A stretch of 64,000 nt of DNA from an uncultured Acidobacteriota bacterium. GTDB lineage: Bacteria; Acidobacteriota; Blastocatellia; RBC074. Positions within the stretch are counted from its first letter, which is position 1, and each line of letters starts with the position of its first letter. The notes under the pieces are model-generated. The model made no database searches and was not told the origin of the DNA. It saw nothing but the letters and a program-made list of their open reading frames with translations. This document shows, one piece after another, positions 1-64,000 of the stretch. The stretch is taken from contig CAWCKY010000007.1 in the NCBI GenBank assembly GCA_963796275.1, forward strand, positions 1 through 64,000, in the 5' to 3' direction. Position numbers and translations under genes: made by a program.

Positions 1-828
1 CATCAAAATTGATGTTGAAGGTTTCGGAGCAGAATGTAATCGAAGGTAGTAGGAGGTTTCTTGATCATAACAGGCCTGTAGTCATACTCGAAATGAACCA
101 TTTCTGCCTGGATGTCCTGCATAGGATTACAATTCCAGATTATATAGATTTCATGCGAAATATCTCCCCTTCCTTTACCACGCAGTCGATACTGATAATT
201 AAAACAAACATCGCCGAACTCCACGATTTAGATGCAGCTTATACTGTAATGTACGAGCACGTAGTCCATCAACGTTTCCCGAATCTTGTAGGCGGATTCG
301 ATATCTCAGTCGGACAGAAATTAAAGGAACTGGGTGCGACAGCTGGAGAATTTCGAGGCACAAACAATTTGCAACGCCTGATGTCGCAAAACCCCTGGGA
401 GGCTTATTCACGTTGAGCGGGCGCCTGAGAGGATTGCCGCAGGCGATTCATTCGACATTTCAATAACTATTCGCAACGATGGTGATGAAACCTGGTACGG
501 TTATGGAACTCATCCAGTTTACCTTAGCTATCATTGGAAGAGCAAGCCTGGTATGGTTACGGAACTCATCCAAGCTACTTCTGCTACCATTGGAAGAAAA
601 TTGATGGGGAAGAACATTGATGGGCAATACCTTATTTATGACGGTATACGGACCCAGCTTAAGTCCCAGATGGTACATCCAGGCGAATCTGTTGAAGAAG
701 TTATTCAGATTGTGGCTCCAGGTTTAATAGGCCGGTTCAAATTGATATTGACTTTTGTGCAGGAAGGTGTCTGTTGGTTTGAGGAGAGAGGGTTTGGAAC
801 AGCAATTCTTGAATTGGATATTCTGTAG
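1..828 (+). CDS. FkbM-family methyltransferase with C-terminal Ig-like domain; 5'-partial and frameshifted
   Basis: The first bases read IKIDVEGF and continue EQNVIEG after a 1-nt shift, giving the FkbM motif KIDVEGxE. The C-terminal pieces WYGYGTHPVYLSYHW and LTFVQEGVCWFE are typical of Ig-like domains in polysaccharide loci. Split across ORFs 9-416 and 553-828. Confidence 0.65.
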
Positions 829-842
829 AAAGGAAGGAAATA

Positions 843-1850
843 ATGAACAGAAAAAGTGCACTTATCACTGGTATTACCGGGCAAGACGGTAGTTATTTGG
901 CTGAGCATTTGCTGGCCAGGGATACGACGTGCACGGCATAGTCCGCCGCGTCGCAATAGAGGACCCCGACCGCAGGTTCGGCCGGATTACCCATTTGTTG
1001 GATCGAATCAAGCTATACGCCGCGAGCCTGGAAAGCTACCCCAGCATCTTCCAAGTCTTCAGCCAACAAAAATATGATGAGTGTTATCATCTCGCGGCGC
1101 AGAGTTTTGTAGCCGAGAGTTTCGCTGACGGGTTCTCTACTATGAATACCAACATCGATGGGACGCATTACATGTCTGGCGGCGTTGCGCGAGTTGCAAC
1201 CTGGTTGCAAATTCTACTTCGCCGGGTCGAGTGAAATGTTCGGCAAGGTACATGAAGTGCCACAAAAGGAGACCACGCCGTTCCATCCGCGCAGCCCGTA
1301 CGGCATCAGTAAGGTAGCCGGGTTTGATCTAACCAGAAATTATCGGGAAGCTTACGGAATGTATTGCTGCAGCGGTATATTATTCAACCACGAGGGGCCA
1401 CGGCGCGGGTTTGAATTTGTCACGCGGAAGATTAGTAGCGGAGCTGCGCGCATCAAGATGGGACTGGCGGATGAAATCCGATTAGGGAATCTCGATGCGC
1501 GGCGTGACTGGGGGCATTCTGCTGATTATGTGCGCGCAATGCACATGATGCTGCAACAGCTTGAGCCAGATGATTATGTCATCAGCACCGGAGAAACACA
1601 CAGTGTGCGTGAGTTCTGCGAGCTGGCTTTCGCCGAAGTCCATCTTGATTATCGCGATTTTGTCAAAGTAGATGACGCCTTTTATCGCCCCGCGGAAGTC
1701 GATCTGTTGATCGGGGATTCTTCCAAGGCGCGGCGAATACTCGGCTGGGAGCCGAAGCATACATTCAGTGACCTGGTTGCTGAAATGGTTCAATCAGATT
1801 TAGCAAATATACAGCGAGCAATTGGAGCTGGGCGAGCAATGGCGCCCTGA
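843..1850 (+). CDS. gmd: GDP-mannose 4,6-dehydratase (two apparent frameshifts, near 918 and 1175)
   Basis: ATG at 843 gives MNRKSALITGITGQDGSYLAE. Later frames give YHLAAQSFV, SSEMFG, PRSPYGISK, FVTRKI and RDWGH. Confidence 0.93.
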
Positions 1851-1974
1851 CATCAGGTTCGAATGCCGAATACGTCCTGATTAAAGAGAGCTACCTTTGA
1901 CGAATATGAAAATCCTATTAAGCGTTATTTCAGATGGAGATACCGGCTTTGACGCCGCCGCGTCCCAACCGGGG

Positions 1975-2080
1975 CGAGGCCCGTCTACAATTTGTTCCGC
2001 TGCTCCGGCCGGCATCTGCTCGAATTCAACTTCGCTTGCGGCGCACTGGCGGGATTGGGTGTGACCTGGGTTTCGCGTAA
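1975..2080 (+). pseudogene. Short remnant resembling a YfhO-family membrane protein
   Basis: One frame reads PVYNLFRCSGRHLLEFNFACGALAGLGVTW, recalled as similar to YfhO segments. No proper start or full-length ORF. Confidence 0.35.
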
Positions 2081-2095
2081 CAGGAGTGATTTTAT

Positions 2096-2483
2096 ATGGC
2101 GCGCGATCAGGTCTGGGGTCGAGTGATGGCTCTGCTTGTCGAATCTACAGAGAACAATGGACTTCCAGGTCGGTTCTCAACCAGGAGCATATTACTCGAA
2201 GGGAAGGGAAGAAAAGGCATCGAGAATTGGCCGGAAGGACACCGAGCGAGGCCCTTGAATATCAGCGCCAGAAGCGAAATGAGTCATCGGCGAGGTGGTG
2301 GCGGGCGGTCAGACGGTGAAGCTCACGGTCGAAGAGTATACTGCGTTGGGAATAGATAAGGCGATCGAGGCTATTACAGCTCATATTCAAACCCAGTCGC
2401 TAGATAAGCCCCGGACTTTGGAACGCCACAGGAATGTCCCTGGTCACTTCAGCTTCGCTGTCGGACAAGTTTCTCCGGGCTAG
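2096..2483 (+). pseudogene. Degenerate N-terminal fragment of a tyrosine recombinase/integrase
   Basis: Pieces in three frames (REGKKRHRELAGRTPSEALEYQRQKRNE; AIEAITAHIQTQSLDKPRTLERHRNV) resemble arm-binding and core-binding regions of integrases. No catalytic domain is present. Confidence 0.4.
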
Positions 2484-2524
2484 TAACCGACAATTTCAAG
2501 GAACCTCAACGCCGCTTTCGGTGG

Positions 2525-3563
2525 CTAATGACTTCGCGCGTCGAAGAGAGATAGATGGTCGCCGTGCTTTTCCATTTGCAAACGCGCGTTCGGAAGCCGC
2601 TCGGCGACGAACCTAGATCCGGCTGGGTGCGCCGTATTGTCGTCGTTACTCGTGACCACGAGTGACATTTGCGTCACCTGGCCAAGCAGCGATGACACGT
2701 TCGTCTGCATGATGTCTCCGTTCGACTTGTCGTAGCGATGCAGCAGTTTCGCGTTTGCATACGGATATAGCACGATGTGCGCAATATCTTTGCGGAGGTT
2801 CTTTGGCATGCTGTACGAGAATACCTGGTGGATATATTCAGCCTGCGATTGGCTGCTGGCGACGACAGCCATCAACGCCTGTAGGTCATTCTGGTGTCTC
2901 GTCTTCGGACTGGCGGAACCGAGCTCATAATCGCCATGCCACAAGCTCAATGATTGAACCCGATCGTGCCGTTTTGCCGCCGCGGCAATCGCCACCACTG
3001 CCCCGCCGCAAAGTCCCATCAGGTGCGCATGCTGCACGCCATAATGTTCCATGACGGCATATAGGTCCGCAACATGCGCCTCCACATCATACGCCCACTC
3101 TAGGTCCGCCGTAGAGATCTTCAAACAACAAGCGGTTTTCCCAAGTGATGACAAAATGATTTTTGCCCAGAAAGCGCATCCAGCGCTCGCAGCTTTTCGC
3201 CGGCATGCCGCACGCAGATACCAGCACTACCGCCCTTTGGCGCGGCACTCCTGCGCTATAGCTGCGCAGCATTGCTCCGTCGAATGACCGTACCTTGGCG
3301 CGCGAAAACTGCGTGTCGAAGTCTTCTTCGACTGCCTCTGACACCAATTCGCCGACCGCGCCGGGATCACAGCCGAAATCGCCGTCCACGATCACATTGC
3401 TCCCGAGCGCCAGCCGCTTGCTGATCACTGACTCGAAAACGGACTGATCGCCCGCATTCGGAACGACCTGGAAGCGCGGGCCGCCGATGCGCTCCGCGAC
3501 GTCATTGATTACCGCTTCCATACGGCTGGCCTGTTCTGATGGAAGCAACAGCGCTCCCCTCAT
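2525..3563 (-). pseudogene. Alpha/beta-fold hydrolase with Cys nucleophile elbow; frameshifted, 5' end abuts the tnpB remnant
   Basis: ORFs 3087-3563 and 2525-3154 join. Motifs are AHLMGLCGGA (GxCxG), VVTSNDDNTA and HGDHLSLF. Confidence 0.65.
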
Positions 3564-3639
3564 CGTTCATCGGAAGCACACGAGAAGGCTGCTTCAGTGC
3601 GTCCGCAAGCGGTCTGACCGCCAACACGCCCCGGGCGAT

Positions 3640-4050
3640 GCGCGATACGCAGGCGGCCCAACTCGCTAAGACCTTCGGTTGCGCTCGCTACATTTACAAT
3701 CAGGCATTGGAGTATCGAACTATAGCTTGGCAGCAGGAGAAGCAGTCTGTCGGCTATCACCTAACTGCCGCGAAACTGACAGAGTGGAAAAAGGAGCCCG
3801 AGAAAGCCTTCCTCTCCGAAGTCAGTTCCGTAGTCCTCCAACAATCGCTGCGTAATCTCGATGCGGCATTCACAAACTTCTTCGCAAAGCGAGCGGACTA
3901 TCCCAAGTTCAAATCGAAACACGGATCACAGTCTGTCCGTTACGCCACCAACGCTTTCACATACAGAGACGGCCAGATCACGCTCGCCAAGCAATCCGAG
4001 CCTTTGGATATCTGCTGGAGTCGTCCGCTTCCTGATGATGCGGCGGCCTA
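3640..4050 (+). mobile_element. tnpB: IS200/IS605-family tnpB remnant (N-terminal HTH and OrfB_IS605 part only)
   Basis: LAKTFGCARYIYNQAL, FLSEVSSVVLQQSLRNLDAAFTNFF and YPKFKSK are present. The frame stops before the RuvC and zinc-ribbon regions. Confidence 0.88.
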
Positions 4051-4189
4051 AGGGCGTCGAAATCGCTTGGTCTAGCGAGAGAAAAAGGGGGAAGTTTCTT
4101 TTCAGTTTTCAGTTTTCGGATTAAAGTGATCGACTGGAATTGCGACCAACTGAAACCCGAAACCGAAATTAACTGCTGAGAGTCATAAT

Positions 4190-4981
4190 ATGTGGAAGGC
4201 AATATTTGCGTTGACATTGCTGGTTCTGCCTATGAGCGCCCAACAAAAGCGGCAGCTTAATGACGGCGAAATGCACGGAGATCCGCCGTTTCTACTGGAA
4301 GACGGATGGACGCCGCTGCTGAACGGAAAAGACCGCACGGGCTGGCACGGTCAGGGCGCCGACCAGAATCAGTGGCTCAGTACCACCGGCGTCTTGTGGG
4401 AGCGTTTGTTGGGGCCGACGCGACTCAGCGCTATGGGCCGCGGGTCGGGCGGCACGATTCTGAACGGGCCTTCTGGCAGGACAGTCAATCTGGTAACGGA
4501 TCAGAAGTTTGGCGACGTTGAGTTGTACCTGGAGTTCGTGCTCGCCAAAGGCTCGAACTCGGGCATCTACTTGCATGGCCTTTACGAAGTCCAGGTCTTC
4601 GATAGTTGGGATTCGACCGAGCCGGTGACGACGTCCGATTGCGGCGCCATCTATCACCGCTGGATCGACAATCTGGGCGTGGGCGGGTCGGCGCCAAGCC
4701 GCAACGCCTCGCGGCGACCCGGCGAATGGCAGTCGTTTTACATCTGGTTCCGCGCACCGCGCTTCGACGCTACGGGGAAAAAGACCGAGAACGCGAAATT
4801 CATTCGGGTCCTGCACAATGGTCTTTCGGTTCAAAACTATGTTGAAGTAGACGGGCCGACGCGAGCGGCGATGGGGCATGCCGAAGCGCCGCTCAACCCG
4901 ATAATGTTACAAGGCGACCATGGGCCGGTGGCGTATCGGAACATTTATGTGCGCTCGCTTCGGGAGATCATCAAACGATGA
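4190..4981 (+). CDS. DUF1080 (3-keto-disaccharide hydrolase-like) secreted protein
   Basis: Signal peptide; GWTPLLNGKD, NSGIYL, YEVQVFDS, GEWQS, LQGDHGPVAYRNI. Confidence 0.9.
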   Translation: MWKAIFALTLLVLPMSAQQKRQLNDGEMHGDPPFLLEDGWTPLLNGKDRTGWHGQGADQNQWLSTTGVLWERLLGPTRLSAMGRGSGGTILNGPSGRTVNLVTDQKFGDVELYLEFVLAKGSNSGIYLHGLYEVQVFDSWDSTEPVTTSDCGAIYHRWIDNLGVGGSAPSRNASRRPGEWQSFYIWFRAPRFDATGKKTENAKFIRVLHNGLSVQNYVEVDGPTRAAMGHAEAPLNPIMLQGDHGPVAYRNIYVRSLREIIKR

Positions 4982-7348
4982 GCAGAAGAAATCTACTACG
5001 TTCAGCGATCATCTTGCTTCTATCCCCGCTTTGCTGGCTGGCGGCGGGGTTACCTGCATATCAAGCGCAAAGATTGCAAAGCGGTGCAGAATTCGAGCGG
5101 TCCATTCAACCGTTCCTGGCCTCGAATTGTTACGATTGCCACAACGCGCAACTCAAGTCGGGCGGACTGAATCTTGAGGCTTACCAAACAGCAGCTTCCG
5201 TAATTCAAGATCGAGAGATGTGGGAGCGCGTGCTGCAGAAACTGCACGCAGGTGAGATGCCCCCCAAAGGCATGCCGCGTCCGAAGGAGGAGGAACTGAA
5301 CGCGGTCGTCCGGTGGATCGAGAAGCTATTCGAAGAGGCGGACCTACAGGCCAGGCCCGATCCCGGACGGGTGACGGCGCGCCGGCTGAACCGCAACGAG
5401 TATGCAAACACCATCCGCGATCTGCTGGGAGTCGACTTCCGCGCCGATAAGGAGTTCCCAGTAGATGATTCCGGCGACGGTTTCGATAACATCGCCGACG
5501 TGCTGACGATCTCTCCCGTGCTGATGGAGAAATACATGGACGCCGCTGAGCGGATCGCTGCCACGAGTCATTGGGGCTGACCCGCTTCCTAAAAAACCGA
5601 TCGAGGCGGAGTACAGCCGGAAGGACATGACCATCCGGCGGCTCGATGCAAGCACCGTCGAAGTGACGCATCGCATCGAGTGGGATGGCGAATATATCGT
5701 TCGCTTCGGCCTGCCCGGAGAACGCGGCGCGGATGCGAAGCCCGTGACCATGGGCTTCTGGATGGACGGCAAGCTGCTGCATACGATGCATGTCGAAACC
5801 AAGCCTTCAAAGCTCGTCTACTTCGATCCGTACTCGGAGGAGGAGGTACGGCTGTTTCTGCCCGAAGGCGATCATACTTTCCGCGCCGCCTTTATCAATG
5901 ACGAGTTCGTCAAAGGCCTTCCGGAGAAGGAAGTCTACGACAACAAGAAGAATAAGTTCATCGGTTCGATGATCTTCATCGGGCCTTTCCCATCCAAGAC
6001 TGAGAAAGCAAGCCGGAAGAAAATCCTGATCTGCGATCCGAATTCCGGGACGGCTTGCGTAGAAAAGATCATTTCCACGCTCGCGCGTCGCGCTTATCGC
6101 CGCCCGGTGACGAAGAACGAAGTCGCGTCATTGATGAAACTGGCCAGCACTGCGAAGGGCGGGGGTATGAGGGGATGAGCGTGGAGCAGGGCATCCAGGT
6201 GGCTATTCAGGCGATGCTGGTCTCTCCGCACTTCCTGTTCCGCATCGAACGCGATCCGGATCCGACGGACCCGGCTAAAATTCGCAAAATTTCTGACCTT
6301 GAATTGGCATCGCGCCTGAGCTACTTCCTCTGGAGTTCCATGCCGGACGATGAGTTGCTGAACCTGGCTGAGGCCGGCAAGCTGCGCGCGCCCGGGGCGG
6401 TCGAAGCGCAGGTCGAAGCGCATGCTGGCTGACGAGAAGGCGGCCGCGTTGGCTGACAATTTCGCCGGACAATGGCTGGAGACGCGCAACCTGGATGTAG
6501 TCAAGCCGGATCCGCAGAAGTTTCCGTCCTGGAGTCCGGAGTTGCGTGACGCGATGAAGATCGAGACCAGAATGTTCTTCGAGGCAATGTTGCGCGAGAG
6601 TCGCCCCCTCTCGGACTTTCTGGACGCGAAGTTCACCTTTCTGAATGAGCTGCTGGCGAAGCACTACGGGATCGAGGGCGTCAACGGACAGGAGTTTCGC
6701 CGGGTGGAGTTGAAAACCGACCAGCGCGGTGGGGTCTTGAGCCACGCCAGCGTTTTGACCGTTTCAAGCTATCCGACGCGAACCTCTCCCGTGATCCGTG
6801 GGAAGTATTTACTGCAGAATATTCTCGGCGCTCCACCTCCTCCACCGCCACCTGACGTGCCGGTTCTGGACGAGGAGGCAGTAGGCAATGCCGGCTCTCT
6901 GCGGCAGCAACTTGAAAAGCATCGCTCTAACCCTACCTGTGCTTCCTGCCACAACCGGATGGACGTGCTCGGCTTCGGCCTGGAGAACTATGATGCGATC
7001 GGCCGGTGGCGCGCTATGGACGGCAAGTTCCCAATTGATGCCAGCGGCACGTTTCCGAACGGAAAATCTTTCACCAGTCCAGCAGAGATGAGGGCGTTGC
7101 TCAAAGGAGAACTCCCTGCGTTTGCCCGATGTTTGACTGAGAAGATGCTGACATACGCGCTGGGCCGTGGGCTGGAACGGTATGACAAGAGAACGGTCAA
7201 TGACATCACGCGGAAATTGGATGCCTCTGGTGGTCAATTCCAGACGCTCATCTATGAAATCGTTCAGAGCCTGCCATTCCAATCACGGCGAGGCGAGGCG
7301 CTTTTGCGAGATAACGCAGCGAAACCTAAGGAGGTAGTCAAACGATGA
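4978..7348 (+). CDS. Planctomycete-type cytochrome c protein with DUF1587/1595/1592/1588/1585 domains (three apparent frameshifts)
   Basis: CYDCH, EMPPK, RRLNRNEYANTIRDLLG, ELASRLSYFLWSSMPD, TSPVIRGK, CASCH and GFGLENYDAIGRWR. Spread over ORFs 4978, 5627, 6055 and 6422. Confidence 0.88.
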
Positions 7349-8688
7349 TGACACGAAAGGCAATTCCTAGAAGAATGATTCTTAAGGGAATGGGGACGGC
7401 TATTGCCCTTCCTTTCCTTGATGCTATGACCCCAGCGCTGGCGTCTAGCAATATTCCGGGCGAGACGCCGGTGAGGATGATGTTCGTGTACGTGCCTAAC
7501 GGCATCATGATGCAGCATTGGAATCCAAACTATGAAGGGAAGCTTCGCGAGCTGCCGCGCATTCTGCAGCCGCTCGAGCCGCTCAAGGATGATATCCTCC
7601 TGCTCGGCAACCTGACGAACAATTCCGGGCGGGCCTGGCTGGACGGACCCGGCGATCATGGCCGCTGCTGTGGCTCCTATCTCACCAGCGTTCACGTGCG
7701 CAAAACCACCACTGATATTCTGTCGGGGGTTTCCTGCGATCAGATCGTCGCCAACCAAATTGGCGGCAAGACCCGCTTTCCGTCACTCGAGGTGGGCATT
7801 GAAGACGCTCGTCAGGCGGGCGACTGCGATTCGGGCTACTCCTGCGCCTACACGAACAATCTGGCCTGGAAGAGCGAGGCCCAGCCGCTGCCGCCGATTC
7901 TGAACCCGCGCCAGTTATTCGAGCGACTATTTGGCAGCGGCATTGCGTTAAGTCCGGAAGCACGCGCGCAGCAGAACAAAATCCGGCGCAGCGTGATGGA
8001 CCTGGTCATTGCCGACACGAAGAAGCTTCAATCCACACTGGGTCCGACGGACAAGCGCAAATTGGACGAATACCTCTCGTCAATTCGCGAGATCGAACGC
8101 CAGCTTGAGAAGGCCGAGCAGGACAAGGCACAGATCGATCCTGGTATGGAGAAACCTTACGGCATCCCAGCTGACTTTGCTGAGCACTTCAAGTTAATGA
8201 CCGATATGGTGACGGTGGCATTTCAGGCAGATCTCACCCGCGTCGTGACCTTCATCGTCACCCGCGAGGGTACCTCGCGCTCCTACCGCGAGATCGGCAT
8301 CCCGGACGGCCACCACCCGCTCACGCACCATCGCAACGACCCCGGGATGATGGAGAAGGTTACTCAGATCAACACATATCATATGCAACAGTTTGCGGCA
8401 TGGATCGCGCGGTTGAAGGCGATCAAGGAAGGCGACTCGACTTTGCTCGATAACTCAATGATCGTATACGGTGCTGGCCTTTCCGACGGCAACCGGCACA
8501 CGCACGAAGACGTGCCGACGCTCATCGCAGGGCGCGGCGGTAAATTCATCAAGGGTGGCCGTCGCATCATCTACCGCAGAGAGACTCCGTTGGCGAACCT
8601 CTTCCTGACGATGATGGATCGCATGGGCGCCCAGGTGGAGCATTTCGGCGATTCGACAGATCGGCTCGAGGGCCTGGATCTCAGTTAA
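7345..8688 (+). CDS. DUF1552 domain protein
   Basis: Tat-like RRMILKG, FVYVPNG, DKRKLDEYLSSIREIE, GHHPLTHH, LLDNSMI. It is the usual partner of DUF1592 proteins and overlaps the upstream stop. Confidence 0.92.
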   Translation: MMTRKAIPRRMILKGMGTAIALPFLDAMTPALASSNIPGETPVRMMFVYVPNGIMMQHWNPNYEGKLRELPRILQPLEPLKDDILLLGNLTNNSGRAWLDGPGDHGRCCGSYLTSVHVRKTTTDILSGVSCDQIVANQIGGKTRFPSLEVGIEDARQAGDCDSGYSCAYTNNLAWKSEAQPLPPILNPRQLFERLFGSGIALSPEARAQQNKIRRSVMDLVIADTKKLQSTLGPTDKRKLDEYLSSIREIERQLEKAEQDKAQIDPGMEKPYGIPADFAEHFKLMTDMVTVAFQADLTRVVTFIVTREGTSRSYREIGIPDGHHPLTHHRNDPGMMEKVTQINTYHMQQFAAWIARLKAIKEGDSTLLDNSMIVYGAGLSDGNRHTHEDVPTLIAGRGGKFIKGGRRIIYRRETPLANLFLTMMDRMGAQVEHFGDSTDRLEGLDLS

Positions 8689-8795
8689 GTCGAAACACAG
8701 AACCTTCGGACGGATTTGCCCACGTGGGACAACCAACTATAAGGCAGGAGGCACGAGCTACACGCTGACGGACGCTTCTAATAATGAGGATTATT

Positions 8796-8870
8796 CAGAC
8801 AGGAATTACGGATTTGTCAGGATTCTCCTTCGATCCTGTACCTTCTGTTAAATTCTGTAAATCCTGTCTG
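8796..8870. repeat. Imperfect inverted repeat (REP-like intergenic hairpin)
   Basis: cagacaggaattacgga...ttctgtaaatcctgtctg; the arms are complementary. Confidence 0.55.
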
Positions 8871-8936
8871 GATTTCCTTTCATGTCGCAGAGGCAGTAAA
8901 CCCGGCTCTATCTCTCAATTTTAGATGAGGTTCTAG

Positions 8937-9986
8937 ATGCAAGCTCAAGGACAAGAGAAAACCACGATCGGGATCATTTTCGATGCCGGTCTCGGCAATA
9001 GCATTGACGAGGCTCTGGCTTTGGCGTTGCTCTACGGCCTCGACGGCAAGGGCGAAGCGCGCGTCATCTCTCTCAGCATCAGCAAGCCTAATCTGAAAGC
9101 TGCTGCTCTCTGTGAAGTGATCGGACGTTTCTATGCTGGGGTCGCGAGTGGAGCGTTCGGGGCAGTTGGAAGAACTTTGCCGGTCGGCCTCGTCGATGAG
9201 GGTATGCTGCCGGAAGACACGCCGATGTTGACGGCACCGCTGTCGCGGCGGGATGAAGAGGGAAAGCCTCTCTACAGTCACGGCATCGAGAAGCTCAGTG
9301 ATACGGCTGAGATAAGGGCGCTGATTCGGAACGCGCTCACGGCGCAGCTTGATCAGAGCTGCATCATCATTCTGACCGGGCCTGCGACCAACCTCGCCAG
9401 GGTTCTCGATTTACACGGTATCAAGGAGTTGATTTCACGCAAGGTGCGTTTTCTATCAGTAGCGGGCGGAGCTTACCCGACCAACTCTGATAGACTGCCG
9501 CAGTTCAATATCAAGACCGACATCGCAGCGGCGAAGAAGCTCTTTGCCGAGTGGCCTACGCCCATTGTAGCCTCGGGCGACGAAATCGGCGCGTCGTTGC
9601 TTTTCCCAGCAGCCAGCATTGAAAAGGATTTTGCGTGGTCGGCTGCCCATCCCGTAGTTGACGCCTATCGCGCGTACAAACAGATGCCGTATGACGCTCC
9701 GACATGGGCGCTGACTGCGGTTCTCTATGCCGTTCGACCTCAAGCAGGTTATTTCAACCTGTCCGAGCCTGGTGCGATCAGCGTGCTCGACGACGGTCGC
9801 ACGAAGTTCACACCGTCGCCTGAAGGCCACCACCGTTACCTCATCCTGGACCCGGCGCAGCAGGAGCGCGTTATTAAAACGTACACGGAGATCGCCAGCG
9901 CGAAGCCGGTACCGCGGCAACCGCGGCGCCGTTCACAACAGCGGCAACAGCAGCAGGCGCAGCCCAAGCCGCCTTCCGACAGGTAG
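8937..9986 (+). CDS. Nucleoside hydrolase (IU-NH)-like protein
   Basis: IIFDAGLGNSIDEALALALL, TGPATNLA, FNIKTD, WPTPIV. The canonical DxDxxxDD motif is degenerate. Confidence 0.75.
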   Translation: MQAQGQEKTTIGIIFDAGLGNSIDEALALALLYGLDGKGEARVISLSISKPNLKAAALCEVIGRFYAGVASGAFGAVGRTLPVGLVDEGMLPEDTPMLTAPLSRRDEEGKPLYSHGIEKLSDTAEIRALIRNALTAQLDQSCIIILTGPATNLARVLDLHGIKELISRKVRFLSVAGGAYPTNSDRLPQFNIKTDIAAAKKLFAEWPTPIVASGDEIGASLLFPAASIEKDFAWSAAHPVVDAYRAYKQMPYDAPTWALTAVLYAVRPQAGYFNLSEPGAISVLDDGRTKFTPSPEGHHRYLILDPAQQERVIKTYTEIASAKPVPRQPRRRSQQRQQQQAQPKPPSDR

Positions 9987-10093
9987 AGAAATTTTCAAGT
10001 GTAAAGTATTTTACGAGCAGCACGAAGGTTCCACCTGGGATCTTGCTGGGAATCTAACTTACCAATCAAAACTTTAACCAAGGAGATCAGACA

Positions 10094-10483
10094 ATGAAGA
10101 CTAGAATCGCGTTTCTCTTCTTTTGCTTTTGCTTTGTGATGATGGCTTTGACATTGGTTCATGCCGCTGACATCAACGGCAAATGGACGGCCCAAGTTCC
10201 CGGACGTCAGGGCAATACGCAAGAGACCACATTTACTCTCAAGGTCGAGGGAGACAAGCTTACTGGGAGCGTGTCAGGACAGCAAGGCGAGACGCCGATT
10301 ACCGATGGGAAAGTCAGTGGTGACGAAATCTCGTTTACAGTGACCCGTGAACGTCAGGGCAATACGATCAAGCAGATTTTCAAAGGCAAGCTCGCGGGTG
10401 ACGAAATCAAATTTACGCGCACCATTGAAGGCAGACAAGGTGACCGGCCTCCCGTCGAATTCACCGCCAAAAGGGCGAAATAA
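10094..10483 (+). CDS. Small secreted beta-rich hypothetical protein
   Basis: RBS aaggag, signal peptide, ADINGKWTA...GDKLTGSV...DGKVSGDEISF pattern. Confidence 0.8.
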   Translation: MKTRIAFLFFCFCFVMMALTLVHAADINGKWTAQVPGRQGNTQETTFTLKVEGDKLTGSVSGQQGETPITDGKVSGDEISFTVTRERQGNTIKQIFKGKLAGDEIKFTRTIEGRQGDRPPVEFTAKRAK

Positions 10484-10675
10484 AACGCATGCGCAAGGTT
10501 CCCGTGTCTGACAATCCAATGGGTCCGCTTGCTGCCGGACACGTTTGGTTATGAAACATCTTATCGGTTCGTTATTGCTCATCGATTTCGGGGCTAATTG
10601 TCCTGCGCAGACATCACCGCCCACGTCAGTCCGCGCCCTGGCGATATGAAAGAATGATGAAAAGCCTAATCATCG

Positions 10676-11395
10676 TTAACCACGACCGAGAAACGGCTGC
10701 TCGATGTGCAGCGCCGTGACCTCGAGCATGTTGACGTGCGGCGGAAGCTCGGCCATCGCGAGCGCGGCCATCGCGATATCTTCGGGCGTCATCATCGGCT
10801 CAGAGTCGCCGGCGCGTTTCTCGACCATGACGTTGCCCGGGTGCAAAATTCCGCACGATATTCCGTGATCTCGACCTTCGAGCGCAGTCACCTGCGTCAA
10901 CCCCCGTAAGCCATGTTTGCTCGTACTGTACGCGGCGGATTTAGGCCGTACGCGCTGCGAGGCGATCGACCCGATATTGATGATCCGTCCGCCGCGTTGC
11001 GCCTTCATAATTCTGAACGCTTCGCGCGTGCAGAGTAGGGGGCCGCGCAGATTGACGGCCATAATCGAATCCCACGACTCGACCGTCATTTCGTCGATCG
11101 GAGCATATCCCGAAAATGACCCTGCGTTGTTGACCAGAATGTCCAACCTGGCGAATCGATCCATCGCCAGGCGAAAAACTTCCTGAACCTGTTTCTCTTC
11201 GGTCACGTCCGCGGGTACTACCAGTACCTCGGCACCGCTTCGTTTCAGGGTTTCAGCTGTTTCGTTAAGCAAGGCAGCGTCGCGAGCAGTCAAAATCAAA
11301 GCCGCGCCTTCCGCGGCGAAAGCTTGGGCGATGCCGCGCCCAATGCCCCGGTTTGCGCCCGTGATCAAGGCGATTTTGCCTTCAAGTCTTCGCAT
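10676..11395 (-). CDS. Short-chain dehydrogenase/reductase
   Basis: TGANRGIG, LVNNAG, YSTSK. Start moved to ATG 11395, which follows a GAGG RBS. Confidence 0.92.
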   Translation of the reverse strand: MRRLEGKIALITGANRGIGRGIAQAFAAEGAALILTARDAALLNETAETLKRSGAEVLVVPADVTEEKQVQEVFRLAMDRFARLDILVNNAGSFSGYAPIDEMTVESWDSIMAVNLRGPLLCTREAFRIMKAQRGGRIINIGSIASQRVRPKSAAYSTSKHGLRGLTQVTALEGRDHGISCGILHPGNVMVEKRAGDSEPMMTPEDIAMAALAMAELPPHVNMLEVTALHIEQPFLGRG

Positions 11396-11580
11396 CTGCA
11401 CCTCTCTTTTGTTTTGTTGCCATTGTAAAAAAATAAAAAAATAAATACGTTCTGTTTCGCAGGAATTCTGCATGCCGCGGGGAGCGCTGTCAATTTTAAT
11501 GCAGAATTATTCGAAGCCTATGCAATACGATGACAGCATGGCCAAACCGAGTAACGAAGCACTTCTCTAGGAAAGTAGAC

Positions 11581-11636
11581 TTGGAGTATCGAACTACAGC
11601 TTGGCAGCAGGAGAAGCAGTCTGTCGGCTATCACCT
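11581..11636 (+). repeat. 56-bp copy of an internal tnpB segment (matches 3707-3762)
   Basis: 55 of 56 bases identical by direct comparison. Confidence 0.9.
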
Positions 11637-11913
11637 TCGAGTCCCTGCTGAAGAGCGCGCTGGGCTTCTCCTCCGGCGTTTTGAGGTCGTAAAGACTGTG
11701 CCATAGCGGTCACAGAAAGTTTTCCGGCACTGCCGACAGCGGTAAACAATAACTCTCTGGCCGCCCCGGATCGAATAGCGGCTGTGATAATCTAACCGCT
11801 CGGCAGGCGCGCCACAGTGCTGGCACTGCCCGGTAAGAGGTTTTGTTTGGTTCGACACAACCCAAGCTTGCCTCTTACCACTCAATCATTTCAAAGATCA
11901 GTTATGGAGTACC
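11635..11913 (-). mobile_element. Truncated IS1-family element (left end plus zinc-ribbon N-terminus), a diverged inverted copy of the element at 13392
   Basis: The reverse complement begins GGTACTCCATAACTGATCTTTGAA and encodes CQHCG...YRCRQCRKTFCDR. Confidence 0.88.
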
Positions 11914-11937
11914 AACATAACTTAGGGAGGCCAGATC

Positions 11938-13302
11938 ATGAAAAACATCATCTATTCGCTGATAACCGTTATCCTGCTGACATCGCCCCTGGTCATGATT
12001 CCTGCGGGCAGCGCTGATACCGGTAATAAAGAGAACAAAACAGTCACATTCACCAAAGACGTGGCGCCGATCTTTTTCAAGAACTGCGCCGAGTGCCATC
12101 GTCCCGGCGAAGCAGCGCCTATGTCGCTGCTGAGTTACAAAGACGCCCGGCCATGGGCGAAATCCATTCGTGAAAAAGTAGTCAATCGCGAGATGCCGCC
12201 CTGGCACGCCGATCCGCGCCACGGCGAATTTAAGAATGATCGCCGCCTGACGCAGCAGGAGATCGACACCATCGCCGCCTGGGCCGACGGCGAGGCCAAA
12301 GAAGGCGATCCGCGCGACCTGCCGCCCGCGCCTGCATTCTTCGAAGGCTGGCGTATCGGTAAGCCCGACCAGGTGCTTCGGATGCCTGAAGAGTATACGC
12401 TAGAGGCGACCGGGCCTGATGAATATCAATACTTCACGATACCGACCAACTTCTCCGAAGACCGCTATGTGCAGGCGGCGGAGGCGCGGCCCGGCAACCG
12501 CAAGATCGTTCATCACATAGTGGCTTTCATAGAACCGCCTTCCCGAAAGGCTAATGTGACAGATGGGCGGAAGCGCGACCAGGCAGAGGAGGAGTCCATT
12601 ATTTATAACGATGGATTCGTGCGAAGAGTGAAAGCCGATGCGCCGGTTCACAATGACGGCTGCCTGCTACCTAACGGTGGAGGGGGATCGTTGCGAGATG
12701 GTCAAACGCGGAATCCGCCTATGACGTTGCTGGCTAATTTTGCTCGGGGCACTCAAGCCGATGTCTGGGGTAATGGTGTGGTCAAGCGGATTCCTGCCGG
12801 GGCAAACATTATTTTACAGGTCCATTACTCGAAAGCTGCGGGAAGCGTCCAGCAGGATCGTTCGAGCCTCGGTCTGATCTTCGCCAAAGAACCGCATTCC
12901 AGGTTGCAGACTACTGAGTTGGTCTACAACGCTTACATTCAGATTCCGCCGGGCGCCGAGCGTCACAAGGCCGCGGCCTGCTGGACTGCGCCCGATGACA
13001 TTCAATTAACAGCAATCGTGCCGCACATGCATTTTCGCGGAGCGGCAATGGAGGTCAAGGCCGTCTATCCGGATGCAGGCACGGCAATGCTGCTCAATGT
13101 GCCGAAGTATGATTTCTCATGGCAGACCAAGTATTCCCTGAAGCAGCCTCTCGCAATTCCGAAGGGAACCATGTTCGTGGTTACGGGCTACTTCGATAAT
13201 TCGGCGAAGAACAAATACAACCCCGACCCGTCCAAGGCCATTCGTTATGGTGATCCGACTTATGACGAGATGCTGGCTTGCTTTCTCGAATATACCCGCT
13301 AA
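11938..13302 (+). CDS. Secreted cytochrome c plus copper monooxygenase-like (PHM/DBH fold) protein
   Basis: Signal peptide, CAECH heme motif, MPPW, IVHHI, PHMHFRG, YDFSWQ, TYDEM. Confidence 0.8.
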   Translation: MKNIIYSLITVILLTSPLVMIPAGSADTGNKENKTVTFTKDVAPIFFKNCAECHRPGEAAPMSLLSYKDARPWAKSIREKVVNREMPPWHADPRHGEFKNDRRLTQQEIDTIAAWADGEAKEGDPRDLPPAPAFFEGWRIGKPDQVLRMPEEYTLEATGPDEYQYFTIPTNFSEDRYVQAAEARPGNRKIVHHIVAFIEPPSRKANVTDGRKRDQAEEESIIYNDGFVRRVKADAPVHNDGCLLPNGGGGSLRDGQTRNPPMTLLANFARGTQADVWGNGVVKRIPAGANIILQVHYSKAAGSVQQDRSSLGLIFAKEPHSRLQTTELVYNAYIQIPPGAERHKAAACWTAPDDIQLTAIVPHMHFRGAAMEVKAVYPDAGTAMLLNVPKYDFSWQTKYSLKQPLAIPKGTMFVVTGYFDNSAKNKYNPDPSKAIRYGDPTYDEMLACFLEYTR

Positions 13303-13391
13303 ACCGAAGCACACAAGCTTGAGACACAATAATCTATCCACGGGAAACACGGGAACACGGGGAAGAACAAAAAACGAAAATTCAGTAGGGC

Positions 13392-14524
13392 GGTACTCCG
13401 TAGCTGATCTTTGAAATTGTTGAGCGGTAAGAGGCAAGCTTGGGTTGTGTCGAACCAAACAAAACAAAACCTCTTACCGGGCAGTGCCCGCACTGTGGCG
13501 CGCCTGCTTGGTGCTTAGCCTATCACAGCCGCTACAGGTTGCGGAGCGGTCAGCTTGTCTTAGTCTTCCGCTGCCGTCAGTGTCGGAAGACTTTCTGCGA
13601 CCGCATTGGAACGGCCTTCTACGACCTTAAGACGCCGGAAGAGAAGGTTCAGCGCGCCATCCAGAAAGGGCTCGAAGGATTGTGCCCGGAGGCGGTTGCC
13701 CGCGTCGAAGGCGTTCATCCGACCACCGTTCAACGGTGGATTGATCGCGCCTGTTTGCAAGCCAAAGCCGCCGACCAGCAAGTCATTACAGGCGTTTTGA
13801 CTCAGAACGTCGAACTGGATGAACTCTACAGCTTCGCTGGCGAGAAGCATCCCGACGAGCAAGAAAGCGACCTGGAAGAGGTCGGCCAGCATTGGACGCA
13901 CATCGCAATGGCGCGCGAATCGCGCCTGATGCTCGAAGTCGTCGTTGGCCCACGTACGCAAGAATCGGCCTACGAAACTGGTAGAGGGCGCAGCCAACCG
14001 ACTCTCCCCTGATTGCTGGCCATTGTGGTCAAGCGATGGATGGGAGCTATACCTGTTCGCGTTGACACTCGTCTTTGCCGTCTTGATCCACTTCATCAAA
14101 GGCAAGGGGCGGGCCGTCCGAAAGATCCACAGGTCGTGCCTGACCCGCGAGTGCGTTACGGGCAAGTTATCAAACAGCGTGCGGGTCGGCGTTTGGTATC
14201 AGTGACTCGACGAGTGATTTTCGGCATAGAAGAACTGATCCCGCTCAAGCAAATTTCGACCTCGCTCTTGGAACGGCTCAACGGGACAATTCGGCAGCAA
14301 GTCGCGCCGCTGCATCGCAAGACGCGCAGTTTCGCGAAGTGTCGGACGGGGCTTGATACGCAGACGCAGCTTTTCAAGAGCTATTACAATCTGTGCCGGA
14401 AACACGGCACGTTGAAGGGGAAGACGCCAGCGCAAGCGGCTGGCCTGAGCGACCACTGCTGGACGCTCAGGGAACTACTAACCTTCAACGCTGCAATTAC
14501 TTCAAAGATCACATAGGGAGTACC
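13392..14524 (+). mobile_element. IS1-family insertion sequence (1133 bp) with about 24-bp terminal inverted repeats
   Basis: Left end GGTACTCCGTAGCTGATCTTTGAA; right end (reverse complement) GGTACTCCCTATGTGATCTTTGAA. No target-site duplication seen. Confidence 0.88.
13440..14516 (+). CDS. IS1-family DDE transposase (frameshifts near 13970 and 14115)
   Basis: Zinc ribbon CPHC/CRQC, HTH (VARVEGVHPTTVQRW), ELDELYSF, SDGW, ERLNGTIRQ, TPAQAAG. Confidence 0.88.
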
Positions 14525-14611
14525 AAAAATTTTATCCCCGACTGATTCCCAGCCGCATTATTTCGATATGTGCAAACCGGAGCTAGCAAGCTCGCTTTAT
14601 CCGCGAGAGTT

Positions 14612-17600
14612 TTACTTTTGCCTTCTGGTTTCTGCTGCGCCATTCAAATCTCTCCACTCTCCCGACAGAATGAAAGCTGCCCAGTAGAACGGATGCCGCC
14701 TGTATTTGCTCCGCAGCATCTCCAACTGCACCTGCCTCAATCCTTCACCTCGTCCCTCTCCTTGTTGGAGGGCCTTGTAATATTTGCTCATCAAGTCCTT
14801 GGTCCCATTATCCAGCACTGACCACAGGCTCATTAACTGGCTTTCCGATCCAGCCAATACAAGCGCGCGCCGCATGCCCTGTACGCCCTCGCCGTTCTTA
14901 ACCTCTCCTACTCCCGTATCGCAGGCAGAAAGCACCACCAGTTTGGTCCCCCACAAATCCATTCCAGCCATTTCCAGCGCTGTCAAAAGTCCGTCGTCAT
15001 CTCCGCTCTGATTCCGATTAGCTCCCGCCAGGGCCAGACCTGAACGGAGTAAGGGGTTTTTGATATGCGCCGCCCATTTGCTGAGCCTCAGATCAGATAT
15101 GCGCCACGGGTCATCAGTCAGGATATCCTGTGTTTCTGCCGGAGGGGTTTCCTGATCGCTGAGAAAGAATCCGTGCGTAGCGATATGCAGAATGCCAGGC
15201 GCCCTGGCCCGCTTAAGCGCCGTCTCGGTAGCTTGTTCTCGCAGGAGGAGCGATGCATCCGGCAAGACATCTTTTACGGCCTGAGCTTCAGCCTTGGTAC
15301 CCGGCAGGGGTGAGAAAAAGACCTCTGTCGGATCGATTTGGGTCTCCCCCTGTTTGCCATCCTGCGATATTTCTGAATTCTTTTCCCGCAAGGCGACGGT
15401 CGCAACAGGGCCGAAGTCCGGATTGGCAACCACGAGCGGAGCGCTCTTACTCGGTTGTGTTGTTTGCAATTGCAGCAGGTCGCGACCGCTCGTCAGATAG
15501 CTGATGGAGTAACGCTCGACCAGATACCGATTACGTTCATCGACGAGAGCGGCAAAAGGGATGAGGTTGAGCGAGCCATCGGGCGCAATCAAGAGGCGGT
15601 GCGTTTGGAGCGGCATTGCGCGCAGGAGTGAGCGTACCGACCGCATGACTTTGTCATCGAGGGTGCGAGCGAGGCGTTTGACATCTGGCCGATTTGGATC
15701 GCGGAGCGATTTGCGCCAGTCAGCTATGGCGCGGTCGATAGGCGCAGCTTCACCGAGATCAATGAACTTCGGCTGGCCTTCCGGCGCGAGCATGTAGACG
15801 AGGTAGCGAGGCGGCTGGCTATTTCCAGTCCGAAGCTCATACGGAATGAAGATGGCAAACTCAATCAGGGCGCAGCCTGTGGGAAGAGCGGCTTGGATGG
15901 CGGAGAGCGTGACGGGTTGTGATTGCGCGCGAAACTCGGCGCTGCGACTGCTCAGTTCTGCCTCAAGTTTCTCGACTTTTTCCTCAAGCGGTTTGAGACG
16001 CGATTGATAGGTATAAGGGTCGGGCGCGCTTGAATCTCTCAGTGTGCGAGATGCCAACTGTGAGCGGGCTTCAGCCAGTCTATCGAAGAGTACCAAATTC
16101 TCGGGGGTTGCTTGGCGACGAAGGGTTGCTATTGTATCGGTCATCGCATCGAGCCCGCGACCTTTCCGGCGCAATACTGTTGTGAAGGCCAGATTGAGCG
16201 CCTGCGGATCTGCGGGAGCACCTTGACTGTGAAGCGATAGCGTGAAATTGGTATCTCTTGAAAAGAGCGCTAGGTAAGTAAGCTTCTGACGTTCGGAGCC
16301 GGCCTTTAGATTGCGTGCGAGAATTCGTTCCCTGATGGAATTTACACGTGACTGAGCCGTAATGGCTTGATGGATATCACCTTTTGCAGCGTAATGGACG
16401 GCAAGAGTGTTGAGTATGCCGGCGACACTGTCGTTCTCCGGCCCAAACATTTTCTCATATATGCCCAGAGCCCGCCGAACGAATGGCTCCGCTTTCGCAT
16501 ACTCGCCACTGTCGTAATAGAAGTGCGCGAAATTTTCCAGAGGTTGGGTGATATGGTAGTTTTCCGGCCCCAGCACTTTCTCCCAGATGTCGAGAGCGCG
16601 GCGATAGAGCTGCTCTGCCTTTGCATAATCACCTTTACTCCTGCGGTATATGGCAGCGAGTCCGTCGAGAGCGCTGGTGAGATTCGGGTGTTCAGGCCCC
16701 AGAGTTTTCTCCCAGATAATAAGTGCGCGTTGATATAGCGGTTCGGCCTGCTTGACATCGTCTCGGTCGCGGTAATAGTCGGCCAAATCGCTGAGAGCTT
16801 GAGCGACAGCAGGGTCTTCCGGCCCCAGCTTCTTCTCAATTACGGTTAGCGCGTGTTGATAGAGGGACTCAGCCTTCGCATACTCGCCTGTTCGCTTGTA
16901 TAGGGATCCGAGATAGTTGAGGACGATAGTGGCATTGGAGTATTCAGGCCCCATGGTCCTCTCCAGGATGGTTTGTGCTTGTTGAAACAACGGTTCTGCT
17001 TTCGCATAGTCACCTCTCGTCTCGTGGATGAGGGCGAGATCGGTGAGACAGGCGGCTACATCGGGATGATCGATCCCGAATGATTTCCGATAGATGGTCA
17101 GCGCCTGTTGATAGAGCTGTTCTGCCTTTGCGTAGTCTTCTTCGTTGTTAAGGTAATGAGCGGCTTGTAAACTAATAATTGCCGCGACAGCTGGATGATC
17201 TGGACCTAATATCCCCTCGCGTATCTCTCGCACACGTACGGTTAAGGCGAATGCTTCATTATTCTTACCATTGCGATTGAGCCGGCCGATCTCTGCAGAT
17301 AGCTTGCGCGCTTCATAAAGAGCACTATCATCCGCTGTCGCCGCACGCACCTCTTCAATCCTGATCACATAGCTTCGCGTGGCGGCTCTCCTTTGTCTGG
17401 GTTGAACTGTCAGGCGATAATCTCCCGCTACTTCAGCCACATATTCCACTTTCTCCGTACCCAGCCTTCTGATTTCAGAATTGAATCGCATGACTTCCTT
17501 GCTGTCCGTTCTCGACACCTGCACCACAACATCGATGCCACGCTGCTCAACAGATAACCGGAGATATTGACCGGCGTCGAGTGTGATCGTGTAGCTGTGA

Positions 17601-17842
17601 GACTGGCCTCCGGCCAACTCTCGTTCTATCGCTTTGCCCGGTTCGAGCTGTCGAGCCTGCGTATCTTCCTGCGCCGGACTGGCCACGCCTGCGAAATGCC
17701 CCGCTCTGCTGCCAGCGTGGGGCATAGAGGGAGAAGCTTGAATCTGAACGAGGAGCATGCTGATGGGTAGTATAAAATTGCAATAGAAGAAAAATGGGCG
17801 ATACATACTTTGAACTGAGCTTAGGAAAACCGGCTGAGACAT
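14612..17842 (-). CDS. TPR-repeat CHAT-domain (caspase-like) protease with N-terminal PPC-like domain
   Basis: About eight kinesin-light-chain-type TPRs (LGPEHP...YAKAEPLY). Catalytic motifs LHIATHGF and LSACDTG are intact; HPFYWAAF near the C-terminus. Confidence 0.93.
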   Translation of the reverse strand: MSQPVFLSSVQSMYRPFFFYCNFILPISMLLVQIQASPSMPHAGSRAGHFAGVASPAQEDTQARQLEPGKAIERELAGGQSHSYTITLDAGQYLRLSVEQRGIDVVVQVSRTDSKEVMRFNSEIRRLGTEKVEYVAEVAGDYRLTVQPRQRRAATRSYVIRIEEVRAATADDSALYEARKLSAEIGRLNRNGKNNEAFALTVRVREIREGILGPDHPAVAAIISLQAAHYLNNEEDYAKAEQLYQQALTIYRKSFGIDHPDVAACLTDLALIHETRGDYAKAEPLFQQAQTILERTMGPEYSNATIVLNYLGSLYKRTGEYAKAESLYQHALTVIEKKLGPEDPAVAQALSDLADYYRDRDDVKQAEPLYQRALIIWEKTLGPEHPNLTSALDGLAAIYRRSKGDYAKAEQLYRRALDIWEKVLGPENYHITQPLENFAHFYYDSGEYAKAEPFVRRALGIYEKMFGPENDSVAGILNTLAVHYAAKGDIHQAITAQSRVNSIRERILARNLKAGSERQKLTYLALFSRDTNFTLSLHSQGAPADPQALNLAFTTVLRRKGRGLDAMTDTIATLRRQATPENLVLFDRLAEARSQLASRTLRDSSAPDPYTYQSRLKPLEEKVEKLEAELSSRSAEFRAQSQPVTLSAIQAALPTGCALIEFAIFIPYELRTGNSQPPRYLVYMLAPEGQPKFIDLGEAAPIDRAIADWRKSLRDPNRPDVKRLARTLDDKVMRSVRSLLRAMPLQTHRLLIAPDGSLNLIPFAALVDERNRYLVERYSISYLTSGRDLLQLQTTQPSKSAPLVVANPDFGPVATVALREKNSEISQDGKQGETQIDPTEVFFSPLPGTKAEAQAVKDVLPDASLLLREQATETALKRARAPGILHIATHGFFLSDQETPPAETQDILTDDPWRISDLRLSKWAAHIKNPLLRSGLALAGANRNQSGDDDGLLTALEMAGMDLWGTKLVVLSACDTGVGEVKNGEGVQGMRRALVLAGSESQLMSLWSVLDNGTKDLMSKYYKALQQGEGRGEGLRQVQLEMLRSKYRRHPFYWAAFILSGEWRDLNGAAETRRQK

Positions 17843-18152
17843 TAAGATATCTCCGTCGAGGGTAATAATGGCCTGGTTAACTCGGGGGATTGTGATAACC
17901 AGACTGAGCGGCTAAACGAGCGGGGAAGATTATCACAGATTATGACAATTCGGTATATGTATGAGCACTGAGTCATCGGTGAAGGGCAGGGGGATAATGT
18001 CGGGATGATATTCAGAGGTGGTGGAGCCTTTTTGCAAGTGTGTACCACGCAAACACTCACGGACGAAAACTTCAACTTGCCGGCGACCGCAACGGGAATG
18101 TTACTTTTGGGGCGCCAGTGGTTTGTAGCAAATTATGAACTTACAAAAATGG

Positions 18153-20579
18153 TTAATAGGTGTTGAATATGAACTCCAGGTTGCCGCGAACACTGACCGG
18201 CTTACCGTTCTGAACAGCCGGCTGAAAGCGAATCTTCTGCGCAGCTTCGATCGCTTTCACTGTCAAGCCGTAAGGCAAGCCTCTAACGACGCGGATGTCG
18301 CTAATACTCCCATCAGCAGTGAAGACGACGTTGAGAATTACTGTTCCTCGAATTTTATTCTGTCGCGCCTCTTCGGTGTATTTGGCCTTCTCTATGTTGA
18401 TTTTTGTTGGCTTGAGGCTAGCGGTCATAGGCAGAATGCTTCCGTCGCCACCTAATCCCATATCTTTACCACCGCCCTTTCCCCCAGGACCAGGATCAGG
18501 ACTGCCGCCATTATTACTGCTGACTTTTCCTCCAGGATCGTGATCGGGATTGCCTCCCTTGCTATCGCTCACCTTTCCTCCGGGACCAGGATCGAGACTG
18601 CCTCCCATATTACGGTCGACCTTTCCTCCAGGATCAGGACCGGGACTGCCTCCCTTATTACTATCCGTCTTTCCTCCCGAATCAGGATCAAGACTGCCTA
18701 CCTTGACACCGCTGGTCTTTCCTCCAGGACCACGATCAAGACTGCCGCCCTTGCTACCACTAACCTTCCCTCCGGGATCAGGACCAAGACTACCACCGTC
18801 GCGACCACCACTATCAGGAGTAGAATCATTCTGATATGAAGTTGCTACGCTTTCTCCCTGGCTTGGATAATCACTACTTCCTCCCATCATCCATAGCGCA
18901 GCAAATAAGCCTATTGATACAATTCCTGCTAAAGCAGCGATTACAGTTATTCCCTTCTTACTCAATTGTATGCCGGTAGTAAGCGTGAAGAACGGCTCTT
19001 CTCTCTTTTTATTTTCATTCGGGATGGACTCAGGATTAGGCGCAGTAGTTTCAGGCGCATGTATTGGTTCCGGTTTGGTACTATAGAGTTCATCCGATTC
19101 ATTGCTCTCTGCAACGACGCCAGCGATCACTTTCCGATCGGCGGCTTTGGCCTGCACACCGGTGCGTTCAATCCAGCGATTCGACAGCGCCCTCGCCAGC
19201 GCTCCCATTGTCCGCTTCGCAAATTCCAATAGATCGCGTTGAGGGCGTATATCCAGCTGCAACGGAGCATAGGCCTGTTTCCAAACCTCGACTTCAACAA
19301 GCGATTCGGCGGGAAGATATTTGGGGTGTGCGATCCTGATGGTATATGAACCGGCATCGATCGATTCGATATATAGTCTACCGTTCTGGTCGGCATTTCC
19401 AGCTGGCTTACCAGCAATCTCTACGTCTGCGTTCGGCACATTGCAGGAAACAATCAATTCACCTACCTGTTTGCGATCGAGCTTGGCGACGACGGTCAAC
19501 TCCTCGTTGGGCTGGAGTTCCACCGATCTGTTCAAGGGAACATAGCGTGGTGATTCAACCTCGATCAGATATTGGCGCGGCGTCATGTTTTTCTTACCCC
19601 ACCATCCGTCTTCTCCTATCCGTCCTTCATGTTTGCTGTTCAGATATATCTCGGCCTGCGATAAGACCGCACCGCTGGTGGCGTCGAAGCATTGCACCAC
19701 CAGCTCGCTCATAGGGATGTTGGCCGCCTGCCGGAAGGCGCGCGCCAGATCGATAGAGGTCGGAAAGCGATCGAGCGGTTTTTTAGCTATCGCCTTCAAA
19801 ACGACATCCTCGATCGCCTGGGGGATATCCGGGCGGATCTCACGCAGTGGACGAGGCAGGATCGATCGGTGCATATCCATCACCTGCCCCTCGCTATCGG
19901 CCTCAAATGGAACCTGACCGGTCAGCAATTGGTAGAGAATGATGCCGAGACTGTATATATCGGCGCTCTGGTCAATTGGGCTGTGAGCGATGGTCTGCTC
20001 CGGCGAGATGTAATAGGATGTCCCAGCGACGCGCGTATTTGTTCCGATGTTAGTGCTGAGCACCTTCGCGATACCGAAATCCAGGATGCGAATGGTCTCA
20101 TCCCCGTTCTCCTCCCGGACGAGCATTATGTTGCTCGGTTTCAGGTCCCGGTGAATGATCCATTTCCTGTGAGCGTAAGCCACGGCATCGGCAATCTGTT
20201 CGAGCAGTTCGATCACGCGTTGAAGCGGAGGGGAACCGTTCGCTTTCAGCTCCTCAGCGAGCGTGCGCCCGTCGAGCCATTCCATCACCATGTACGCTGA
20301 ACCGTCGGGGGTGTAATCGGCGCTGAGGACCTTGATGATCATGGGATGGCGAAGCGCGACGGTCTTGGTGGCCTCCTCGAAGAAGAACCCGACGCCTTCT
20401 TCATTACTGATGGTCAGATCCGGCCTCAGTATCTTGATAGCGACTATGGCTTTGGTGATCTCGTGCTGTGCACGGTAGACGACGCCCATACCACCGATTC
20501 CCACCAGCTCCTGAATCTCATACCGCTCCAGGATAGTGCCGACAAGTTTGTATGGATCGCGTTTCAACTGTGAGTTCAT
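18153..20579 (-). CDS. Hanks-type Ser/Thr kinase with PEGA-like domains, a TM helix, a Gly/Pro repeat linker and a TonB C-terminal domain
   Basis: GIGGMGVVY, HRDLKPSN, DFG, SPE. TM segment ITVIAALAGIVSIGLFAALW. C-terminal YTEEAR...GTVILNVVF...AIEAAQKIRFQPA. Confidence 0.92.
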   Translation of the reverse strand: MNSQLKRDPYKLVGTILERYEIQELVGIGGMGVVYRAQHEITKAIVAIKILRPDLTISNEEGVGFFFEEATKTVALRHPMIIKVLSADYTPDGSAYMVMEWLDGRTLAEELKANGSPPLQRVIELLEQIADAVAYAHRKWIIHRDLKPSNIMLVREENGDETIRILDFGIAKVLSTNIGTNTRVAGTSYYISPEQTIAHSPIDQSADIYSLGIILYQLLTGQVPFEADSEGQVMDMHRSILPRPLREIRPDIPQAIEDVVLKAIAKKPLDRFPTSIDLARAFRQAANIPMSELVVQCFDATSGAVLSQAEIYLNSKHEGRIGEDGWWGKKNMTPRQYLIEVESPRYVPLNRSVELQPNEELTVVAKLDRKQVGELIVSCNVPNADVEIAGKPAGNADQNGRLYIESIDAGSYTIRIAHPKYLPAESLVEVEVWKQAYAPLQLDIRPQRDLLEFAKRTMGALARALSNRWIERTGVQAKAADRKVIAGVVAESNESDELYSTKPEPIHAPETTAPNPESIPNENKKREEPFFTLTTGIQLSKKGITVIAALAGIVSIGLFAALWMMGGSSDYPSQGESVATSYQNDSTPDSGGRDGGSLGPDPGGKVSGSKGGSLDRGPGGKTSGVKVGSLDPDSGGKTDSNKGGSPGPDPGGKVDRNMGGSLDPGPGGKVSDSKGGNPDHDPGGKVSSNNGGSPDPGPGGKGGGKDMGLGGDGSILPMTASLKPTKINIEKAKYTEEARQNKIRGTVILNVVFTADGSISDIRVVRGLPYGLTVKAIEAAQKIRFQPAVQNGKPVSVRGNLEFIFNTY
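18475..18820 (-). repeat. Coding tandem repeat, 48 bp (16 aa) x6 plus partial units
   Basis: Units such as PDPGGKVSGSKGGSLD and PGPGGKVSDSKGGNPD; the cctcc anchor recurs every 48 bp. Confidence 0.9.
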
Positions 20580-20817
20580 AAACCAACACCCTCAGGGAAT
20601 CAAGTGTAATTGCATCTCAATCAGATAAGAGAGGCGGAGAGGGCTGAGCCAGTATGCCATGGAAATACAAACATATGCGCAAGCGCCAGAACAGAGCATG
20701 AGGGTGGGGCTAGGAGATATATGTTTCTTATCCCCTTAGCCCGCCCTCCAACTCAAACGCTGGACGGTAGTTGGGTGAACATCTTCAAAGCAAGCCACTG
20801 CCTCGGTCCCTCACTGG

Positions 20818-21465
20818 TTATCTGGTCTGCTTCTCGATCTGATGCCGAAAATATCCCTTCCAACTCTCCGGTAATGCCTCCACGCTTATGGCCTGCTGTA
20901 GCGTCCCCAGATCATCCTTCTCAAATGCATAGATGCGGGTGATATCAGCCACGCTGATTTCTTGCTGGTCTCGACCGATTAGCTCTAACGGATATTCAGC
21001 CGTAGCGATACCTTCCTTAGTCACTGCAAGGTAGAAGCCAGTGCGCCGGCTCGCCAGAAATTTCTTCACCATGTCTGGACGGCTAAACCGTATGCCGAGC
21101 TTGTAGCACGGGAGTCGCGGTTGAGTCACAGCCAACTCAACCGCGCCAATTCTATATCGGTCACCGATATAGACCGAATCTTCTCGCAACCCCTCGATCG
21201 TGAAGTTCTCACCGAACATCCCCCACGGCAAATCGACGCCTGGCAGTTCGCCACGCCAGTAGTCATAGTGTTCTGCCGGGTAGGCATAGATCGCCTTGTC
21301 GATCCCGCCGTGTACAGACATATCCGCCTGTTGATCACCGTCCGCGTTCAAAGTTCGCACCATTACCGGACTCGTGATGGGCTGCTTGAATATCCCTGTC
21401 GTGACAAGTTTGCCACCCCAGGCGATCTCACGGGGCAATCCTACATTTATCGACACGAGCTTCAT
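20818..21465 (-). CDS. MOSC-domain protein (YiiM-like)
   Basis: GDQQAD..VHGG.DKAIY, FGENFT, QPRLPCYKL, RTGFY, C-terminal 3-alpha region. Confidence 0.92.
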   Translation of the reverse strand: MKLVSINVGLPREIAWGGKLVTTGIFKQPITSPVMVRTLNADGDQQADMSVHGGIDKAIYAYPAEHYDYWRGELPGVDLPWGMFGENFTIEGLREDSVYIGDRYRIGAVELAVTQPRLPCYKLGIRFSRPDMVKKFLASRRTGFYLAVTKEGIATAEYPLELIGRDQQEISVADITRIYAFEKDDLGTLQQAISVEALPESWKGYFRHQIEKQTR

Positions 21466-21904
21466 AAGTTAGAATCCTACCTACCGGAACACATGATCTC
21501 AAGCTCGTCGAACGACCAATCTGCTCGCGAATGATACGAACACCCGTTTTGATCCGGCTCTGCGGATCGATGGTCTACCCCGGAAATTCTCAGCCGATAC
21601 TAAAGCATCTTCGATGCTACCCTATATTTTGTCCGAAACTCGCTGTCGCCGATTTTTCGCCTCCTGACAAACATTATGGCATCTCATGGCGGAAGCAAAA
21701 ATCCGGCCATCCAGCTCGCCTCATCTCAGGAGGTGTTTTTGCTATGGACAGGCATATGTTCTTCTTCAAGAACTTCCCCTTCTTCAGAGAGAGAGCTAAA
21801 CTGCAATCCGTCCCGGCGAATTGAAGACCAAAAACAATCACTCACGCTGCGCGCATTCACGTTTAGTATTGCTACGAAACAAGAAAACAGATAGGAGGCG
21901 TCGA

Positions 21905-22921
21905 TTGAAAGCCGCGTTTTACGAAGGAAATGAACGAATCCGCATTGGAGAATGTGTCCCGATCGCTCCGGCCGCTGGGGAAGTCCAGATTCGCGTTTCT
22001 CATTGCGGGATTTGCGGAACGGATCTGCACGTCTTTCACGGGGCGATGGATCACCGCGTCAACAAACCGGCCGTCATCGGCCACGAGATGTCAGGCGTCA
22101 TCGAAGCAGTCGGCGCTGAAGTGCCAGGCTGGACTGTCGGAGATCGCGTGACCGTGCGACCGCTGGATTCCTGCGGCGCGTGTCCGGCTTGCCAGGCTGG
22201 ACATTCACACATTTGCCAGAAACTGAAATTCATCGGTATTGATCGGCCCGGGGCGATGCAAAAACTCTGGACGGTGCCCGCGCATACGCTTCACGGATTA
22301 CCCGACTCGCTCTCTCTGAAAGAGGGTGCGCTTATCGAGCCCATCGCCGTGGCATGCCATGACGTTCGTCTGGGCCAAGTAAAGGTGGATGAATTTGTCG
22401 TCGTCCTGGGCGGAGGACCGATCGGCGCATTGATCGCGCTGGTTGCGAAACAGAAGGGCGCGCGCGTGCTCGTGTCTGAAGTGAATCCGTTTCGCATCAA
22501 GCTGCTGCAGGAGTTCGGCGTCGAAGTAGTTAATCCCGAGGAAACCGACCTCGTAGCGCTGGTTGAGGAACGGACCGGCGCCGCAGGCGCGGATGTCGTC
22601 TTTGAAGTAACGAGTTCCAAAGCAGGTGCAGAGATGATGACGAAATTGCCGCGCGTGCGCGGACGCATCGTAGTCGTCGCCATCCACAGCCAACCGCCGC
22701 AAGTAGACCTCTTCAAATTTTTCTGGCGAGAGCTCAGTTTGCACGGCGCACGAGTGTACGAAGCGCAGGATTTCGAGGAAGCGATCTCACTCGCCGCATC
22801 CGGCGCATTGCCGCTCGACCAACTGATCACCAATGTTTGCTCGCTTGACGACCTCGAATGGGGGCTTCGCCAGCTCGCCAAGGGCGGGGAAGTAATGAAG
22901 GTGTTAATCGAGTGCTCGTAG
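21905..22921 (+). CDS. Zinc-dependent alcohol/sugar-acid dehydrogenase (MDR family)
   Basis: CGICGTD, GHE, CGACPAC...C, GGGPIG. TTG start follows the AGGAGG RBS. Confidence 0.92.
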   Translation: MKAAFYEGNERIRIGECVPIAPAAGEVQIRVSHCGICGTDLHVFHGAMDHRVNKPAVIGHEMSGVIEAVGAEVPGWTVGDRVTVRPLDSCGACPACQAGHSHICQKLKFIGIDRPGAMQKLWTVPAHTLHGLPDSLSLKEGALIEPIAVACHDVRLGQVKVDEFVVVLGGGPIGALIALVAKQKGARVLVSEVNPFRIKLLQEFGVEVVNPEETDLVALVEERTGAAGADVVFEVTSSKAGAEMMTKLPRVRGRIVVVAIHSQPPQVDLFKFFWRELSLHGARVYEAQDFEEAISLAASGALPLDQLITNVCSLDDLEWGLRQLAKGGEVMKVLIECS

Positions 22922-22952
22922 TGTTCCGAAATCAAAAGCGGAGGGATATATT

Positions 22953-23723
22953 TTGGGAATTCTGGATATGTTTAAGCTCGATGGAAAAACCGCGCTCGTG
23001 ACGGGTTGCAAGCGCGGCATCGGCAAAGCGATGGCCATTGCTTTGGCGGAAGCCGGAGCCGACATCATCGGCGTCAGTCAGTCGCTCGAAACCAGCGGCA
23101 GCGACGTGGAAAAGGAAATTGCCGGTCGTGGCCGCCGGTTCAAAGGCTATGCCTGTGACTTTGCCGATCGCGCGGCAGTGTATGAGTTTATCAAGCGGGT
23201 GAAAAGCGACTTTCCCGTGATTGACATTCTGGTCAACAACGCCGGGATCATTTTGCGCAAGCCGGCGGCCGAACACCCGGATGAATATTGGGACAGGGTA
23301 ATGGAGGTCAATCTCCATGCGCAGTTTGTGTTGAGCCGAGAACTGGGCAAAGAGATGGTTGCGCGCGGCTCGGGCAAGATTGTTTTTACGGCTTCGCTGC
23401 TGACCTTTCAGGGCGGCATAACCGTGCCCGGTTACGCGGCTAGCAAGGGCGCAGTCGGTCAGCTCACGATGGCTCTCTCCAACGAATGGGCGGGGATGGG
23501 TGTGCAAGTCAACGCCATAGCTCCGGGCTACATCTCTACTGACAACACAGCGGCATTGCAGGCGGACCCGGCGCGCAACACGGCGATCACCGCGCGCATT
23601 CCGGCAGGGCGCTGGGGCGAACCGGATGACCTGAGCGGCGCCGTGGTATTTCTCGCTTCGGCGGCTTCGAATTATGTCAACGGCGCGATTCTGACCGTGG
23701 ATGGCGGTTGGATGGGACGTTAG
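22953..23723 (+). CDS. kduD: 2-dehydro-3-deoxy-D-gluconate 5-dehydrogenase-like SDR
   Basis: SLLTFQGGITVPGYAASKG, NEWA, NAIAPGYISTDNT, RIPAGRWG, VDGGWMGR. Confidence 0.8.
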   Translation: MGILDMFKLDGKTALVTGCKRGIGKAMAIALAEAGADIIGVSQSLETSGSDVEKEIAGRGRRFKGYACDFADRAAVYEFIKRVKSDFPVIDILVNNAGIILRKPAAEHPDEYWDRVMEVNLHAQFVLSRELGKEMVARGSGKIVFTASLLTFQGGITVPGYAASKGAVGQLTMALSNEWAGMGVQVNAIAPGYISTDNTAALQADPARNTAITARIPAGRWGEPDDLSGAVVFLASAASNYVNGAILTVDGGWMGR

Positions 23724-23925
23724 AACGAATAGATCAACCGCCAGCGCACGCGGCGTCTGCAGGTTTGCTCGCGCGATCGGCGACACCGAGGTAGTGGCGG
23801 AAGTGGCGGAGGGAGCTGGAGTTCGTATTTTTTTCGCTGGAATTTCCACGCTTTACCCACGCTATCGCAAGGCCACGAATGACCGATTGTTGGTTGTCGA
23901 TTTAGGAGCGTTTCTGTTCAGAATT

Positions 23926-24831
23926 TTATTTGAGCTTCAATACCCGCCGCGAATTTTCGAACAAAATCTTCCGCGTCACTTCCTCACTCGGAGACATCCG
24001 CCGGATCGTCGCAAGCTGTTGCGACCCGCTGCATTTTTCGCCTTCGCCCAAACGATCATTGCAATCGCTCCCGTAGAGTAATTTGTCCTGATGGCGCTTG
24101 ATGAAATGGCGGGCGTGGTCTTCGTCGCGCAGCATCGCGTTTAACCCGGAGCCCGCCGAAAGGTCTGCGTACATATTCGGATAATCCGAGAGCCAGCGAT
24201 CGGTGAGGCCGCCCGGCGTGACTTTCGTCTTCGGATACATCACGGTCTGATCGTGGTTGCGGTCGATGTTTCCCCACCAGGTCTGGGCGTGACCTATGAA
24301 ATTGACCTTAGGGAATTTTTCCAGGGTTTTATGGAAGCGGTCGAATGTGGTGTTGTATTTGCCGTGCTGGAAATGCATCAGCACGGGGACGTCGTACTCA
24401 AGCGCGATGGTGGCGATCAATTCGATGTGTTTTGAATCGCTTCCGACTTCGAACTTCTGTTCACCGACGCCGATGGCGCCCATTTTCAAGTACTTCTCGA
24501 TTACTGCCCTGGTTTCCGGGATGTCCGGCAGTTCGTTGGCGAAAAAGTAGAACTCTCCCGGATATTTTTTAGCGAGGACCACGACGGAATCGTTACCCCA
24601 GGCGTCGGCCTCGAGCCCGTATTTCGATCCGGCTGGCAGCAGGACGGTTTTTGTTACGCCCATCTTTCGCTGATGAGCGATGAGCTCTTCGTCGCCGCGG
24701 CCCGAGTAATGCGTATGCTGGTGAATGTCTATGATCTCGCCCGCCGCGGCGTTTAACGGCAGGAGGTTTCCTGCTGTTGTTGCGCAGGCGGCGGCGAGAA
24801 ATGATCTGCGTGAAATATTTTTTTCAGTCAT
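23926..24831 (-). CDS. Tat-exported amidohydrolase_2 family protein
   Basis: SRRSFL twin-arginine signal, IDIHQH, VPVLMH, FIGHA, YGSD. Confidence 0.88.
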   Translation of the reverse strand: MTEKNISRRSFLAAACATTAGNLLPLNAAAGEIIDIHQHTHYSGRGDEELIAHQRKMGVTKTVLLPAGSKYGLEADAWGNDSVVVLAKKYPGEFYFFANELPDIPETRAVIEKYLKMGAIGVGEQKFEVGSDSKHIELIATIALEYDVPVLMHFQHGKYNTTFDRFHKTLEKFPKVNFIGHAQTWWGNIDRNHDQTVMYPKTKVTPGGLTDRWLSDYPNMYADLSAGSGLNAMLRDEDHARHFIKRHQDKLLYGSDCNDRLGEGEKCSGSQQLATIRRMSPSEEVTRKILFENSRRVLKLK

Positions 24832-24899
24832 AACTCCCTGTAATCGGACACTGTTCAACTCTTTCACTGGTAATTATTTATTTCCCTTGTCTCTCACCC

Positions 24900-26906
24900 C
24901 TATTGTCCTCTCCGTTTTCGCTCCAATTCTCGTAGATCGGCGAGCAGATCAGCGACGATTTTCGCCGCCTCCTCTGCCGTAGCTCCGTATTTGCGTGCAC
25001 TGTCGTCGCCCGCGCGGGGCCATAGTGTTTTGCCGACCTGATTGATGACTCGGACATATATCTCGCGCCCATCGGAGCCGCCGGCCACGCTGAGCAAGGC
25101 GTCCGCCTTATCACGCATGACAGTCGTCCATCGTTGGCTGGCCTGCAGACTGCGGCTCAGGTACGCGATAATCGCCGGATCTACCTGATGGTCGCCAATC
25201 ACTTCGACGCAAATTTTCTTCACCTCGATCAATGATGCGGAGACCTTGATTTCTGCACGTAAAATATCAGGAGTTGCCTTAGGCGCCGGATCTGAAACAT
25301 TCGTAGAAGGCGATGCGTTTTGAGGTTCTCGTACGTTTGGTGAAACTGTCGCAGAAGGCGGCGCGGCCGCCGGTGAGTATGATGGCGAGGGGGATTCGAT
25401 TGTAATCAGCTCTTTATCCTCCGCGAATTGAGATGTTCGCTCGCGAACCATCAGAAGCCAGCCCAGGCCTGATATGCCGACGGCAACCAGTACGGCAGTC
25501 AGAACCCGCGCGGTTGCCCTTCGTCGTGGACGCCACCTTCGCAATAGGAAAGATCCGAGCCGCCCCCATGCGCGCGCCAACGCGGGAAATATATTCATCT
25601 CCTCATAGGAGACTACGACAGATAAGCCAAACACCGGAGTGCCGTCTTCCTCACGTAATTGGCGCAGCGATGATATGGTGAAGGATATTTTCTGACCGCT
25701 CCCGTACTCGGTCGAGAATCGCGACGGATCGGCGATGTGCGCCGTATCATCGTAGTCGAGCGCGTGAGCGGCGAGTAACAGATCGCCCTCATCACACACC
25801 GTACGCACTTCGATCAACTTCGATCCTTCCTCCACATCAAAGCTCACCTCGTTATTCCGATCAATGCCCAGGAAGGTGCGCTCGACCCCGTCCACTATGA
25901 CGCGCAGCCGGGTGGCGCCGCCGGATCGCTTGCGGCGCGCAGACTGATCGGCAAGCTCTTTCCGCATTCGGGTGAGCTCGTCTTCAGTAAGCTCCGCGGC
26001 CTGGTCACGATCGTTCAGAGGACCATCATCAGGGCTGCTGCCAGAGGTTGGGAAGAATTTCGGGATATCCAGACGTCTCGCCATGGAACCCAAACCCAAT
26101 CCGGCTACCAATCGTTCATAGCAATCAGGGTGGATTACAGCGTGCATTCGCGCGACCTCAATTTGATGCTCCTCGTCCGGGTCAGTACCGTAAAAGGTCA
26201 ACGCCTCAATCTTGCCGGACGCTGCACCTGATCCCGGTAGCGGGCATTCCGTATCCCATGGCGTGAACATTTGCAAGCACTGATTGACCAACCTCAGATA
26301 TTGCGTCGAATCCTCACGCGTCTGAAATCTCTCTTCGCCATAATGCCCCCGCACGACTTCCAGCTGACTGAAGCGCTCCTTTAATTCCCGCATCAGGCGA
26401 GCCTTACGTGCGCGCCAGTAGGCATCATCCTTGGCCCGCTCCGGGTCCTGAATGATCAGATCATACAGTCTCATGCCCTCTGCCGTGGTGTAGTTGTAGA
26501 GCAATCTGCTCATCCCGAGCGTGACGTGGAAAGAATTGCGCATAAGTGTAATGCTTATCAAATGCTTTATGTAATGCTTGATCAACCTTTCCTCATCAAT
26601 CGCCGGGTTCATCTGCTGCTCTCCTAGCCGCTCATACAGCTCGGACTCGACATAAACGAGCCGTTGAAGCAGGTGCAACTCGCTCAAAGAGACCTTGGTT
26701 CGCGATCTGATCGCTTTTGATCCCGGCGTTCGCGAACGGCTGCCAGGCTTGTAGTAGGAGCGTTTGTCTTGAGCGACCGCTGCGGCGTTCAATTTAGACA
26801 TCGCCGCTGTTGCGATCTGAACGGCAAGCTCCCTTTTACCTTGAACGAAGTATGCCAACTGAAACGCCCGACGCAGCATGGCGTCCCTCATTGCAGACTT
26901 ATCCAT
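24900..26906 (-). CDS. Hypothetical single-pass membrane protein with a divergent ECF-sigma-like N-terminus
   Basis: 668-aa ORF with one TM (VLTAVLVAVGISGLGWLLM) followed by a Pro/Ser linker. Segments resembling sigma2 and sigma4 were recognised by eye only. Confidence 0.55.
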   Translation of the reverse strand: MDKSAMRDAMLRRAFQLAYFVQGKRELAVQIATAAMSKLNAAAVAQDKRSYYKPGSRSRTPGSKAIRSRTKVSLSELHLLQRLVYVESELYERLGEQQMNPAIDEERLIKHYIKHLISITLMRNSFHVTLGMSRLLYNYTTAEGMRLYDLIIQDPERAKDDAYWRARKARLMRELKERFSQLEVVRGHYGEERFQTREDSTQYLRLVNQCLQMFTPWDTECPLPGSGAASGKIEALTFYGTDPDEEHQIEVARMHAVIHPDCYERLVAGLGLGSMARRLDIPKFFPTSGSSPDDGPLNDRDQAAELTEDELTRMRKELADQSARRKRSGGATRLRVIVDGVERTFLGIDRNNEVSFDVEEGSKLIEVRTVCDEGDLLLAAHALDYDDTAHIADPSRFSTEYGSGQKISFTISSLRQLREEDGTPVFGLSVVVSYEEMNIFPALARAWGRLGSFLLRRWRPRRRATARVLTAVLVAVGISGLGWLLMVRERTSQFAEDKELITIESPSPSYSPAAAPPSATVSPNVREPQNASPSTNVSDPAPKATPDILRAEIKVSASLIEVKKICVEVIGDHQVDPAIIAYLSRSLQASQRWTTVMRDKADALLSVAGGSDGREIYVRVINQVGKTLWPRAGDDSARKYGATAEEAAKIVADLLADLRELERKRRGQ

Positions 26907-28255
26907 CCTAGACTATGCTCCTAAAATCGGACTTAACAACGAGGTTATTGACTTATCCGAGGTGAATAAAGCGCAGGGCTCCCCGAATTTATGTGGCTGC
27001 GGACAACTTACTTCCCGACTTGGCATGCGATGGCGACGGCGCAAGCCATTTAGCCTTGCCGAAAATCAGAGGCAGGGCTTTTTGTAATCACTTTTGACGC
27101 GATAAGGCCCAATATCAAAGCCTAAGGTCAATCTAAAAGTACCTTCACAGAGACAAACCGCATTATACAAGTTATATGTTATATAAGGACGTAAAATAGA
27201 TAGTTTTACAAAAAATAACGGGATTATTACTACAGGACGGATAGCTACGAGAATTTATTCCGAAAATCCTACGCTATGCTGAGCTCGTGAATTATATAAT
27301 GGCGCAGCCATGTTACTAGATCATGTCAGTCTTCAGCGCTGCCTCCACAACGCAGCCGATTACTAATATCAAAGCAGATATGATTACAACTTTCTCTCGC
27401 GACGACCTACAAAGGCGCGGGGCAGGGAAGGAATCACGGCATTAGTGGATTTTAGAAGTGAGTGTGCTCCGTAAAAACAAAACAGAGAGCGAGACCAACA
27501 CCAACACTATGACGGTCACTGATGAAGGGCTGATCCTGCGCGAAGCGGCGGCGGTGCTCGGCCATACGGTCCATATCTTTGTAGCGTTGTTGGCGCGCAC
27601 GAGGTGGACGCTGCGACGGGAATTGACAGGGTTCAAAAAAATTTTTATTTAGCGACACTTTTTCGCGTTTCGTGTGTATTCAGTAACGGGGCTGATTTTT
27701 CAGGCTATTGGTCAGGCAAGTACTGTATTGTTGCTCTGATACAGCGCCAAAAATTCGTTTCAGATATCATTATTTTGTGTGCCCCATTGCTTATTTACTA
27801 GTTGCTTATCCTTTGCCTGTTTCCGTACGCTTATTCTCAGAACTGCCAGGCATGCCGAGGGCTTCGACCTGATTATTGCTCCCCGCAGGTCAGCGAGAGC
27901 TGTCGCATGATTGGTGGCACAGCCGCAAAGAGATTCGGCCACAAGAATCTGCCCGTAAGAGTCAGGCCGACTGCAATAGCGATCAATGGACACGTGTCGT
28001 AATCGGTCGCCACAGTAGAAGTGTGTCAAAACAGCAGACCCAATAGAACTAACTATTACAGATAGAAGAATGATTTCAAAGAAATGCCATTGTTCCCTAC
28101 CATTTTAGTCTTTCTGTTTTCCGGCGCCGATTGCCCTCGCGCAGAATGGGCAAGTAATCAGCTTGGCGCTGTCATTCAGAGCGCCAGGATCACGTTGATC
28201 GGGCAGGACGGCGAAGGGCGCAGAGCTAGGAGCGGTACAGTGGCAAATCCTCCAT

Positions 28256-28846
28256 ATGCGAAATTCACAAATCCAGCCTGAAGTATCGCGACAGCTTGTC
28301 CTGACGGCAGCCAACCCCCCGGCCAGCCCAGAAGATGAGATCGCGCCGAATATCGAAGACCAACTGGTGGAGGTCTTCCATAAGTTGAGCATCCCTGTGT
28401 TTTGGTATCTGAGACGGATCGGCCTTTGCCCGGAGGAAGCGGAAGAGATCGTTCAGGAAGTCTTCCTGCGTCTCTTCCAGCATCTCGATGCAATAGAGGA
28501 GCAAGGCCATATGCGAAGATGGGTCTTTCGTGTCGCGCACAATCTGGCGATAGACCAGCATAGACGACAAAGACGTTTCACTCTTAAGAGCCCGCAAGAA
28601 TGGACAGAATTGAGCGACCTGGTTCGAGATCGAGCCATCAATCCTGAAGAGCGGCTGCTCGAGGAAGAGCGGATCGCCATGCTCGAGCGGGCCCTTGGCA
28701 CGTTGACTAGCCGGCAAGCGCAATGTCTCGATTTAAGAATGGAGGACTTGAGCTATCGTGAGATTGGCGCGCTGCTCGGGGTAAGTGTCTCGACCGTAGC
28801 TGGAGCTCTGAAACTGGCGATCCTGAAGTTACGCGAGAGCGGATAG
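28256..28846 (+). CDS. ECF-family sigma-70 factor
   Basis: AEEIVQEVFLRL and WVFRVAHNLAID (region 2); LSYREIGALLGVSVSTV (region 4). Confidence 0.93.
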   Translation: MRNSQIQPEVSRQLVLTAANPPASPEDEIAPNIEDQLVEVFHKLSIPVFWYLRRIGLCPEEAEEIVQEVFLRLFQHLDAIEEQGHMRRWVFRVAHNLAIDQHRRQRRFTLKSPQEWTELSDLVRDRAINPEERLLEEERIAMLERALGTLTSRQAQCLDLRMEDLSYREIGALLGVSVSTVAGALKLAILKLRESG

Positions 28847-29006
28847 TGCAGGCGGCGAGCGGCGTAACTCATCCAAAATGCGGCTCGCGTCCAACCTTAA
28901 AAGAAGAAAAATAGACCGTGAAAAATGAATAAACCCCAAGGAAGATCGAGAGAACCTTACCACCAGCGGCAGTATCTCGGGTTTCCTTGATGAAGGAAGG
29001 AACACA

Positions 29007-30107
29007 ATGAGGAGGGAAACGAACGCGAGGACCGGCCTTCCATGCGGCGTCGAAATCGTTTCGGCTCGGGATTTCTCAGGGCTCGAGGTGGAAATACCAG
29101 CGAGCTTCGAGTTGCGCTTTCCTCAGTGTTGGATTGCGCAGCCGGTTCAGAACCGGTACGCAGTGGCGATTGAGCGCGAGACCCTCGCCTGGCTCGCGTC
29201 TTATGGCATCGGGCGGAGCCGCGACGAGGCGGAGAAACTGCGCAAGTTCAACTGTGGCTTATACGGCGGATACTCGCTCCCCGCAGCGAATTACCAGGCG
29301 GCGCTCCTGGTGACTCAGTTCATCTCGCTCTGGCTATTCTGGGACGATGCGCAGGTCGAGGAGGAAGACGACTTTTGCATCGAGGTGGTTCTCGAAGCAT
29401 TGATCGGCGCCACCGAGCCGCGTGCGCCCTCCCGCTACGTGGCCGCCTGGACCGACATCGGACGGCGATTGCGCAGGACCCAGAGTGCCGCGTGGCTTGG
29501 TCGACTTGAGTCGACAATGCGGGAGTGGCTCGAAAACGCCAGGCTCGAGACACGCCTGGCGCAGGAGTTCAAGCGAGGCGTAGCCTGCCCGGACTTCAAG
29601 ACACTCTTCGATTGCCGGACTATCAGCATCGGCATGTTCCCGACATTCCACCTGATCGAGCTCGCCGAGGGATTCGAGCTTGATGGGTCGTTCCACGGGC
29701 ACGACTCAGTGATAGCGCTCAAGCGATTGGCTTCGCGGCTTGTGGGGGTGGGCAATGACCTCGGTGGTCTGGCGAAGGACATCAGCAACCGATGGCTCAA
29801 TCTCGTTCTCGTCCTGATGGAACAGTCTTCCCTGAATATCGAAGACGCGTTCCAGCGGATCGTTGACATCCACAATGCCGATGTCGAGGAGTTCGACCGT
29901 CAGGCGTTGGAGATGCCGAGCCGGGAGTATTGGACCGACGCCCTTATTCGCGGCTGGGTTCAGGCCGTGCGCCACAATGTCTTTGGTTTCACGTTGTGGG
30001 AGTCCACTGCCGAGCGTTATCAGGAATCCAAAGCCATTGCGGGCAGGAAAGCATTGATCGCTCCTGTCGCGCTCGTTCGCGTCCGCCCTCCGGCGCAGGC
30101 GGCATAG
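29007..30107 (+). CDS. Class I terpene synthase (variant metal-binding motifs)
   Basis: WDDAQVEE (DDxxxE), RTISIG pyrophosphate-sensor Arg, NDLGGLAKD (NSE variant), WESTAERY (WxxxxxRY). Confidence 0.85.
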   Translation: MRRETNARTGLPCGVEIVSARDFSGLEVEIPASFELRFPQCWIAQPVQNRYAVAIERETLAWLASYGIGRSRDEAEKLRKFNCGLYGGYSLPAANYQAALLVTQFISLWLFWDDAQVEEEDDFCIEVVLEALIGATEPRAPSRYVAAWTDIGRRLRRTQSAAWLGRLESTMREWLENARLETRLAQEFKRGVACPDFKTLFDCRTISIGMFPTFHLIELAEGFELDGSFHGHDSVIALKRLASRLVGVGNDLGGLAKDISNRWLNLVLVLMEQSSLNIEDAFQRIVDIHNADVEEFDRQALEMPSREYWTDALIRGWVQAVRHNVFGFTLWESTAERYQESKAIAGRKALIAPVALVRVRPPAQAA

Positions 30108-30123
30108 AAAAAGAGCTTTTGAC

Positions 30124-30522
30124 ATGCGCGTTGACGAGTACAACTGGAAGCTGGAGCAAATGATGGACGCGACGGCATCAGGCTACGTTGCGGCTGTGAA
30201 AGCTCACAAGCCTGAATGCCTGTATCGCGATTTCTGCTTATGGGGAGTAGCGCGGGATAACCCCCATCGCTCGACGGTAATGCAACTGACGGGAGCCTTA
30301 CAGCTGGCGAAACTTGTGACCAGACTGTATGACGCCGCTCTCCTCGTCCGATTACAAAACAACATCGGCACTGGGTTGTTTACTTGTGATAACTCGACCC
30401 GTCTAATGCTCGCGCACAAACTTATGAAAAGAAGCGGAGAGCGCGAGGATGAGAGCCTCGTCGAGTTATTAGTAAGAACCGGTAAGGAGTATGCCGTGAT
30501 GATATCGCCTGTCAGGAGCTGA
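30124..30522 (+). CDS. Hypothetical protein or gene remnant within the terpene cluster
   Basis: 132-aa ORF starting 16 bp after the terpene synthase stop, same strand. No motif recognised. Confidence 0.45.
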   Translation: MRVDEYNWKLEQMMDATASGYVAAVKAHKPECLYRDFCLWGVARDNPHRSTVMQLTGALQLAKLVTRLYDAALLVRLQNNIGTGLFTCDNSTRLMLAHKLMKRSGEREDESLVELLVRTGKEYAVMISPVRS

Positions 30523-30640
30523 CGCGCGCGCATCCTTGAGAGAAGTAAAATTGACCACGAGCAATGAATAACATGAAGAAAGATCGAGCAGATCATTCGC
30601 GCTCTTCATTGCTTCCCGCTTGATTTTCTGAGGAGGCGAC

Positions 30641-31680
30641 TTGGAACAACGTAACTTGTTACTCGAGAGCTCGCTGATTCCCTCGGCGACTATGCTCGAC
30701 CATGTCATAGACCTGAAAATCGGCGGGCCGGTGGGTGACTGGTTGGATGAAACACTACTGATGCCCGTCTCGGACATACTGGGCGTCCGTCGAAACGGTT
30801 TCGCGCGAAGCTCGTGCAGTTTGGGTGCCTGTTGACCAGCCAATATTCCGATCTGACTGACACCGAGCGCGAGCTATGTCACCGATTAGGTGACCTGATC
30901 GAGTTGCTTCACGCCGGGTCTCTGGTGGTGGACGATATCGCGGATCAGAGCCAGGTGCGCCGAGGCCAGCCGTCCATTCACCTGAAATACGGCTTGCCCG
31001 TGGCGCTCAACGCGGGCAACTGGCTCTATTTCTGGCCGTTGATGTTAGTCGCCGCGATGCGACTGCCGCCGGAAAAGGAGCTTTGGGTGCATCGCCTCTG
31101 CCACCACATAATGATGAAATTACATTGCGGCCAGGCCCTCGATTCCGGCGTCCGAGTCGATACTCTGCCACAAGAGAAAGTAGCCGGCGTCTGCCTGGCC
31201 TCGATGGAGTTGAAGACCGGCGCCATGACCGCTCTCGCTCTCTCGCTCGGCTCGGCGGCGGCAGAATCGCCAGCGGAAGACTTTCCGGCCCTGGATGAGT
31301 TCGGCCATAGCTTTGGCGTCGCCCTGCAGATGTTCGACGATATCGGAAATCTGCAAGGCCGTAAGGAACTGGAAAAACGATATGAAGACCTGATCGCACG
31401 GCGGCCCTGCTGGGTCTTGGCCTTCGCCGCGCAGAATCTCCCGGGACAGTCCTATCGAACGTTCATTGAAGCGATTCAACTCCTCCCCGATGACGGGCCA
31501 CTGCAAGACTGGATAGCTGAACAAGATTTTCTCAACCAGGCGCGTCGCGACGCGCTCAAGTACCTCGAACTGGTCTTTCAAAGATTCGAGAGCGCTTTAG
31601 GACCGGAGCGTCATAACAAAGCCGAGGCGTTGGAGAGGCTACATCTATTAGGTAAACAAGTCTCCGACAGTTATTACTGA
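30641..31680 (+). CDS. Trans-polyprenyl diphosphate synthase (GGPP synthase-like), with one frameshift near 30780
   Basis: RBS GAGGAGG with TTG start. KRFR motif after the shift, then ELLHAGSLVVDDIAD....RRG (FARM), GQALD, KTG and QMFDD (SARM). Confidence 0.88.
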
Positions 31681-31754
31681 GAGCTTCCATTCACCGATTA
31701 TGTCTGCCGCCGAGCTGATTATCGAGTCGCAGAATACCAAGGAGCGTCACATAG

Positions 31755-33302
31755 ATGGCTTACGCTGAAAATGAGTGTCTGACCGAGCTGCGGAATCTGG
31801 TTCTCGAACTCGGCCGGGATGGTGGCCTCATAAGCCCGTCGGTCTATGACACTGCGCAGGTTCTGCGATTGTCTCCCTTAACCGGCGACTGCGCGAGCAC
31901 GGTCGCCTGGCTGATCGCCCGGCAGCATTCCGACGGCGGATGGGGGCATCCATCGGCGACCCGCGCCCGCGACCTGCCGACGCTGGCCGCGGCTCTGGCT
32001 TTGCGCGCACAGCGCGGTTCCAAAGACGCTTCCGACGCGGCTCAGGCGGGATTCGCCTTTCTGCGACGCTATGCGCAGCAACACTGGTCCGAACCGCTGG
32101 CCGATGATCTGCCGGTAGGGATCGAGCTGCTGCTGCCGCGATTGCTCGGCGAGGCGGCATCTCACGGGATCGATCTGCCGGCCAAGCCGTATCAGTCGCT
32201 GCGAGCGCTTGGTACTCGCAAGCGACTGATAATCGCGGCAACGAAGCCGAGCGCGGGCTCGGGACCGGTGTACTCCTGGGAGGGGTGGGGATTTCAGGCC
32301 GCCCCGGAAGTTATAGACGGTTCCGGCGGCGTAGGACATTGCCCCGCGGCCACTGCCGCATGGCTGGCGATGACGGCAAAACGCAATGACCTTAATGGGG
32401 TTTTTAACCGAGCTGCGCGCCGGTTTTTGAAAACAGCCTCCGCAGCCTCCGGCGAGAGCGACTCCAGCTTAATGCCTGTTGTTTGGCCTATCAATCGCTT
32501 TGAACAGATAGGGGGGCTCCACGCCCTCTCCCTTGCCGGCTTGGTTGACCATCCTCAGCTGCGAGACGCGGCGCGAGCCCAAATTCTCGACCTCAGCCAC
32601 GCGTTGCGTCCGGACGGAATCGGCAAGAGCGATCATTTCAGCGTTAATGGCGATTGCACATTTATGGCGATCGCCACGCTGATCGCTGCTGGACATCAGG
32701 TCAATAGCCGCGTGATATATCGTTTCCGGCAGAAAAATTCCTTCATCACCTATCCGATCGAGCTTCAACCCTCCTTGACTGCGACCGCTCACGCCGTGCT
32801 AGCGCTGGCACGCGCTCGCGACGATGTCAGCTGCTTCGCGCGATATCTCGAAAGCAAAGAGTCGCCCGACGGCCGTTGGGTCGGCGACAAGTGGCACAAT
32901 TCGTGGTTGTACACCACGGCGGAAGTGATCATTGCGTTGGCACAGGCTAACCGGACAAAGGCCCTGCCAGCCGCGGTCGCCGCGCTGCTCTGGCATCAGC
33001 GTGAGGGTGGCGGATGGGGCTGCGCCGATCGCCCGACGCTGGCGGAGACCGCATACGCAGCATTGGCGCTCCACATGCTCCGCTCGCGCGGCACTTGCAC
33101 CAAACAGGTTCACCTTGCGCTTGAGCGGGCCGCCGCGTGGCTCGCCGATAACTACGAAGCAATGTCACCGCGAAATGACATCTTCTGGATATCCAAGGAA
33201 CTCTACTGCCCCTACCGGGTCGACCGCGTGTTTATTTTGAGCGCCGTTCTCGCTCTCCATCAAGAATGCGGCGGGAGGAGTAACAATAACAATGCTGCAT
33301 AG
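31755..33302 (+). CDS. Class II (protonation-initiated) beta-gamma diterpene cyclase, copalyl/kolavenyl/halimadienyl-PP synthase-like
   Basis: SPSVYDTA, QW repeats QHSDGGWG and QREGGGWG, PAATAAW, DKWHNSWLYTT, ETAYA, WISKELYCP. The DxDD position reads NGDC. Confidence 0.88.
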   Translation: MAYAENECLTELRNLVLELGRDGGLISPSVYDTAQVLRLSPLTGDCASTVAWLIARQHSDGGWGHPSATRARDLPTLAAALALRAQRGSKDASDAAQAGFAFLRRYAQQHWSEPLADDLPVGIELLLPRLLGEAASHGIDLPAKPYQSLRALGTRKRLIIAATKPSAGSGPVYSWEGWGFQAAPEVIDGSGGVGHCPAATAAWLAMTAKRNDLNGVFNRAARRFLKTASAASGESDSSLMPVVWPINRFEQIGGLHALSLAGLVDHPQLRDAARAQILDLSHALRPDGIGKSDHFSVNGDCTFMAIATLIAAGHQVNSRVIYRFRQKNSFITYPIELQPSLTATAHAVLALARARDDVSCFARYLESKESPDGRWVGDKWHNSWLYTTAEVIIALAQANRTKALPAAVAALLWHQREGGGWGCADRPTLAETAYAALALHMLRSRGTCTKQVHLALERAAAWLADNYEAMSPRNDIFWISKELYCPYRVDRVFILSAVLALHQECGGRSNNNNAA

Positions 33303-33539
33303 AGGAACTATATGAGTGCAGCGATGCGACCTGATTCTGGCGTGCTGGAATATCCTCGTCTTCGGTGACTCCTGCACATCCTCCGTGTCGTATGAAGATT
33401 TCGAGCGACTGGCCGGGAGGTGGAACGGGCATTCGTAAATTCCTTCACGCCGATTATGGCGATGATGATGCCCGAATTATTGACATTCAGCTTGGTCGTT
33501 TAATTCTATGCCGAATTGCCGCGTAGTAACACGATGAGT

Positions 33540-33905
33540 TTATTTCGGCGTTTCAACGCCGGCACCGCCATCCATCACACATTGCGTCACCTTGTGACTC
33601 CTGACTTCAACCGTCGCTATGCAACGCAACGCTCTGATAATACCTACCGGCGTTGATGTTGTTTGAAAATAAATGCAATTACGCAGGGGCAGACCTATGT
33701 GTCATTTGTGTCAAGATAAGCCGTAATCTTCGTAACATCTGGCCACTGAGCGCCCCTTTGGGACATAGGAGCCAGCCTTATTCTTATCTTGGCGCATGAC
33801 CTATGTGTCGGCCCCGGAGTGCGCAACTGTGAACCGGGGGCAGACAACAGGTTAAACATCGGCCTGCCCCCTACGTTGGATGACGTGGTTGCAGCAATTT
33901 TTCAA
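33540..33905. repeat. REP-like palindromes and possible RAYT transposase remnant
   Basis: Palindrome cggcgtttcaacgccg; two copies of gacctatgtgtc; ggggcagac...ctgcccc pairing; a PTLDDVV..FK-like fragment. Confidence 0.4.
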
Positions 33906-34158
33906 ATTCAACCTCAGGTCTACGATTGCGCGTCTTTTTTACAATAGGCGTCCTGAAAATATTGAAAAGTTTGACTCAAGGCAGAACGGGAATAATTTAA
34001 ACGGCACACCGAAAAAAATCGCCTGAAACCGTTATAGAGGAGCATGCTGATTAGGCGTGGATTGCTGGGTAGAAGGGGATATCCGCAGCTTGGATGAAGC
34101 CTGAATGATGGGTTTATATCTCGCAAGGTCGCGAAGGCGTGGGGGCGCAATTAGTGAA

Positions 34159-35463
34159 ATGAGCTGTTCAGTCGAAACATCACTTTGGAACGATTTTTCA
34201 CGCATGTCATACCAGCAGCGCGCTGGCCGCATCGCCGAACTGGCGCGTCTCGACCAGGCTTCAATTGAAGCGTTGAGTGGCCGCACGGTCACGGCGGATA
34301 TCGGGTTGGCAGAAAGATGCGTGGAGAACGCCATCGGCTATTTCGCGGCGCCCCTGGGAGTCGCCGCTTATATGCTTATTGACGGACGCGACGTCGTCGT
34401 GCCGATGGCCGTCGAGGAGACATCGATCATCGCCGCGGCGTCGAGCGCCGCAAAATTCTTCTACCCCCACGGCGGCGTCACCACCAGAACCGAAGGCACC
34501 CTGGGTATCGGCCAGATCCAGATACCGAGGGCGAGAGATTCGGGTCGCATCATAGAAACTGTTATAGCCAATCACGACCTGCTGCTCGCTTGCGCCAATG
34601 AACTGGTACCAGGCTTGATCGCTCGCGGCGGCGGGGCGCAGCGCATCGAAGGGCGCGTTTTGCCTGGAATGGTAGTGGTCTATATCTATGTAGACACCTG
34701 CGACGCGATGGGCGCCAACCTGATCAATCAGATATGCGAAGGACTGAAGCCCCTCATTGAGGACTTGACCGGGGAAGAAGTCGGCGTCTGCATTCTTTCG
34801 AACCTGACTGACACGCGCATGTCGTTTGCGACTGCGCGCGCACGACAGATTGACCGGCGTCTGGTCGACGGGATCGTCAACGCCTATGAGTTCGCCGCGC
34901 AGGACCATTACCGCGCCGCGACGCACAACAAGGGAATCCTCAACGCCATCGACGCTATTTTATTGGCGACGGGCAATGACTGGAGGGCGATGGAGGCGGG
35001 CGCTCACGCTTACGCGGCCCTCGGCGGACACTACCGCCCGTTGTCGCGCTGGCGTCGTGAGGGTGACGACCTGGTCGGCGAGATCAGGCTGCCTACATCT
35101 GTTGGGATGGTAGGCGGTATGACCGGGATTCATCCGACCGCGCGAGCATGCCTGAAGATACTGGGCGCACAGACGGCTGCTGAACTGGGCCGAATCTGCG
35201 CCGCCGTCGGCTTGATACAGAACTTCGCGGCGCTACGCGCGCTGTCGACCGTCGGTATCGTCAAAGGCCATATGAATCTGCATGCGCGGAACCTGGCGGT
35301 TCTCGCCGGAGCGAATCAGGAAGAACAACCCATGTTAGTCGAGAAGCTGCGCGAGGAACTACTGCATAAAAATCGGATAACGCTGACCCAGGCGCAGGAC
35401 ATTTTGTTAGATATCCGAAACAACGCGGTAACAGGAGGCGCGCTTATGTCGCCCCGTGAGTGA
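34159..35463 (+). CDS. mvaA: HMG-CoA reductase, class II
   Basis: ENAIG, MAVEETSIIAA, DAMGAN, RAATHNKG, GNDWRA, GIVKGHMNLH. Confidence 0.95.
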   Translation: MSCSVETSLWNDFSRMSYQQRAGRIAELARLDQASIEALSGRTVTADIGLAERCVENAIGYFAAPLGVAAYMLIDGRDVVVPMAVEETSIIAAASSAAKFFYPHGGVTTRTEGTLGIGQIQIPRARDSGRIIETVIANHDLLLACANELVPGLIARGGGAQRIEGRVLPGMVVVYIYVDTCDAMGANLINQICEGLKPLIEDLTGEEVGVCILSNLTDTRMSFATARARQIDRRLVDGIVNAYEFAAQDHYRAATHNKGILNAIDAILLATGNDWRAMEAGAHAYAALGGHYRPLSRWRREGDDLVGEIRLPTSVGMVGGMTGIHPTARACLKILGAQTAAELGRICAAVGLIQNFAALRALSTVGIVKGHMNLHARNLAVLAGANQEEQPMLVEKLREELLHKNRITLTQAQDILLDIRNNAVTGGALMSPRE

Positions 35464-35560
35464 CGCCCTGTGAGACTGAAAATAGCATGGGAGTTCAAGC
35501 TTTAGCCAAAGCTTTAACCTGGCATCTGCCATTGAAAGTTACATACGGAGGATTCTTAAC

Positions 35561-36808
35561 ATGGTCGGAATGGAAGCTTTGGCCTTTTCAGTGCCGCAAT
35601 ACTATATCAACTTAAGTGACCTGGCGGTCGCGCGGGGAATTGACCCGGACAAGTATACCGTCGGTCTTGGCCAACGCGAGATGTCCATCGCTACACCTTG
35701 CGAAGACGCTGTTACTCTGGCCGCCGGAGCGGGACAGCGGCTGCTAGCCAGCTTCGACGTCGATCCGGGGTCCATCGCCTTGCTCATTGTCGGCGCCGAA
35801 ACCGGGATTGATCATAGTAAGCCGATCGCCAGTTACGTTCATGAGTTACTCGGCTTATCCACTCTATGTCGATCTTTCGAGATCAAACATGCATGCCACG
35901 GCGGCATGGCCGGACTATTTACGGCTTCGCAGTGGACAATGTCAGGTCGCGCCGCGGGCAAGAAGGCTCTCATCATCGCCACTGATATCGCGAGATACGG
36001 AGTTGGAGCGCCTGGCGAGCCGACGCAGGGGGCCGGCGCCGTCGCGATGCTGATTTCGGACAATCCAGCGTTGCTCGAGTTCGACACGGACGCCGAAGGC
36101 TACTACTCGAAACAGGTCATGGACTTTTGGCGCCCTATCTACAGCAAAGAGGCCTTCACCGACGGCCACTATTCAATATCCTGCTACCTCGACGCCTTGC
36201 AATACTCCTACGCTGCCTATCGCCGTGATTCCGGCCGCGACGGCGACCCGCATTTTGCGGACCGCTTCGTCGCCTGCCTTTATCACGCGCCGTTCGTGAA
36301 GATGACTCAGAAGGCTCATCAGCGATTGTTGGAGACCGACGCAGGGGCGCCGTTCGCATCCGACAGCCCCGAGATGCAAAGCGCCAGAGATGACTTTGCC
36401 AGGCGAGTGGTGCCTTCGCTGGAGATCAATGCGCGCGTGGGCAACATCTACACCGGATCGCTTTTTCTGTCGCTGGTCAACTTTCTTGAAGACCAGGCCG
36501 AGGGTAACGCCGGGCGCACGATCAGTCTATTCAGTTACGGCAGCGGCTGCCAGGCCGAGTTCATCACCGCCAGAGTCGGAGAGCGGGCTGGACAGGCGAT
36601 GAAACGACAAAGTTTTCGAACGGTTCTGGACGCTCGCACGCGCCTCGACGTGCGTCGCTACGAAGAGATTCTCGAGGCGAACGGAGTGGCAGATCTCAAC
36701 GATTCGAAGGTTTGCGACCCGGAGGTCTGGGGCGTCGCGGGACCATTCGTATACGCAGGGGCGCATAACCATCAGCGGCAGTACGTCAGCCGATCTTCGA
36801 CAATTTAG
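35561..36808 (+). CDS. mvaS: HMG-CoA synthase
   Basis: ETGIDHSK, IKHACHGG (catalytic Cys), GEPTQGAGA, DFWRP, GNIYTGSL, FSYGSG. Confidence 0.96.
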   Translation: MVGMEALAFSVPQYYINLSDLAVARGIDPDKYTVGLGQREMSIATPCEDAVTLAAGAGQRLLASFDVDPGSIALLIVGAETGIDHSKPIASYVHELLGLSTLCRSFEIKHACHGGMAGLFTASQWTMSGRAAGKKALIIATDIARYGVGAPGEPTQGAGAVAMLISDNPALLEFDTDAEGYYSKQVMDFWRPIYSKEAFTDGHYSISCYLDALQYSYAAYRRDSGRDGDPHFADRFVACLYHAPFVKMTQKAHQRLLETDAGAPFASDSPEMQSARDDFARRVVPSLEINARVGNIYTGSLFLSLVNFLEDQAEGNAGRTISLFSYGSGCQAEFITARVGERAGQAMKRQSFRTVLDARTRLDVRRYEEILEANGVADLNDSKVCDPEVWGVAGPFVYAGAHNHQRQYVSRSSTI

Positions 36809-37037
36809 CCGGAGTTGAGTACGGCCTCGATTGATGAATGGCCGTCTCGATTACGACTCCTAACGCCGCCTTCCTGGACCACGCGTATAAAAAGAGCTCT
36901 CACGGATATGGCGAACTACCAGATATGTTATGTCAACGAATATTTTTTCTCTTGAAAAGGAGATCAAAGAAACATATCCCTTCCAATCAGGTTATCGCCC
37001 GGCGTGACGAATACGTTATCTGCTAATCATTGCTGCT

Positions 37038-38090
37038 ATGGATATCGAACAGTTCGAACAACGGAAGCAGGATCACATCGCGCACTCATTGAGCACGGTC
37101 AACCAGGCCATAGGCATGAGCGGCCTGGAATCCATCCATCTATATCACGAGGCCATCCCGGACCTCGACTTCGAAGAGATCAGCCTAGTAACGACATGTT
37201 TCGGAATGGTGTTACCCACGCCCTTTTACGTCGCGAGTATGACGGCGGGACATGCGGACGCATTGAGCATCAATTGGATGCTGGCGCAGGCATGCCAGGA
37301 GCGCGGATGGGCTATGGGAGTGGGTTCGCAGCGCCGCGAATTGGAGGCCCGATTGGACGCCCGAGCGATAGATGATTGGCAGAGTCTTCGCCGGGCGGTT
37401 CCGGGCCTCGCGCTATTCGCCAACATCGGCATAAGCCAACTGATCAAGGCAGAGGTCTCAGATATCCGTCATCTCGTCGAGTCGCTCGATGCCCAGGCTC
37501 TGTGTGTTCACCTCAACGCATTGCAGGAGGCGATCCAGCCGGAGGGCACTCCGCAGTTCAAGGGGGCCTGGCGGGCGATCGAAACTCTCTGTCGCGAGTT
37601 GGGTTGTCCCGTCATCGTCAAAGAGACCGGATGTGGTTTCCACCGTTCGACGCTGCGCCGCCTCGCTCAGATCGGTCCGGTGGCGCCTTCAGCAGTAGAT
37701 GTCAGCGGACTCGGCGGCACACACTGGGGAAGGATCGAAGGCGCGCGCGCAGGCTTCCACACGCTGCATCAGTCGGCCGCCGCGACTTTCGCCAACTGGG
37801 GAGAGGCTACCGTCGAGAGCGTGCTGGCGGCGCGATTGGAGCTGTCTCCTCAGACGGAGATATGGGCGTCGGGAGGGGTTCGGTCCGGCCTCGACGCCGC
37901 CAAGCTTATCGCACTTGGGGCTCATCGCGTCGGCTATGCGAAGCCCGCACTGGATGCGGCGCTCACCGGGCCAATCGAACTGCGCCGTTGGATGGAGTTG
38001 CAGGAGTACGAGCTGCGAGTCGCTTTGTTCTGCTCCGGCTGTGCCACTACCGCCGTTCTGCGGGACAAGACTGGCTCGTGGGAGATGTAG
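37038..38090 (+). CDS. fni: Type 2 (FMN-dependent) isopentenyl-diphosphate delta-isomerase
   Basis: RKQDHI, SMTAG, GVGSQR, HLNALQEAIQPEG, VKETGCG, GGTHW, ASGGVR. Confidence 0.96.
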   Translation: MDIEQFEQRKQDHIAHSLSTVNQAIGMSGLESIHLYHEAIPDLDFEEISLVTTCFGMVLPTPFYVASMTAGHADALSINWMLAQACQERGWAMGVGSQRRELEARLDARAIDDWQSLRRAVPGLALFANIGISQLIKAEVSDIRHLVESLDAQALCVHLNALQEAIQPEGTPQFKGAWRAIETLCRELGCPVIVKETGCGFHRSTLRRLAQIGPVAPSAVDVSGLGGTHWGRIEGARAGFHTLHQSAAATFANWGEATVESVLAARLELSPQTEIWASGGVRSGLDAAKLIALGAHRVGYAKPALDAALTGPIELRRWMELQEYELRVALFCSGCATTAVLRDKTGSWEM

Positions 38091-38224
38091 GGAGATTTTA
38101 CGAGACGCAATCAGGTTATCCGAGGAGATACCAAGCGCAAAGCGCAACGGGCTCCACGCGTACCACTCGCACAACATCTGCGCCGATCGGGTTCGTCCAG
38201 CGCTTGATATGGAGATTTTATAAG

Positions 38225-39169
38225 GTGTGTAGTTTCGATATTGCCGGGAAAGTTTTTGTTTTGGGTGAGTACGCGGTCCTGGGCGGATTGCCCGCTCTGG
38301 TGGCCGGCGTCGCCCCGCGCTTCTCCGGTTCGCTGCGTGAGGCTATGGATGAAGGCCCCTACTGGCACGCGGACAGCCCTGTAGGCCGCCTACTGCGCTG
38401 GGCCCGGGAACACTGCGGGGTGAGATTCTCCTTCCATTTCGAGGACCCTTATCATAGTGGGGGCTTCGGCGCTTCGACAGCGCAGTTTGCCATTGCCTAT
38501 GCCGCTGGGGCTGTGCGGCTCGGGTTGAGTTGCGATTGGCGAACCGCATGGCAGTTCTACCGCAAATTGACGGGCGCTGATGAAACGACTCCGAGCGGCG
38601 CCGATCTCGTCGCTCAGCTGCGGGGAGGAGTAACCCTCTTCAATCCGGTTTCGCTGAGCTGCGCGGACATCTGGGACGAATTCGACTGGTCGCGGCTGCT
38701 GGTCTTTGCGCCGAATGCGCAACCTGATCGAAAGGTCGCCACACACGTTCACCTCAAAGAGTTTTCCCTGGGAAGCCAAGAGATCGATCGCACCCAGCTG
38801 TTTTCCCGTTTGGCGGACCCCTTAAAAAAAGGCCTCACAGCGATAGATCGAAAGAGCGTCTACGATCTGGGCGCGGCGATGGATTGGTACGCCGACGCGC
38901 TCGCCGAAAACGGCCTGGAGGCACGTGTCACTTTCGAGGACCGGCGGGCGCTCAGGGCGATGCCGGGCGTGTGCGGAGCGAAGGGTGCCGGCGCTATGCA
39001 AGCAGATGTTGTACTTGCGCTCATGACGCCGGACGCGGATGCAGAGCCGATTATTCGGTCGGCACGGACACGCGGGTTGAAGCTGATATGTCATGGGTTG
39101 ACGCGGCAACCCGGAATCCAACCCCTTTTGCCACAGAAACACGGAGCCACGGAGCTTACGAGTAGGTAA
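38225..39169 (+). CDS. GHMP kinase, probable phosphomevalonate kinase
   Basis: GKVFVLGEYAVL, GGFGASTA, PSGADL, KGAGA. Likely GTG start after GGAG; the upstream part of the 597-aa ORF overlaps fni and is spurious. Confidence 0.8.
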   Translation: MCSFDIAGKVFVLGEYAVLGGLPALVAGVAPRFSGSLREAMDEGPYWHADSPVGRLLRWAREHCGVRFSFHFEDPYHSGGFGASTAQFAIAYAAGAVRLGLSCDWRTAWQFYRKLTGADETTPSGADLVAQLRGGVTLFNPVSLSCADIWDEFDWSRLLVFAPNAQPDRKVATHVHLKEFSLGSQEIDRTQLFSRLADPLKKGLTAIDRKSVYDLGAAMDWYADALAENGLEARVTFEDRRALRAMPGVCGAKGAGAMQADVVLALMTPDADAEPIIRSARTRGLKLICHGLTRQPGIQPLLPQKHGATELTSR

Positions 39170-39180
39170 AGGATATTCAT

Positions 39181-40200
39181 ATGCCTCAGGGAGCGATTTT
39201 CGAGATTCCATTTCCGTCGATGATCAATCCACATCTGGCGCCGGCGCGTGCCGCCAATCTTTCCTGGGTCCGCGCCCGTGGCCTGGCGCGCAGCGAGGCC
39301 AGGATGGAGGAGTACCTGTCGTGGGACCTGCCGCAGCTGACCGCCCGGACCTATCCATATGCCGACCGCGCCGATCTGGAAATGCTGATGAACTTTTTCA
39401 GCATTTTTTTCCTTATTGATGACGAGTTCGATGAACCGCAGGGCGACCGGCGGGCGCAACTGGCCGCGGTGACCCAGGAGATGATCACCATCCCGTTTCG
39501 TCCGGCAGGAGCCCCTCCGGACATCGTCTGCCCGATCACGCTGGCATGGGTCGAAGTATGGACGGACATGCGCCGCGGGATGTCGGAAACCTGGCAGAAC
39601 CTATTTGCATCGAACTCGGCGCGTTTCCTCACCGCCAGCTTGGAAGAGGAGCGCCTTGCCGCCAGCTCGGCGGTATTGGATCTCAACTCGTACGTGGAGC
39701 TGCGCCGCCATAGTGTGGGCGTCTATCACGGATTCGATTTGGCCGAGCGGAGCCGGGGCTTCGAGGTCCCGCCTCACGCGCATTCCCACCAGCGGATGCG
39801 CGACCTTCGCGCCGCTGCGACGGACACAATCGGGTTCATGAACGATGTGCATTCTCTAGAGCGGGACGAGCGCAAGGGCAAATCCTATAACCTAGTCGCT
39901 GTACTGCGAAGGGAACTCCGCTGTTCCCGGGCGGACGCCATTGAACGGGCTGTGCGGATGGCCCGCGAGCGGCTCAAGGCGGCACTCGAATTGCAAGCGA
40001 AGAGCCCGCACATCAGCGCCGAACTGAGACTTTCCAGCAACGAGTGCGTGGCGGTGGAACGGGGTGTGGAGGGAATCCGGAACTGGATCCGCGGCTACCA
40101 CGATTGGGCCTGTCAGAGCAGAAGGTACGCGGCGTCAGGCCCGATCGAATCATCGCTGGCTCCTGTCCGGCATGAGGATGATCTACTGGCCCTGACCTGA
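39181..40200 (+). CDS. Class I terpene synthase (pentalenene-synthase-like fold, canonical motifs)
   Basis: DDEFD, RRHSVG, NDVHSLERD, NLV, WACQSRRY. Confidence 0.95.
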   Translation: MPQGAIFEIPFPSMINPHLAPARAANLSWVRARGLARSEARMEEYLSWDLPQLTARTYPYADRADLEMLMNFFSIFFLIDDEFDEPQGDRRAQLAAVTQEMITIPFRPAGAPPDIVCPITLAWVEVWTDMRRGMSETWQNLFASNSARFLTASLEEERLAASSAVLDLNSYVELRRHSVGVYHGFDLAERSRGFEVPPHAHSHQRMRDLRAAATDTIGFMNDVHSLERDERKGKSYNLVAVLRRELRCSRADAIERAVRMARERLKAALELQAKSPHISAELRLSSNECVAVERGVEGIRNWIRGYHDWACQSRRYAASGPIESSLAPVRHEDDLLALT

Positions 40201-40283
40201 AATTCTATATCGGAACAACCGACATTGGCGCATCGAGTGAAATATAAAATATTTCACATGCCATTCGGCAACGGAGAAAAGAC

Positions 40284-41387
40284 ATGCAACTAACTGTGTG
40301 CGCCCTCGCTCCATCTAACATAGCGATAGTTAAATACATGGGAAAGCAGGACGACGCGACCAACATACCTGAGAACCCGAGCCTGTCAATGACGCTGAAC
40401 AGGCTGCGCAGTTGCGTGGAGATAACTTGCGCCAACGCGGATGGCCCGGCTGAGGCGACGTGGGTGCCAGAGCCTCCGCTTCTGTGGAGCAGACAGGCGA
40501 GTCTCAAACTCGAAGTCCCGCGTCTCGATGAAGCTGGAATAGCCCGCTTTTTGCGCCACTTCGAGCGCGTGCGTCGTGCCGCGCCGGCGATACTTGCGAG
40601 ATACGGAGTACCGATTACCGCGCAGGATGGAGAGAGGTGCTCTTATCTGATTCGAAGCGGGAACACCTTTCCGTCGTCGACCGGCATCGCATCGAGCGCC
40701 GCCAGTTTCGCCGCACTGACATTGGCGACGGCGATGACGCTCATAAGCGATCAAGCAGCATTTGACGGCACCTGGGAATCGGAAACGGGTTTGCGAAGAG
40801 ATATGGCGAGCCTGTCGCGACAAGGATCAGGCAGCTCTTGCCGCTCGTTTGAAGGTCCCTGGGTCGGATGGGAGGCGGATCGCGTTTTTAAAATGAATGC
40901 CTCGACGCCGGAGCTTAGCCACTTCGTTTTGCTGGTCAGCGACGAGGCCAAGAAGATTCCTTCTTCCAGGGCCCACCAGCTCGTTAAGGAATCACCGCTA
41001 TGGACGGGGCGCGTGGAGCGCGCGAGCGCGCGATTCGAGCAGGCCTGCAGGGCACTATCTGAAGGAGACCTGACCCGCCTCGCCCGAATCGCGTGGAGAG
41101 AAGCCTGGGAGATGCACAGCTTATTCCACACTACGGCTGAGCCTTTCTCATATTGGCGCCCCCGCAGCATAGAGTTACTTCAGTGGCTCGCGCCGGCGAT
41201 CAACGGGCCGGCACCTGCCATCGTTTCGCCCCCGATCGTCTCGATGGACGCCGGTCCGAACGTGCATCTGATCGTCGAGGCGGCAGATGCTGATATGTGG
41301 CGTGAGAGATTGATTCGCCGTTACGGCGCGGGCGCTTTCCTCGAAGATGAGCCGGGCGACGGCGCCGCCCCATTCGGGCGATGTTGA
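40284..41387 (+). CDS. mvaD: Diphosphomevalonate decarboxylase
   Basis: APSNIAIVKYMGK, NPSLSMTL, GIASSAASFAAL, RQGSGSSCRS, MDAGPNVH. Confidence 0.95.
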   Translation: MQLTVCALAPSNIAIVKYMGKQDDATNIPENPSLSMTLNRLRSCVEITCANADGPAEATWVPEPPLLWSRQASLKLEVPRLDEAGIARFLRHFERVRRAAPAILARYGVPITAQDGERCSYLIRSGNTFPSSTGIASSAASFAALTLATAMTLISDQAAFDGTWESETGLRRDMASLSRQGSGSSCRSFEGPWVGWEADRVFKMNASTPELSHFVLLVSDEAKKIPSSRAHQLVKESPLWTGRVERASARFEQACRALSEGDLTRLARIAWREAWEMHSLFHTTAEPFSYWRPRSIELLQWLAPAINGPAPAIVSPPIVSMDAGPNVHLIVEAADADMWRERLIRRYGAGAFLEDEPGDGAAPFGRC

Positions 41388-43332
41388 TGAAGCTCTATCA
41401 CCACCCAACATAACAATGTTTTCATTACCACTTATGACTGACTTGCGGCATAGACCGGGCGCCGCCAACAGACCCGTCCCGAACCCTGATGCCGATGTAA
41501 AAAGGGCGATCGGATTTCTGCGCGAGCGATGCGCCCCGAATGGATTTCCCTCTTTTGTTTCCCCAGATCCCGGCTTTTCTTCGCAGGTCGAGTCCGCCGA
41601 AGAAGTGTTCACGTCCATGCTGATTCTGCGCTCATTTGATGACTGTGGCCTGGACGCGCCAGGTGAGAAACGTCAACTTGAGAGAGTTTGTCGGTCTTTC
41701 ACTCGGCAGGGTTTCGTTCACTTTTTTGCGGACCGCGGCATGCTCGCGGCGGACGTCGACTGCACAGCGGCGGGGATCGAGCTGGCGCTCAAGCGCGGCA
41801 TATCGCTGGCTTTCGACGTCAAGCGCGTACTGGATGTCATTGCCGCGAACGTCGACGATTCCGGTGTGCTATGCGTCTATCTCGATCCCGATGAAAGTCG
41901 AAAGGATCGCGTGGACGCGGCCGTCTGCGCCAACACGCTCTACCTCTTTTATATGCTCGGCCGCGAAGCCGATCTGAAGGCTTCCGAGCAATACGTCTGG
42001 AATCAACTTACGGGGATCCGGTTCTCGGAGGGAACGCGCTATTACCCGTCCCCTGACATTTTCCTGCTGTTCCTGTCACGACTGCTCGCTGATTTTGAAC
42101 GCTCCCGAGCCCGTTTTGCAGCTGCGGTGGAATGGCGGATTCGCGAACGACTCGGCCTGCCCGGATCGAATGTCGAGCTTTCCGCACGCGTGACAGCGGC
42201 GTGGAAAGTGGGGTTACACGCGGAGCGGGAGTTGGATGAACTCGCGCGTGCCCAGAGAGTCGACGGCTCGTGGCCGGCCGCGCCCTGCTTCCGATTCGGA
42301 CGCCGGCCGGTGTATTTCGGCGGGGAGAGCCTTTCCACAGCCTGGGGCGCATGCGCCCTGATGATCGGTTCGCGGCGCCTTCCACGCACGGCGCTCGCGA
42401 GAGAAGTCGTCATGGACGGCTCCGGCGGATCGCGACTCAGCGAGCGGATCACCTATCCGTTTGGTTGTTTCGAATTGAATGCGGATCAGATTGAGCTGGT
42501 CCGAGACGAACTTGCCAGCCTGTCCGATCGCTACCAGCTCTTCGAGGGGCGGGAGGAGTGGAATCACATCCTCCTGACCTTCATCACCTATTGCTCCGCA
42601 CGCAGCCCCGAGGACGACGCCCTACGTCTGCTCTGTCATTTTCTGTATATGACGGTGTTTTTTAACGAGGCCCGCTCGCGGGGGCTGAATCGGGATTTAG
42701 CGCTCAACTACGCGGGAATTATGAGAGGCGGGCAAGCGCGCGCTTCCCATCCCGTACTCAGTGCCGCGCGAGATTTCCGTCTGCGGTTCGATCGGCTGCT
42801 CGCGGCGAAGGAGAGCGACGCCTCGGCCTTTTTCCATTACTTCGGTCTCAACATCTCCTCCTTCTTGCGAGACGCGACGGCCGACCATTCCGATCCTCGC
42901 GACCCGCGCACATCCCTGTGGGTGCGATTACACTCCATTTCCGCCCTTGCCTACTTCCAATTCTGGAAACTGCTTCTCAGGGTCGGCGCGCGCGAGGAAC
43001 TGCCTCACGCCACTGACATCTTCCGGTGTGAAATGCTGTCGGCCAGAATTCAAAGCCTCGCTAACGATATCTGTTCTATCGAAAGGGACGCGCGCGAGGA
43101 CTCTCTGAATATAGTATCCGTAGTTGCCCAGCGCGAGAACATTCCGTACAAGCTGGCGTTGAGTACGGTTCGACGATGGCACGACGACGCCGTAACGGAG
43201 TACGCCGACGCCACCCGCCGCGCGAGCAAGGTTACTCCGCCAGGCCCGGTTGCCGATTACCTGGAATTCATTGAGTCCTGCACAGCAGGGAACGTGCAGA
43301 GCATGCTTTCCCTTGCGTCCAGGTATTCATAA
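41347..43332 (+). CDS. Putative bifunctional terpene cyclase: class II beta domain fused to a class I alpha domain (true start may be 41416 or 41434)
   Basis: N-half: DVDCT, RVDAAVCANTLYLF, GTRYYPSPDIFL, QRVDGSW. C-half: RLHSIS, NDICSIERD, NIV and terminal RY. Confidence 0.8.
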   Translation: MSRATAPPHSGDVDEALSPPNITMFSLPLMTDLRHRPGAANRPVPNPDADVKRAIGFLRERCAPNGFPSFVSPDPGFSSQVESAEEVFTSMLILRSFDDCGLDAPGEKRQLERVCRSFTRQGFVHFFADRGMLAADVDCTAAGIELALKRGISLAFDVKRVLDVIAANVDDSGVLCVYLDPDESRKDRVDAAVCANTLYLFYMLGREADLKASEQYVWNQLTGIRFSEGTRYYPSPDIFLLFLSRLLADFERSRARFAAAVEWRIRERLGLPGSNVELSARVTAAWKVGLHAERELDELARAQRVDGSWPAAPCFRFGRRPVYFGGESLSTAWGACALMIGSRRLPRTALAREVVMDGSGGSRLSERITYPFGCFELNADQIELVRDELASLSDRYQLFEGREEWNHILLTFITYCSARSPEDDALRLLCHFLYMTVFFNEARSRGLNRDLALNYAGIMRGGQARASHPVLSAARDFRLRFDRLLAAKESDASAFFHYFGLNISSFLRDATADHSDPRDPRTSLWVRLHSISALAYFQFWKLLLRVGAREELPHATDIFRCEMLSARIQSLANDICSIERDAREDSLNIVSVVAQRENIPYKLALSTVRRWHDDAVTEYADATRRASKVTPPGPVADYLEFIESCTAGNVQSMLSLASRYS

Positions 43333-44198
43333 TGTGGGTTAAGTTTAAAACCTGTCTACCAGGAAAATGGGTCCTGGTTGGAGAACATGCTGTGATGCGC
43401 GGCGGTATGGCCATCGTCTTCCCTTTCCCGGAAGTGAGCCTCTGCCTCGACTTTGTTCCGCAACGAAGCAAAAAGCTGAAAGTTACTCCGCCGGACGCTG
43501 AGCCAGTGATACATGAGCTACTCAGAACTTATGAAAGTTGGAGGAGTGGGAATGACGGGTTTTCCTTGCCCATGGGCAGCCTGACCATTCAGAGCGATAT
43601 ACCTCAAGGCGCCGGCCTCGGCTCTTCAGCCGCTTTGTGCTCGGCTGTGGCGCGGTGGATCGCCAGCGCCACAGGTCTTCCGTTAACTGAGCTGGCTGAA
43701 CTTGCGCGCTGTTTGGAGTCCCGTTTTCACGGCGCCAGCAGTGGCATGGACATCGCGGTCGTGCTTGCCAATGCGCCGATCGTATTCGAGAAAGGCGGTC
43801 AGCCGCGAATACTGAAGCTCGGGAGAATTCCCCATTTCACTCTGCACGATACGGGGTTGCGGTCGAACACTTCCGATTGTGTCTCACGGGTAAAGACATT
43901 CATAGCCAGAAATCCGAAGAGGGCTACCGCCGTAGACCGGGCGATGGACGCTGCGTCATTCCAAGCGTTGAAAGGGCTATTGAATTACGGCCGCGGTGAA
44001 GAACAGGCCGGGTTGAAGGCGATCGCCGAAGGAATGCGAATGGCGCTTGATTGTTTTGGCGCCTCGAACTGGGACCTGATTTCCGGAGACGAAGAGCGAT
44101 TGATCCGGTCGCTGCTGAACGATGGCGCGTTGGCCGTGAAGCCGACGGGGGCAGGTGGAGGCGGTATGGCACTGGCGCTCTGGGATCGCCCAGGATGA
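43332..44198 (+). CDS. Mevalonate kinase (GHMP family)
   Basis: PGKWVLVGEHAV, PQGAGLGSSAA, FHGASSGMD, KPTGAGGGG. The start overlaps the upstream stop (TAATG). Confidence 0.9.
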   Translation: MWVKFKTCLPGKWVLVGEHAVMRGGMAIVFPFPEVSLCLDFVPQRSKKLKVTPPDAEPVIHELLRTYESWRSGNDGFSLPMGSLTIQSDIPQGAGLGSSAALCSAVARWIASATGLPLTELAELARCLESRFHGASSGMDIAVVLANAPIVFEKGGQPRILKLGRIPHFTLHDTGLRSNTSDCVSRVKTFIARNPKRATAVDRAMDAASFQALKGLLNYGRGEEQAGLKAIAEGMRMALDCFGASNWDLISGDEERLIRSLLNDGALAVKPTGAGGGGMALALWDRPG

Positions 44199-44737
44199 TG
44201 CTAGCGCTCCGACGTTCAGTCGGCCCGTTCTCGGAGTTTATTCAGAGAAATGCTGCGCCTCAGCTGACCGTGTTCCCAGCTGAAAATATTCTTCATCGAA
44301 ATACCGTAAAAAACGGCCTGAAATCGTTATAGGAATGACAAATCGGAATGCACTTCAAAGAGCCTCTTAATGGCTTCTTTCCTGAGCAGCGCGATCGTGA
44401 GGCTATCAACTGACAGTTGATAAGGTCGCCTGACTCTCGAGATGACTACGGCATTTTGTTAGCTGGCATTCTGTCAATCAACTAATAAACCTATATCAGT
44501 TACTTCGGTTGTTCTGTTAATTTCAGAGCAACCGTTTTTTATGGTGAAACTGATTTGGGACAGATTTCGTCTGCCCCCGTGAGTTGACGGCATCACGTAT
44601 TCGCTTCGAGTTGATTCTGGTGTAGATTGCAGTCGTGTTGATATCTTTTGCCCGGTCTTTATGCCCGGTCACATCGCAAGCCGCAATGATGCGGCCCGTT
44701 CGGCAAGTCGAATATCGATCAAGGAGAAATATTCCGC

Positions 44738-45727
44738 ATGGCTTCAATTGACGTCTCCGTGCTGCGCCACGACTGGACAGTCAGCGAGATCGAACTCATC
44801 TACAATCTACCTTTGCCCGATCTTATCTTTCAGGCTCAGATCGAGCACCGCCGCCATCACAATCCATCAGAGGTACAAGGTTGTACGCTACTCAGTATTA
44901 AGACGGGCGGCTGCCCTGAGGATTGCGCTTACTGCCCGCAATCAGCTCGTTATCAAACCGGCGTCACGCGCCACACACTTCTGAGCGTAGACGAGACGAT
45001 GGATGCGGCCCGTCAGGCTCGCGAGCAAGGCGCGACCCGCTTCTGTATGGGCGCGGCATGGCGCGACGCGCCACAAGGCAAGGAGTTCGATCGTGTGCTC
45101 GAGATGGTGCGCGGGGTTCGCGCTTTGGGGATGGAGGCATGCTGCACGCTCGGCATGTTGACTGACGAGCAAGCCGAAGCATTGGCCCTCGCGGGGCTGA
45201 CAGCCTACAACCATAACATCGACACAGCGCCGGAGTTCTATGGCTCGATCATCACCACGCGCGCTTACGAAGATCGACTGGCGACACTGGCGCATGTCCG
45301 GCGCGCCGGCGTCACCGTGTGCTGTGGCGGCATCATCGGGATGGGTGAATCCTGCGGGGATCGTTACGGTCTGCTGCAACAACTCGCCAGCCAGCGCCCG
45401 CATCCCGAGAGTGTGCCGATCAATCTGTTGGTACGTGTGGAGGGCACGCCGCTGGCCGAACAACCTGACACCGATCCCATAGAACTGGTGAGGATGATCG
45501 CTACCGCGCGCATTCTGATGCCGGTCTCGATGGTGAGATTAAGCGCCGGCCGGCTCGCGCTCTCGGACGAAGCGCAGGCGCTCTGTTTTCTGGCCGGCGC
45601 CAATTCGATCTTTATGGGCGACCGGCTGCTGACCACGCCCAATCCAGAGCACAATCGCGACCAGGCATTGCTCGGCCGACTCGGGTTGCGCCTTCGATCG
45701 ACACCGAGCCAGGCTTCGGATGAGTGA
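44738..45727 (+). CDS. bioB: Biotin synthase
   Basis: [44 protein letters not shown]. Confidence 0.98.
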
Positions 45728-46139
45728 AGGCTAACGAGCGAGTCTATGTTTCGGCGCCGTTCCGAGGCTGTAGCCACGCCATATTAGTGTTAGGTAAGGT
45801 ATCCATTAGAATCTTTTTTATACCTACATAACTCTTGTTTATTTATCTTCATAACTATAATATCCCCTCGTCTGATACACCAACCATAGCTTCTCTAAGT
45901 TCCATATAACGTCTGCGGCCAATTTTTACGGTTACGAGGCTCGCAACCAACTCGAGTTTCACCTTCACCGTGCGGATTGGACGTGGCGGGTAATGTCTTG
46001 GCTTGAGCAATCAAGTCAAGGGTGTGAACAGACAGGAGAGGGATTCGCAAGCGCCGACTGCGCTAAAAAAACACGCCACTCGGAAAGTAAAAGTGGCTGA
46101 AGCACCCACTACAGGTTCGAAAAACAGGAGGTCACAAGT

Positions 46140-48722
46140 ATGCGTAACACACTCTACCTTTTGCTGGCCGCAGCAATGTTTTTCTCAGCGATCTGGATGT
46201 CTTCGGTGACCGGCGCGTCGAATCAAGGCGCAGCCGGACAGCAACAGATCGAGCCGCCGACCTTGCAGGTACAACCCGTCGGCCTGCCCAACTACGATGT
46301 CCGCGAGGAGCTTCGCGACGCAGCGCCAAGCCGAGTGAATCAATTGGGCGCGGCGGTTGTCGCCACCGATACACAGGCGATGCAGAACGCCATTGAATCT
46401 TTCCGTCAGCGAATTCCTCTCGAGGCGCGTGATAATTTACGTGTGGTGATGAGCGATACGGGTCTGCCGAAAATGGTGTTCAATATTGAGGGGCCGCTCT
46501 CCGTTCCCCAATCGGACCTGCCGGATTCGATCGCGCGCGGTTTTCTCGCCGATCATTCGGCCATGTTCGGACTCGACCGGGGCCAGATCTCCGAGATGAA
46601 ATTGAAGAATGCGGATAACGACAATGGCACGACCTTTTTAAATTACGAACAAACGGTCGACGGCATTCCTGTCTTTCAAGGGGAAGTTCAAGTGGTCGTC
46701 AACGCCAACGGGCAGGTGATCTCTATCAACGAAGGGCTGGTAATTCCCGACCCCCGAATCGATATGGCTCCCAGGCTTTCCGAGAGCGAAGGCATGCAGA
46801 TGGCTTTTCTGCACGCGGGCAGAGTGGCGCCTGCATCGTTCGAGATGATGGAGGACCGGATAGCTAAAGGCGAACGAGCCGTTTATCGAAACCCGTTCGG
46901 TGAGGACCGCGAGAATATTCTCTCTGGTATGAGAATTATGCGCGTCGGGCTGCGAGCCGTACTCGCCTGGCACTCCTACGTGGATGTCGGGGCGAACGAA
47001 TGGTACGAAATCCTGGTCGATGCGAATACGGGAGCGATGCTCTATCGCCACAACCTCTACGCGGACGTCGCCCAGGGAACGGTCTTCCGGGTGAATGGGT
47101 TAGGTCAACGCACGCTCGAATCTTTCGTCGGGGATACGACGATCAACACGGCCGCCGGCTGGATGGGCACTTCGACGGTGACGACAGGCAATAACGTCGA
47201 TGCCTATTTGGACACGAATGCGGATAACCAACCGGATGCGATTACTACCACCGGTATTCAAAACGGACGCGCCTTCTCGTCCATACAGGACTTCACCTTC
47301 CCATTCACACTGGGCATTGATCCTCGGACGCAAAGAGCGGCTGTTTTGGCCAGTCTCTTCTATTTTAATAACATAATGCACGATTTTTCTTACCGGCTCG
47401 GGTTCACTGAATCGGCTGGCAATTTCCAGACGAATAACTTCGGGCGTGGTGGGACCGGCAATGATTCGGTCAGAGCCGAAGCGCAGGATGGATCGGGTAC
47501 CAACAACGCAAACTTTGGGACGCCGCCCGAAGGATCGCGCCCGCGTATGCAGATGTTTCTCTTCACGCGCGGAACGTCTGATCTGAATGATGACCGCGAC
47601 TCCACATTCGACGGCGATGTCGTATTGCACGAGTATGGTCATGGAATTTCGAATCGTCTGGTTGGCGGGCCGGCAAACACGAGCTGTTTGGGCGGAACGC
47701 AAGCGGGCGCTATGGGCGAAGGCTGGTCGGATTACTGGGCTTCCACATTCTATAATAATGGCGTTGTCGGCGAATTTGTCACCAACAATTTGACGCGCGG
47801 CATTCGCCGCGCCGCCTACACGGTTCCGGCGAACCCGGTTCACGATTCTTACGCCGACCTGGGAGTTGGAGGCTTTCAGGTCCATCGCGACGGCGAGGTC
47901 TGGGCTGCGACATTGTGGGATTTACGACAAACGCTGGGCGCCACCATCGCCGACAGGCTGGTCCTGCAAGGAATGAAGTTCACCCCCTGCAGTCCATCCT
48001 ACCTCAATGCTCGCGATGGCATCTTGATGGCTGATCAGAACATCAACGGCGGTGCGAACAGATGCACCATTTGGCGCGTCTTCGCGCGTCACGGGATGGG
48101 CGTCTCGGCCCAAGGGAATAACGGCACCACGCACGTCGCCGCAACCGATATACCGCAGGATTGCAACGGCGGTGGGGGGGCGACGACGATCTTCCTCGAC
48201 AACTTCGAGACTAACCAGGGATGGACGGCCAACCTGAATGGAACCGACACAGCGACGACAGGACAATGGGCGCTTGCTAATCCCGAGACTACAACTTCGA
48301 GCGGAACCAAGCAGCTCGGAACCACTGTCAGTGGGGTGAATGCCCTGGTTACAGGCGCCCTGGCCGGCTCCTCCGCCGGAGTCAATGACTTAGACGGCGG
48401 CGTCACAACCGTCATGTCACCGGCAATCACCTTACAAGGAGGAACCAGCTTCACGCTGACCTTCTCCTATTACCTGGCCCACGGAACCAACTCCTCGACC
48501 GCCGACTTCTTCCGCGTGCGGGTTGTGGTCGGCAGCACCGTAACCACAGTATTCCAGGAACTCGGCGGCACTGAGGACGACGATGCAGTCTGGGCCACCG
48601 GCACGGTGAACCTCAGTCAGTTCGCCGGACAGACGATCCGAATCCTGGTCGAGGCGGCGGACGCCAGCGGCGCAAGCCTCGTCGAAGCAGGCCTTGACGA
48701 CTTGAGGATAACAAGGCAGTAA
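46140..48722 (+). CDS. Secreted M36 (fungalysin) metallopeptidase with FTP propeptide and C-terminal beta-sandwich
   Basis: Signal peptide, GFTESAGNFQ, NNANF, HEYGHGISNRL, MGEGWSD, GEVWA. Confidence 0.95.
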   Translation: MRNTLYLLLAAAMFFSAIWMSSVTGASNQGAAGQQQIEPPTLQVQPVGLPNYDVREELRDAAPSRVNQLGAAVVATDTQAMQNAIESFRQRIPLEARDNLRVVMSDTGLPKMVFNIEGPLSVPQSDLPDSIARGFLADHSAMFGLDRGQISEMKLKNADNDNGTTFLNYEQTVDGIPVFQGEVQVVVNANGQVISINEGLVIPDPRIDMAPRLSESEGMQMAFLHAGRVAPASFEMMEDRIAKGERAVYRNPFGEDRENILSGMRIMRVGLRAVLAWHSYVDVGANEWYEILVDANTGAMLYRHNLYADVAQGTVFRVNGLGQRTLESFVGDTTINTAAGWMGTSTVTTGNNVDAYLDTNADNQPDAITTTGIQNGRAFSSIQDFTFPFTLGIDPRTQRAAVLASLFYFNNIMHDFSYRLGFTESAGNFQTNNFGRGGTGNDSVRAEAQDGSGTNNANFGTPPEGSRPRMQMFLFTRGTSDLNDDRDSTFDGDVVLHEYGHGISNRLVGGPANTSCLGGTQAGAMGEGWSDYWASTFYNNGVVGEFVTNNLTRGIRRAAYTVPANPVHDSYADLGVGGFQVHRDGEVWAATLWDLRQTLGATIADRLVLQGMKFTPCSPSYLNARDGILMADQNINGGANRCTIWRVFARHGMGVSAQGNNGTTHVAATDIPQDCNGGGGATTIFLDNFETNQGWTANLNGTDTATTGQWALANPETTTSSGTKQLGTTVSGVNALVTGALAGSSAGVNDLDGGVTTVMSPAITLQGGTSFTLTFSYYLAHGTNSSTADFFRVRVVVGSTVTTVFQELGGTEDDDAVWATGTVNLSQFAGQTIRILVEAADASGASLVEAGLDDLRITRQ

Positions 48723-48730
48723 GGACAGAA

Positions 48731-48809
48731 GATCGAGGATCGAGGATCGAAGAAAAAAGATCGAGGATCGAGAATTTAAACTCACTCAAACTTCTCGATC
48801 CTCGATCCT
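48731..48809. repeat. GATCGAG heptamer repeats forming an inverted-repeat hairpin after the M36 gene
   Basis: gatcgaggatcgaggatcga...gatcgaggatcgagaa versus ttctcgatcctcgatcc. Confidence 0.7.
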
Positions 48810-49137
48810 TGGGCGGATGTCCTTCATCACGTTTCTGCTTATGCGCCCCGGTTCGGATTGCCTGGGGGCATGGCTCAAACTCTCATGCCAAGGTTTTCTG
48901 GGTTCCCCAGCCCGAACAAATTCGACCATTTGTCGGCGGAATTCTGGGGATATGGCGGACGCGATTTATGCAGATGTTGAGGTGCCCAGATAATCGGGTC
49001 AACTTCGCAAGATGAGACTGCTCGACTTGGAGATGCGGAAGTGTAGCTGATATGTCAGGGGGCTAAAGTGGATCGAATAGAGGTGCTCAGGCATCGATAG
49101 CCGCGATCCGTAATTGATGCCTTCGTTGAGGTAATTT

Positions 49138-50028
49138 ATGGTCATCGACAATCTATCACGCCGCTCTTTCCTCCTCGCTTCTTCAGGATTGGTTGCGAGC
49201 GGCACACTCCCACGAGCTACGCAGACGCTCACTGCCGGGCAAGTGATCGATCGCATCAAAGCCAGCGTCGGCATTCCGTGGCGCGCTCAAACGGTTGATA
49301 ACATCATCGCTGGAACGGTGGAGACGCCTGTCAAAGGAATCGCCACCACGATGATGGCGACGCTTGACGTCGTTCAGAGAGCCGCCGCGAGCGGGAAGAA
49401 TATGGTGATCACCCACGAGTCGACTTTCTTCTCGCACCAGGATCGAACCGACCATATCCTTCAGGATCCTACCTATCAATTCAAACTTAATTTCCTGAAC
49501 AAGCACAATATGGTTGTGTTCCATTTCCACGATCATTGGCACGGTCGGCAACCGGACGGAATCGCCATCGGAATGATGAGGGAGTTGGGCTGGGAGAAGA
49601 AGGCCGACCCGGATAACCCTAAGATGTTTACTTTCTCGGAAACCCCGCTCGCGCTACTTGCCCGAGAGATGGAGACGAAGTTGAAGATTCGCACTATGCG
49701 CGTACTTGGCGATCCAAATTTGCCAGTCAAACGCGTGCTTGCGAGTTGGGGGAACCTGAGCCTGATGCCCGGCATTCCCTTTCTTTCGCGACCCGACGTG
49801 GATGTACTGGTGGTCGGGGAGACACACGAGTGGGAACTGGTCGAATACGCTCAGGACGCAATCACCTCAGGGCAAAAGAAAGCCCTTATCGTGCTCGGCC
49901 ATGTTGTGTCGGAGCAAGCAGGAATGAAGTATTGCGCCGAATGGCTGAAAGGCTTCATCAAGGATATCCCAATAGAGTTCGTCGCAGCGCCCGAGCCATT
50001 CTGGACTCCCGGCAACCCGATACGATAA
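49138..50028 (+). CDS. Nif3-like dinuclear metal protein (GTP cyclohydrolase I type 2 family) with Tat signal
   Basis: [29 protein letters not shown]. Confidence 0.88.
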
Positions 50029-50268
50029 ATCCCCGCTTGCCTCTCTCATTCTGGAGCCTGCCGTCATCGATAAATGCCTAGTCGGCCCCGCCTAATGCTC
50101 GACCGGATCGATACTTCTGTTGAGTTTATTATTGTCTACCAACTTTGCGAGCTTCACACTTTGAGCTGGGAATTTATCTATCATGGTGCATTCTGCGCTC
50201 AGGCCGGGACTGAAATGGTCAGCATCGCTGTGTAGCAATCTGGTTCGTACGATCACTATCCGTCTGTA

Positions 50269-50305
50269 TGCGTATATTTACCCAACCGGTGCGCAATTTA
50301 ACCCA
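50269..50305. promoter_or_regulatory. Putative tandem enhancer (UAS) sites TGCG-N8-CCCA, 21 bp apart
   Basis: tgcgtatatttaccca (50269) and tgcgcaatttaaccca (50290), upstream of a sigma-54 motif. Confidence 0.55.
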
Positions 50306-50344
50306 CTTGCTACTCTTTACCTCCTATAATCAGACATTTAAAGC

Positions 50345-50360
50345 AGGCACACTTTTTGCT
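50345..50360 (+). promoter_or_regulatory. Sigma-54 -24/-12 promoter
   Basis: AGGCACACTTTTTGCT fits GG-N10-GC. Confidence 0.7.
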
Positions 50361-50424
50361 CCATAACAGTGTTGGAAAGGACGAGTGCTTGAACTCACGT
50401 GAGCGGTCAAGCATCGACAAAACT

Positions 50425-50799
50425 ATGTATTCCACGCTTCCATCTTGCACTTCAGTTGAGACTCTCGAGTTTAGTGATGAGCTTGAAGGGATAACGCTGC
50501 AGACGTTAAGGCCTTGCGACAGGATCCACGTGCGTACGTGCAACAGCGACTATGATATCTTTCTGATTGAACCCGAGTCCGGTCGCGCGCTGGTGAGAGG
50601 CGGGAAATTTTTTGCTCAGCCGGTGGAGGCGACTGTGAGCGGCTCAACTTTTGGTGGCTGCATGCTCAGAGTAGGCTGGCTCTGCGAAGGGCTGCAGATG
50701 GAGTTCAATGCCAACGGCCGGGCCATAGTGACATCTCCGGTCCAGGAGTTGCGCGTCGAGCGTGGGAGTTTAAATACCGTTGTCTGCAGGGCCTTCTGA
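50425..50799 (+). CDS. Small conserved-looking beta-rich hypothetical protein
   Basis: ORF with HVRTCNSDY, GSTFGGCML and IVTSPV. Start placed downstream of the sigma-54 motif. Confidence 0.7.
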   Translation: MYSTLPSCTSVETLEFSDELEGITLQTLRPCDRIHVRTCNSDYDIFLIEPESGRALVRGGKFFAQPVEATVSGSTFGGCMLRVGWLCEGLQMEFNANGRAIVTSPVQELRVERGSLNTVVCRAF

Positions 50800-51245
50800 C
50801 GCAGTCCAGCTAGCGTTATTTACGACGTCGCCCGTTGGACAAGGGCGCAAACCATTTCCACCGATAATTCTTACCTGATAAATAATCTGGCAAATGCGAA
50901 GACTGTGGATTCAGCCTCAGGCGGTCAGAGTAACACCCCCTGAAGTCGGAACTCCAAACTCAACTACACAAAGTCCAGGCTGTCTGGGTATTGATCTGCA
51001 AGATTTTTCTATGCACGGCTTTCATTTTTTTGCTGTATGGTAATAGTGCGACTTTGCTATTTTGCCATTCAGTGCTTACAAATACAGGTCTTTTCGCCAG
51101 ACGGTTTTTCGATAGGGATAAGAGTGTCAATAGCACACCGGACATCGATTTCGCCAGCTGAATTCGTTTGCACCAAAGGGGATCGGATCGAGGAGCACGG
51201 CGAGGCACCGCGCCATTCTGGTCGATAAGACAATAAGCGTGCTTC

Positions 51246-52700
51246 TTATCTGGGTATTTCGGTGTCCATACCTTCAAGCTTTTTTAAACGGTAGCGCAAT
51301 TGATCGCGCGAAATGCCCAGCAATTCGGCCGCTCGCGTTTGATTGCCACCGCTGCGATTCATCGCCTGCTCGACCAGCGCCATCTCCACCGATTCGAGTT
51401 GAACTCCCTCGGGCGGCAGCTGGAAAAGCCCGGACAGACTCGCGGTCTTGGCTTCCATAACCTTATCATCTGCCACGGCCGGCGTTTTTATAGGCTCGCT
51501 CGCTTGTGTTTCGGGGTGCATTTCAGGTGAAATGCCGCGCGGTAACCAGGTCGCGGTGATCAAATCACCGTCTTCGAGGATCATTACTCGCTCTATCACA
51601 TTACGGAGCTCACGCACGTTGCCCGGCCACGAGTAACGCCGGAATATCCAGGCTACTTCCGGCGCGAGTCCGGATATCTTTCTTCTGAGCCGCTCATTGA
51701 AACCGCTGATGTAGTGTTCGGTCAGCAGCAACACGTCGTCGCCGCGTTCACGCAGGGGCGGCAGATCGATCTGGATTACCGATAGGCGGTAATAGAGATC
51801 GATGCGAAAGCGCCCGGCTTCGCTCTCAGCTTTAAGATCGCGATTCGATGCCGCGATCACGCGCATGTCGAGAGGGAGGTCTTTCAATCCGCCGACGCGC
51901 CGGAAAGCTCCTTCCTCGAGCACACGCAAGAGCTTCGCCTGCAGACCGAGCTCGAGCTCGCCGATCTCGTCCAGGAAGATCGTTCCGCCTTCAGCCTGCT
52001 CGAACAATCCTTCCTTGCGCCCCTTGGCATCGGTGAAGGCGCCCTTCTCGTATCCGAATAATTCGCTTTCGATCAGCGTCGGTGGAATTGCCGCGCAATT
52101 GATCGCCACGAAAGGCTCTTCGGCGCGGCGCGAGCCATAATGGATAGCTTTGGCCACGAGATCTTTTCCGGTTCCGCTCTCACCCTGTAGCAGCACTGAT
52201 GAGGCTTCGCTCACGGCGACCTTGCGAGCCATCGCGATCATCCCCTTCAAGGCCGGCGATTCTCCGATAATTTGCTCGAAACTGAATTCGCGGGTGCGCT
52301 CGCGCCGGATCTGATTGACCTCTTTGCGAAGTTGATTGGCCTCAAGGCCATTGCGAATCGTGACGTGCAGTTCGTTGAGGTTGATCGGTTTGCCGATGAA
52401 GTCATAGGCTCCGCCGCGCAGGGCCGCCAGCGTATCCTCGACCAAGACATTGGCTGTGATCATAATCACAACTGCTTGCGGCTGGCGGCTCTTGATTTCT
52501 TTAAGGGCATCCAGCCCTGAGCCGTCAGGCAGGTTTATGTCAAGCAGCACGGCTGCGGGACGATCTGACTCGAATGAAGCGAGCGCCTGCGAGATCGTCC
52601 CCGCTTCAATCGGCTCATATCCCCATCCCCGCAAAGCTTCTTTCAGAGTCCAGCGGATCGCCCTTTCATCATCGACCACCAGGATCTTTTGTTTTGCCAT
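51246..52700 (-). CDS. Sigma-54-dependent response regulator (REC-AAA+-Fis HTH, NtrC/AtoC family)
   Basis: [47 protein letters not shown]. Confidence 0.96.
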
Positions 52701-52730
52701 ACTATTAGGTATTACCTCCGCTTTTTGATG

Positions 52731-52746
52731 AGCAATTATCTTGCCA
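52731..52746 (-). promoter_or_regulatory. Sigma-54 -24/-12 promoter of the activator gene
   Basis: The reverse complement is TGGCAAGATAATTGCT, 30 bp upstream of the ATG. Confidence 0.72.
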
Positions 52747-53218
52747 CGCAGAAGGTATCTGAGAAAGGGATACGGGACAGTCTGTCCTGGACGTGATGCT
52801 AAGTATTCTCAGCAGCCGTGATATCTCGAACTCATCGTTCCAGACACCGATGGCGAAGAGTGCTGGAAAATGGAGCTCCCGCAGGCGATACGTGACCATT
52901 TATGCTGAACTTAATTTGCGCGTGGAAGGGCAAGTTTGTGCCAGGGTAAAGCGTCCTGTTTCCCATCGTATATATAAAGATTGACAACGGATGGTGGGGG
53001 ATATTGCGCGACCGGCTGCATAAAAACACGAATTAAATTAGCCGCGTTCTGCGTGGGGCATGAGCGGCAGATGAAAATGACATATCATGAGGTGATACGT
53101 GCCGGCACCGCGCGAGGCCTTGTGGAATTTCAAGACTGGAACGTGCTACGCTGCGCTCCGCACGATACGAAATTCCCCCCTGTCGCCTGAAGCAGGCAGT
53201 CCCCTTGTCGCGAAACTT

Positions 53219-54412
53219 ATGGAGAAAGCGAGCGACCATTTGCACGACATGCAACTAGAAGCGTCCGAGGCGATGTTCCGAAGTTTGCTGGAATCTGCGC
53301 CTGATCCTATTGTGATAGTCAATCGACACGGCCAGATCGTGCTCGTCAATACGCAGACAGAGAAGGTCTTCGGTTATAGCCGTGAAGAGCTGCTTGGCCA
53401 GCCGATTGAAATTCTGATTCCGGAGCGATTTCATATCAAACACGTCGGTCATCGCGCCAGCTATTCGGCCGATCCGCATAGGCGTCCGATGGGCATCGGG
53501 TTAGATCTCTCGGCTCGGCGAAGAGACGGGTCTGAGTTTCCGGTCGAGATCAGCCTCAGCCCGATGGAGACCGGGGTTGGGCGTATCGTCACGGCTATCA
53601 TTCGCGATACAAGTGAATGGAAGCGTGTGGGAGTAGAGTTGCGCATGCTCAATCGAGATCTGGAACAGCGAGTGCGCGAGCGCACCGCACAGCTTCACGA
53701 GCGCACCACGCAGCTTGAAGCCGCAAACAGGGAGTTGGAAGCGTTCTCTTACTCGGTCTCGCACGATTTGCGCGCCCCCCTACGCCATCTGAGCGGATTC
53801 GCCAGACTCCTGAAGGAGCGCGCCGCCGAAAGTCTAGACGAGAAGAGCCTGCGTTATATCCAGAATATCGATGAAGCTGCCGGATTAATGGGTAAATTGA
53901 TCGATGACCTGCTGGCTTTTTCCAGGATGGCGCGCGCCGAGATAGCCAAGAGCCACGTCAGCTTTGATCAGACGGTCAAGCGAGTGTTTGAAGTTTTGCA
54001 GCCGGAAATGCAGGGCCGAAAGATAGTTTGCCAGATTGATTCACTTCCGGATACCGAAGGCGATCAGACGATGTTTCGCCTGGTCTGGTCGAACTTGATT
54101 TCGAATGCCTTGAAGTATACGCGTACGCGTGATGAAGCGCACATCGAGATTGGAAGCGCAAAGAACGACCAGGGCGAGACGGTCTATTTCGTCCGCGATA
54201 ACGGCGTCGGATTCGATATGCAATATGCCGATAAGCTTTTCGGAGTCTTTCAACGACTGCACAGTAGAGAAGATTTCGAGGGTACCGGAATCGGGTTGGC
54301 CACCGTTCAACGCATTATTCGACGCCACGGAGGTTCGGTCTGGGCCGAAGGCAAAGTGGGTAGCGGTGCGACCTTCTACTTTTCATTACCTTCTGATGAG
54401 GAAGGAGTTTAG
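53219..54412 (+). CDS. PAS-domain sensor histidine kinase (start uncertain, 53099-53249)
   Basis: PAS ([13 protein letters not shown]), [34 protein letters not shown]. Confidence 0.95.
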
Positions 54413-54414
54413 AA

Positions 54415-54876
54415 ATGGTGATTGAAGTGAGACCTATTCTGCTCGTGGAAGATGACCGCAAAGACGTCGAGCTGATCTTGGCGGCATTTTCCGAAAATAA
54501 CATCAGCAATGAGGTGGTCGTGGTTCGCGACGGTGTCGAAGCGCTCGATTACCTCTACCGGCGAGGAAACTATGCCGCGCGGGAGGGAAGTCATCCACTG
54601 GTTATTCTGCTCGATCTCAAATTACCGAGGCTGGATGGGATCCAGGTGCTGCAAAATTTGAAAGCCGACCCGCAGTTGAAATCCGTTCCGATTGTGATGC
54701 TCACTTCTTCGCGCGAGGAGAGCGATGTAGTGCGTAGCTATAACCTGGGTGTCAATGCATATGTGGTTAAGCCGGTCGACTTCCTTGAGTTCTCCGACGT
54801 GATCAGACAGATCGGTCTCTTCTGGACGGTCGTAAATCATCCGCCGCGCATATACACGAAGAGTCACAATGACTGA
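54415..54876 (+). CDS. Single-domain response regulator (Rcp1-like)
   Basis: ILLVEDD, LLDLKLP, LTSS, YVVKP. Confidence 0.95.
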   Translation: MVIEVRPILLVEDDRKDVELILAAFSENNISNEVVVVRDGVEALDYLYRRGNYAAREGSHPLVILLDLKLPRLDGIQVLQNLKADPQLKSVPIVMLTSSREESDVVRSYNLGVNAYVVKPVDFLEFSDVIRQIGLFWTVVNHPPRIYTKSHND

Positions 54877-56947
54877 GATGACGATGAATCGATCCAACGG
54901 AAGCGTGGCTGAATCTGATGAGTCGGCGAAAAGGCCCTTACGCATTCTTTTGATCGAAGACGATCGACTGGACGCGGAATTGACCGAAGAGACGCTCGCC
55001 GGCGAAGGGGTCGTTTGCGAGATCAGCCGGGTAGAGACGCGAGCCGATTACCTGGTGGCGCTGGAGGAGGTCTCTTACGACCTGATAATTTCGGACTATT
55101 CCTTACCTTCGTTCGATGGCATGACCGCGCTCGGCATCGCGCAAGAGACCTGCCCCGATATCCCTTTTATTCTGATTTCCGGCAGGTTCGGCGAAGAACT
55201 CGCTATCGATGCGCTTAAGAGCGGCGCAGCGGAATATGTGCTCAAGCAAAAGCTGGAGCGGCTTGCTCCGGCCGTTCGCCGCGCCTTGCGGGAGGCCGAA
55301 AACAGGATGGCCCGTAAACGAGCGGAAGAGGCATTGCAGCAGGCGTATGAAGAACTGGAAAGACGCGTGCAGGATCGCACTGTCGAATTGAGATCGGCCA
55401 ATGAATCCTTGGAAGCGGAGATCGTTGAGCGTAAGACGAGGGAGAAGAAGATCACCGAACAAGCCGCGCTGCTCGATCATGCGCGCGATGCGATCCTGGT
55501 CCGAGGGCTTGATGATCGTGTTATTTACTGGAACAGGAGCGCCGAACGTATCTATGGCTGGTCTACGGCAGAGGCTGTTGGCCGGAATATCGTGGAGTTG
55601 TGTTACGGTGACGATCGATCGCAATTCGAAAAAGCTAAAGAAAGGTTGTACGAGAATGGTGAGTGGAGCGGGGAATTGCGCCATCGTACCAAATATGGCA
55701 GAGAGAGAATGGTAGACAGTAGCTGGACTCTGGTGCGCGATGAGGAGGATCATCCGCAGTCGATCTTCACCATCGACACGGATATCACAGAAAAGAAGAA
55801 GCTCGAAGCGCAGTATCTTCACGCGCAACGTATGGAGAGCATCGGCACGCTCGCCAGCGGCATTGCGCATGACCTTAACAACGTACTCTCGCCCATCTTG
55901 ATGGCGATCCAATTGCTGCAGATCAGGTTTAACGATGAAGACAGCCACCGTCTGCTCTCGGTATTGCAGGAGAATACCGAACGCGGAGCCGAGATGATCA
56001 AGCAGGTCCTCTCCTTTGCCAGGGGAGTTCAGGGAGAACGCGCCCCCCTGCAACTGAGCCATCTGGTGCGCGAGATGGCCAGAACGCTGAGGAGCACCTT
56101 TCCTAAATCGATAGAGGTCAGAATCTCGCTGGTGGAAGATCTGCCGACCGTCTCCGGCGATGCCACGCAGTTGCATCAGGTGTTGATGAACCTGTGTGTC
56201 AATGCGCGTGACGCTATGCCTTACGGTGGGAGACTGACGATAGAGGCCGAGGATATCCACCTTGATCAAACGTTTGCGGATACTCACATCGATGCCAAAC
56301 CCGGGCCTCACCTGGTGATTACGGTGAGCGACACAGGAGCCGGCATCCCGCCGGAGATCATTGATAAGATATTCGAACCTTTCTTCACAACCAAGGAAAC
56401 GGGCAAGGGAACAGGTCTCGGCTTATCTACTGTGATCGGGATCGTGAAGAGCCACAGCGGCTTCATCAATGTCTACAGCGAGGTCGGTAAAGGGACACTA
56501 TTCAAGATATATCTGCCCGTCGTGGATATCGGGCGACTAAGGCGAGCCGAGGATTTACCCACTGAGATTCCATTCGGTCATGGAGAAACGATTCTGGTCG
56601 TAGACGATGAAGCCGCGATTCGTGAGATAGCCAGGCAAACGCTCGAGAACTTCGGTTACCAGGTGTTGACCGCTAACGATGGTGCTGAGGCGATAGCGCT
56701 CTATGCCGAACAAAAAAACGAGATCGAGGCGGTGTTGACCGATATGATGATGCCGTTTATGGACGGACCGGCCACCATTCGCGCGCTACATAGGCTCAAT
56801 CCTGGTGTCAAGATAATTGCCACCAGCGGACTCGATGCCAACGGGAATATGGTCGAAAGCGCCGGTGCAGGCGTGCGGGCATATTTGTCGAAGCCATATA
56901 CGGCGGAAAAATTATTACTTATACTTGCTGATGTGCTCAACGAATAG
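54869..56947 (+). CDS. Hybrid histidine kinase REC-PAS-HisKA-HATPase-REC
   Basis: N-terminal [38 protein letters not shown]-terminal REC. Confidence 0.95.
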
Positions 56948-57315
56948 CTCACCTGATCTGGCGACCCCTCCAAGCATAGAGCTTATACGTTTTATACGCA
57001 TTGGTAAGGCTCTTCGCTTCCGAGTGAATATAAGTAAAGTGACAGTCTGGTCGTGGCGAAGTGCGAATTCGTACTCGAACGTCCAAGGATGTCTTCCATG
57101 ACATGCCCAGTTAATGATATATATATCTTAATGAACCGCACGAGAATTGGGGACTTCCCATGAAGCTTTACTCGCGCGGCTTTCTCGAATTTCCTCTCAC
57201 TGAAATGATAGTGATATAGGTTGCCCTTCAAGCCAAGAATCAAGTGGCTAACTGACCGCAAACGTTCAGAATCACAACGCTACGCATACAAACACAAGGA
57301 GATTTTTATACCGAT

Positions 57316-57501
57316 ATGATGAATAGAAAATTAGCTGGTAAGTTATTGCTGGTGATGCTCTTAGCTGGCTGCAGCCTGGGGCTTGGGAATGTTGAGGCTG
57401 CTTCTCAATCTAGAAGTTCTAGTGTCTTGGCATGTCCAGCAGGGTGTGATGTTTGTATCGAGATTTTAAGTATTACTATTTGCCTCGGCCTCCCTGGTTA
57501 A
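57316..57501 (+). CDS. Small exported Cys-rich peptide (61 aa)
   Basis: RBS AAGGAG; signal-like N-terminus containing LAGC and an AxA-like EAA; mature region CPAGCDVC...IC. Confidence 0.6.
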   Translation: MMNRKLAGKLLLVMLLAGCSLGLGNVEAASQSRSSSVLACPAGCDVCIEILSITICLGLPG

Positions 57502-57628
57502 AGTTGAGTCTGGGGGACACGCCTCCTTTGGCTGAATAGTTCTTATGTAAAGCCAGGGGCAGCATCAAGAGGCTTGCCCTGCAATCCTGCTTGACCCCAA
57601 CTTGCCCGGCGCGAACGTACATTCTCCA

Positions 57629-57658
57629 AGCCGGGGGATTCTATTAGCTCCCCCGGCT
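57629..57658 (+). terminator. GC-rich hairpin, possible terminator
   Basis: agccggggga-N10-tcccccggct is a perfect 10-bp stem; the U-tract is weak. Confidence 0.4.
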
Positions 57659-57756
57659 CTTGCTTGATAATTACCCACTTTAAATTTCACAGCCTTCATT
57701 TATATAATCTGTAGAGTTTTCCTTCCCTACTGTGCAGGCTAAACTCCACCCAAAAT

Positions 57757-57793
57757 TTGGCAAAGTTCCCCAATCGCTGCGCAAAAATCCGCA
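57757..57793. promoter_or_regulatory. Putative tandem UAS sites, 21 bp apart
   Basis: ttggcaaagttcccca (57757) and tgcgcaaaaatccgca (57778), with the same geometry as 50269/50290. Confidence 0.55.
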
Positions 57794-57920
57794 ATCGCCC
57801 CAACCGTTCTGTTAGCGCGTTTGTCATATGCCGAATGTAACTTTGATGGAGGAGGATGATTTAGGGCCTCCTATGCTTCCATTGCGGTCTGGAAATGGGC
57901 GGGATACCGAGTGAAATCCG

Positions 57921-57936
57921 TGGCCAGAGAATTGCT
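57921..57936 (+). promoter_or_regulatory. Sigma-54 -24/-12 promoter
   Basis: TGGCCAGAGAATTGCT fits GG-N10-GC, about 100 bp upstream of ORF 58039. Confidence 0.7.
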
Positions 57937-58038
57937 TATCATTATTTCGGGGTCATTACCGATGCCGGCTTCAAATGATCGAGATGAATGTCATCAAATT
58001 GATAATTTCAACATGAAGAAAATGATCAAGGACAGGTT

Positions 58039-58809
58039 ATGCCGAAAGAGAAAGTATTAGTTGTCGATGATGAGCCGATGATTCGCGGATTGTTATGTGA
58101 GGCTCTACAGTGCTGGGGATATTACGTGAGCGAAGCTGGAACTGGCGCACAGACGCTGGCGACGCTCGGCGATTCTCAGATCGCAGCCGTGCTGCTCGAT
58201 ATCAATCTGCCGGACAGCTCCGGTCTTGATTTGCTGCGTGAAATCAAGCGTCGATGGCCGAGGGTTGCCGTGGTAATGGTTTCGGCGGAGACCTTCTATG
58301 ATACGGCAGTCTCTGCTCTGCGCGGCGGCGCCGACGATTTCATCGGGAAGCCGATCCATCTCGATGAATTGCGCTTCGCGCTGAATCGCGCCATTGAGAC
58401 GAGCAATAAAGATGGAGAACGAATGACAGTCGATAAGCCGCGTGTGCTCATCATCGGCGACTCAGCTGACCGGATTCCGTATCTTCAATCGGTATTCAGT
58501 CCGAACGAGGTGGAGATCGCAAGTGTTGTCTATCCTGAAGAATGGGGCCACTCTGCCACCGGCAAGTACGATTTGGCTTTGATCGATGTAGGTCCGGATT
58601 TCCTGGAGTCTCTGCTCAAGACTATTCGGACAAATAGCACCGACATTCCTTTGTTAGTGGAGAACAGCAGGGTTGCCATGTCAACCAATATTGCAGGGGT
58701 CCTGCCGAAGTATCGCGCTATGCCATGCGGGCGCAATGAAATGATCCGGCTTGCGCGCCGTCGCCTCGCTTCAATCACCAGTCGCGGACGAGCGAAAAGC
58801 TTGCTCTGA
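58039..58809 (+). CDS. Response regulator: REC domain plus a degenerate receiver-like C-terminal domain
   Basis: [21 protein letters not shown]-terminal half has RVLIIGD..YDLALIDV and no DNA-binding HTH. Confidence 0.88.
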   Translation: MPKEKVLVVDDEPMIRGLLCEALQCWGYYVSEAGTGAQTLATLGDSQIAAVLLDINLPDSSGLDLLREIKRRWPRVAVVMVSAETFYDTAVSALRGGADDFIGKPIHLDELRFALNRAIETSNKDGERMTVDKPRVLIIGDSADRIPYLQSVFSPNEVEIASVVYPEEWGHSATGKYDLALIDVGPDFLESLLKTIRTNSTDIPLLVENSRVAMSTNIAGVLPKYRAMPCGRNEMIRLARRRLASITSRGRAKSLL

Positions 58810-59053
58810 TAGGCGGCGGGCGCGTTGATTTCAATTTATCCCCCCGCGCGCTGGGCAGCCGAAATCCCCCATCGGCGCTCAGCGCATTCATTCCCCAAGA
58901 TGCGAGCAATATTCCGAACAGACTGCCGAGTAAGCGTAGAGTCAGGCATTCCACCCACAGTTATCGCGCGAGCTCACGCGAATTCCCAATGAACCGCGAA
59001 TGAGGCTCGGCGGCTTGCAGTTATCCCTGAGAAATGCTCCTCTCTTGTTCACT

Positions 59054-59884
59054 TCACCTTATCGGGAGGCGGTGACGGGCTAAGAAGGCGGCCAACCCCT
59101 CTGCCATGCCTTGCGGATTCTGTAAGTACAACAGATGCGCTGCGCCGGAAAGGACAAACGGCTCTGCATTTGGCAGCCAGGTGAGCAGAAGTTGCTGACG
59201 CTCGTCCCAGATCGGGGACATTTCCATACTCATCTCCCCGACTACCGCGAGTATCGGTTGTGTGATCCGCCTTGCGTCATCCCGGCTGAACGGCCACTGT
59301 TGGATGGCGGGCATCTCCTGACCGAAGAATGTATCCGCGTCGGCCACGGCGTGGTCGAATGCCTCGGGGAGCACTCGATCCAGCAAGGCACGGTAGCCTG
59401 GCCCGCAGGTTCCCAGCAAGAAGGTATCGACCGCCCCAGCCTTGTCGCCGGCCCGGTAAAGCTGCATGGCCGTACCAACGAATGACCTAGCGGTCTGTGC
59501 ACTCGGGACCGTCATCAGCGCGGGTTCCAGGACGGCCAATGTCTGCACCACGTCCGGGGCATCGAGAGCGAGTTGCAGAGCGATATTCCCGCTCGATGAA
59601 TGGCCTACAATGTGCGCCCGCGCGATTCCAAGGTGGCGCATCATCGAACGCAAGTGCGCCGCATGCTGCGCGAGACTGACCGAACCCGCTACGCGGCTGC
59701 TGCCCGCGTAGCCGACGCGATGATAGCGAATCAATAGATAACGGTCAGTAAGGGCTGGCTCATCCAAAAGCGGCTTGAACCAGTCGGCGAAGACGCCGGC
59801 ATGGATCAGTACGACCGGCTCACCATCTCCGCGCGTCTCGTACTCGAGTTCAATACCGTCAAGGGCTACTCTTTTTATGGGCAT
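59054..59884 (-). CDS. Alpha/beta-fold hydrolase
   Basis: PVVLIHAG, HRVGYAGS, GHSSSG nucleophile elbow, GAAHLL. Start follows the GGGAG RBS. Confidence 0.9.
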   Translation of the reverse strand: MPIKRVALDGIELEYETRGDGEPVVLIHAGVFADWFKPLLDEPALTDRYLLIRYHRVGYAGSSRVAGSVSLAQHAAHLRSMMRHLGIARAHIVGHSSSGNIALQLALDAPDVVQTLAVLEPALMTVPSAQTARSFVGTAMQLYRAGDKAGAVDTFLLGTCGPGYRALLDRVLPEAFDHAVADADTFFGQEMPAIQQWPFSRDDARRITQPILAVVGEMSMEMSPIWDERQQLLLTWLPNAEPFVLSGAAHLLYLQNPQGMAEGLAAFLARHRLPIR

Positions 59885-60239
59885 CTTATTACTCCCTGTG
59901 TGGGAAGGTTCGGACATTGAGGCGATCTCCGATCGATCATAACCACATAGTATCGCTATTACTTTCGGTGTGAGATGGACTCTTAATCTCATCCCCGCCT
60001 GGCATCGACGGGTCACCGCTACGGAAACCGAATCAGAAGAACGATCCTAAGGCCAATAGAATCAACGCATTTACCGTAACATTACTCCATGATACCTGTT
60101 TTCCCTCCATCCGACGAAGGATAATCCGCCTGCTCAACAGTTCGAGAACCTCTCAGAGAGACCCCAACCCGTCTGGTTGGGACGAGTATTTTTTAAACGC
60201 CGTTTTCTAACTTGCTAATATTTTTTGAGTTGATCGATT

Positions 60240-60400
60240 AGGTTCAAGACCCAAAGAGAGAGAGAAGCTGTCGCCGGAGCCAAAGTGATCGCGCCAACGC
60301 GGCGACCAGCATCAAGTCGTAGAATACGACGAGCCGCAGTGGGGATTACCGATTTTCCAGCCCATTCCGGGGTCTTACAAGCTGGAAGTTAAGAACTTTA
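60240..60400 (+). pseudogene. Remnant of a carboxypeptidase-regulatory-like (TonB-receptor N-terminal) domain
   Basis: Across frames it reads VQDP..EAVAGAKVIA.NAATSIKS*NTTSRSGDYRFSS.IPGSYKLEV, with a stop and frameshifts. Confidence 0.55.
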
Positions 60401-60546
60401 CGATAAAAATGATGAGCGCCGCGGATTTCGCAGGCAGTCCTGCAATTTTACCCCAGGGAGGATAGAACAACATGGGAATACAAGGATTGAGATCGAGTCG
60501 GTTTAGCGGAAATGGATGTTCTCTTAGCAAAACCAAATACAAGCAT

Positions 60547-63500
60547 ATGAAAACGATTACGTGCTTATTCCTTCTATGTTTTTTCTCTTTATCAGTATTC
60601 GCGCAGAGCGATGGATTGCCAAGAGGAGCGTACCTGATGCCATACACGAGGTACGAGGCTACATCAACATCGCTCGCTGGTGGAGCTACGTTGTTAGGGC
60701 CGACGTTTGATCAGACAAAAGTTCAGTCTGAAGCGAGCGATAGAATTTGCGCGAGTTTGTCTGCGGCCAATTCATCGGTAAGCTGGCTGACTACACAGGC
60801 GGGGCAAGGTCTCGTTCTGCGTTATAGTATTCCTGATGGACAGAGCGGCACCCTTGGACTTTATGTAAATAATACATTTGTCCAGAATATCAATCTAACC
60901 ACGAAATGGGCGTGGCAATACTTTGCGAAACCGGGTCAAGGAGACCCTAACCTGCCATCGAATACACCCAATCCTAATGCCACTCAAAGAATGCGTTTTG
61001 ACGAGGTACGGGTATTCCTGGCGAATTCTATTCCGGCAGGCGCTAGTGTAAAACTTCAAAAAGGTGTTGATGGCATTACTTACATGATTGACTTCATTGA
61101 ACTGGAGCCAATCCCTCAGGCAGTCGCATTCAACCCGGCGACTATGCGTAGTGTAACGGAGTTCGGCGCCGTTCCCAACGATGGTCAGGACGATTTGAGC
61201 TCATTCAACAGTGCAAGAATTGCCTTACAGAACTCAGGAAGGACCCTCTATATCCCTGCGGGAACGTTCAATCTTGGTTCTACGTGGAATATCGAAACCA
61301 ACATTTCAATTCAAGGTGCGGGTATTTGGTATACAACCTTATATTTCACAAGCACCGGTTCGGGTGGCATTGTTGGGAATGGCGATAATATACAGCTCCG
61401 CGATTTCTACATGAACGGAGAAAACACGACCAGAAATGAATACAAAGGTCTCACCGGTGGTTATGGCAATAATTCTGTAATCGAAAGACTGTGGATTGAG
61501 CACTTCGAAACAGGCGCGTGGATCACAACCTGGAATGGCGCTATTACGAATGGACTTCGCGTCTCATTTTGTCGCTTCAGAAATAACTACGCCGATGGCA
61601 TCAATTTAACTCGCGGCAGCAGTAATTGCATCGTTGAACAGTGTAACATGCGGAACAATGGCGATGATGCAATTGCCACCTGGTCTGCCTTCGATGGCCC
61701 TCAGCAGTGTTTCAATAACGAATTCAGATATTGTACGGCAGAAAATACCTGGCGCGCTGGGGGTATCGGTTTCTTTGGAGGCGGAGGGCACAAGGGCCAC
61801 CACTTGTTGATCAAAGATAGCACTGAAAATGGCATTCGCATCAACTCAGACTTTCCCACAGTAGGTAGCTCATTCAGCTCGACCTTATGGATTGAAGTGT
61901 ATGAAACGACGGTTATCGGCTGTGGAACGAATGCGAATCTCTGGCATAACCGTTATGGGGCAGTGGATATCTTTACCCGATTGTATAACGTTCAAAACTT
62001 CAGACTGAGAAACGTCGACATCCAGGGCTCACAGAAGGATGCCGTTATGATTTATGATGTTGCGAGCACGTTCAGAATCTCAAACATCGAGTTCATCAAC
62101 GTTACACTTAACGGAGCAGGTCTTGATGGCAACATCAACAACTACACGCCTCCGACATATGATGATTATGCAGGCTATGGCATTTACGTGCTTCCCGAGA
62201 CCGATGGCTCAATGACAATTACAAATACGAATATTTGTAATACTCCATCCGGGCAGACCAGGAACGATTCAGCCGCTACCTTTGTGATCAATGGCACTCA
62301 CAGCTCTATTTGCGACGGAAATACGAACAATGCTCCGATAGCTAACGCAGGTCCAGATCAGAATTTGGCTTCGGGAACAACATCAGCAAACCTCAGTGGT
62401 TCCGCAACAGATGCGAATGGAGATCCCATAACATACAGTTGGTCTCAAATTGGCGGTCCTACGGCAACGATCACTGAAAATTCAAGTGCAACTACATCGG
62501 TCACCGGACTTTCTAGTGGTAATACCTATGTTTTCAGAATGTCTGCCAGTGACGGGGAAGGTGGAATAGGCACTGATGACATTCAGATTACCGTTCAGTC
62601 TCCACCAAGCAATCTGCCTTCTCCATGGGTAACCGGGGATATTGGCGCGGTTGCTGCTTCGGGCTTTGCCAGCTATAACAGCTCAACTGCGACATTTACC
62701 GCCAATGGATCGGGGGCCGATGTCTGGGATACGGCAGACGAATTCAGATATATCTATCAGCCCATTAATGGCGACGTAACAATTACAGCGCGTGTTGCCA
62801 GCCTGGCCAATACAAATGTTTGGGCAAAGGCCGGGGTAATGATCAGAGCATCAACTGCTGCGGGATCACAGCATGCGTTCACAACCGTGACGCCGGGAAA
62901 TGGTGTGAATTTCCAACGCAGGGCCACAACGAATGGTATTAGCGAGAACACGGGGGGCGGCGCGGGTGCGGCTCCTTACTGGCTGCGTTTGCAGCGTATT
63001 GGAAATACTTTCACGAGTTCGGCCTCAACAAATGGCACAAACTGGACAACAATCGGCTCGGCAACTATTTCTATGGGCGCTACAGCGCTGGTCGGTCTAG
63101 CGGTAGCATCGCATGCTGACGGTACCATTGCTACGGCAACATTTTCCAATGTGCAAATCAGTACGCAATCACCTTCGACGCAGGATCCTTTCCCTGGTCC
63201 TGGTCCTGCCGCGATACCTGGAACAATCGAATTTGAAAACTTTGATACAGGAGGTGAAGGCGTCGCTTATCACGATAACGAGGCGGCAAATGAGGGAGGT
63301 CAAGGAAGAACAACCGAAGGTGTGGATACTGAAATCTGTAGCGAAGGCGGTCTTAACATCGGATGGACAGCCACTGGCGAGTGGTATGAGTATACCGTGA
63401 ATGTTGCGACCGCTGGCGTCTATAACATTGACGTTCGTGTCGCATCGATGTTTGCCGGTGGAGCTTTCCACATCGAATTCAATGGTGTTGATAATACCGG

Positions 63501-64000
63501 ATTGTTTAGCACTGCCAACACGAATGGTTGGCAAACCTGGATGACAATCTCAAAAGCCAATGTCTCATTGACGGCAGGCGTTCAGGTGATGAGAGTGTTT
63601 CTTGATGATGCAAACTTCAATCTGGACAAGATTACATTTTCAATTGCGGGCGGCAATGTTCCGGTTACAGGTATTACCGTATCACCAACATCTCGGTCAT
63701 TGCCGGTCGGAAGTACTGTTCAACTCGTTCCTACGGTTTCACCTGCAATCGCTACCAACAAGAGTGTGACCTATGCGTCAAATAATAATGCGGCGGCTAC
63801 CGTAAACGGTTCAGGGCTAGTGTCTGCGGTTGGCACAGGTACGGCTGTCATTACGGTTACAACCGTAGATCAAGGTAAAACAGCTACGAGCGCTATCACT
63901 GTGATTAGTACTGCGACTGCTTACAGAATCAAAAATCGCTGGCAAAACACCTACCTATATGATGCGGGCGATCGCGTAAGATATAGCTCCACCGCTGCTG
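60547..64000 (+). CDS. Large secreted multidomain glycoside hydrolase (GH87 alpha-1,3-glucanase/mycodextranase-like beta-helix, PKD, beta-sandwich, CBM6-like, Big_2); 3'-partial
   Basis: Open frame from ATG 60547 to the window end, absent from the ORF track because it has no stop. Signal peptide; RGAYLMPYTRYEA, QSEASDR, RMRFDEV, FGAVPNDGQDD, GAGIWYT, RNNYADGIN, RNNGDDAIATW; APIANAGPDQ; WAKAGVMIR; IEFENFDTGGEGVAYHD; ATNKSVTY. Confidence 0.85.
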   Translation, partial: MKTITCLFLLCFFSLSVFAQSDGLPRGAYLMPYTRYEATSTSLAGGATLLGPTFDQTKVQSEASDRICASLSAANSSVSWLTTQAGQGLVLRYSIPDGQSGTLGLYVNNTFVQNINLTTKWAWQYFAKPGQGDPNLPSNTPNPNATQRMRFDEVRVFLANSIPAGASVKLQKGVDGITYMIDFIELEPIPQAVAFNPATMRSVTEFGAVPNDGQDDLSSFNSARIALQNSGRTLYIPAGTFNLGSTWNIETNISIQGAGIWYTTLYFTSTGSGGIVGNGDNIQLRDFYMNGENTTRNEYKGLTGGYGNNSVIERLWIEHFETGAWITTWNGAITNGLRVSFCRFRNNYADGINLTRGSSNCIVEQCNMRNNGDDAIATWSAFDGPQQCFNNEFRYCTAENTWRAGGIGFFGGGGHKGHHLLIKDSTENGIRINSDFPTVGSSFSSTLWIEVYETTVIGCGTNANLWHNRYGAVDIFTRLYNVQNFRLRNVDIQGSQKDAVMIYDVASTFRISNIEFINVTLNGAGLDGNINNYTPPTYDDYAGYGIYVLPETDGSMTITNTNICNTPSGQTRNDSAATFVINGTHSSICDGNTNNAPIANAGPDQNLASGTTSANLSGSATDANGDPITYSWSQIGGPTATITENSSATTSVTGLSSGNTYVFRMSASDGEGGIGTDDIQITVQSPPSNLPSPWVTGDIGAVAASGFASYNSSTATFTANGSGADVWDTADEFRYIYQPINGDVTITARVASLANTNVWAKAGVMIRASTAAGSQHAFTTVTPGNGVNFQRRATTNGISENTGGGAGAAPYWLRLQRIGNTFTSSASTNGTNWTTIGSATISMGATALVGLAVASHADGTIATATFSNVQISTQSPSTQDPFPGPGPAAIPGTIEFENFDTGGEGVAYHDNEAANEGGQGRTTEGVDTEICSEGGLNIGWTATGEWYEYTVNVATAGVYNIDVRVASMFAGGAFHIEFNGVDNTGLFSTANTNGWQTWMTISKANVSLTAGVQVMRVFLDDANFNLDKITFSIAGGNVPVTGITVSPTSRSLPVGSTVQLVPTVSPAIATNKSVTYASNNNAAATVNGSGLVSAVGTGTAVITVTTVDQGKTATSAITVISTATAYRIKNRWQNTYLYDAGDRVRYSSTAA

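Follow-up and report, generated by a model that had tools for sequence, protein, structure and literature searches.

What does a ~16-kb locus in which terpene cyclase genes are interleaved with a mevalonate (MVA) pathway make, and does that pathway serve the cyclases or the host at large? We examined positions 28256-44198 of a 64,000-nucleotide stretch of DNA from a soil bacterium (the window). The locus encodes an ECF sigma factor, two class I terpene synthases (TS1 and TS2), a polyprenyl synthase, a beta-gamma class II cyclase, a small ORF (orf132), six MVA pathway enzymes, and a two-domain, beta-alpha cyclase (the fusion). Our reading, to which we assign a probability of about 70%, is that this is an accessory, MVA-fed cluster for mainly C15 terpenoids, in which the alpha domain of the fusion would remove the diphosphate from the product of the beta domain.

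A previous, sequence-only reading had described 13 co-oriented genes and no P450, methyltransferase, or transporter. All 13 ORFs lie on the + strand at the limits it assigned (Table 1), and no P450, methyltransferase, transporter, or thiolase was found within 28256-44198. The ECF sigma factor matched TIGR02937 with 95.4 bits (cut-off, 42.9) and has no adjoining anti-sigma gene; its position suggests that it controls the cluster. Two copies of an ~70-nt element aligned with a local score of 49 (500 shuffles: mean, 16.6; standard deviation, 2.3; maximum, 29) and were the only copies in the 9.46-Mb genome (nhmmer, E < 1), and the element is a candidate shared promoter or operator. The product of orf132 had no match in Pfam or NCBIfam; its atlas recognition was 2036, a low value under the level of most real families, and its best match scored 0.88. 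The 802-nt gap, presumed to be the regulatory region of the MVA operon, had no Rfam match at E ≤ 0.1. The cluster is followed by a bioB-like gene (44738-45727) whose best match, at 75%, is from an Acidobacteria MAG; on this one neighbor, the host looks acidobacterial, as had been proposed. GC content is 58.2% in the cluster and 54.3 ± 1.9% in genome windows (top 3.2%), while tetranucleotide distance falls only in the top 7%, a modest deviation in composition.

Table 1. Features of the terpenoid locus, numbered by position in the window
Feature	Positions	Strand	Evidence or remark
ECF-type sigma-70 factor, 196 aa	28256..28846	+	PF04542 53.3 bits, PF08281 42.3 bits
~70-nt element, copy 1	28880..28950	+	5′ of TS1
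TS1, class I terpene synthase, 366 aa	29007..30107	+	PF19086 82 bits
orf132, small ORF, candidate gene	30124..30522	+	
~70-nt element, copy 2	30520..30588	+	5′ of polyprenyl synthase
trans-Polyprenyl diphosphate synthase, broken frame	30641..31680 (ORF from GTG 30814: 30814-31680)	+	PF00348
Beta-gamma class II terpene cyclase, 515 aa	31755..33302	+	PF13243 38.7 bits
Gap without ORF, 802 nt, GC 49%	33303..34104	.	
mvaA, HMG-CoA reductase	34105..35463	+	TIGR00532 347.5 bits (cut-off 259.95), PF00368 312 bits
mvaS, HMG-CoA synthase	35561..36808	+	TIGR01835, PF01154, PF08540
fni, type 2 IPP isomerase	37038..38090	+	TIGR02151 308.4 bits (cut-off 281.3)
Divergent GHMP kinase, 314 aa	38225..39169 (called)	+	Homologue profile and fold
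TS2, class I sesquiterpene synthase-like, 339 aa	39181..40200	+	PF19086 133.6 bits
mvaD, diphosphomevalonate decarboxylase	40284..41387	+	PF22700 94.2 bits, PF18376 39.7 bits
Fusion, beta domain, residues 1-322	41416..42384	+	AsDMS/AstC-type single-domain class II cyclase
Fusion, alpha domain, residues ~340-638	42433..43332	+	Class I terpene synthase fold, PF19086 35.2 bits
mvk, mevalonate kinase	43332..44198	+	PF00288 59.4 bits
Terminator-like hairpin, 11-bp stem and T run, closing the cluster	44506..44534	+	Consensus match only

The operon order is mvaA-mvaS-fni-kinase-[TS2]-mvaD-[fusion]-mvk, so that two cyclase genes do sit between MVA genes, as first described; the mvk start overlaps the fusion stop (TAATG, 43330-43334), which confirms the overlap from which translational coupling of this pair had been proposed. 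Three enzymes scored below their NCBIfam equivalog cut-offs: mvaS only slightly (TIGR01835, 357.4 bits versus 360.35), mvk (TIGR00549, 134 versus 163), and mvaD (TIGR01240, 142 versus 171). Among named MVA homologues, those of Bdellovibrionota MAGs come nearest (42-58%), and the nearest species representatives for mvaS are a Bdellovibrionales MAG (58%) and an Oligoflexia MAG (53%). A paralogue of fni (36%) lies at 509771-510655 of contig C3. The gene at 38225-39169 had been called a PMK-like kinase. It had no Pfam, NCBIfam, or PDB sequence match, but a profile of 43 homologues matched mevalonate kinases (2hfs, 1.6e-10), and its model (pLDDT, 92.7) had mevalonate kinases as top Foldseek matches (TM, 0.74). 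It is thus a GHMP kinase, whereas phosphomevalonate is its presumed substrate by elimination.

If this pathway were the organism's main isoprenoid route, it would not be a dedicated supply for secondary terpenoids. We consider that extremely improbable. Six MEP genes (dxr, ispG, ispH, ispE, and ispF plus ispD, the last two in one 411-aa frame) scored above cut-off elsewhere in the genome, which answers the question of whether the host has MEP genes outside the cluster, and cyclase genes are interleaved in the MVA operon. No dxs was found above cut-off in this genome, which leaves the MEP route not demonstrably complete and speaks for a main-route role; however, none of eight same-family relatives lacking the MVA pathway had dxs above cut-off either (one, G004, has a partial match of 187.6 bits). 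Since no reductase was found in these eight, the lineage must make isoprenoids without either enzyme. The MVA genes are single copy in the genome. A search of 60 relatives, among them 36 same-family and 2 same-genus genomes, did not find HMG-CoA reductase; it returned two weak, non-orthologous matches (E, 1.8e-5 and 2.7e-4), neither from a same-family or same-genus genome. None of 80 same-family genomes had HMG-CoA synthase above cut-off; a homologue, 37% identical, occurs in one same-genus genome, with no other MVA gene within 32 kb. No copy of the fusion was found among 400 same-phylum genomes. The cluster is accordingly accessory, as had been claimed, and unevenly distributed in a lineage whose member here already has MEP pathway genes. 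Thiolase, expected to come from elsewhere, is present in four copies above cut-off in the genome, none of them in the cluster.

Actinomycete terpenoid and meroterpenoid clusters (for example, terpentecin, furaquinocin, and naphterpin) carry a dedicated second MVA pathway beside cyclase genes in an MEP host. The present cluster shares this arrangement in an MEP-bearing host, but the host belongs to another phylum and the cyclases are interleaved rather than adjacent. Related loci occur in metagenomes: on one 34,061-bp contig, the fusion has an orthologue at 82%, the kinase at 84%, and the beta-gamma cyclase at 89%. The mvaD-fusion-mvk order is kept in a relative; relative L016 reads kinase-mvaD-fusion, with no TS2 between kinase and mvaD, and L017 has fusion-mvk adjacent as here.

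The motifs of the class I synthases are DDAQVE and NDLGGLAKD in TS1 and DDEFD and NDVHSLERD in TS2. The best solved relative of TS1 is (+)-T-muurolol synthase (71 bits). TS2 matched PDB 6q4s with 335 bits and NF041564 (7-epi-alpha-eudesmol synthase) with 378 bits, below the cut-off of 680.

The fusion ORF spans 41347-43332 with a called start at 41416 and a product of 638 aa. Its beta domain matched the drimenol synthase AsDMS of Aquimarina spongiae (PDB 9mhs, 9m7d; E, 1.4e-27 for 9mhs) and fungal AstC (3.3e-19), at 26-27% identity; Foldseek also returned 9mhs (E, 1.1e-16; rmsd, 2.3 Å). The acid motif D113-V-D115-C-T (DVDCT) aligned on DLDTT of 9mhs with both Asp residues in register, as did the R-Y-Y substrate residues. 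According to two reports (PMC12232559, PMC13684600), the middle Asp is the general acid. The fourth motif residue is Cys here, and DxDCT is invariant in 14/14 homologues of this domain; a point against our reading is that T274A abolished activity in AstC. A newly described stand-alone mono-beta-domain sesquiterpene synthase from Sorangium cellulosum, of the same small beta cyclase family and lacking an alpha domain, has DxDVT (bioRxiv 10.1101/2025.09.20.677545), so that the fourth position varies. The sequence-only reading missed that the fusion has a beta-only cyclase, not a beta-gamma one, as its N-terminal half.

Its description as a class II/class I fusion holds in that two cyclase-type domains are present, but not as a diterpene-type enzyme. 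A gamma-beta-alpha diterpene-type assignment was rejected: the beta domain belongs with drimenol synthases, a gamma domain is missing, and the alpha domain has no DDxxD. Bacterial bifunctional gamma-beta-alpha diterpene enzymes act on GGPP with DxDD in gamma-beta and DDxxD in alpha (PMC11469919, PMC12164552); the fusion resembles them in joining class II and class I-type domains in one polypeptide and differs in its C15 drimane-lineage beta domain and the two absences just named. AsDMS and fungal AstC/AacA are the closer parallel, in that they join a HAD phosphatase to a cyclase of one beta domain, and here too the cyclase is joined to a second domain that possibly acts on the diphosphate. However, its partner in the fusion is an alpha domain with the class I terpene synthase fold and follows beta, the acid motif reads DxDCT rather than DxDTT, and the gene lies inside a mevalonate operon. 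We found no description of a beta-alpha cyclase in the literature searched, and this appears to be a novel arrangement.

PF19086 matched only the C-terminal half of the fusion, and Foldseek placed the alpha domain with class I sesquiterpene synthases (TMt, ~0.8). It has FFNEARS in place of the Asp-rich motif and retains NDICSIERD; in a motif alignment, 6/6 fusion orthologues had kept the NSE motif and lost the Asp-rich one. Other beta-fused alpha domains that we aligned have non-canonical Asp-rich motifs, mostly NDxxx. Class I chemistry is doubtful because DDxxD, the binder of two of three Mg ions, is missing, with a single Glu at that site. In one pairwise comparison, with L017, dN/dS was 0.29 for alpha and 0.26 for beta, and mvaD and the kinase had values of 0.17-0.19; judged by this ratio, the alpha domain is under purifying selection.

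The alpha domain might instead be a scaffold without catalytic activity or a lid that binds diphosphate, the fusion being only a drimenyl-type diphosphate synthase whose product is dephosphorylated by unrelated phosphatases. We regard this as unlikely but a serious possibility. Plant copalyl diphosphate synthases offer a parallel in their inactive alpha domain, the Asp-rich motif is altered throughout the orthologues and other beta-fused domains aligned, and the best 150 of 603 representative clusters are most often stand-alone beta proteins. The retained NSE motif and the similar constraint on alpha and beta point the other way, but selection is also expected on a scaffold. Elsewhere, the partner of the same beta domain is a HAD, histidine phosphatase, methyltransferase, or class I domain; the beta-alpha fusion recurs in metagenomes in both domain orders, with PF19086 in 11/14 long forms scanned, which argues for a functional partnership and against a silent domain.

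Decidedly unlikely, in our estimate, is a true class I enzyme acting either first on FPP, to give a neutral olefin or alcohol that beta then protonates, or on a monocyclic product that retains an allylic diphosphate; a simple drimane would then not be expected. The model of the class I fold has pLDDT above 90, the NSE motif is intact, and the fusion ends in ...SRYS, a C-terminal RY pair being typical of bacterial class I synthases. In gamma-beta-alpha diterpene synthases, class II and class I activities are coupled in one chain (PMC11469919). Set against these points are the lost DDxxD and a beta domain that aligns closely with enzymes taking FPP to a bicyclic diphosphate. The preferred reading remains diphosphate removal by the alpha domain, a role for which we found no precedent.

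The earlier view of a self-supplied cluster with four active cyclases is not assured. The sequence-only reading overlooked a broken frame in the polyprenyl synthase, near 30751-30784. The N-terminal part is in the frame of TTG 30641/ATG 30692 (upstream frame 30632-30835, with GAGGAGG and then TTG), and the remainder is open from 30751 with GTG 30814 as its first start codon. From GTG 30814, PF00348 scored 130.4 bits and NCBIfam alignments were offset by ~40 residues; stop to stop (30751-31677) it scored 136.6 bits, aligning from residue 12, 5′ of any start codon. No reading from a start codon does without a frame change. The motifs are present (FARM, DDIAD; SARM, DDIGN), and the break could be an assembly error.

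The beta-gamma cyclase aligned over ~480 of its 515 residues with solved 6vpt (E, 4.8e-32; residues 19-500), 7xkx (1.3e-25), and 5bp8 (8.4e-22; ent-copalyl diphosphate synthase); we take 6vpt to be Rv3377c and 7xkx to be SsDMS. It alone among the cyclases could be a C20 enzyme. Its acid motif is NGDCT, compared with DxD(D/T)T in the three solved proteins; 119 of the 120 proteins listed, this cyclase counted, begin the motif with Asp (DGD[D/I/C..]T), and Asn occurs here only. In beta-only AstC, D271N abolished activity (PMC13244436). Because of the broken frame and this Asn, the arm formed by the prenyl synthase and the beta-gamma cyclase may be impaired, and FPP would then come from the host's other prenyl synthases.

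The same two lesions, with a TS2-like gene remnant at 927160-927454 of contig C7, would fit a cluster, or at least this arm, that is a decaying relic without product in this strain. We think this very unlikely: the ten other family-matched genes (excluding the prenyl synthase, beta-gamma cyclase, and orf132) are uninterrupted with full-length family alignments, dN/dS of 0.17-0.29 against a relative indicates past constraint, and the frame break could have the artifactual explanation given above.

Substrates, products, and the alpha-domain role are those we infer for the accessory, MVA-fed cluster. Module 2 (34105-44198) would form one operon with a classical mevalonate pathway (HMG-CoA synthase, HMG-CoA reductase, mevalonate kinase, presumed phosphomevalonate kinase, diphosphomevalonate decarboxylase, and type 2 IPP isomerase) and two cyclase genes wired in, acetoacetyl-CoA being supplied by housekeeping thiolases. 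Module 1 (28256-33302) would comprise the ECF sigma factor, TS1, the prenyl synthase, and the beta-gamma cyclase, the two element copies marking two transcription units. TS1 and TS2 would ionize FPP in class I manner, and the fusion alpha domain, with NSE kept and DDxxD lost, would bind and remove a non-allylic diphosphate in place of the HAD phosphatase of AsDMS. The blend of sesqui- and diterpenes that had been proposed was not supported. Since TS1, TS2, and the fusion beta domain all resemble C15 enzymes, the output of the cluster looks mainly sesquiterpenoid.

All of the 13 plus-strand ORFs that the sequence-only reading placed between positions 28256 and 44198 were recovered exactly at its limits, and 11 of the 13 were named by Pfam and NCBIfam. 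They form two modules, and intergenic distances within the second range from -1 to 229 nt; a TAATG couples the end of the gene for the two-domain cyclase (the fusion) to the start of mvk. The cluster is followed by a strong terminator-like hairpin and then a bioB-like gene. P450, methyltransferase and transporter genes had been described as missing, and none was found within the cluster; a thiolase was likewise absent from it, and four thiolases are encoded elsewhere in the genome. The source assembly comprises 9.46 Mb in 7 contigs and is 94.7% complete; the window covers the initial 64 kb of one of these contigs, which is 1.07 Mb long.

Features of the terpenoid cluster and its surroundings (positions in the window)
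Feature	Module	Position	Strand
TPR-CHAT protein, 1076 aa		14612-17842	
Ser/Thr kinase with TonB C-terminal domain, 808 aa		18153-20579	-
ECF sigma factor	1		+
~70-nt element, copy upstream of TS1		28880-28950	
TS1 (class I terpene synthase)	1	29007-30107	+
orf132 (no match)	1	30124-30522	+
~70-nt element, copy upstream of prenyl synthase		30520-30588	
Polyprenyl synthase	1	30641-31680	+
Class II cyclase, 515 aa	1	31755-33302	+
ORF-free gap, 802 nt, GC 49%	between 1 and 2		
mvaA	2		+
mvaS	2		+
fni	2		+
314-aa kinase (no family match)	2	38225-39169	+
TS2 (class I terpene synthase)	2	39181-40200	+
mvaD	2		+
Two-domain (beta-alpha) protein, 638/661 aa	2	41416-43332	+
TAATG		43330-43334	
mvk	2	43332-44198	+
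Terminator-like hairpin		44506-44534	
M36 metallopeptidase, fungalysin type		46140-48722	
Alpha-1,3-glucanase, multi-domain		60472-63999	

The fusion is called as a 638-aa product starting at 41416. Its residues 24 to 317 match the cyclase domain of the drimenol synthase AsDMS (PDB 9mhs, residues 227 to 524; E = 1.4e-27) and the fungal enzyme AstC (E = 3.3e-19). In an AlphaFold model that drew on 46 sequences (mean pLDDT, 90.6), the protein has two domains joined by a disordered linker at residues 323 to 339; the first, the beta domain, is a single fold with pLDDT of >90 at residues 21 to 322, which Foldseek superimposes on AsDMS 9mhs (E = 1.1e-16; root mean square deviation [RMSD], 2.3 Å). 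The acid motif of this domain, DVDCT, aligns with DLDTT and retains both Asp residues of DxDT(T), the fourth residue being Cys rather than Thr, and D113, D115, C116, and T117 do not vary across the 14 homologues compared. According to published work, cyclases of the AsDMS/AstC type consist of one beta domain and use the middle Asp of DxDT(T) as general acid; activity is lost in AstC with either D271N or T274A, and a stand-alone beta enzyme from Sorangium carries DxDVT (PMC12232559, PMC13684600, PMC13244436, bioRxiv 10.1101/2025.09.20.677545).

The second, alpha domain was placed by Foldseek on bacterial class I sesquiterpene synthases (TMt of about 0.8). It lacks the Asp-rich DDxxD/E motif and reads FFNEARS at that site, where its five orthologues carry IE(A/S)R(S/W), as in FLIEARS and FLIESRW; the NSE motif, NDxxSxERD, is retained in the alpha domain and in all five. 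In a single pairwise comparison with a metagenome relative (NG86), dN/dS was 0.29 for the alpha domain and 0.26 for the beta domain, with values of 0.17 for mvaD and 0.19 for the 314-aa kinase gene.

An exhaustive search with the beta domain returned 603 representative clusters, mostly stand-alone proteins of ~300 to 340 aa, and 16 of the best 150 representatives were at least 590 aa long. PF19086 was present in 11 of the 14 long forms scanned, with the beta domain preceding the alpha domain in 7 and following it in 4; one of the others has a histidine phosphatase domain and two have no Pfam domain. The Asp-rich site is mostly NDxxx in the other beta-alpha fusions, and shorter beta-domain fusions have HAD or methyltransferase partners. 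Among P0080, P0092, P0135, P0036, and P0102, the beta cyclase domain is joined to S-adenosylmethionine (SAM) methyltransferase or histidine phosphatase domains; one of these proteins is 1,029 aa long with an extra N-terminal part of 360 residues, and in another, of 4,696 aa, the DxDCT region was matched in 71 stretches.

Could the fusion be a known type of enzyme? Earlier labelled a class II/class I fusion, it is not a gamma-beta-alpha diterpene synthase: its N-terminal portion folds as one domain of ~300 residues, and FFNEARS stands at the DDxxD site of its alpha domain. Compared with HAD-beta enzymes, the fusion has no HAD domain, its partner being PF19086. Its first step would resemble that of AsDMS, and its second would be like that of no described enzyme. 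Three sources list beta, beta-gamma, and alpha-beta-gamma class II architectures and regard AsDMS and AstC, beta-only enzymes acting on a diphosphate substrate, as unique (PMC12232559, PMC13684600, bioRxiv 10.1101/2025.09.20.677545). Our search of the openly accessible literature found no description of a fusion of a beta domain with a class I domain. A tentative reading, to which we assign a probability of roughly 0.3, is that beta-alpha fusions make up a class of bifunctional sesquiterpene synthases not described before, in which a class I fold without DDxxD was recruited to remove the nonallylic diphosphate from a drimane-type class II product, as the HAD phosphatase does in AsDMS; here the fusion would be hard-wired between mvaD and mvk, with supply and cyclization cotranslated as one self-feeding unit.

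The remaining cyclases are of two classes. TS2 is a class I enzyme with PF19086 and canonical motifs (DDEFD and NDVHSLERD), its closest matches being PDB 6q4s at 335 bits and the 7-epi-alpha-eudesmol synthase model at 378 bits (cut-off, 680). TS1, also class I by PF19086, is more distant, with T-muurolol synthase as its best match (71 bits); its motifs are DDAQVE and NDLGGLAKD, and Gly occupies the Ser/Thr position. A decayed, frameshifted TS2-like remnant of ~95 residues (65 to 75% identity) lies at G000:C7:927160-927454 on the minus strand. The 515-aa cyclase aligns over ~480 residues with the solved beta-gamma cyclases 6vpt, 7xkx, and 5bp8, and homologues of 45 to 50% identity occur in Sorangium, Archangium, Chroococcidiopsidaceae, and Chloroflexota. 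Its motif is NGDCT, not of the DxDD type: the middle Asp is kept and the first is replaced by Asn, encoded at 32646 to 32648. This motif opens with Asp in 119 of 120 listed proteins, the Asn being confined to the 515-aa cyclase, and an 89% identical orthologue reads DGDCT. Compared directly, the two class II proteins of the cluster had no significant similarity.

The mevalonate (MVA) genes are of the classical pathway, with a putative phosphomevalonate kinase. HMG-CoA reductase (TIGR00532, 347.5 bits) and isopentenyl diphosphate (IPP) isomerase (TIGR02151, 308.4 bits) scored above cut-off; HMG-CoA synthase reached 357.4 bits with TIGR01835 (cut-off, 360.35), with both Pfam halves above cut-off. 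Mevalonate kinase (PF00288) and diphosphomevalonate decarboxylase (PF22700 and PF18376) were above their Pfam cut-offs, and the corresponding NCBIfam equivalogs were the best matches yet fell below cut-off (134 against 163 and 142 against 171, respectively). The 314-aa kinase matched no family model in Pfam or NCBIfam. It has 80 homologues, many called "mevalonate kinase" by one source, and relatives of 42 to 44% identity in Oligoflexia metagenome-assembled genomes (MAGs). Searched against the PDB, its family profile matches mevalonate kinases (2hfs, 1.6e-10), and the fold predicted for it (pLDDT, 92.7) is that of a GHMP kinase, nearest to mevalonate kinases. We infer that it is the phosphomevalonate kinase, because the cluster contains a separate mevalonate kinase. 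By tblastn, the six MVA genes are single copy in the genome, save for a paralogue of fni on another contig; this second type 2 IPP isomerase-like gene (G000:C3:509771-510655) is 36% identical to the cluster fni, and the genome also has ispH.

Whether the host has MEP genes was the check proposed for accessory status, and dxr, ispH, ispG, ispE, and a fused ispD/ispF were all found above curated cut-offs. The MVA genes thus constitute a second isoprenoid pathway, since the host retains MEP genes and close relatives lack MVA genes, with the caveat that dxs was not found. Neither the source genome, despite the presence of dxr, ispDF, ispE, ispG, and ispH, nor any of 8 same-family relatives has a dxs above the TIGR00204 cut-off; one of these relatives, G004 (unpublished, 70% complete, and counted in the reductase, synthase, dxs, and left-flank surveys, with none of the conclusions hinging on it), has a partial match of 187.6 bits. 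Elsewhere in the class, dxs scored 833 bits in two genomes from other families. The best dxs-like match in the source genome, at 79.6 bits, is to a fused E1 alpha-beta protein of 681 aa (C1:529445-529957), the others being two ordinary transketolases and another fused E1 alpha-beta protein.

Queried against 60 relatives, HMG-CoA reductase gave just two matches, both weak and from a different family of the class (E = 1.8e-5 and 2.7e-4), and none in 36 same-family genomes or 2 same-genus genomes (87% and 73% complete). The HMG-CoA synthase model was above cut-off in 0 of 80 same-family genomes, with one match of 236.8 bits in a same-genus genome. The gene behind this match (G001:C506:26148-27263) is 37% identical; the 32 kb of its contig that were inspected contain no further MVA gene, and it may serve another pathway, such as polyketide beta-branching. 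A search for the fusion protein in 400 genomes sampled across the phylum found none. The cluster has a GC content of 58.2%, compared with 54.3 ± 1.9% in 16-kb windows of the genome (top 3.2%), and by tetranucleotide distance it ranks among the top 7%.

The nearest mvaS genes among species representatives are in a Bdellovibrionales MAG (58%) and an Oligoflexia MAG (53%), without synteny. Against contigs of named genomes, mvaS matched loci in Bdellovibrionota MAGs, two in all and neither close to a further cluster gene, and the fusion matched nothing beyond 47 residues in a Paenarthrobacter. A metagenome scan returned contigs of 3.6 kb and 1.3 kb, one weak match, and nothing else; a 34,061-bp metagenome contig holds three cluster orthologues. 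Two metagenome relatives read kinase-mvaD-fusion (L016, with no TS2 between kinase and mvaD) and fusion-mvk (L017). As for the flanks, the bioB neighbor is 75% identical to a sequence from an Acidobacteria MAG, and an Atlas lead for a 668-aa protein on the left also points to Acidobacteriota, with all Atlas leads for this protein and orf132 at <0.9; homologues of the 668-aa protein in 40 relatives are all ≤47% identical.

The prenyl synthase has FARM DDIAD and SARM DDIGN, and its reading frame is not intact. Read from its first start codon (GTG, 30814), it is ~40 N-terminal residues short of every family model. Translation from the preceding stop (30751) improved the Pfam match from 130.4 bits to 136.6, with the alignment reaching residue 12, where no start codon exists. 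A second frame (30632 to 30835) opens with GAGGAGG-N4-TTG at 30641 and ATG at 30692. Either a frame change is required between 30751 and 30784, because the N-terminal part reads in the second frame and the first has no start codon, or ~40 N-terminal residues are missing. The break may be a real mutation or an assembly error. No RNA sequencing run containing the locus was listed, and one DNA run (X1, a soil metagenome; share, 0.15) yielded just short contigs of low depth; no difference was listed there at the break or at the Asn codon of the 515-aa cyclase, with cover of both places not shown. The host has three further prenyl synthase paralogues.

A noncoding element of ~70 nt lies upstream of both TS1 and the prenyl synthase. 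Its two copies align with a score of 49, none of 500 shuffles scored above 29, and nhmmer found just these two in the genome. We conjecture that the ECF sigma factor acts on this element. An ECF-type −35/−10 pattern matched once, at 44546, downstream of mvk, and upstream of no cluster gene. A scan for sigma-70-like promoters found no plus-strand site and fewer sites than in shuffles, and Rfam matched no family in 27000 to 45000 except a subthreshold snoRNA at 35924 to 35980.

Farther out, the window encodes a TPR-CHAT protein and a Ser/Thr kinase, both on the minus strand and neither belonging to the cluster, upstream of it and an M36 metallopeptidase and an alpha-1,3-glucanase downstream. The latter two could both attack fungal cell walls, and drimenol is described as antifungal (PMC12232559); a tie between the cluster products and these enzymes is speculation.

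For actinomycetes, it is textbook knowledge that secondary terpenoids can have mevalonate cassettes of their own. The present cluster would work on this principle, but its host and gene order are different and cyclases lie within its operon. For mevalonate clusters in Acidobacteria, the search of the openly accessible literature found no paper. As a compact MVA cassette in an acidobacterial-type genome, the cluster widens where self-supplied terpenoid clusters should be sought, and with so few genes it should be easy to express in a heterologous host. Of greater importance is the fusion: it is a directly testable system for the role of a class I fold without DDxxD, and an architecture that pairs a beta domain with a class I fold, recurring in either domain order, would provide a new route for processing class II sesquiterpene products.

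Follow-up and report, generated by a model that had tools for sequence, protein, structure and literature searches.

The window analysed here, a 64,000-nucleotide stretch of DNA from an uncultured Acidobacteriota bacterium, carries a terpenoid gene island in which one gene joins a class II cyclase domain to a class I-type terpene synthase domain (Table 1). The original prediction had described this gene as a single uninterrupted frame of 661 amino acids, and the frame is indeed open from 41347 to a TAA stop at 43330-43332, with the opposite strand full of stops. Its real start probably lies somewhat later, at ATG 41434 (M30) or ATG 41416 (M24); the database gene call (P0002, 638 aa) begins at M24, and the orthologues P0003 and L004 begin at the position equivalent to M30. 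In three lineages the fusion gene sits between two mevalonate-pathway genes. The diphosphomevalonate decarboxylase also adjoins it in the metagenome loci L004 and L005, and as a fragment in L006, and the mevalonate kinase also adjoins it in L004. In the prenyl synthase further upstream in the island, the residues ahead of the first DDxxD are small, which we take to suggest a product of C20 or longer. A role for the fusion gene in the mevalonate pathway itself was considered and rejected, because all six functions are covered by its neighbours (one of them by the kinase-like ORF only) and the genome also encodes Dxr and IspH.

Table 1. Features of the fusion gene and of the terpenoid island around it (residue numbers are those of the 661-aa frame)
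Feature	Position	Strand	Basis or remark
Beta-alpha fusion gene, longest open frame	41347..43332	+	661 codons plus TAA
Single-barrel class II cyclase, drimenol-synthase type, residues 47-342	41485..42372	+	AsDMS and AstC matches, fold
DVDCT, D136-x-D138-C-T140	41752..41766	+	AsDMS alignment; D138 at general-acid position
Supporting class II active-site residues K186, R188, N196, Y232, Y233 (RKDRVDAAVCAN ... GTRYYPSPD)	41902..42057	+	Alignments
F315, F317, R320	42289..42306	+	Align with AstC Y446, Y448, K451
Interdomain linker, residues 345-365, including GSGGS	42379..42441	+	Disordered, pLDDT <50
Non-canonical alpha domain of class I terpene-synthase type, residues 366-661	42442..43329	+	PF19086, Foldseek
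N440-E441-A-R-S444 at the DDxxD site	42664..42678	+	Alignment with three canonical synthases
R527, putative diphosphate-sensor arginine	42925..42927	+	46 residues upstream of N573; 44/44
Putative NSE/DTE metal-binding triad NDICSIERD (N573, S577, D581)	43063..43089	+	Conservation, alignment
C-terminal RY pair (R659, Y660)	43321..43326	+	R 42/44, Y 43/44
Diphosphomevalonate decarboxylase, upstream neighbour	40284..41387	+	PF22700, PF18376; TIGR01240 142 bits, below cut-off of 171
Mevalonate kinase, downstream neighbour	43332..44198	+	ATG overlaps fusion-gene TAA (TAATG)
Rest of terpenoid island	28256..40200	+	Genes listed separately
Island: class I synthase	29007-30107	+	
Island: polyprenyl synthase	30814-31680	+	
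Island: 515-aa squalene-cyclase-like class II cyclase	31755-33302	+	
Island: kinase-like ORF	about 38150-39169	+	
Island: eudesmol-synthase-like class I synthase	39181-40200	+	
Island: ECF sigma factor, HMG-CoA reductase, HMG-CoA synthase, type 2 IPP isomerase	within 28256..40200	+	

The N-terminal half had been proposed to be a single beta domain of the drimenol-synthase type, lacking both a gamma and a HAD domain, and here sequence, Pfam, structural model and Foldseek agree. It matches the solved chains of the bacterial drimenol synthase AsDMS (E 1.4e-27, 26-27% identity) and the fungal cyclase AstC (E 3.3e-19, residues 170-337), and Foldseek pairs it with AsDMS (9m7f/9mhs) with an E-value of 7e-17 and an rmsd of 2.2-4.1 A across 306-319 columns. 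In the AF2 model residues 47-342 form one helical barrel with pLDDT mostly above 90, corresponding to the gamma-less architecture with a single alpha6-alpha6 barrel that characterises the TC-beta class (PF28380), and PF28380 is also a precomputed annotation on the database entry of the fusion protein. Residues 1-41 are disordered in the model and therefore leave no room for a gamma domain. No HAD domain was detected in the fusion protein (P0001) by Pfam, for which PF19086 was the sole match, and AF2 places nothing ahead of the barrel other than about 45 disordered residues.

The motifs on which the original prediction relied were all found, namely DVDCT at residues 136-140, RVDAAVCANTLY at 188-199, GTRYYPSPDIFL at 229-240 and QRVDGSW at 303-309 in the first half, and GSGGS at 358-362, RLHSIS at 527-532, NDICSIERD at 573-581 and RY at 659-660, one residue before the C-terminal end, in the second. 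Judged from the sequence, such a set lies far beyond chance. DVDCT conforms to the DxD(T/D/V/C)T motif of the TC-beta class, and the alignment sets its second aspartate, D138, against the AsDMS general acid, which is mutated to N in structure 9m7d. Across the beta family (n=153) D136 is kept in 151 members, D138 in 142, T140 in 135, N196 in 147 and Y233 in 149, with cysteine the commonest residue at position 139 (105/153). The remaining active-site residues were assigned by counting on alignments against the residue numbers published for AstC (K314, N324 and Y361; PMC13244436) and AsDMS (R380, Y426 and Y427; bioRxiv 10.1101/2025.09.20.677545). By alignment, the acid-positioning Asn/Tyr (N196, Y233) and basic diphosphate residues (K186, R188, R320) are present, R188 and R320 at diphosphate-binding positions. 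Of the AstC residues aligned with F315, F317 and R320, the two tyrosines are described as determinants of product selectivity and the lysine as a pyrophosphate sensor (PMC13244436). The beta catalytic set of D136, D138, T140, N196 and Y232/Y233 is retained.

The original prediction had staked its case partly on the C-terminal half modelling as an alpha fold, and in AF2 and Foldseek it does. This half is predicted to have the alpha-helical class I terpene-synthase fold: it scores 35.2 bits against PF19086 (cut-off 23.7), over profile positions 47-198 only, and Foldseek matches it to T-muurolol synthase (9hr3_B, E 6.7e-8, TM 0.80) and to bacterial sesquiterpene synthases at TM 0.77-0.81 (normalised by target length). 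A profile of the alpha family, which comprises 44 members at 25-80% identity, matches T-muurolol synthase at E 1.9e-21, and the Atlas clusters nearest to the domain are terpene synthases. The proposal of a class I alpha domain nevertheless holds only in part, in that fold, NSE motif and RY pair stand, whereas by its sequence the domain is not a canonical class I domain because DDxxD is replaced by N-E-A-R-S, a loss that the original prediction did not note. The site reads FNEARS, with one carboxylate (E441) remaining, and the loss is seen against both canonical synthases of the window and against T-muurolol synthase (fmDDqcD in the latter, ylndrrs in the family profile). Five of the six orthologues have I-E-x-R-x at this site and lack the Asn. 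Family-wide, position 1 is N in 27 of 44 members and D in two, position 2 is D or E in 40, position 5 is D in 11, and a full DDxxD occurs in none (0/44). WHDD at residues 611-614 was considered as a substitute Asp-rich metal site and rejected, as only its His is conserved (39/44) and T-muurolol synthase also has His there.

The other class I hallmarks, namely the NSE triad, the upstream sensor arginine and the RY pair, are all present. NDICSIERD aligns with NDvlSypkE of T-muurolol synthase, and N573, D574 and D581 occur in all 44 members of the alpha family and S577 in 43. R527 and N573 also fit a spacing of 46 residues between sensor Arg and NSE motif, which we take to be the rule in bacterial class I synthases. 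Given that R527, N573, D574, S577, D581, R659 and Y660 are near-invariant, the alpha domain does not appear to be decaying.

The beta-alpha fusion is genuine, and it is conserved. In five orthologues from other assemblies, 67-82% identical, the two domains are fused and the frame is open across the linker, and L004 is fused and reads through the linker without a stop; L005 has the N-terminal half as far as the contig end. Moreover, an independent 540-nt contig from another study spans the linker with 23 listed substitutions, 0 indels and 0 stops, and the stop between the domains that had been named in advance as fatal to the proposal is therefore absent from all the sequences that cover it. 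The linker had itself been predicted, and its GSGGS lies within the disordered residues 345-365; its length and sequence differ between orthologues, and its dN/dS is 0.64. For the beta and alpha domains dN/dS is 0.23 and 0.23, and both halves of the protein are under equal purifying selection. In the AF2 model the placement of the two domains relative to each other is not confident (pTM 0.58). Although beta and alpha are split genes in some close relatives, a linker frame that is open here, in five orthologues, in L004 and in the independent contig makes it very improbable that assembly or gene calling has wrongly united two adjacent genes.

Beyond these orthologues, the beta-alpha layout recurs in many uncultured bacteria, with 13 full-length proteins in the set used for the beta tree. 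The reverse, alpha-beta order is found in P0009, P0068 and P0164 (by phmmer) and in P0110 and P0125 (by Pfam), P0032 carries an extra N-terminal alpha-like segment that gives an alpha-beta-alpha layout, and the same beta family is also joined to a HAD domain (P0078) and to a histidine phosphatase (P0154). In the beta tree the fused clade is nested among solo beta proteins, and on starred branches the beta-alpha label changes at least four times and the alpha-beta label at least three times. Split beta/alpha pairs are represented by the P0018/P0019 clusters, which occur together on contigs 41135 nt and 7541 nt long, and by P0022/P0021, a solo beta and a solo alpha protein both on a 6692-nt contig of a Polyangiaceae MAG; the adjacency of the split genes on shared contigs is suggested by equal contig size in nucleotides alone. 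The contig sizes of eight further solo alpha proteins matched none of the available contig sizes of beta genes, which cover a minority of those genes. A search of genome contigs for relatives, with the single protein or with a five-sequence alpha alignment, returned none, as did a first metagenome scan with the alpha alignment. In a search of sequencing runs for the fusion gene no RNA run was listed, and only small DNA shares.

A search of the literature at the level of main texts found neither a published description nor a characterised enzyme with this beta-alpha layout, in keeping with the original prediction. The same beta-then-alpha order is seen in the plant beta-alpha ('alpha-beta') class I synthases, including the drimenol synthases VoTPS3 and PhDS, which are described as class I-type proteins making drimenol from FPP. 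The beta domain of these plant synthases is what remains of a gamma-beta-alpha ancestor and has lost its catalytic activity, and it is paired with a canonical alpha domain. The fusion protein is the opposite, its beta domain keeping the catalytic acid and its alpha domain being degenerate. The gamma-beta-alpha bifunctional diterpene synthases of plants, fungi and five bacteria likewise have class II N-terminal to class I alpha in one chain and run sequential reactions on one substrate (PMC11469919, a survey of gamma-beta plus alpha overlaps only), but in the fusion protein gamma is absent, DVDCT stands in place of the DxDD of the beta-gamma interface, and DDxxD is missing.

Among single-beta systems, AsDMS from Aquimarina spongiae, a drimenol synthase of HAD-TC-beta layout (PDB 9mhs, 9mlo, 9m7d-f), is similar in joining the cyclase to a second, diphosphate-handling domain. 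That partner is an N-terminal HAD phosphatase described as acting by stepwise P-O hydrolysis, whereas the fusion protein has a C-terminal class I-type alpha domain and no detectable HAD. The fungal HAD-like terpene cyclases AstC and AacA (PDB 22ty, 22tz) share K186/K314, N196/N324, Y233/Y361, F315/Y446, F317/Y448 and R320/K451 (fusion/AstC); unlike the fusion protein they are fungal, HAD-fused and, as described, without an alpha domain, AstC releasing a diphosphate and AacA a monophosphate. The mono-beta cyclase of Sorangium cellulosum Soce836 is described as a stand-alone sesquiterpene cyclase, unlike the fused protein here, and its DxDVT (134-138), Y176, R188, Y234 and Y235 have nearly the same numbering as D136/D138, Y178, R188 and Y232/Y233. 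It is reported to need no Mg2+ for converting FPP to a cyclic diphosphate, a product that the HAD presumed to be its partner reportedly failed to dephosphorylate in vitro (bioRxiv 10.1101/2025.09.20.677545).

With respect to function, the fusion protein probably yields a cyclic terpene, and we lean, if only narrowly, toward the view that the beta domain cyclises a prenyl diphosphate with the diphosphate kept, and that the alpha domain then removes this group. It would accordingly be a two-step terpene synthase, built from partners that are also encoded as separate neighbouring genes. In the first step, proposed from the conserved catalytic residues and the characterised relatives, the beta domain would bind a linear prenyl diphosphate (most likely FPP, possibly GGPP), D138 would protonate its terminal double bond, and a bicyclic diphosphate of drimane or labdane type would be released, probably without a need for Mg2+. 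In the second, proposed from the fold, motif conservation and the types of domain fused to the beta cyclase elsewhere, the alpha domain would fill the place of the HAD or histidine phosphatase of related fusions. The diphosphate of the cyclic intermediate would be gripped by NSE-bound metal, R527 and R659/Y660 and lost through ionisation of the C-O bond, the metal cluster being a reduced one since DDxxD is absent; E441 alone is left at that site, so canonical three-metal ionisation would be impossible as such. A precedent is the domoic acid enzyme DabA, of terpene-cyclase fold, which is described as carrying NDxxA together with an intact NSE motif and as ionising a prenyl diphosphate all the same (bioRxiv 10.1101/2020.03.31.014811). 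The product would be an olefin or an alcohol, or would have a rearranged skeleton, and its precursor would come from the mevalonate operon in which the fusion gene lies, a dedicated operon that was probably acquired. Re-ionisation of the class II product, which the original prediction had put forward as a possibility, would be chemically easy only where an allylic diphosphate is kept, e.g., of drim-8-enyl or C20 labdane type; drimenyl (delta-7) or albicanyl diphosphate, as the beta product, would be a homoallylic ester and hard to ionise. The product described for AstC, drim-8-en-11-yl diphosphate (PMC13244436), is by our reading of its structure allylic and therefore ionisable.

The loss of DDxxD could also be taken to mean that the class II half alone is catalytic and that the alpha domain is a diphosphate-binding or scaffold module, the cyclic diphosphate being released for other enzymes. 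Inactive terpene-synthase domains can persist structurally in plant-type synthases, and the two further class I synthases of the island could take up the product. We regard this as unlikely: the metal-B triad, the Arg sensor and the RY pair are near-invariant across 44 members as divergent as 25-80% identity, dN/dS of the alpha domain equals that of the catalytic beta half, and it is the fusion gene, not the island's two class I synthases, that the window and L004 have in common.

Two other arrangements seem to us improbable, and about equally so. The first is that the alpha domain is an intermolecular prenyltransferase that attaches a cyclised or linear prenyl group to a small acceptor, giving a meroterpenoid or prenylated product, in the manner of the domoic acid N-prenyltransferase DabA. 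DabA is described as having an alpha fold with NDxxA for DDxxD, an intact NSE motif and diphosphate-binding arginines, and as ionising its prenyl diphosphate with no metal at the Asp-rich site (bioRxiv 10.1101/2020.03.31.014811). The family pattern, with its frequent Asn at position 1 and its D or E at position 2, is alike. The likeness seen is one of motif, however: DabA, by that account a eukaryotic, single-domain intermolecular transferase unlike the fusion protein, is not among the best 60 of 71 PDB matches to the alpha-family profile, and those 60 are terpene synthases. Furthermore, the island holds no obvious acceptor-pathway gene, and the conserved partner is a cyclase rather than an acceptor-making enzyme.

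The second is that the order is reversed, with the alpha domain acting first on a linear diphosphate and the beta domain then protonating, or that the domains are independent and each forms its own product from FPP. Geosmin synthase carries out a class I step followed by protonation chemistry, and the alpha-beta-alpha layout of P0032 could be read in the same direction. Yet R188, R320 and K186 of the beta domain occupy the diphosphate-binding positions of AstC and AsDMS, which fits a diphosphate rather than a neutral substrate, the primary ionisation of FPP is not readily expected of an alpha domain that lacks DDxxD, and related fusions, as described, pair the beta domain with a phosphatase that acts after cyclisation.

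Returning to cyclisation by beta followed by diphosphate removal by alpha, a broader proposition can be framed, for which we hold slightly less than even confidence. A Mg-independent, gamma-less beta cyclase would feed its cyclic prenyl diphosphate to an NSE-only alpha domain without DDxxD, which would ionise it by means of a reduced metal cluster, in a pairing that arose several times among uncultured bacteria, in both orders, by fusion of neighbouring genes, and that gives skeletons beyond the reach of either class; this would be an active beta-alpha didomain without a gamma-beta-alpha ancestor, and a previously undescribed bifunctional class.

Class I terpene cyclases are usually assigned the architectures alpha, alpha-beta and alpha-beta-gamma, and those of class II the architectures beta, beta-gamma and alpha-beta-gamma, as set out in PMC13684600. 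Single-beta class II cyclases have been recognised only recently, to date with phosphatase partners only. In the fusion gene and its relatives, such a cyclase occurs repeatedly in fusion with a domain of class I type in which the diphosphate-binding residues are kept and DDxxD is lost. This suggests the alpha domain as a concrete partner type for the Sorangium mono-beta cyclase, and bears on the evolutionary routes to beta-alpha synthases. If both halves work, the protein would represent a new coupling of protonation with diphosphate-removal chemistry, a natural test of the minimum metal ligands in a class I site, and a source of new sesqui- and diterpene skeletons in soil Acidobacteriota-like and myxobacterial lineages.

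The fusion gene consists of 661 open codons closed by a TAA, set against an opposite strand with stops throughout, and every motif named by the original prediction lies in this 661-aa frame at the residues tabulated here. The real start is probably downstream of 41347, where the first ATG gives a 41-base overlap with the upstream gene; the database gene call for this protein (P0002) begins at M24, the start of the orthologues corresponds to M30 (ATG 41434), and residues 1-41 are disordered in the AlphaFold2 model. At the other end, the stop codon runs into the start codon of the following gene, as TAATG.

Genes of the terpenoid island, in order, and motifs of the fusion protein
Feature	Position	Description
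Island gene 1		ECF sigma factor
Island gene 2		class I synthase; WDDAQVE at Asp-rich site
Island gene 3		polyprenyl synthase; small residues (G, S) ahead of first DDxxD
Island gene 4		squalene-cyclase-like class II cyclase, 515 aa
Island gene 5	34105-35463 (+)	HMG-CoA reductase
Island gene 6		HMG-CoA synthase
Island gene 7		type 2 IPP isomerase
Island gene 8	38150-39169 (+)	kinase-like ORF
Island gene 9		eudesmol-synthase-like class I synthase
Island gene 10		diphosphomevalonate decarboxylase
Island gene 11	41347-43332 (+)	fusion gene
Island gene 12		mevalonate kinase
DVDCT	residues 136-140	fusion protein
RVDAAVCANTLY	residues 188-199	fusion protein
GTRYYPSPDIFL	residues 229-240	fusion protein
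QRVDGSW	residues 303-309	fusion protein
GSGGS	residues 358-362	fusion protein
RLHSIS	residues 527-532	fusion protein
NDICSIERD	residues 573-581	fusion protein
RY	residues 659-660	fusion protein

By the membership tests applied, the fusion protein belongs to the TC-beta class II family and is neither a HAD fusion nor a gamma-beta-alpha enzyme; Pfam found no HAD domain in it, and a gamma domain is absent from its AlphaFold2 model. The beta half (residues 47-340) aligns with the drimenol synthase AsDMS, a solved structure (E 1.4e-27), and with the fungal enzyme AstC (E 3.3e-19). The model, built on a 50-sequence alignment with a mean pLDDT of 89.6, was matched by Foldseek to ten AsDMS chains (E 7e-17 to 6e-15, rmsd 2.2-4.1 Å over 306-319 columns). 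D138 aligns with the general acid of AsDMS, the Asp changed to Asn in the 9m7d structures. Further equivalences were counted on sequence alignments against the numbering in PMC13244436 and bioRxiv 10.1101/2025.09.20.677545: K186, N196 and Y233 correspond to AstC K314, N324 and Y361, F315 and F317 to its Y446 and Y448, and R320 to its K451, while Y178, R188 and Y232/Y233 correspond to AsDMS Y373, R380 and Y426/Y427. The beta half keeps basic residues at positions where relatives hold the substrate diphosphate. Among 153 beta domains (not de-duplicated, each covering 240 or more residues of the query half), D136 is found in 151, D138 in 142, T140 in 135, N196 in 147, Y232 in 146 and Y233 in 149. 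Since the catalytic residues are conserved in this alignment, the class II half appears fully competent.

The C-terminal half had been predicted to be a class I alpha domain, which holds for its fold and not for one defining feature of the class, the DDxxD motif, whose place is taken by N440-E441-A-R-S444; this loss went unmentioned in the original prediction. With respect to fold, PF19086 (Terpene_syn_C_2) matches residues 466-617 at 35.2 bits (cut-off 23.7), although only through profile positions 47-198, skipping the part of the profile that contains the Asp-rich motif. Structure comparison superposes the modeled alpha half on bacterial class I sesquiterpene synthases, including T-muurolol synthase (9hr3_B; E 6.7e-8, target-normalised TM 0.80) and, similarly, 1-epi-cubenol synthase. 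A profile of 16 alpha-domain relatives matches T-muurolol synthase over nearly its whole length (E 1.9e-21), and terpene synthases also make up the nearest clusters in the ESM Atlas. The missing motif is visible in the alignment with the two ordinary class I synthases of the window and again in the profile alignment, which sets fmDDqcD of T-muurolol synthase against ylndrrs of the alpha family. A complete DDxxD occurs in none of 44 alpha domains of the family (8 of them from one 90% cluster): the first position is Asp in two and Asn in 27, the second is Asp or Glu in 40, and the fifth is Asp in 11. R527, N573, D574 and D581 are each present in all 44, S577 and Y660 in 43, and R659 in 42. Judged from these alignments, the alpha domain retains all of its diphosphate- and metal-B-binding residues and no longer has the ligands for metals A and C.

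Related enzymes suggest how the two halves might cooperate. AsDMS converts FPP to drimenyl diphosphate, which its HAD domain hydrolyzes stepwise (PMC13684600); AstC is described in PMC13244436 as releasing drim-8-en-11-yl diphosphate; and the mono-beta enzyme of Sorangium cellulosum Soce836 (WP_129572421) converts FPP to a cyclic diphosphate without Mg2+, with no effect of the HAD tested alongside it (bioRxiv 10.1101/2025.09.20.677545). By analogy with these three enzymes, the beta half would first cyclize a prenyl diphosphate, and the diphosphate of the cyclized product would then be removed in the alpha domain; the substrate, the order of the steps and ionization over hydrolysis are what we infer. 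On chemical reasoning, a drim-8-enyl-type diphosphate, which is allylic, or a C20 labdane-type diphosphate would ionize easily, and drimenyl or albicanyl diphosphate would do so with difficulty. The main difficulty for the proposed mechanism is the loss of DDxxD. It speaks for an alpha domain that is non-catalytic, a reading that we consider unlikely, if the least so of the alternatives, beside the near-invariant diphosphate- and metal-B-binding residues. DabA, which has a terpene-cyclase fold with NDxxA and an intact NSE motif, still cleaves a prenyl diphosphate, with metals at the NSE side only (bioRxiv 10.1101/2020.03.31.014811). The alpha domain might itself be a DabA-like transferase, sharing this arrangement of motifs; we give this little credence, the 60 best of the 71 solved structures matched by the alpha-family profile being terpene synthases.

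An equally small likelihood attaches to the domains acting in reversed order or independently. Both halves of the fusion are under the same constraint: between the window and metagenome locus L004, dN/dS is 0.23 in each of them and 0.64 in the linker. The beta-alpha fusion in one chain, as originally proposed, recurs in five proteins of other assemblies at 67-82% identity. In metagenomes, 139 stretches were matched and three loci confirmed; of these, L004 encodes a fused orthologue of 650 aa, L005 the N-half as far as the contig end, and L006 a fused relative, 40% identical, on an error-prone contig. Nor is there a stop between the domains in a 540-nt contig from a different study, which covers 42189-42722 (residues 281-459, linker included) and differs from the window at 26 letters with no gaps; the 23 differences listed include 10 residue changes and no stops. 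Beside these independent assemblies, an assembly artefact is scarcely credible.

An exhaustive search of 1.84 billion representatives returned 639 related proteins with E values no higher than 1e-3, the 150 best of them being considered here. With the two query halves as phmmer queries, 165 proteins were classed as beta-alpha (15, with the query counted twice and one fragment included), alpha-beta (3), alpha only (17) or beta matches only (130: 129 with one match and one with two). Pfam, run on ten of the longer proteins, placed PF19086 above its cut-off in P0032, P0031, P0110, P0125 and P0164, in the last three on the N-terminal side of the beta domain, and under it in P0146; it found HAD in P0078, a histidine phosphatase (PF00300, 56 bits) C-terminal to TC-beta in P0154 (590 aa), and no domain in P0049 or P0064. 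These layouts show that the same cyclase has been combined, depending on the lineage, with a class I-type domain placed before or after it, or with one of two kinds of phosphatase. Counting HAD and the alpha domain, the histidine phosphatase of P0154 brings the kinds of diphosphate-handling partner to three. P0032 (1029 aa, from a single 8300-nt contig) is laid out as alpha-like, beta and alpha; its residues 24-179 are similar to geosmin synthase, in the N-terminal half of that enzyme (E 2e-15), and its expected DDxxD site reads WLVEARGRH, close to FLIEARSR of the query's orthologues.

A FastTree phylogeny was built from 145 beta domains, with nine near-duplicates and every match under 240 residues excluded. 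In it the six fused orthologues form one clade (support 99), which sits inside a larger clade of 20 rows (support 99) together with the beta protein P0018 and 13 solo beta proteins that are about 60% identical; P0022, another beta protein, falls just outside. On well-supported branches the beta-alpha label changes at least four times and the alpha-beta label at least three, in a tree whose several long branches make details unsafe. The alpha protein P0019 is 54% identical to the query's alpha half, and the clusters of P0018 and of P0019 both include proteins from contigs 41135 and 7541 nt long; P0022 and the alpha protein P0021 both come from a Polyangiaceae MAG and a 6692-nt contig. The beta protein of this MAG has the locus tag VFQ61_30735 and its alpha protein the accession HET9958922.1. 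From the equal contig sizes, these two solo-beta/solo-alpha pairs appear to share contigs.

The fusion gene lies inside a terpenoid island. The window and L004 share the order kinase-like ORF, decarboxylase, fusion and mevalonate kinase; L005 has the first three, and L006 a decarboxylase fragment upstream of the fused relative. The other terpene genes of L004 differ from those of the window, its variable part (683-5736) holding a terpene synthase, a SAM methyltransferase, another terpene synthase and a P450, with a pairing of synthase and methyltransferase that recalls methylated-terpene pathways. The kinase-like ORF, also present at L004 5997-6929 and L005 141-1070, occupies the expected position of a phosphomevalonate kinase. 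It has no Pfam or NCBIfam match, and its sole PDB similarity is a faint one to mevalonate kinase 2hfs (E 0.065). The versions in the window and L004 share 72% identity, and the sequence contains GGFGASTAQFA; this may be a GHMP-type kinase that has diverged strongly. A 597-aa ORF at 37376-39169 (+) was rejected as one gene, being an artefact of an extended open frame: the first part lies over the type 2 IPP isomerase gene in a different frame, and gene-like sequence is confined to the last ~340 codons. A second terpene cassette at 29007-33302 (+), comprising a class I synthase, a polyprenyl synthase and the 515-aa class II cyclase, looks like a labdane-type diterpene set; the polyprenyl synthase match begins at profile position 29, and its start or frame may be off. 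Elsewhere in the window, the product of the ORF at 18153-20579 (-) is a Ser/Thr protein kinase that carries a TonB domain at its C-terminus.

The source genome (9.46 Mb in 7 contigs, 94.7% complete, 5.2% contaminated) also carries Dxr and IspH on other contigs, and the island mevalonate genes are therefore an extra supply line. The fusion and island genes are narrowly distributed: the fusion was found in none of 40 relatives, and at E 1e-10 none of 400 other genomes from the same phylum had the alpha family. HMG-CoA reductase, single-copy in this genome, was found in 6 of the 40 relatives, in 1 of 24 of the same family, and in neither of two same-genus genomes (87% and 73% complete). The island enzyme is of the NAD-type or 'degradative' class (TIGR00532, 347 bits), and its lower PF00368 score (313 bits vs. 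423-442 in the six relatives) fits a foreign origin of the island, which was probably acquired.

The original prediction knew of no characterized enzyme with this class II beta, class I alpha layout, and the full-text literature searched, a body that leaves out most subscription journals and supplements, likewise yielded no account of TC-beta combined with a class I-type domain, whether by fusion or as a pair. A November 2026 preprint version gives the class II architectures as beta, beta-gamma and alpha-beta-gamma (PMC13684600), and a 2024 survey of 15498 bacterial proteomes sought only gamma-beta plus alpha overlaps (PMC11469919). The fusion is thus a real, conserved domain combination, not described before in the literature searched. 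It is a variation on the known theme of bifunctional terpene synthases, and it raises the question of whether an NSE-only alpha domain can process a class II product.
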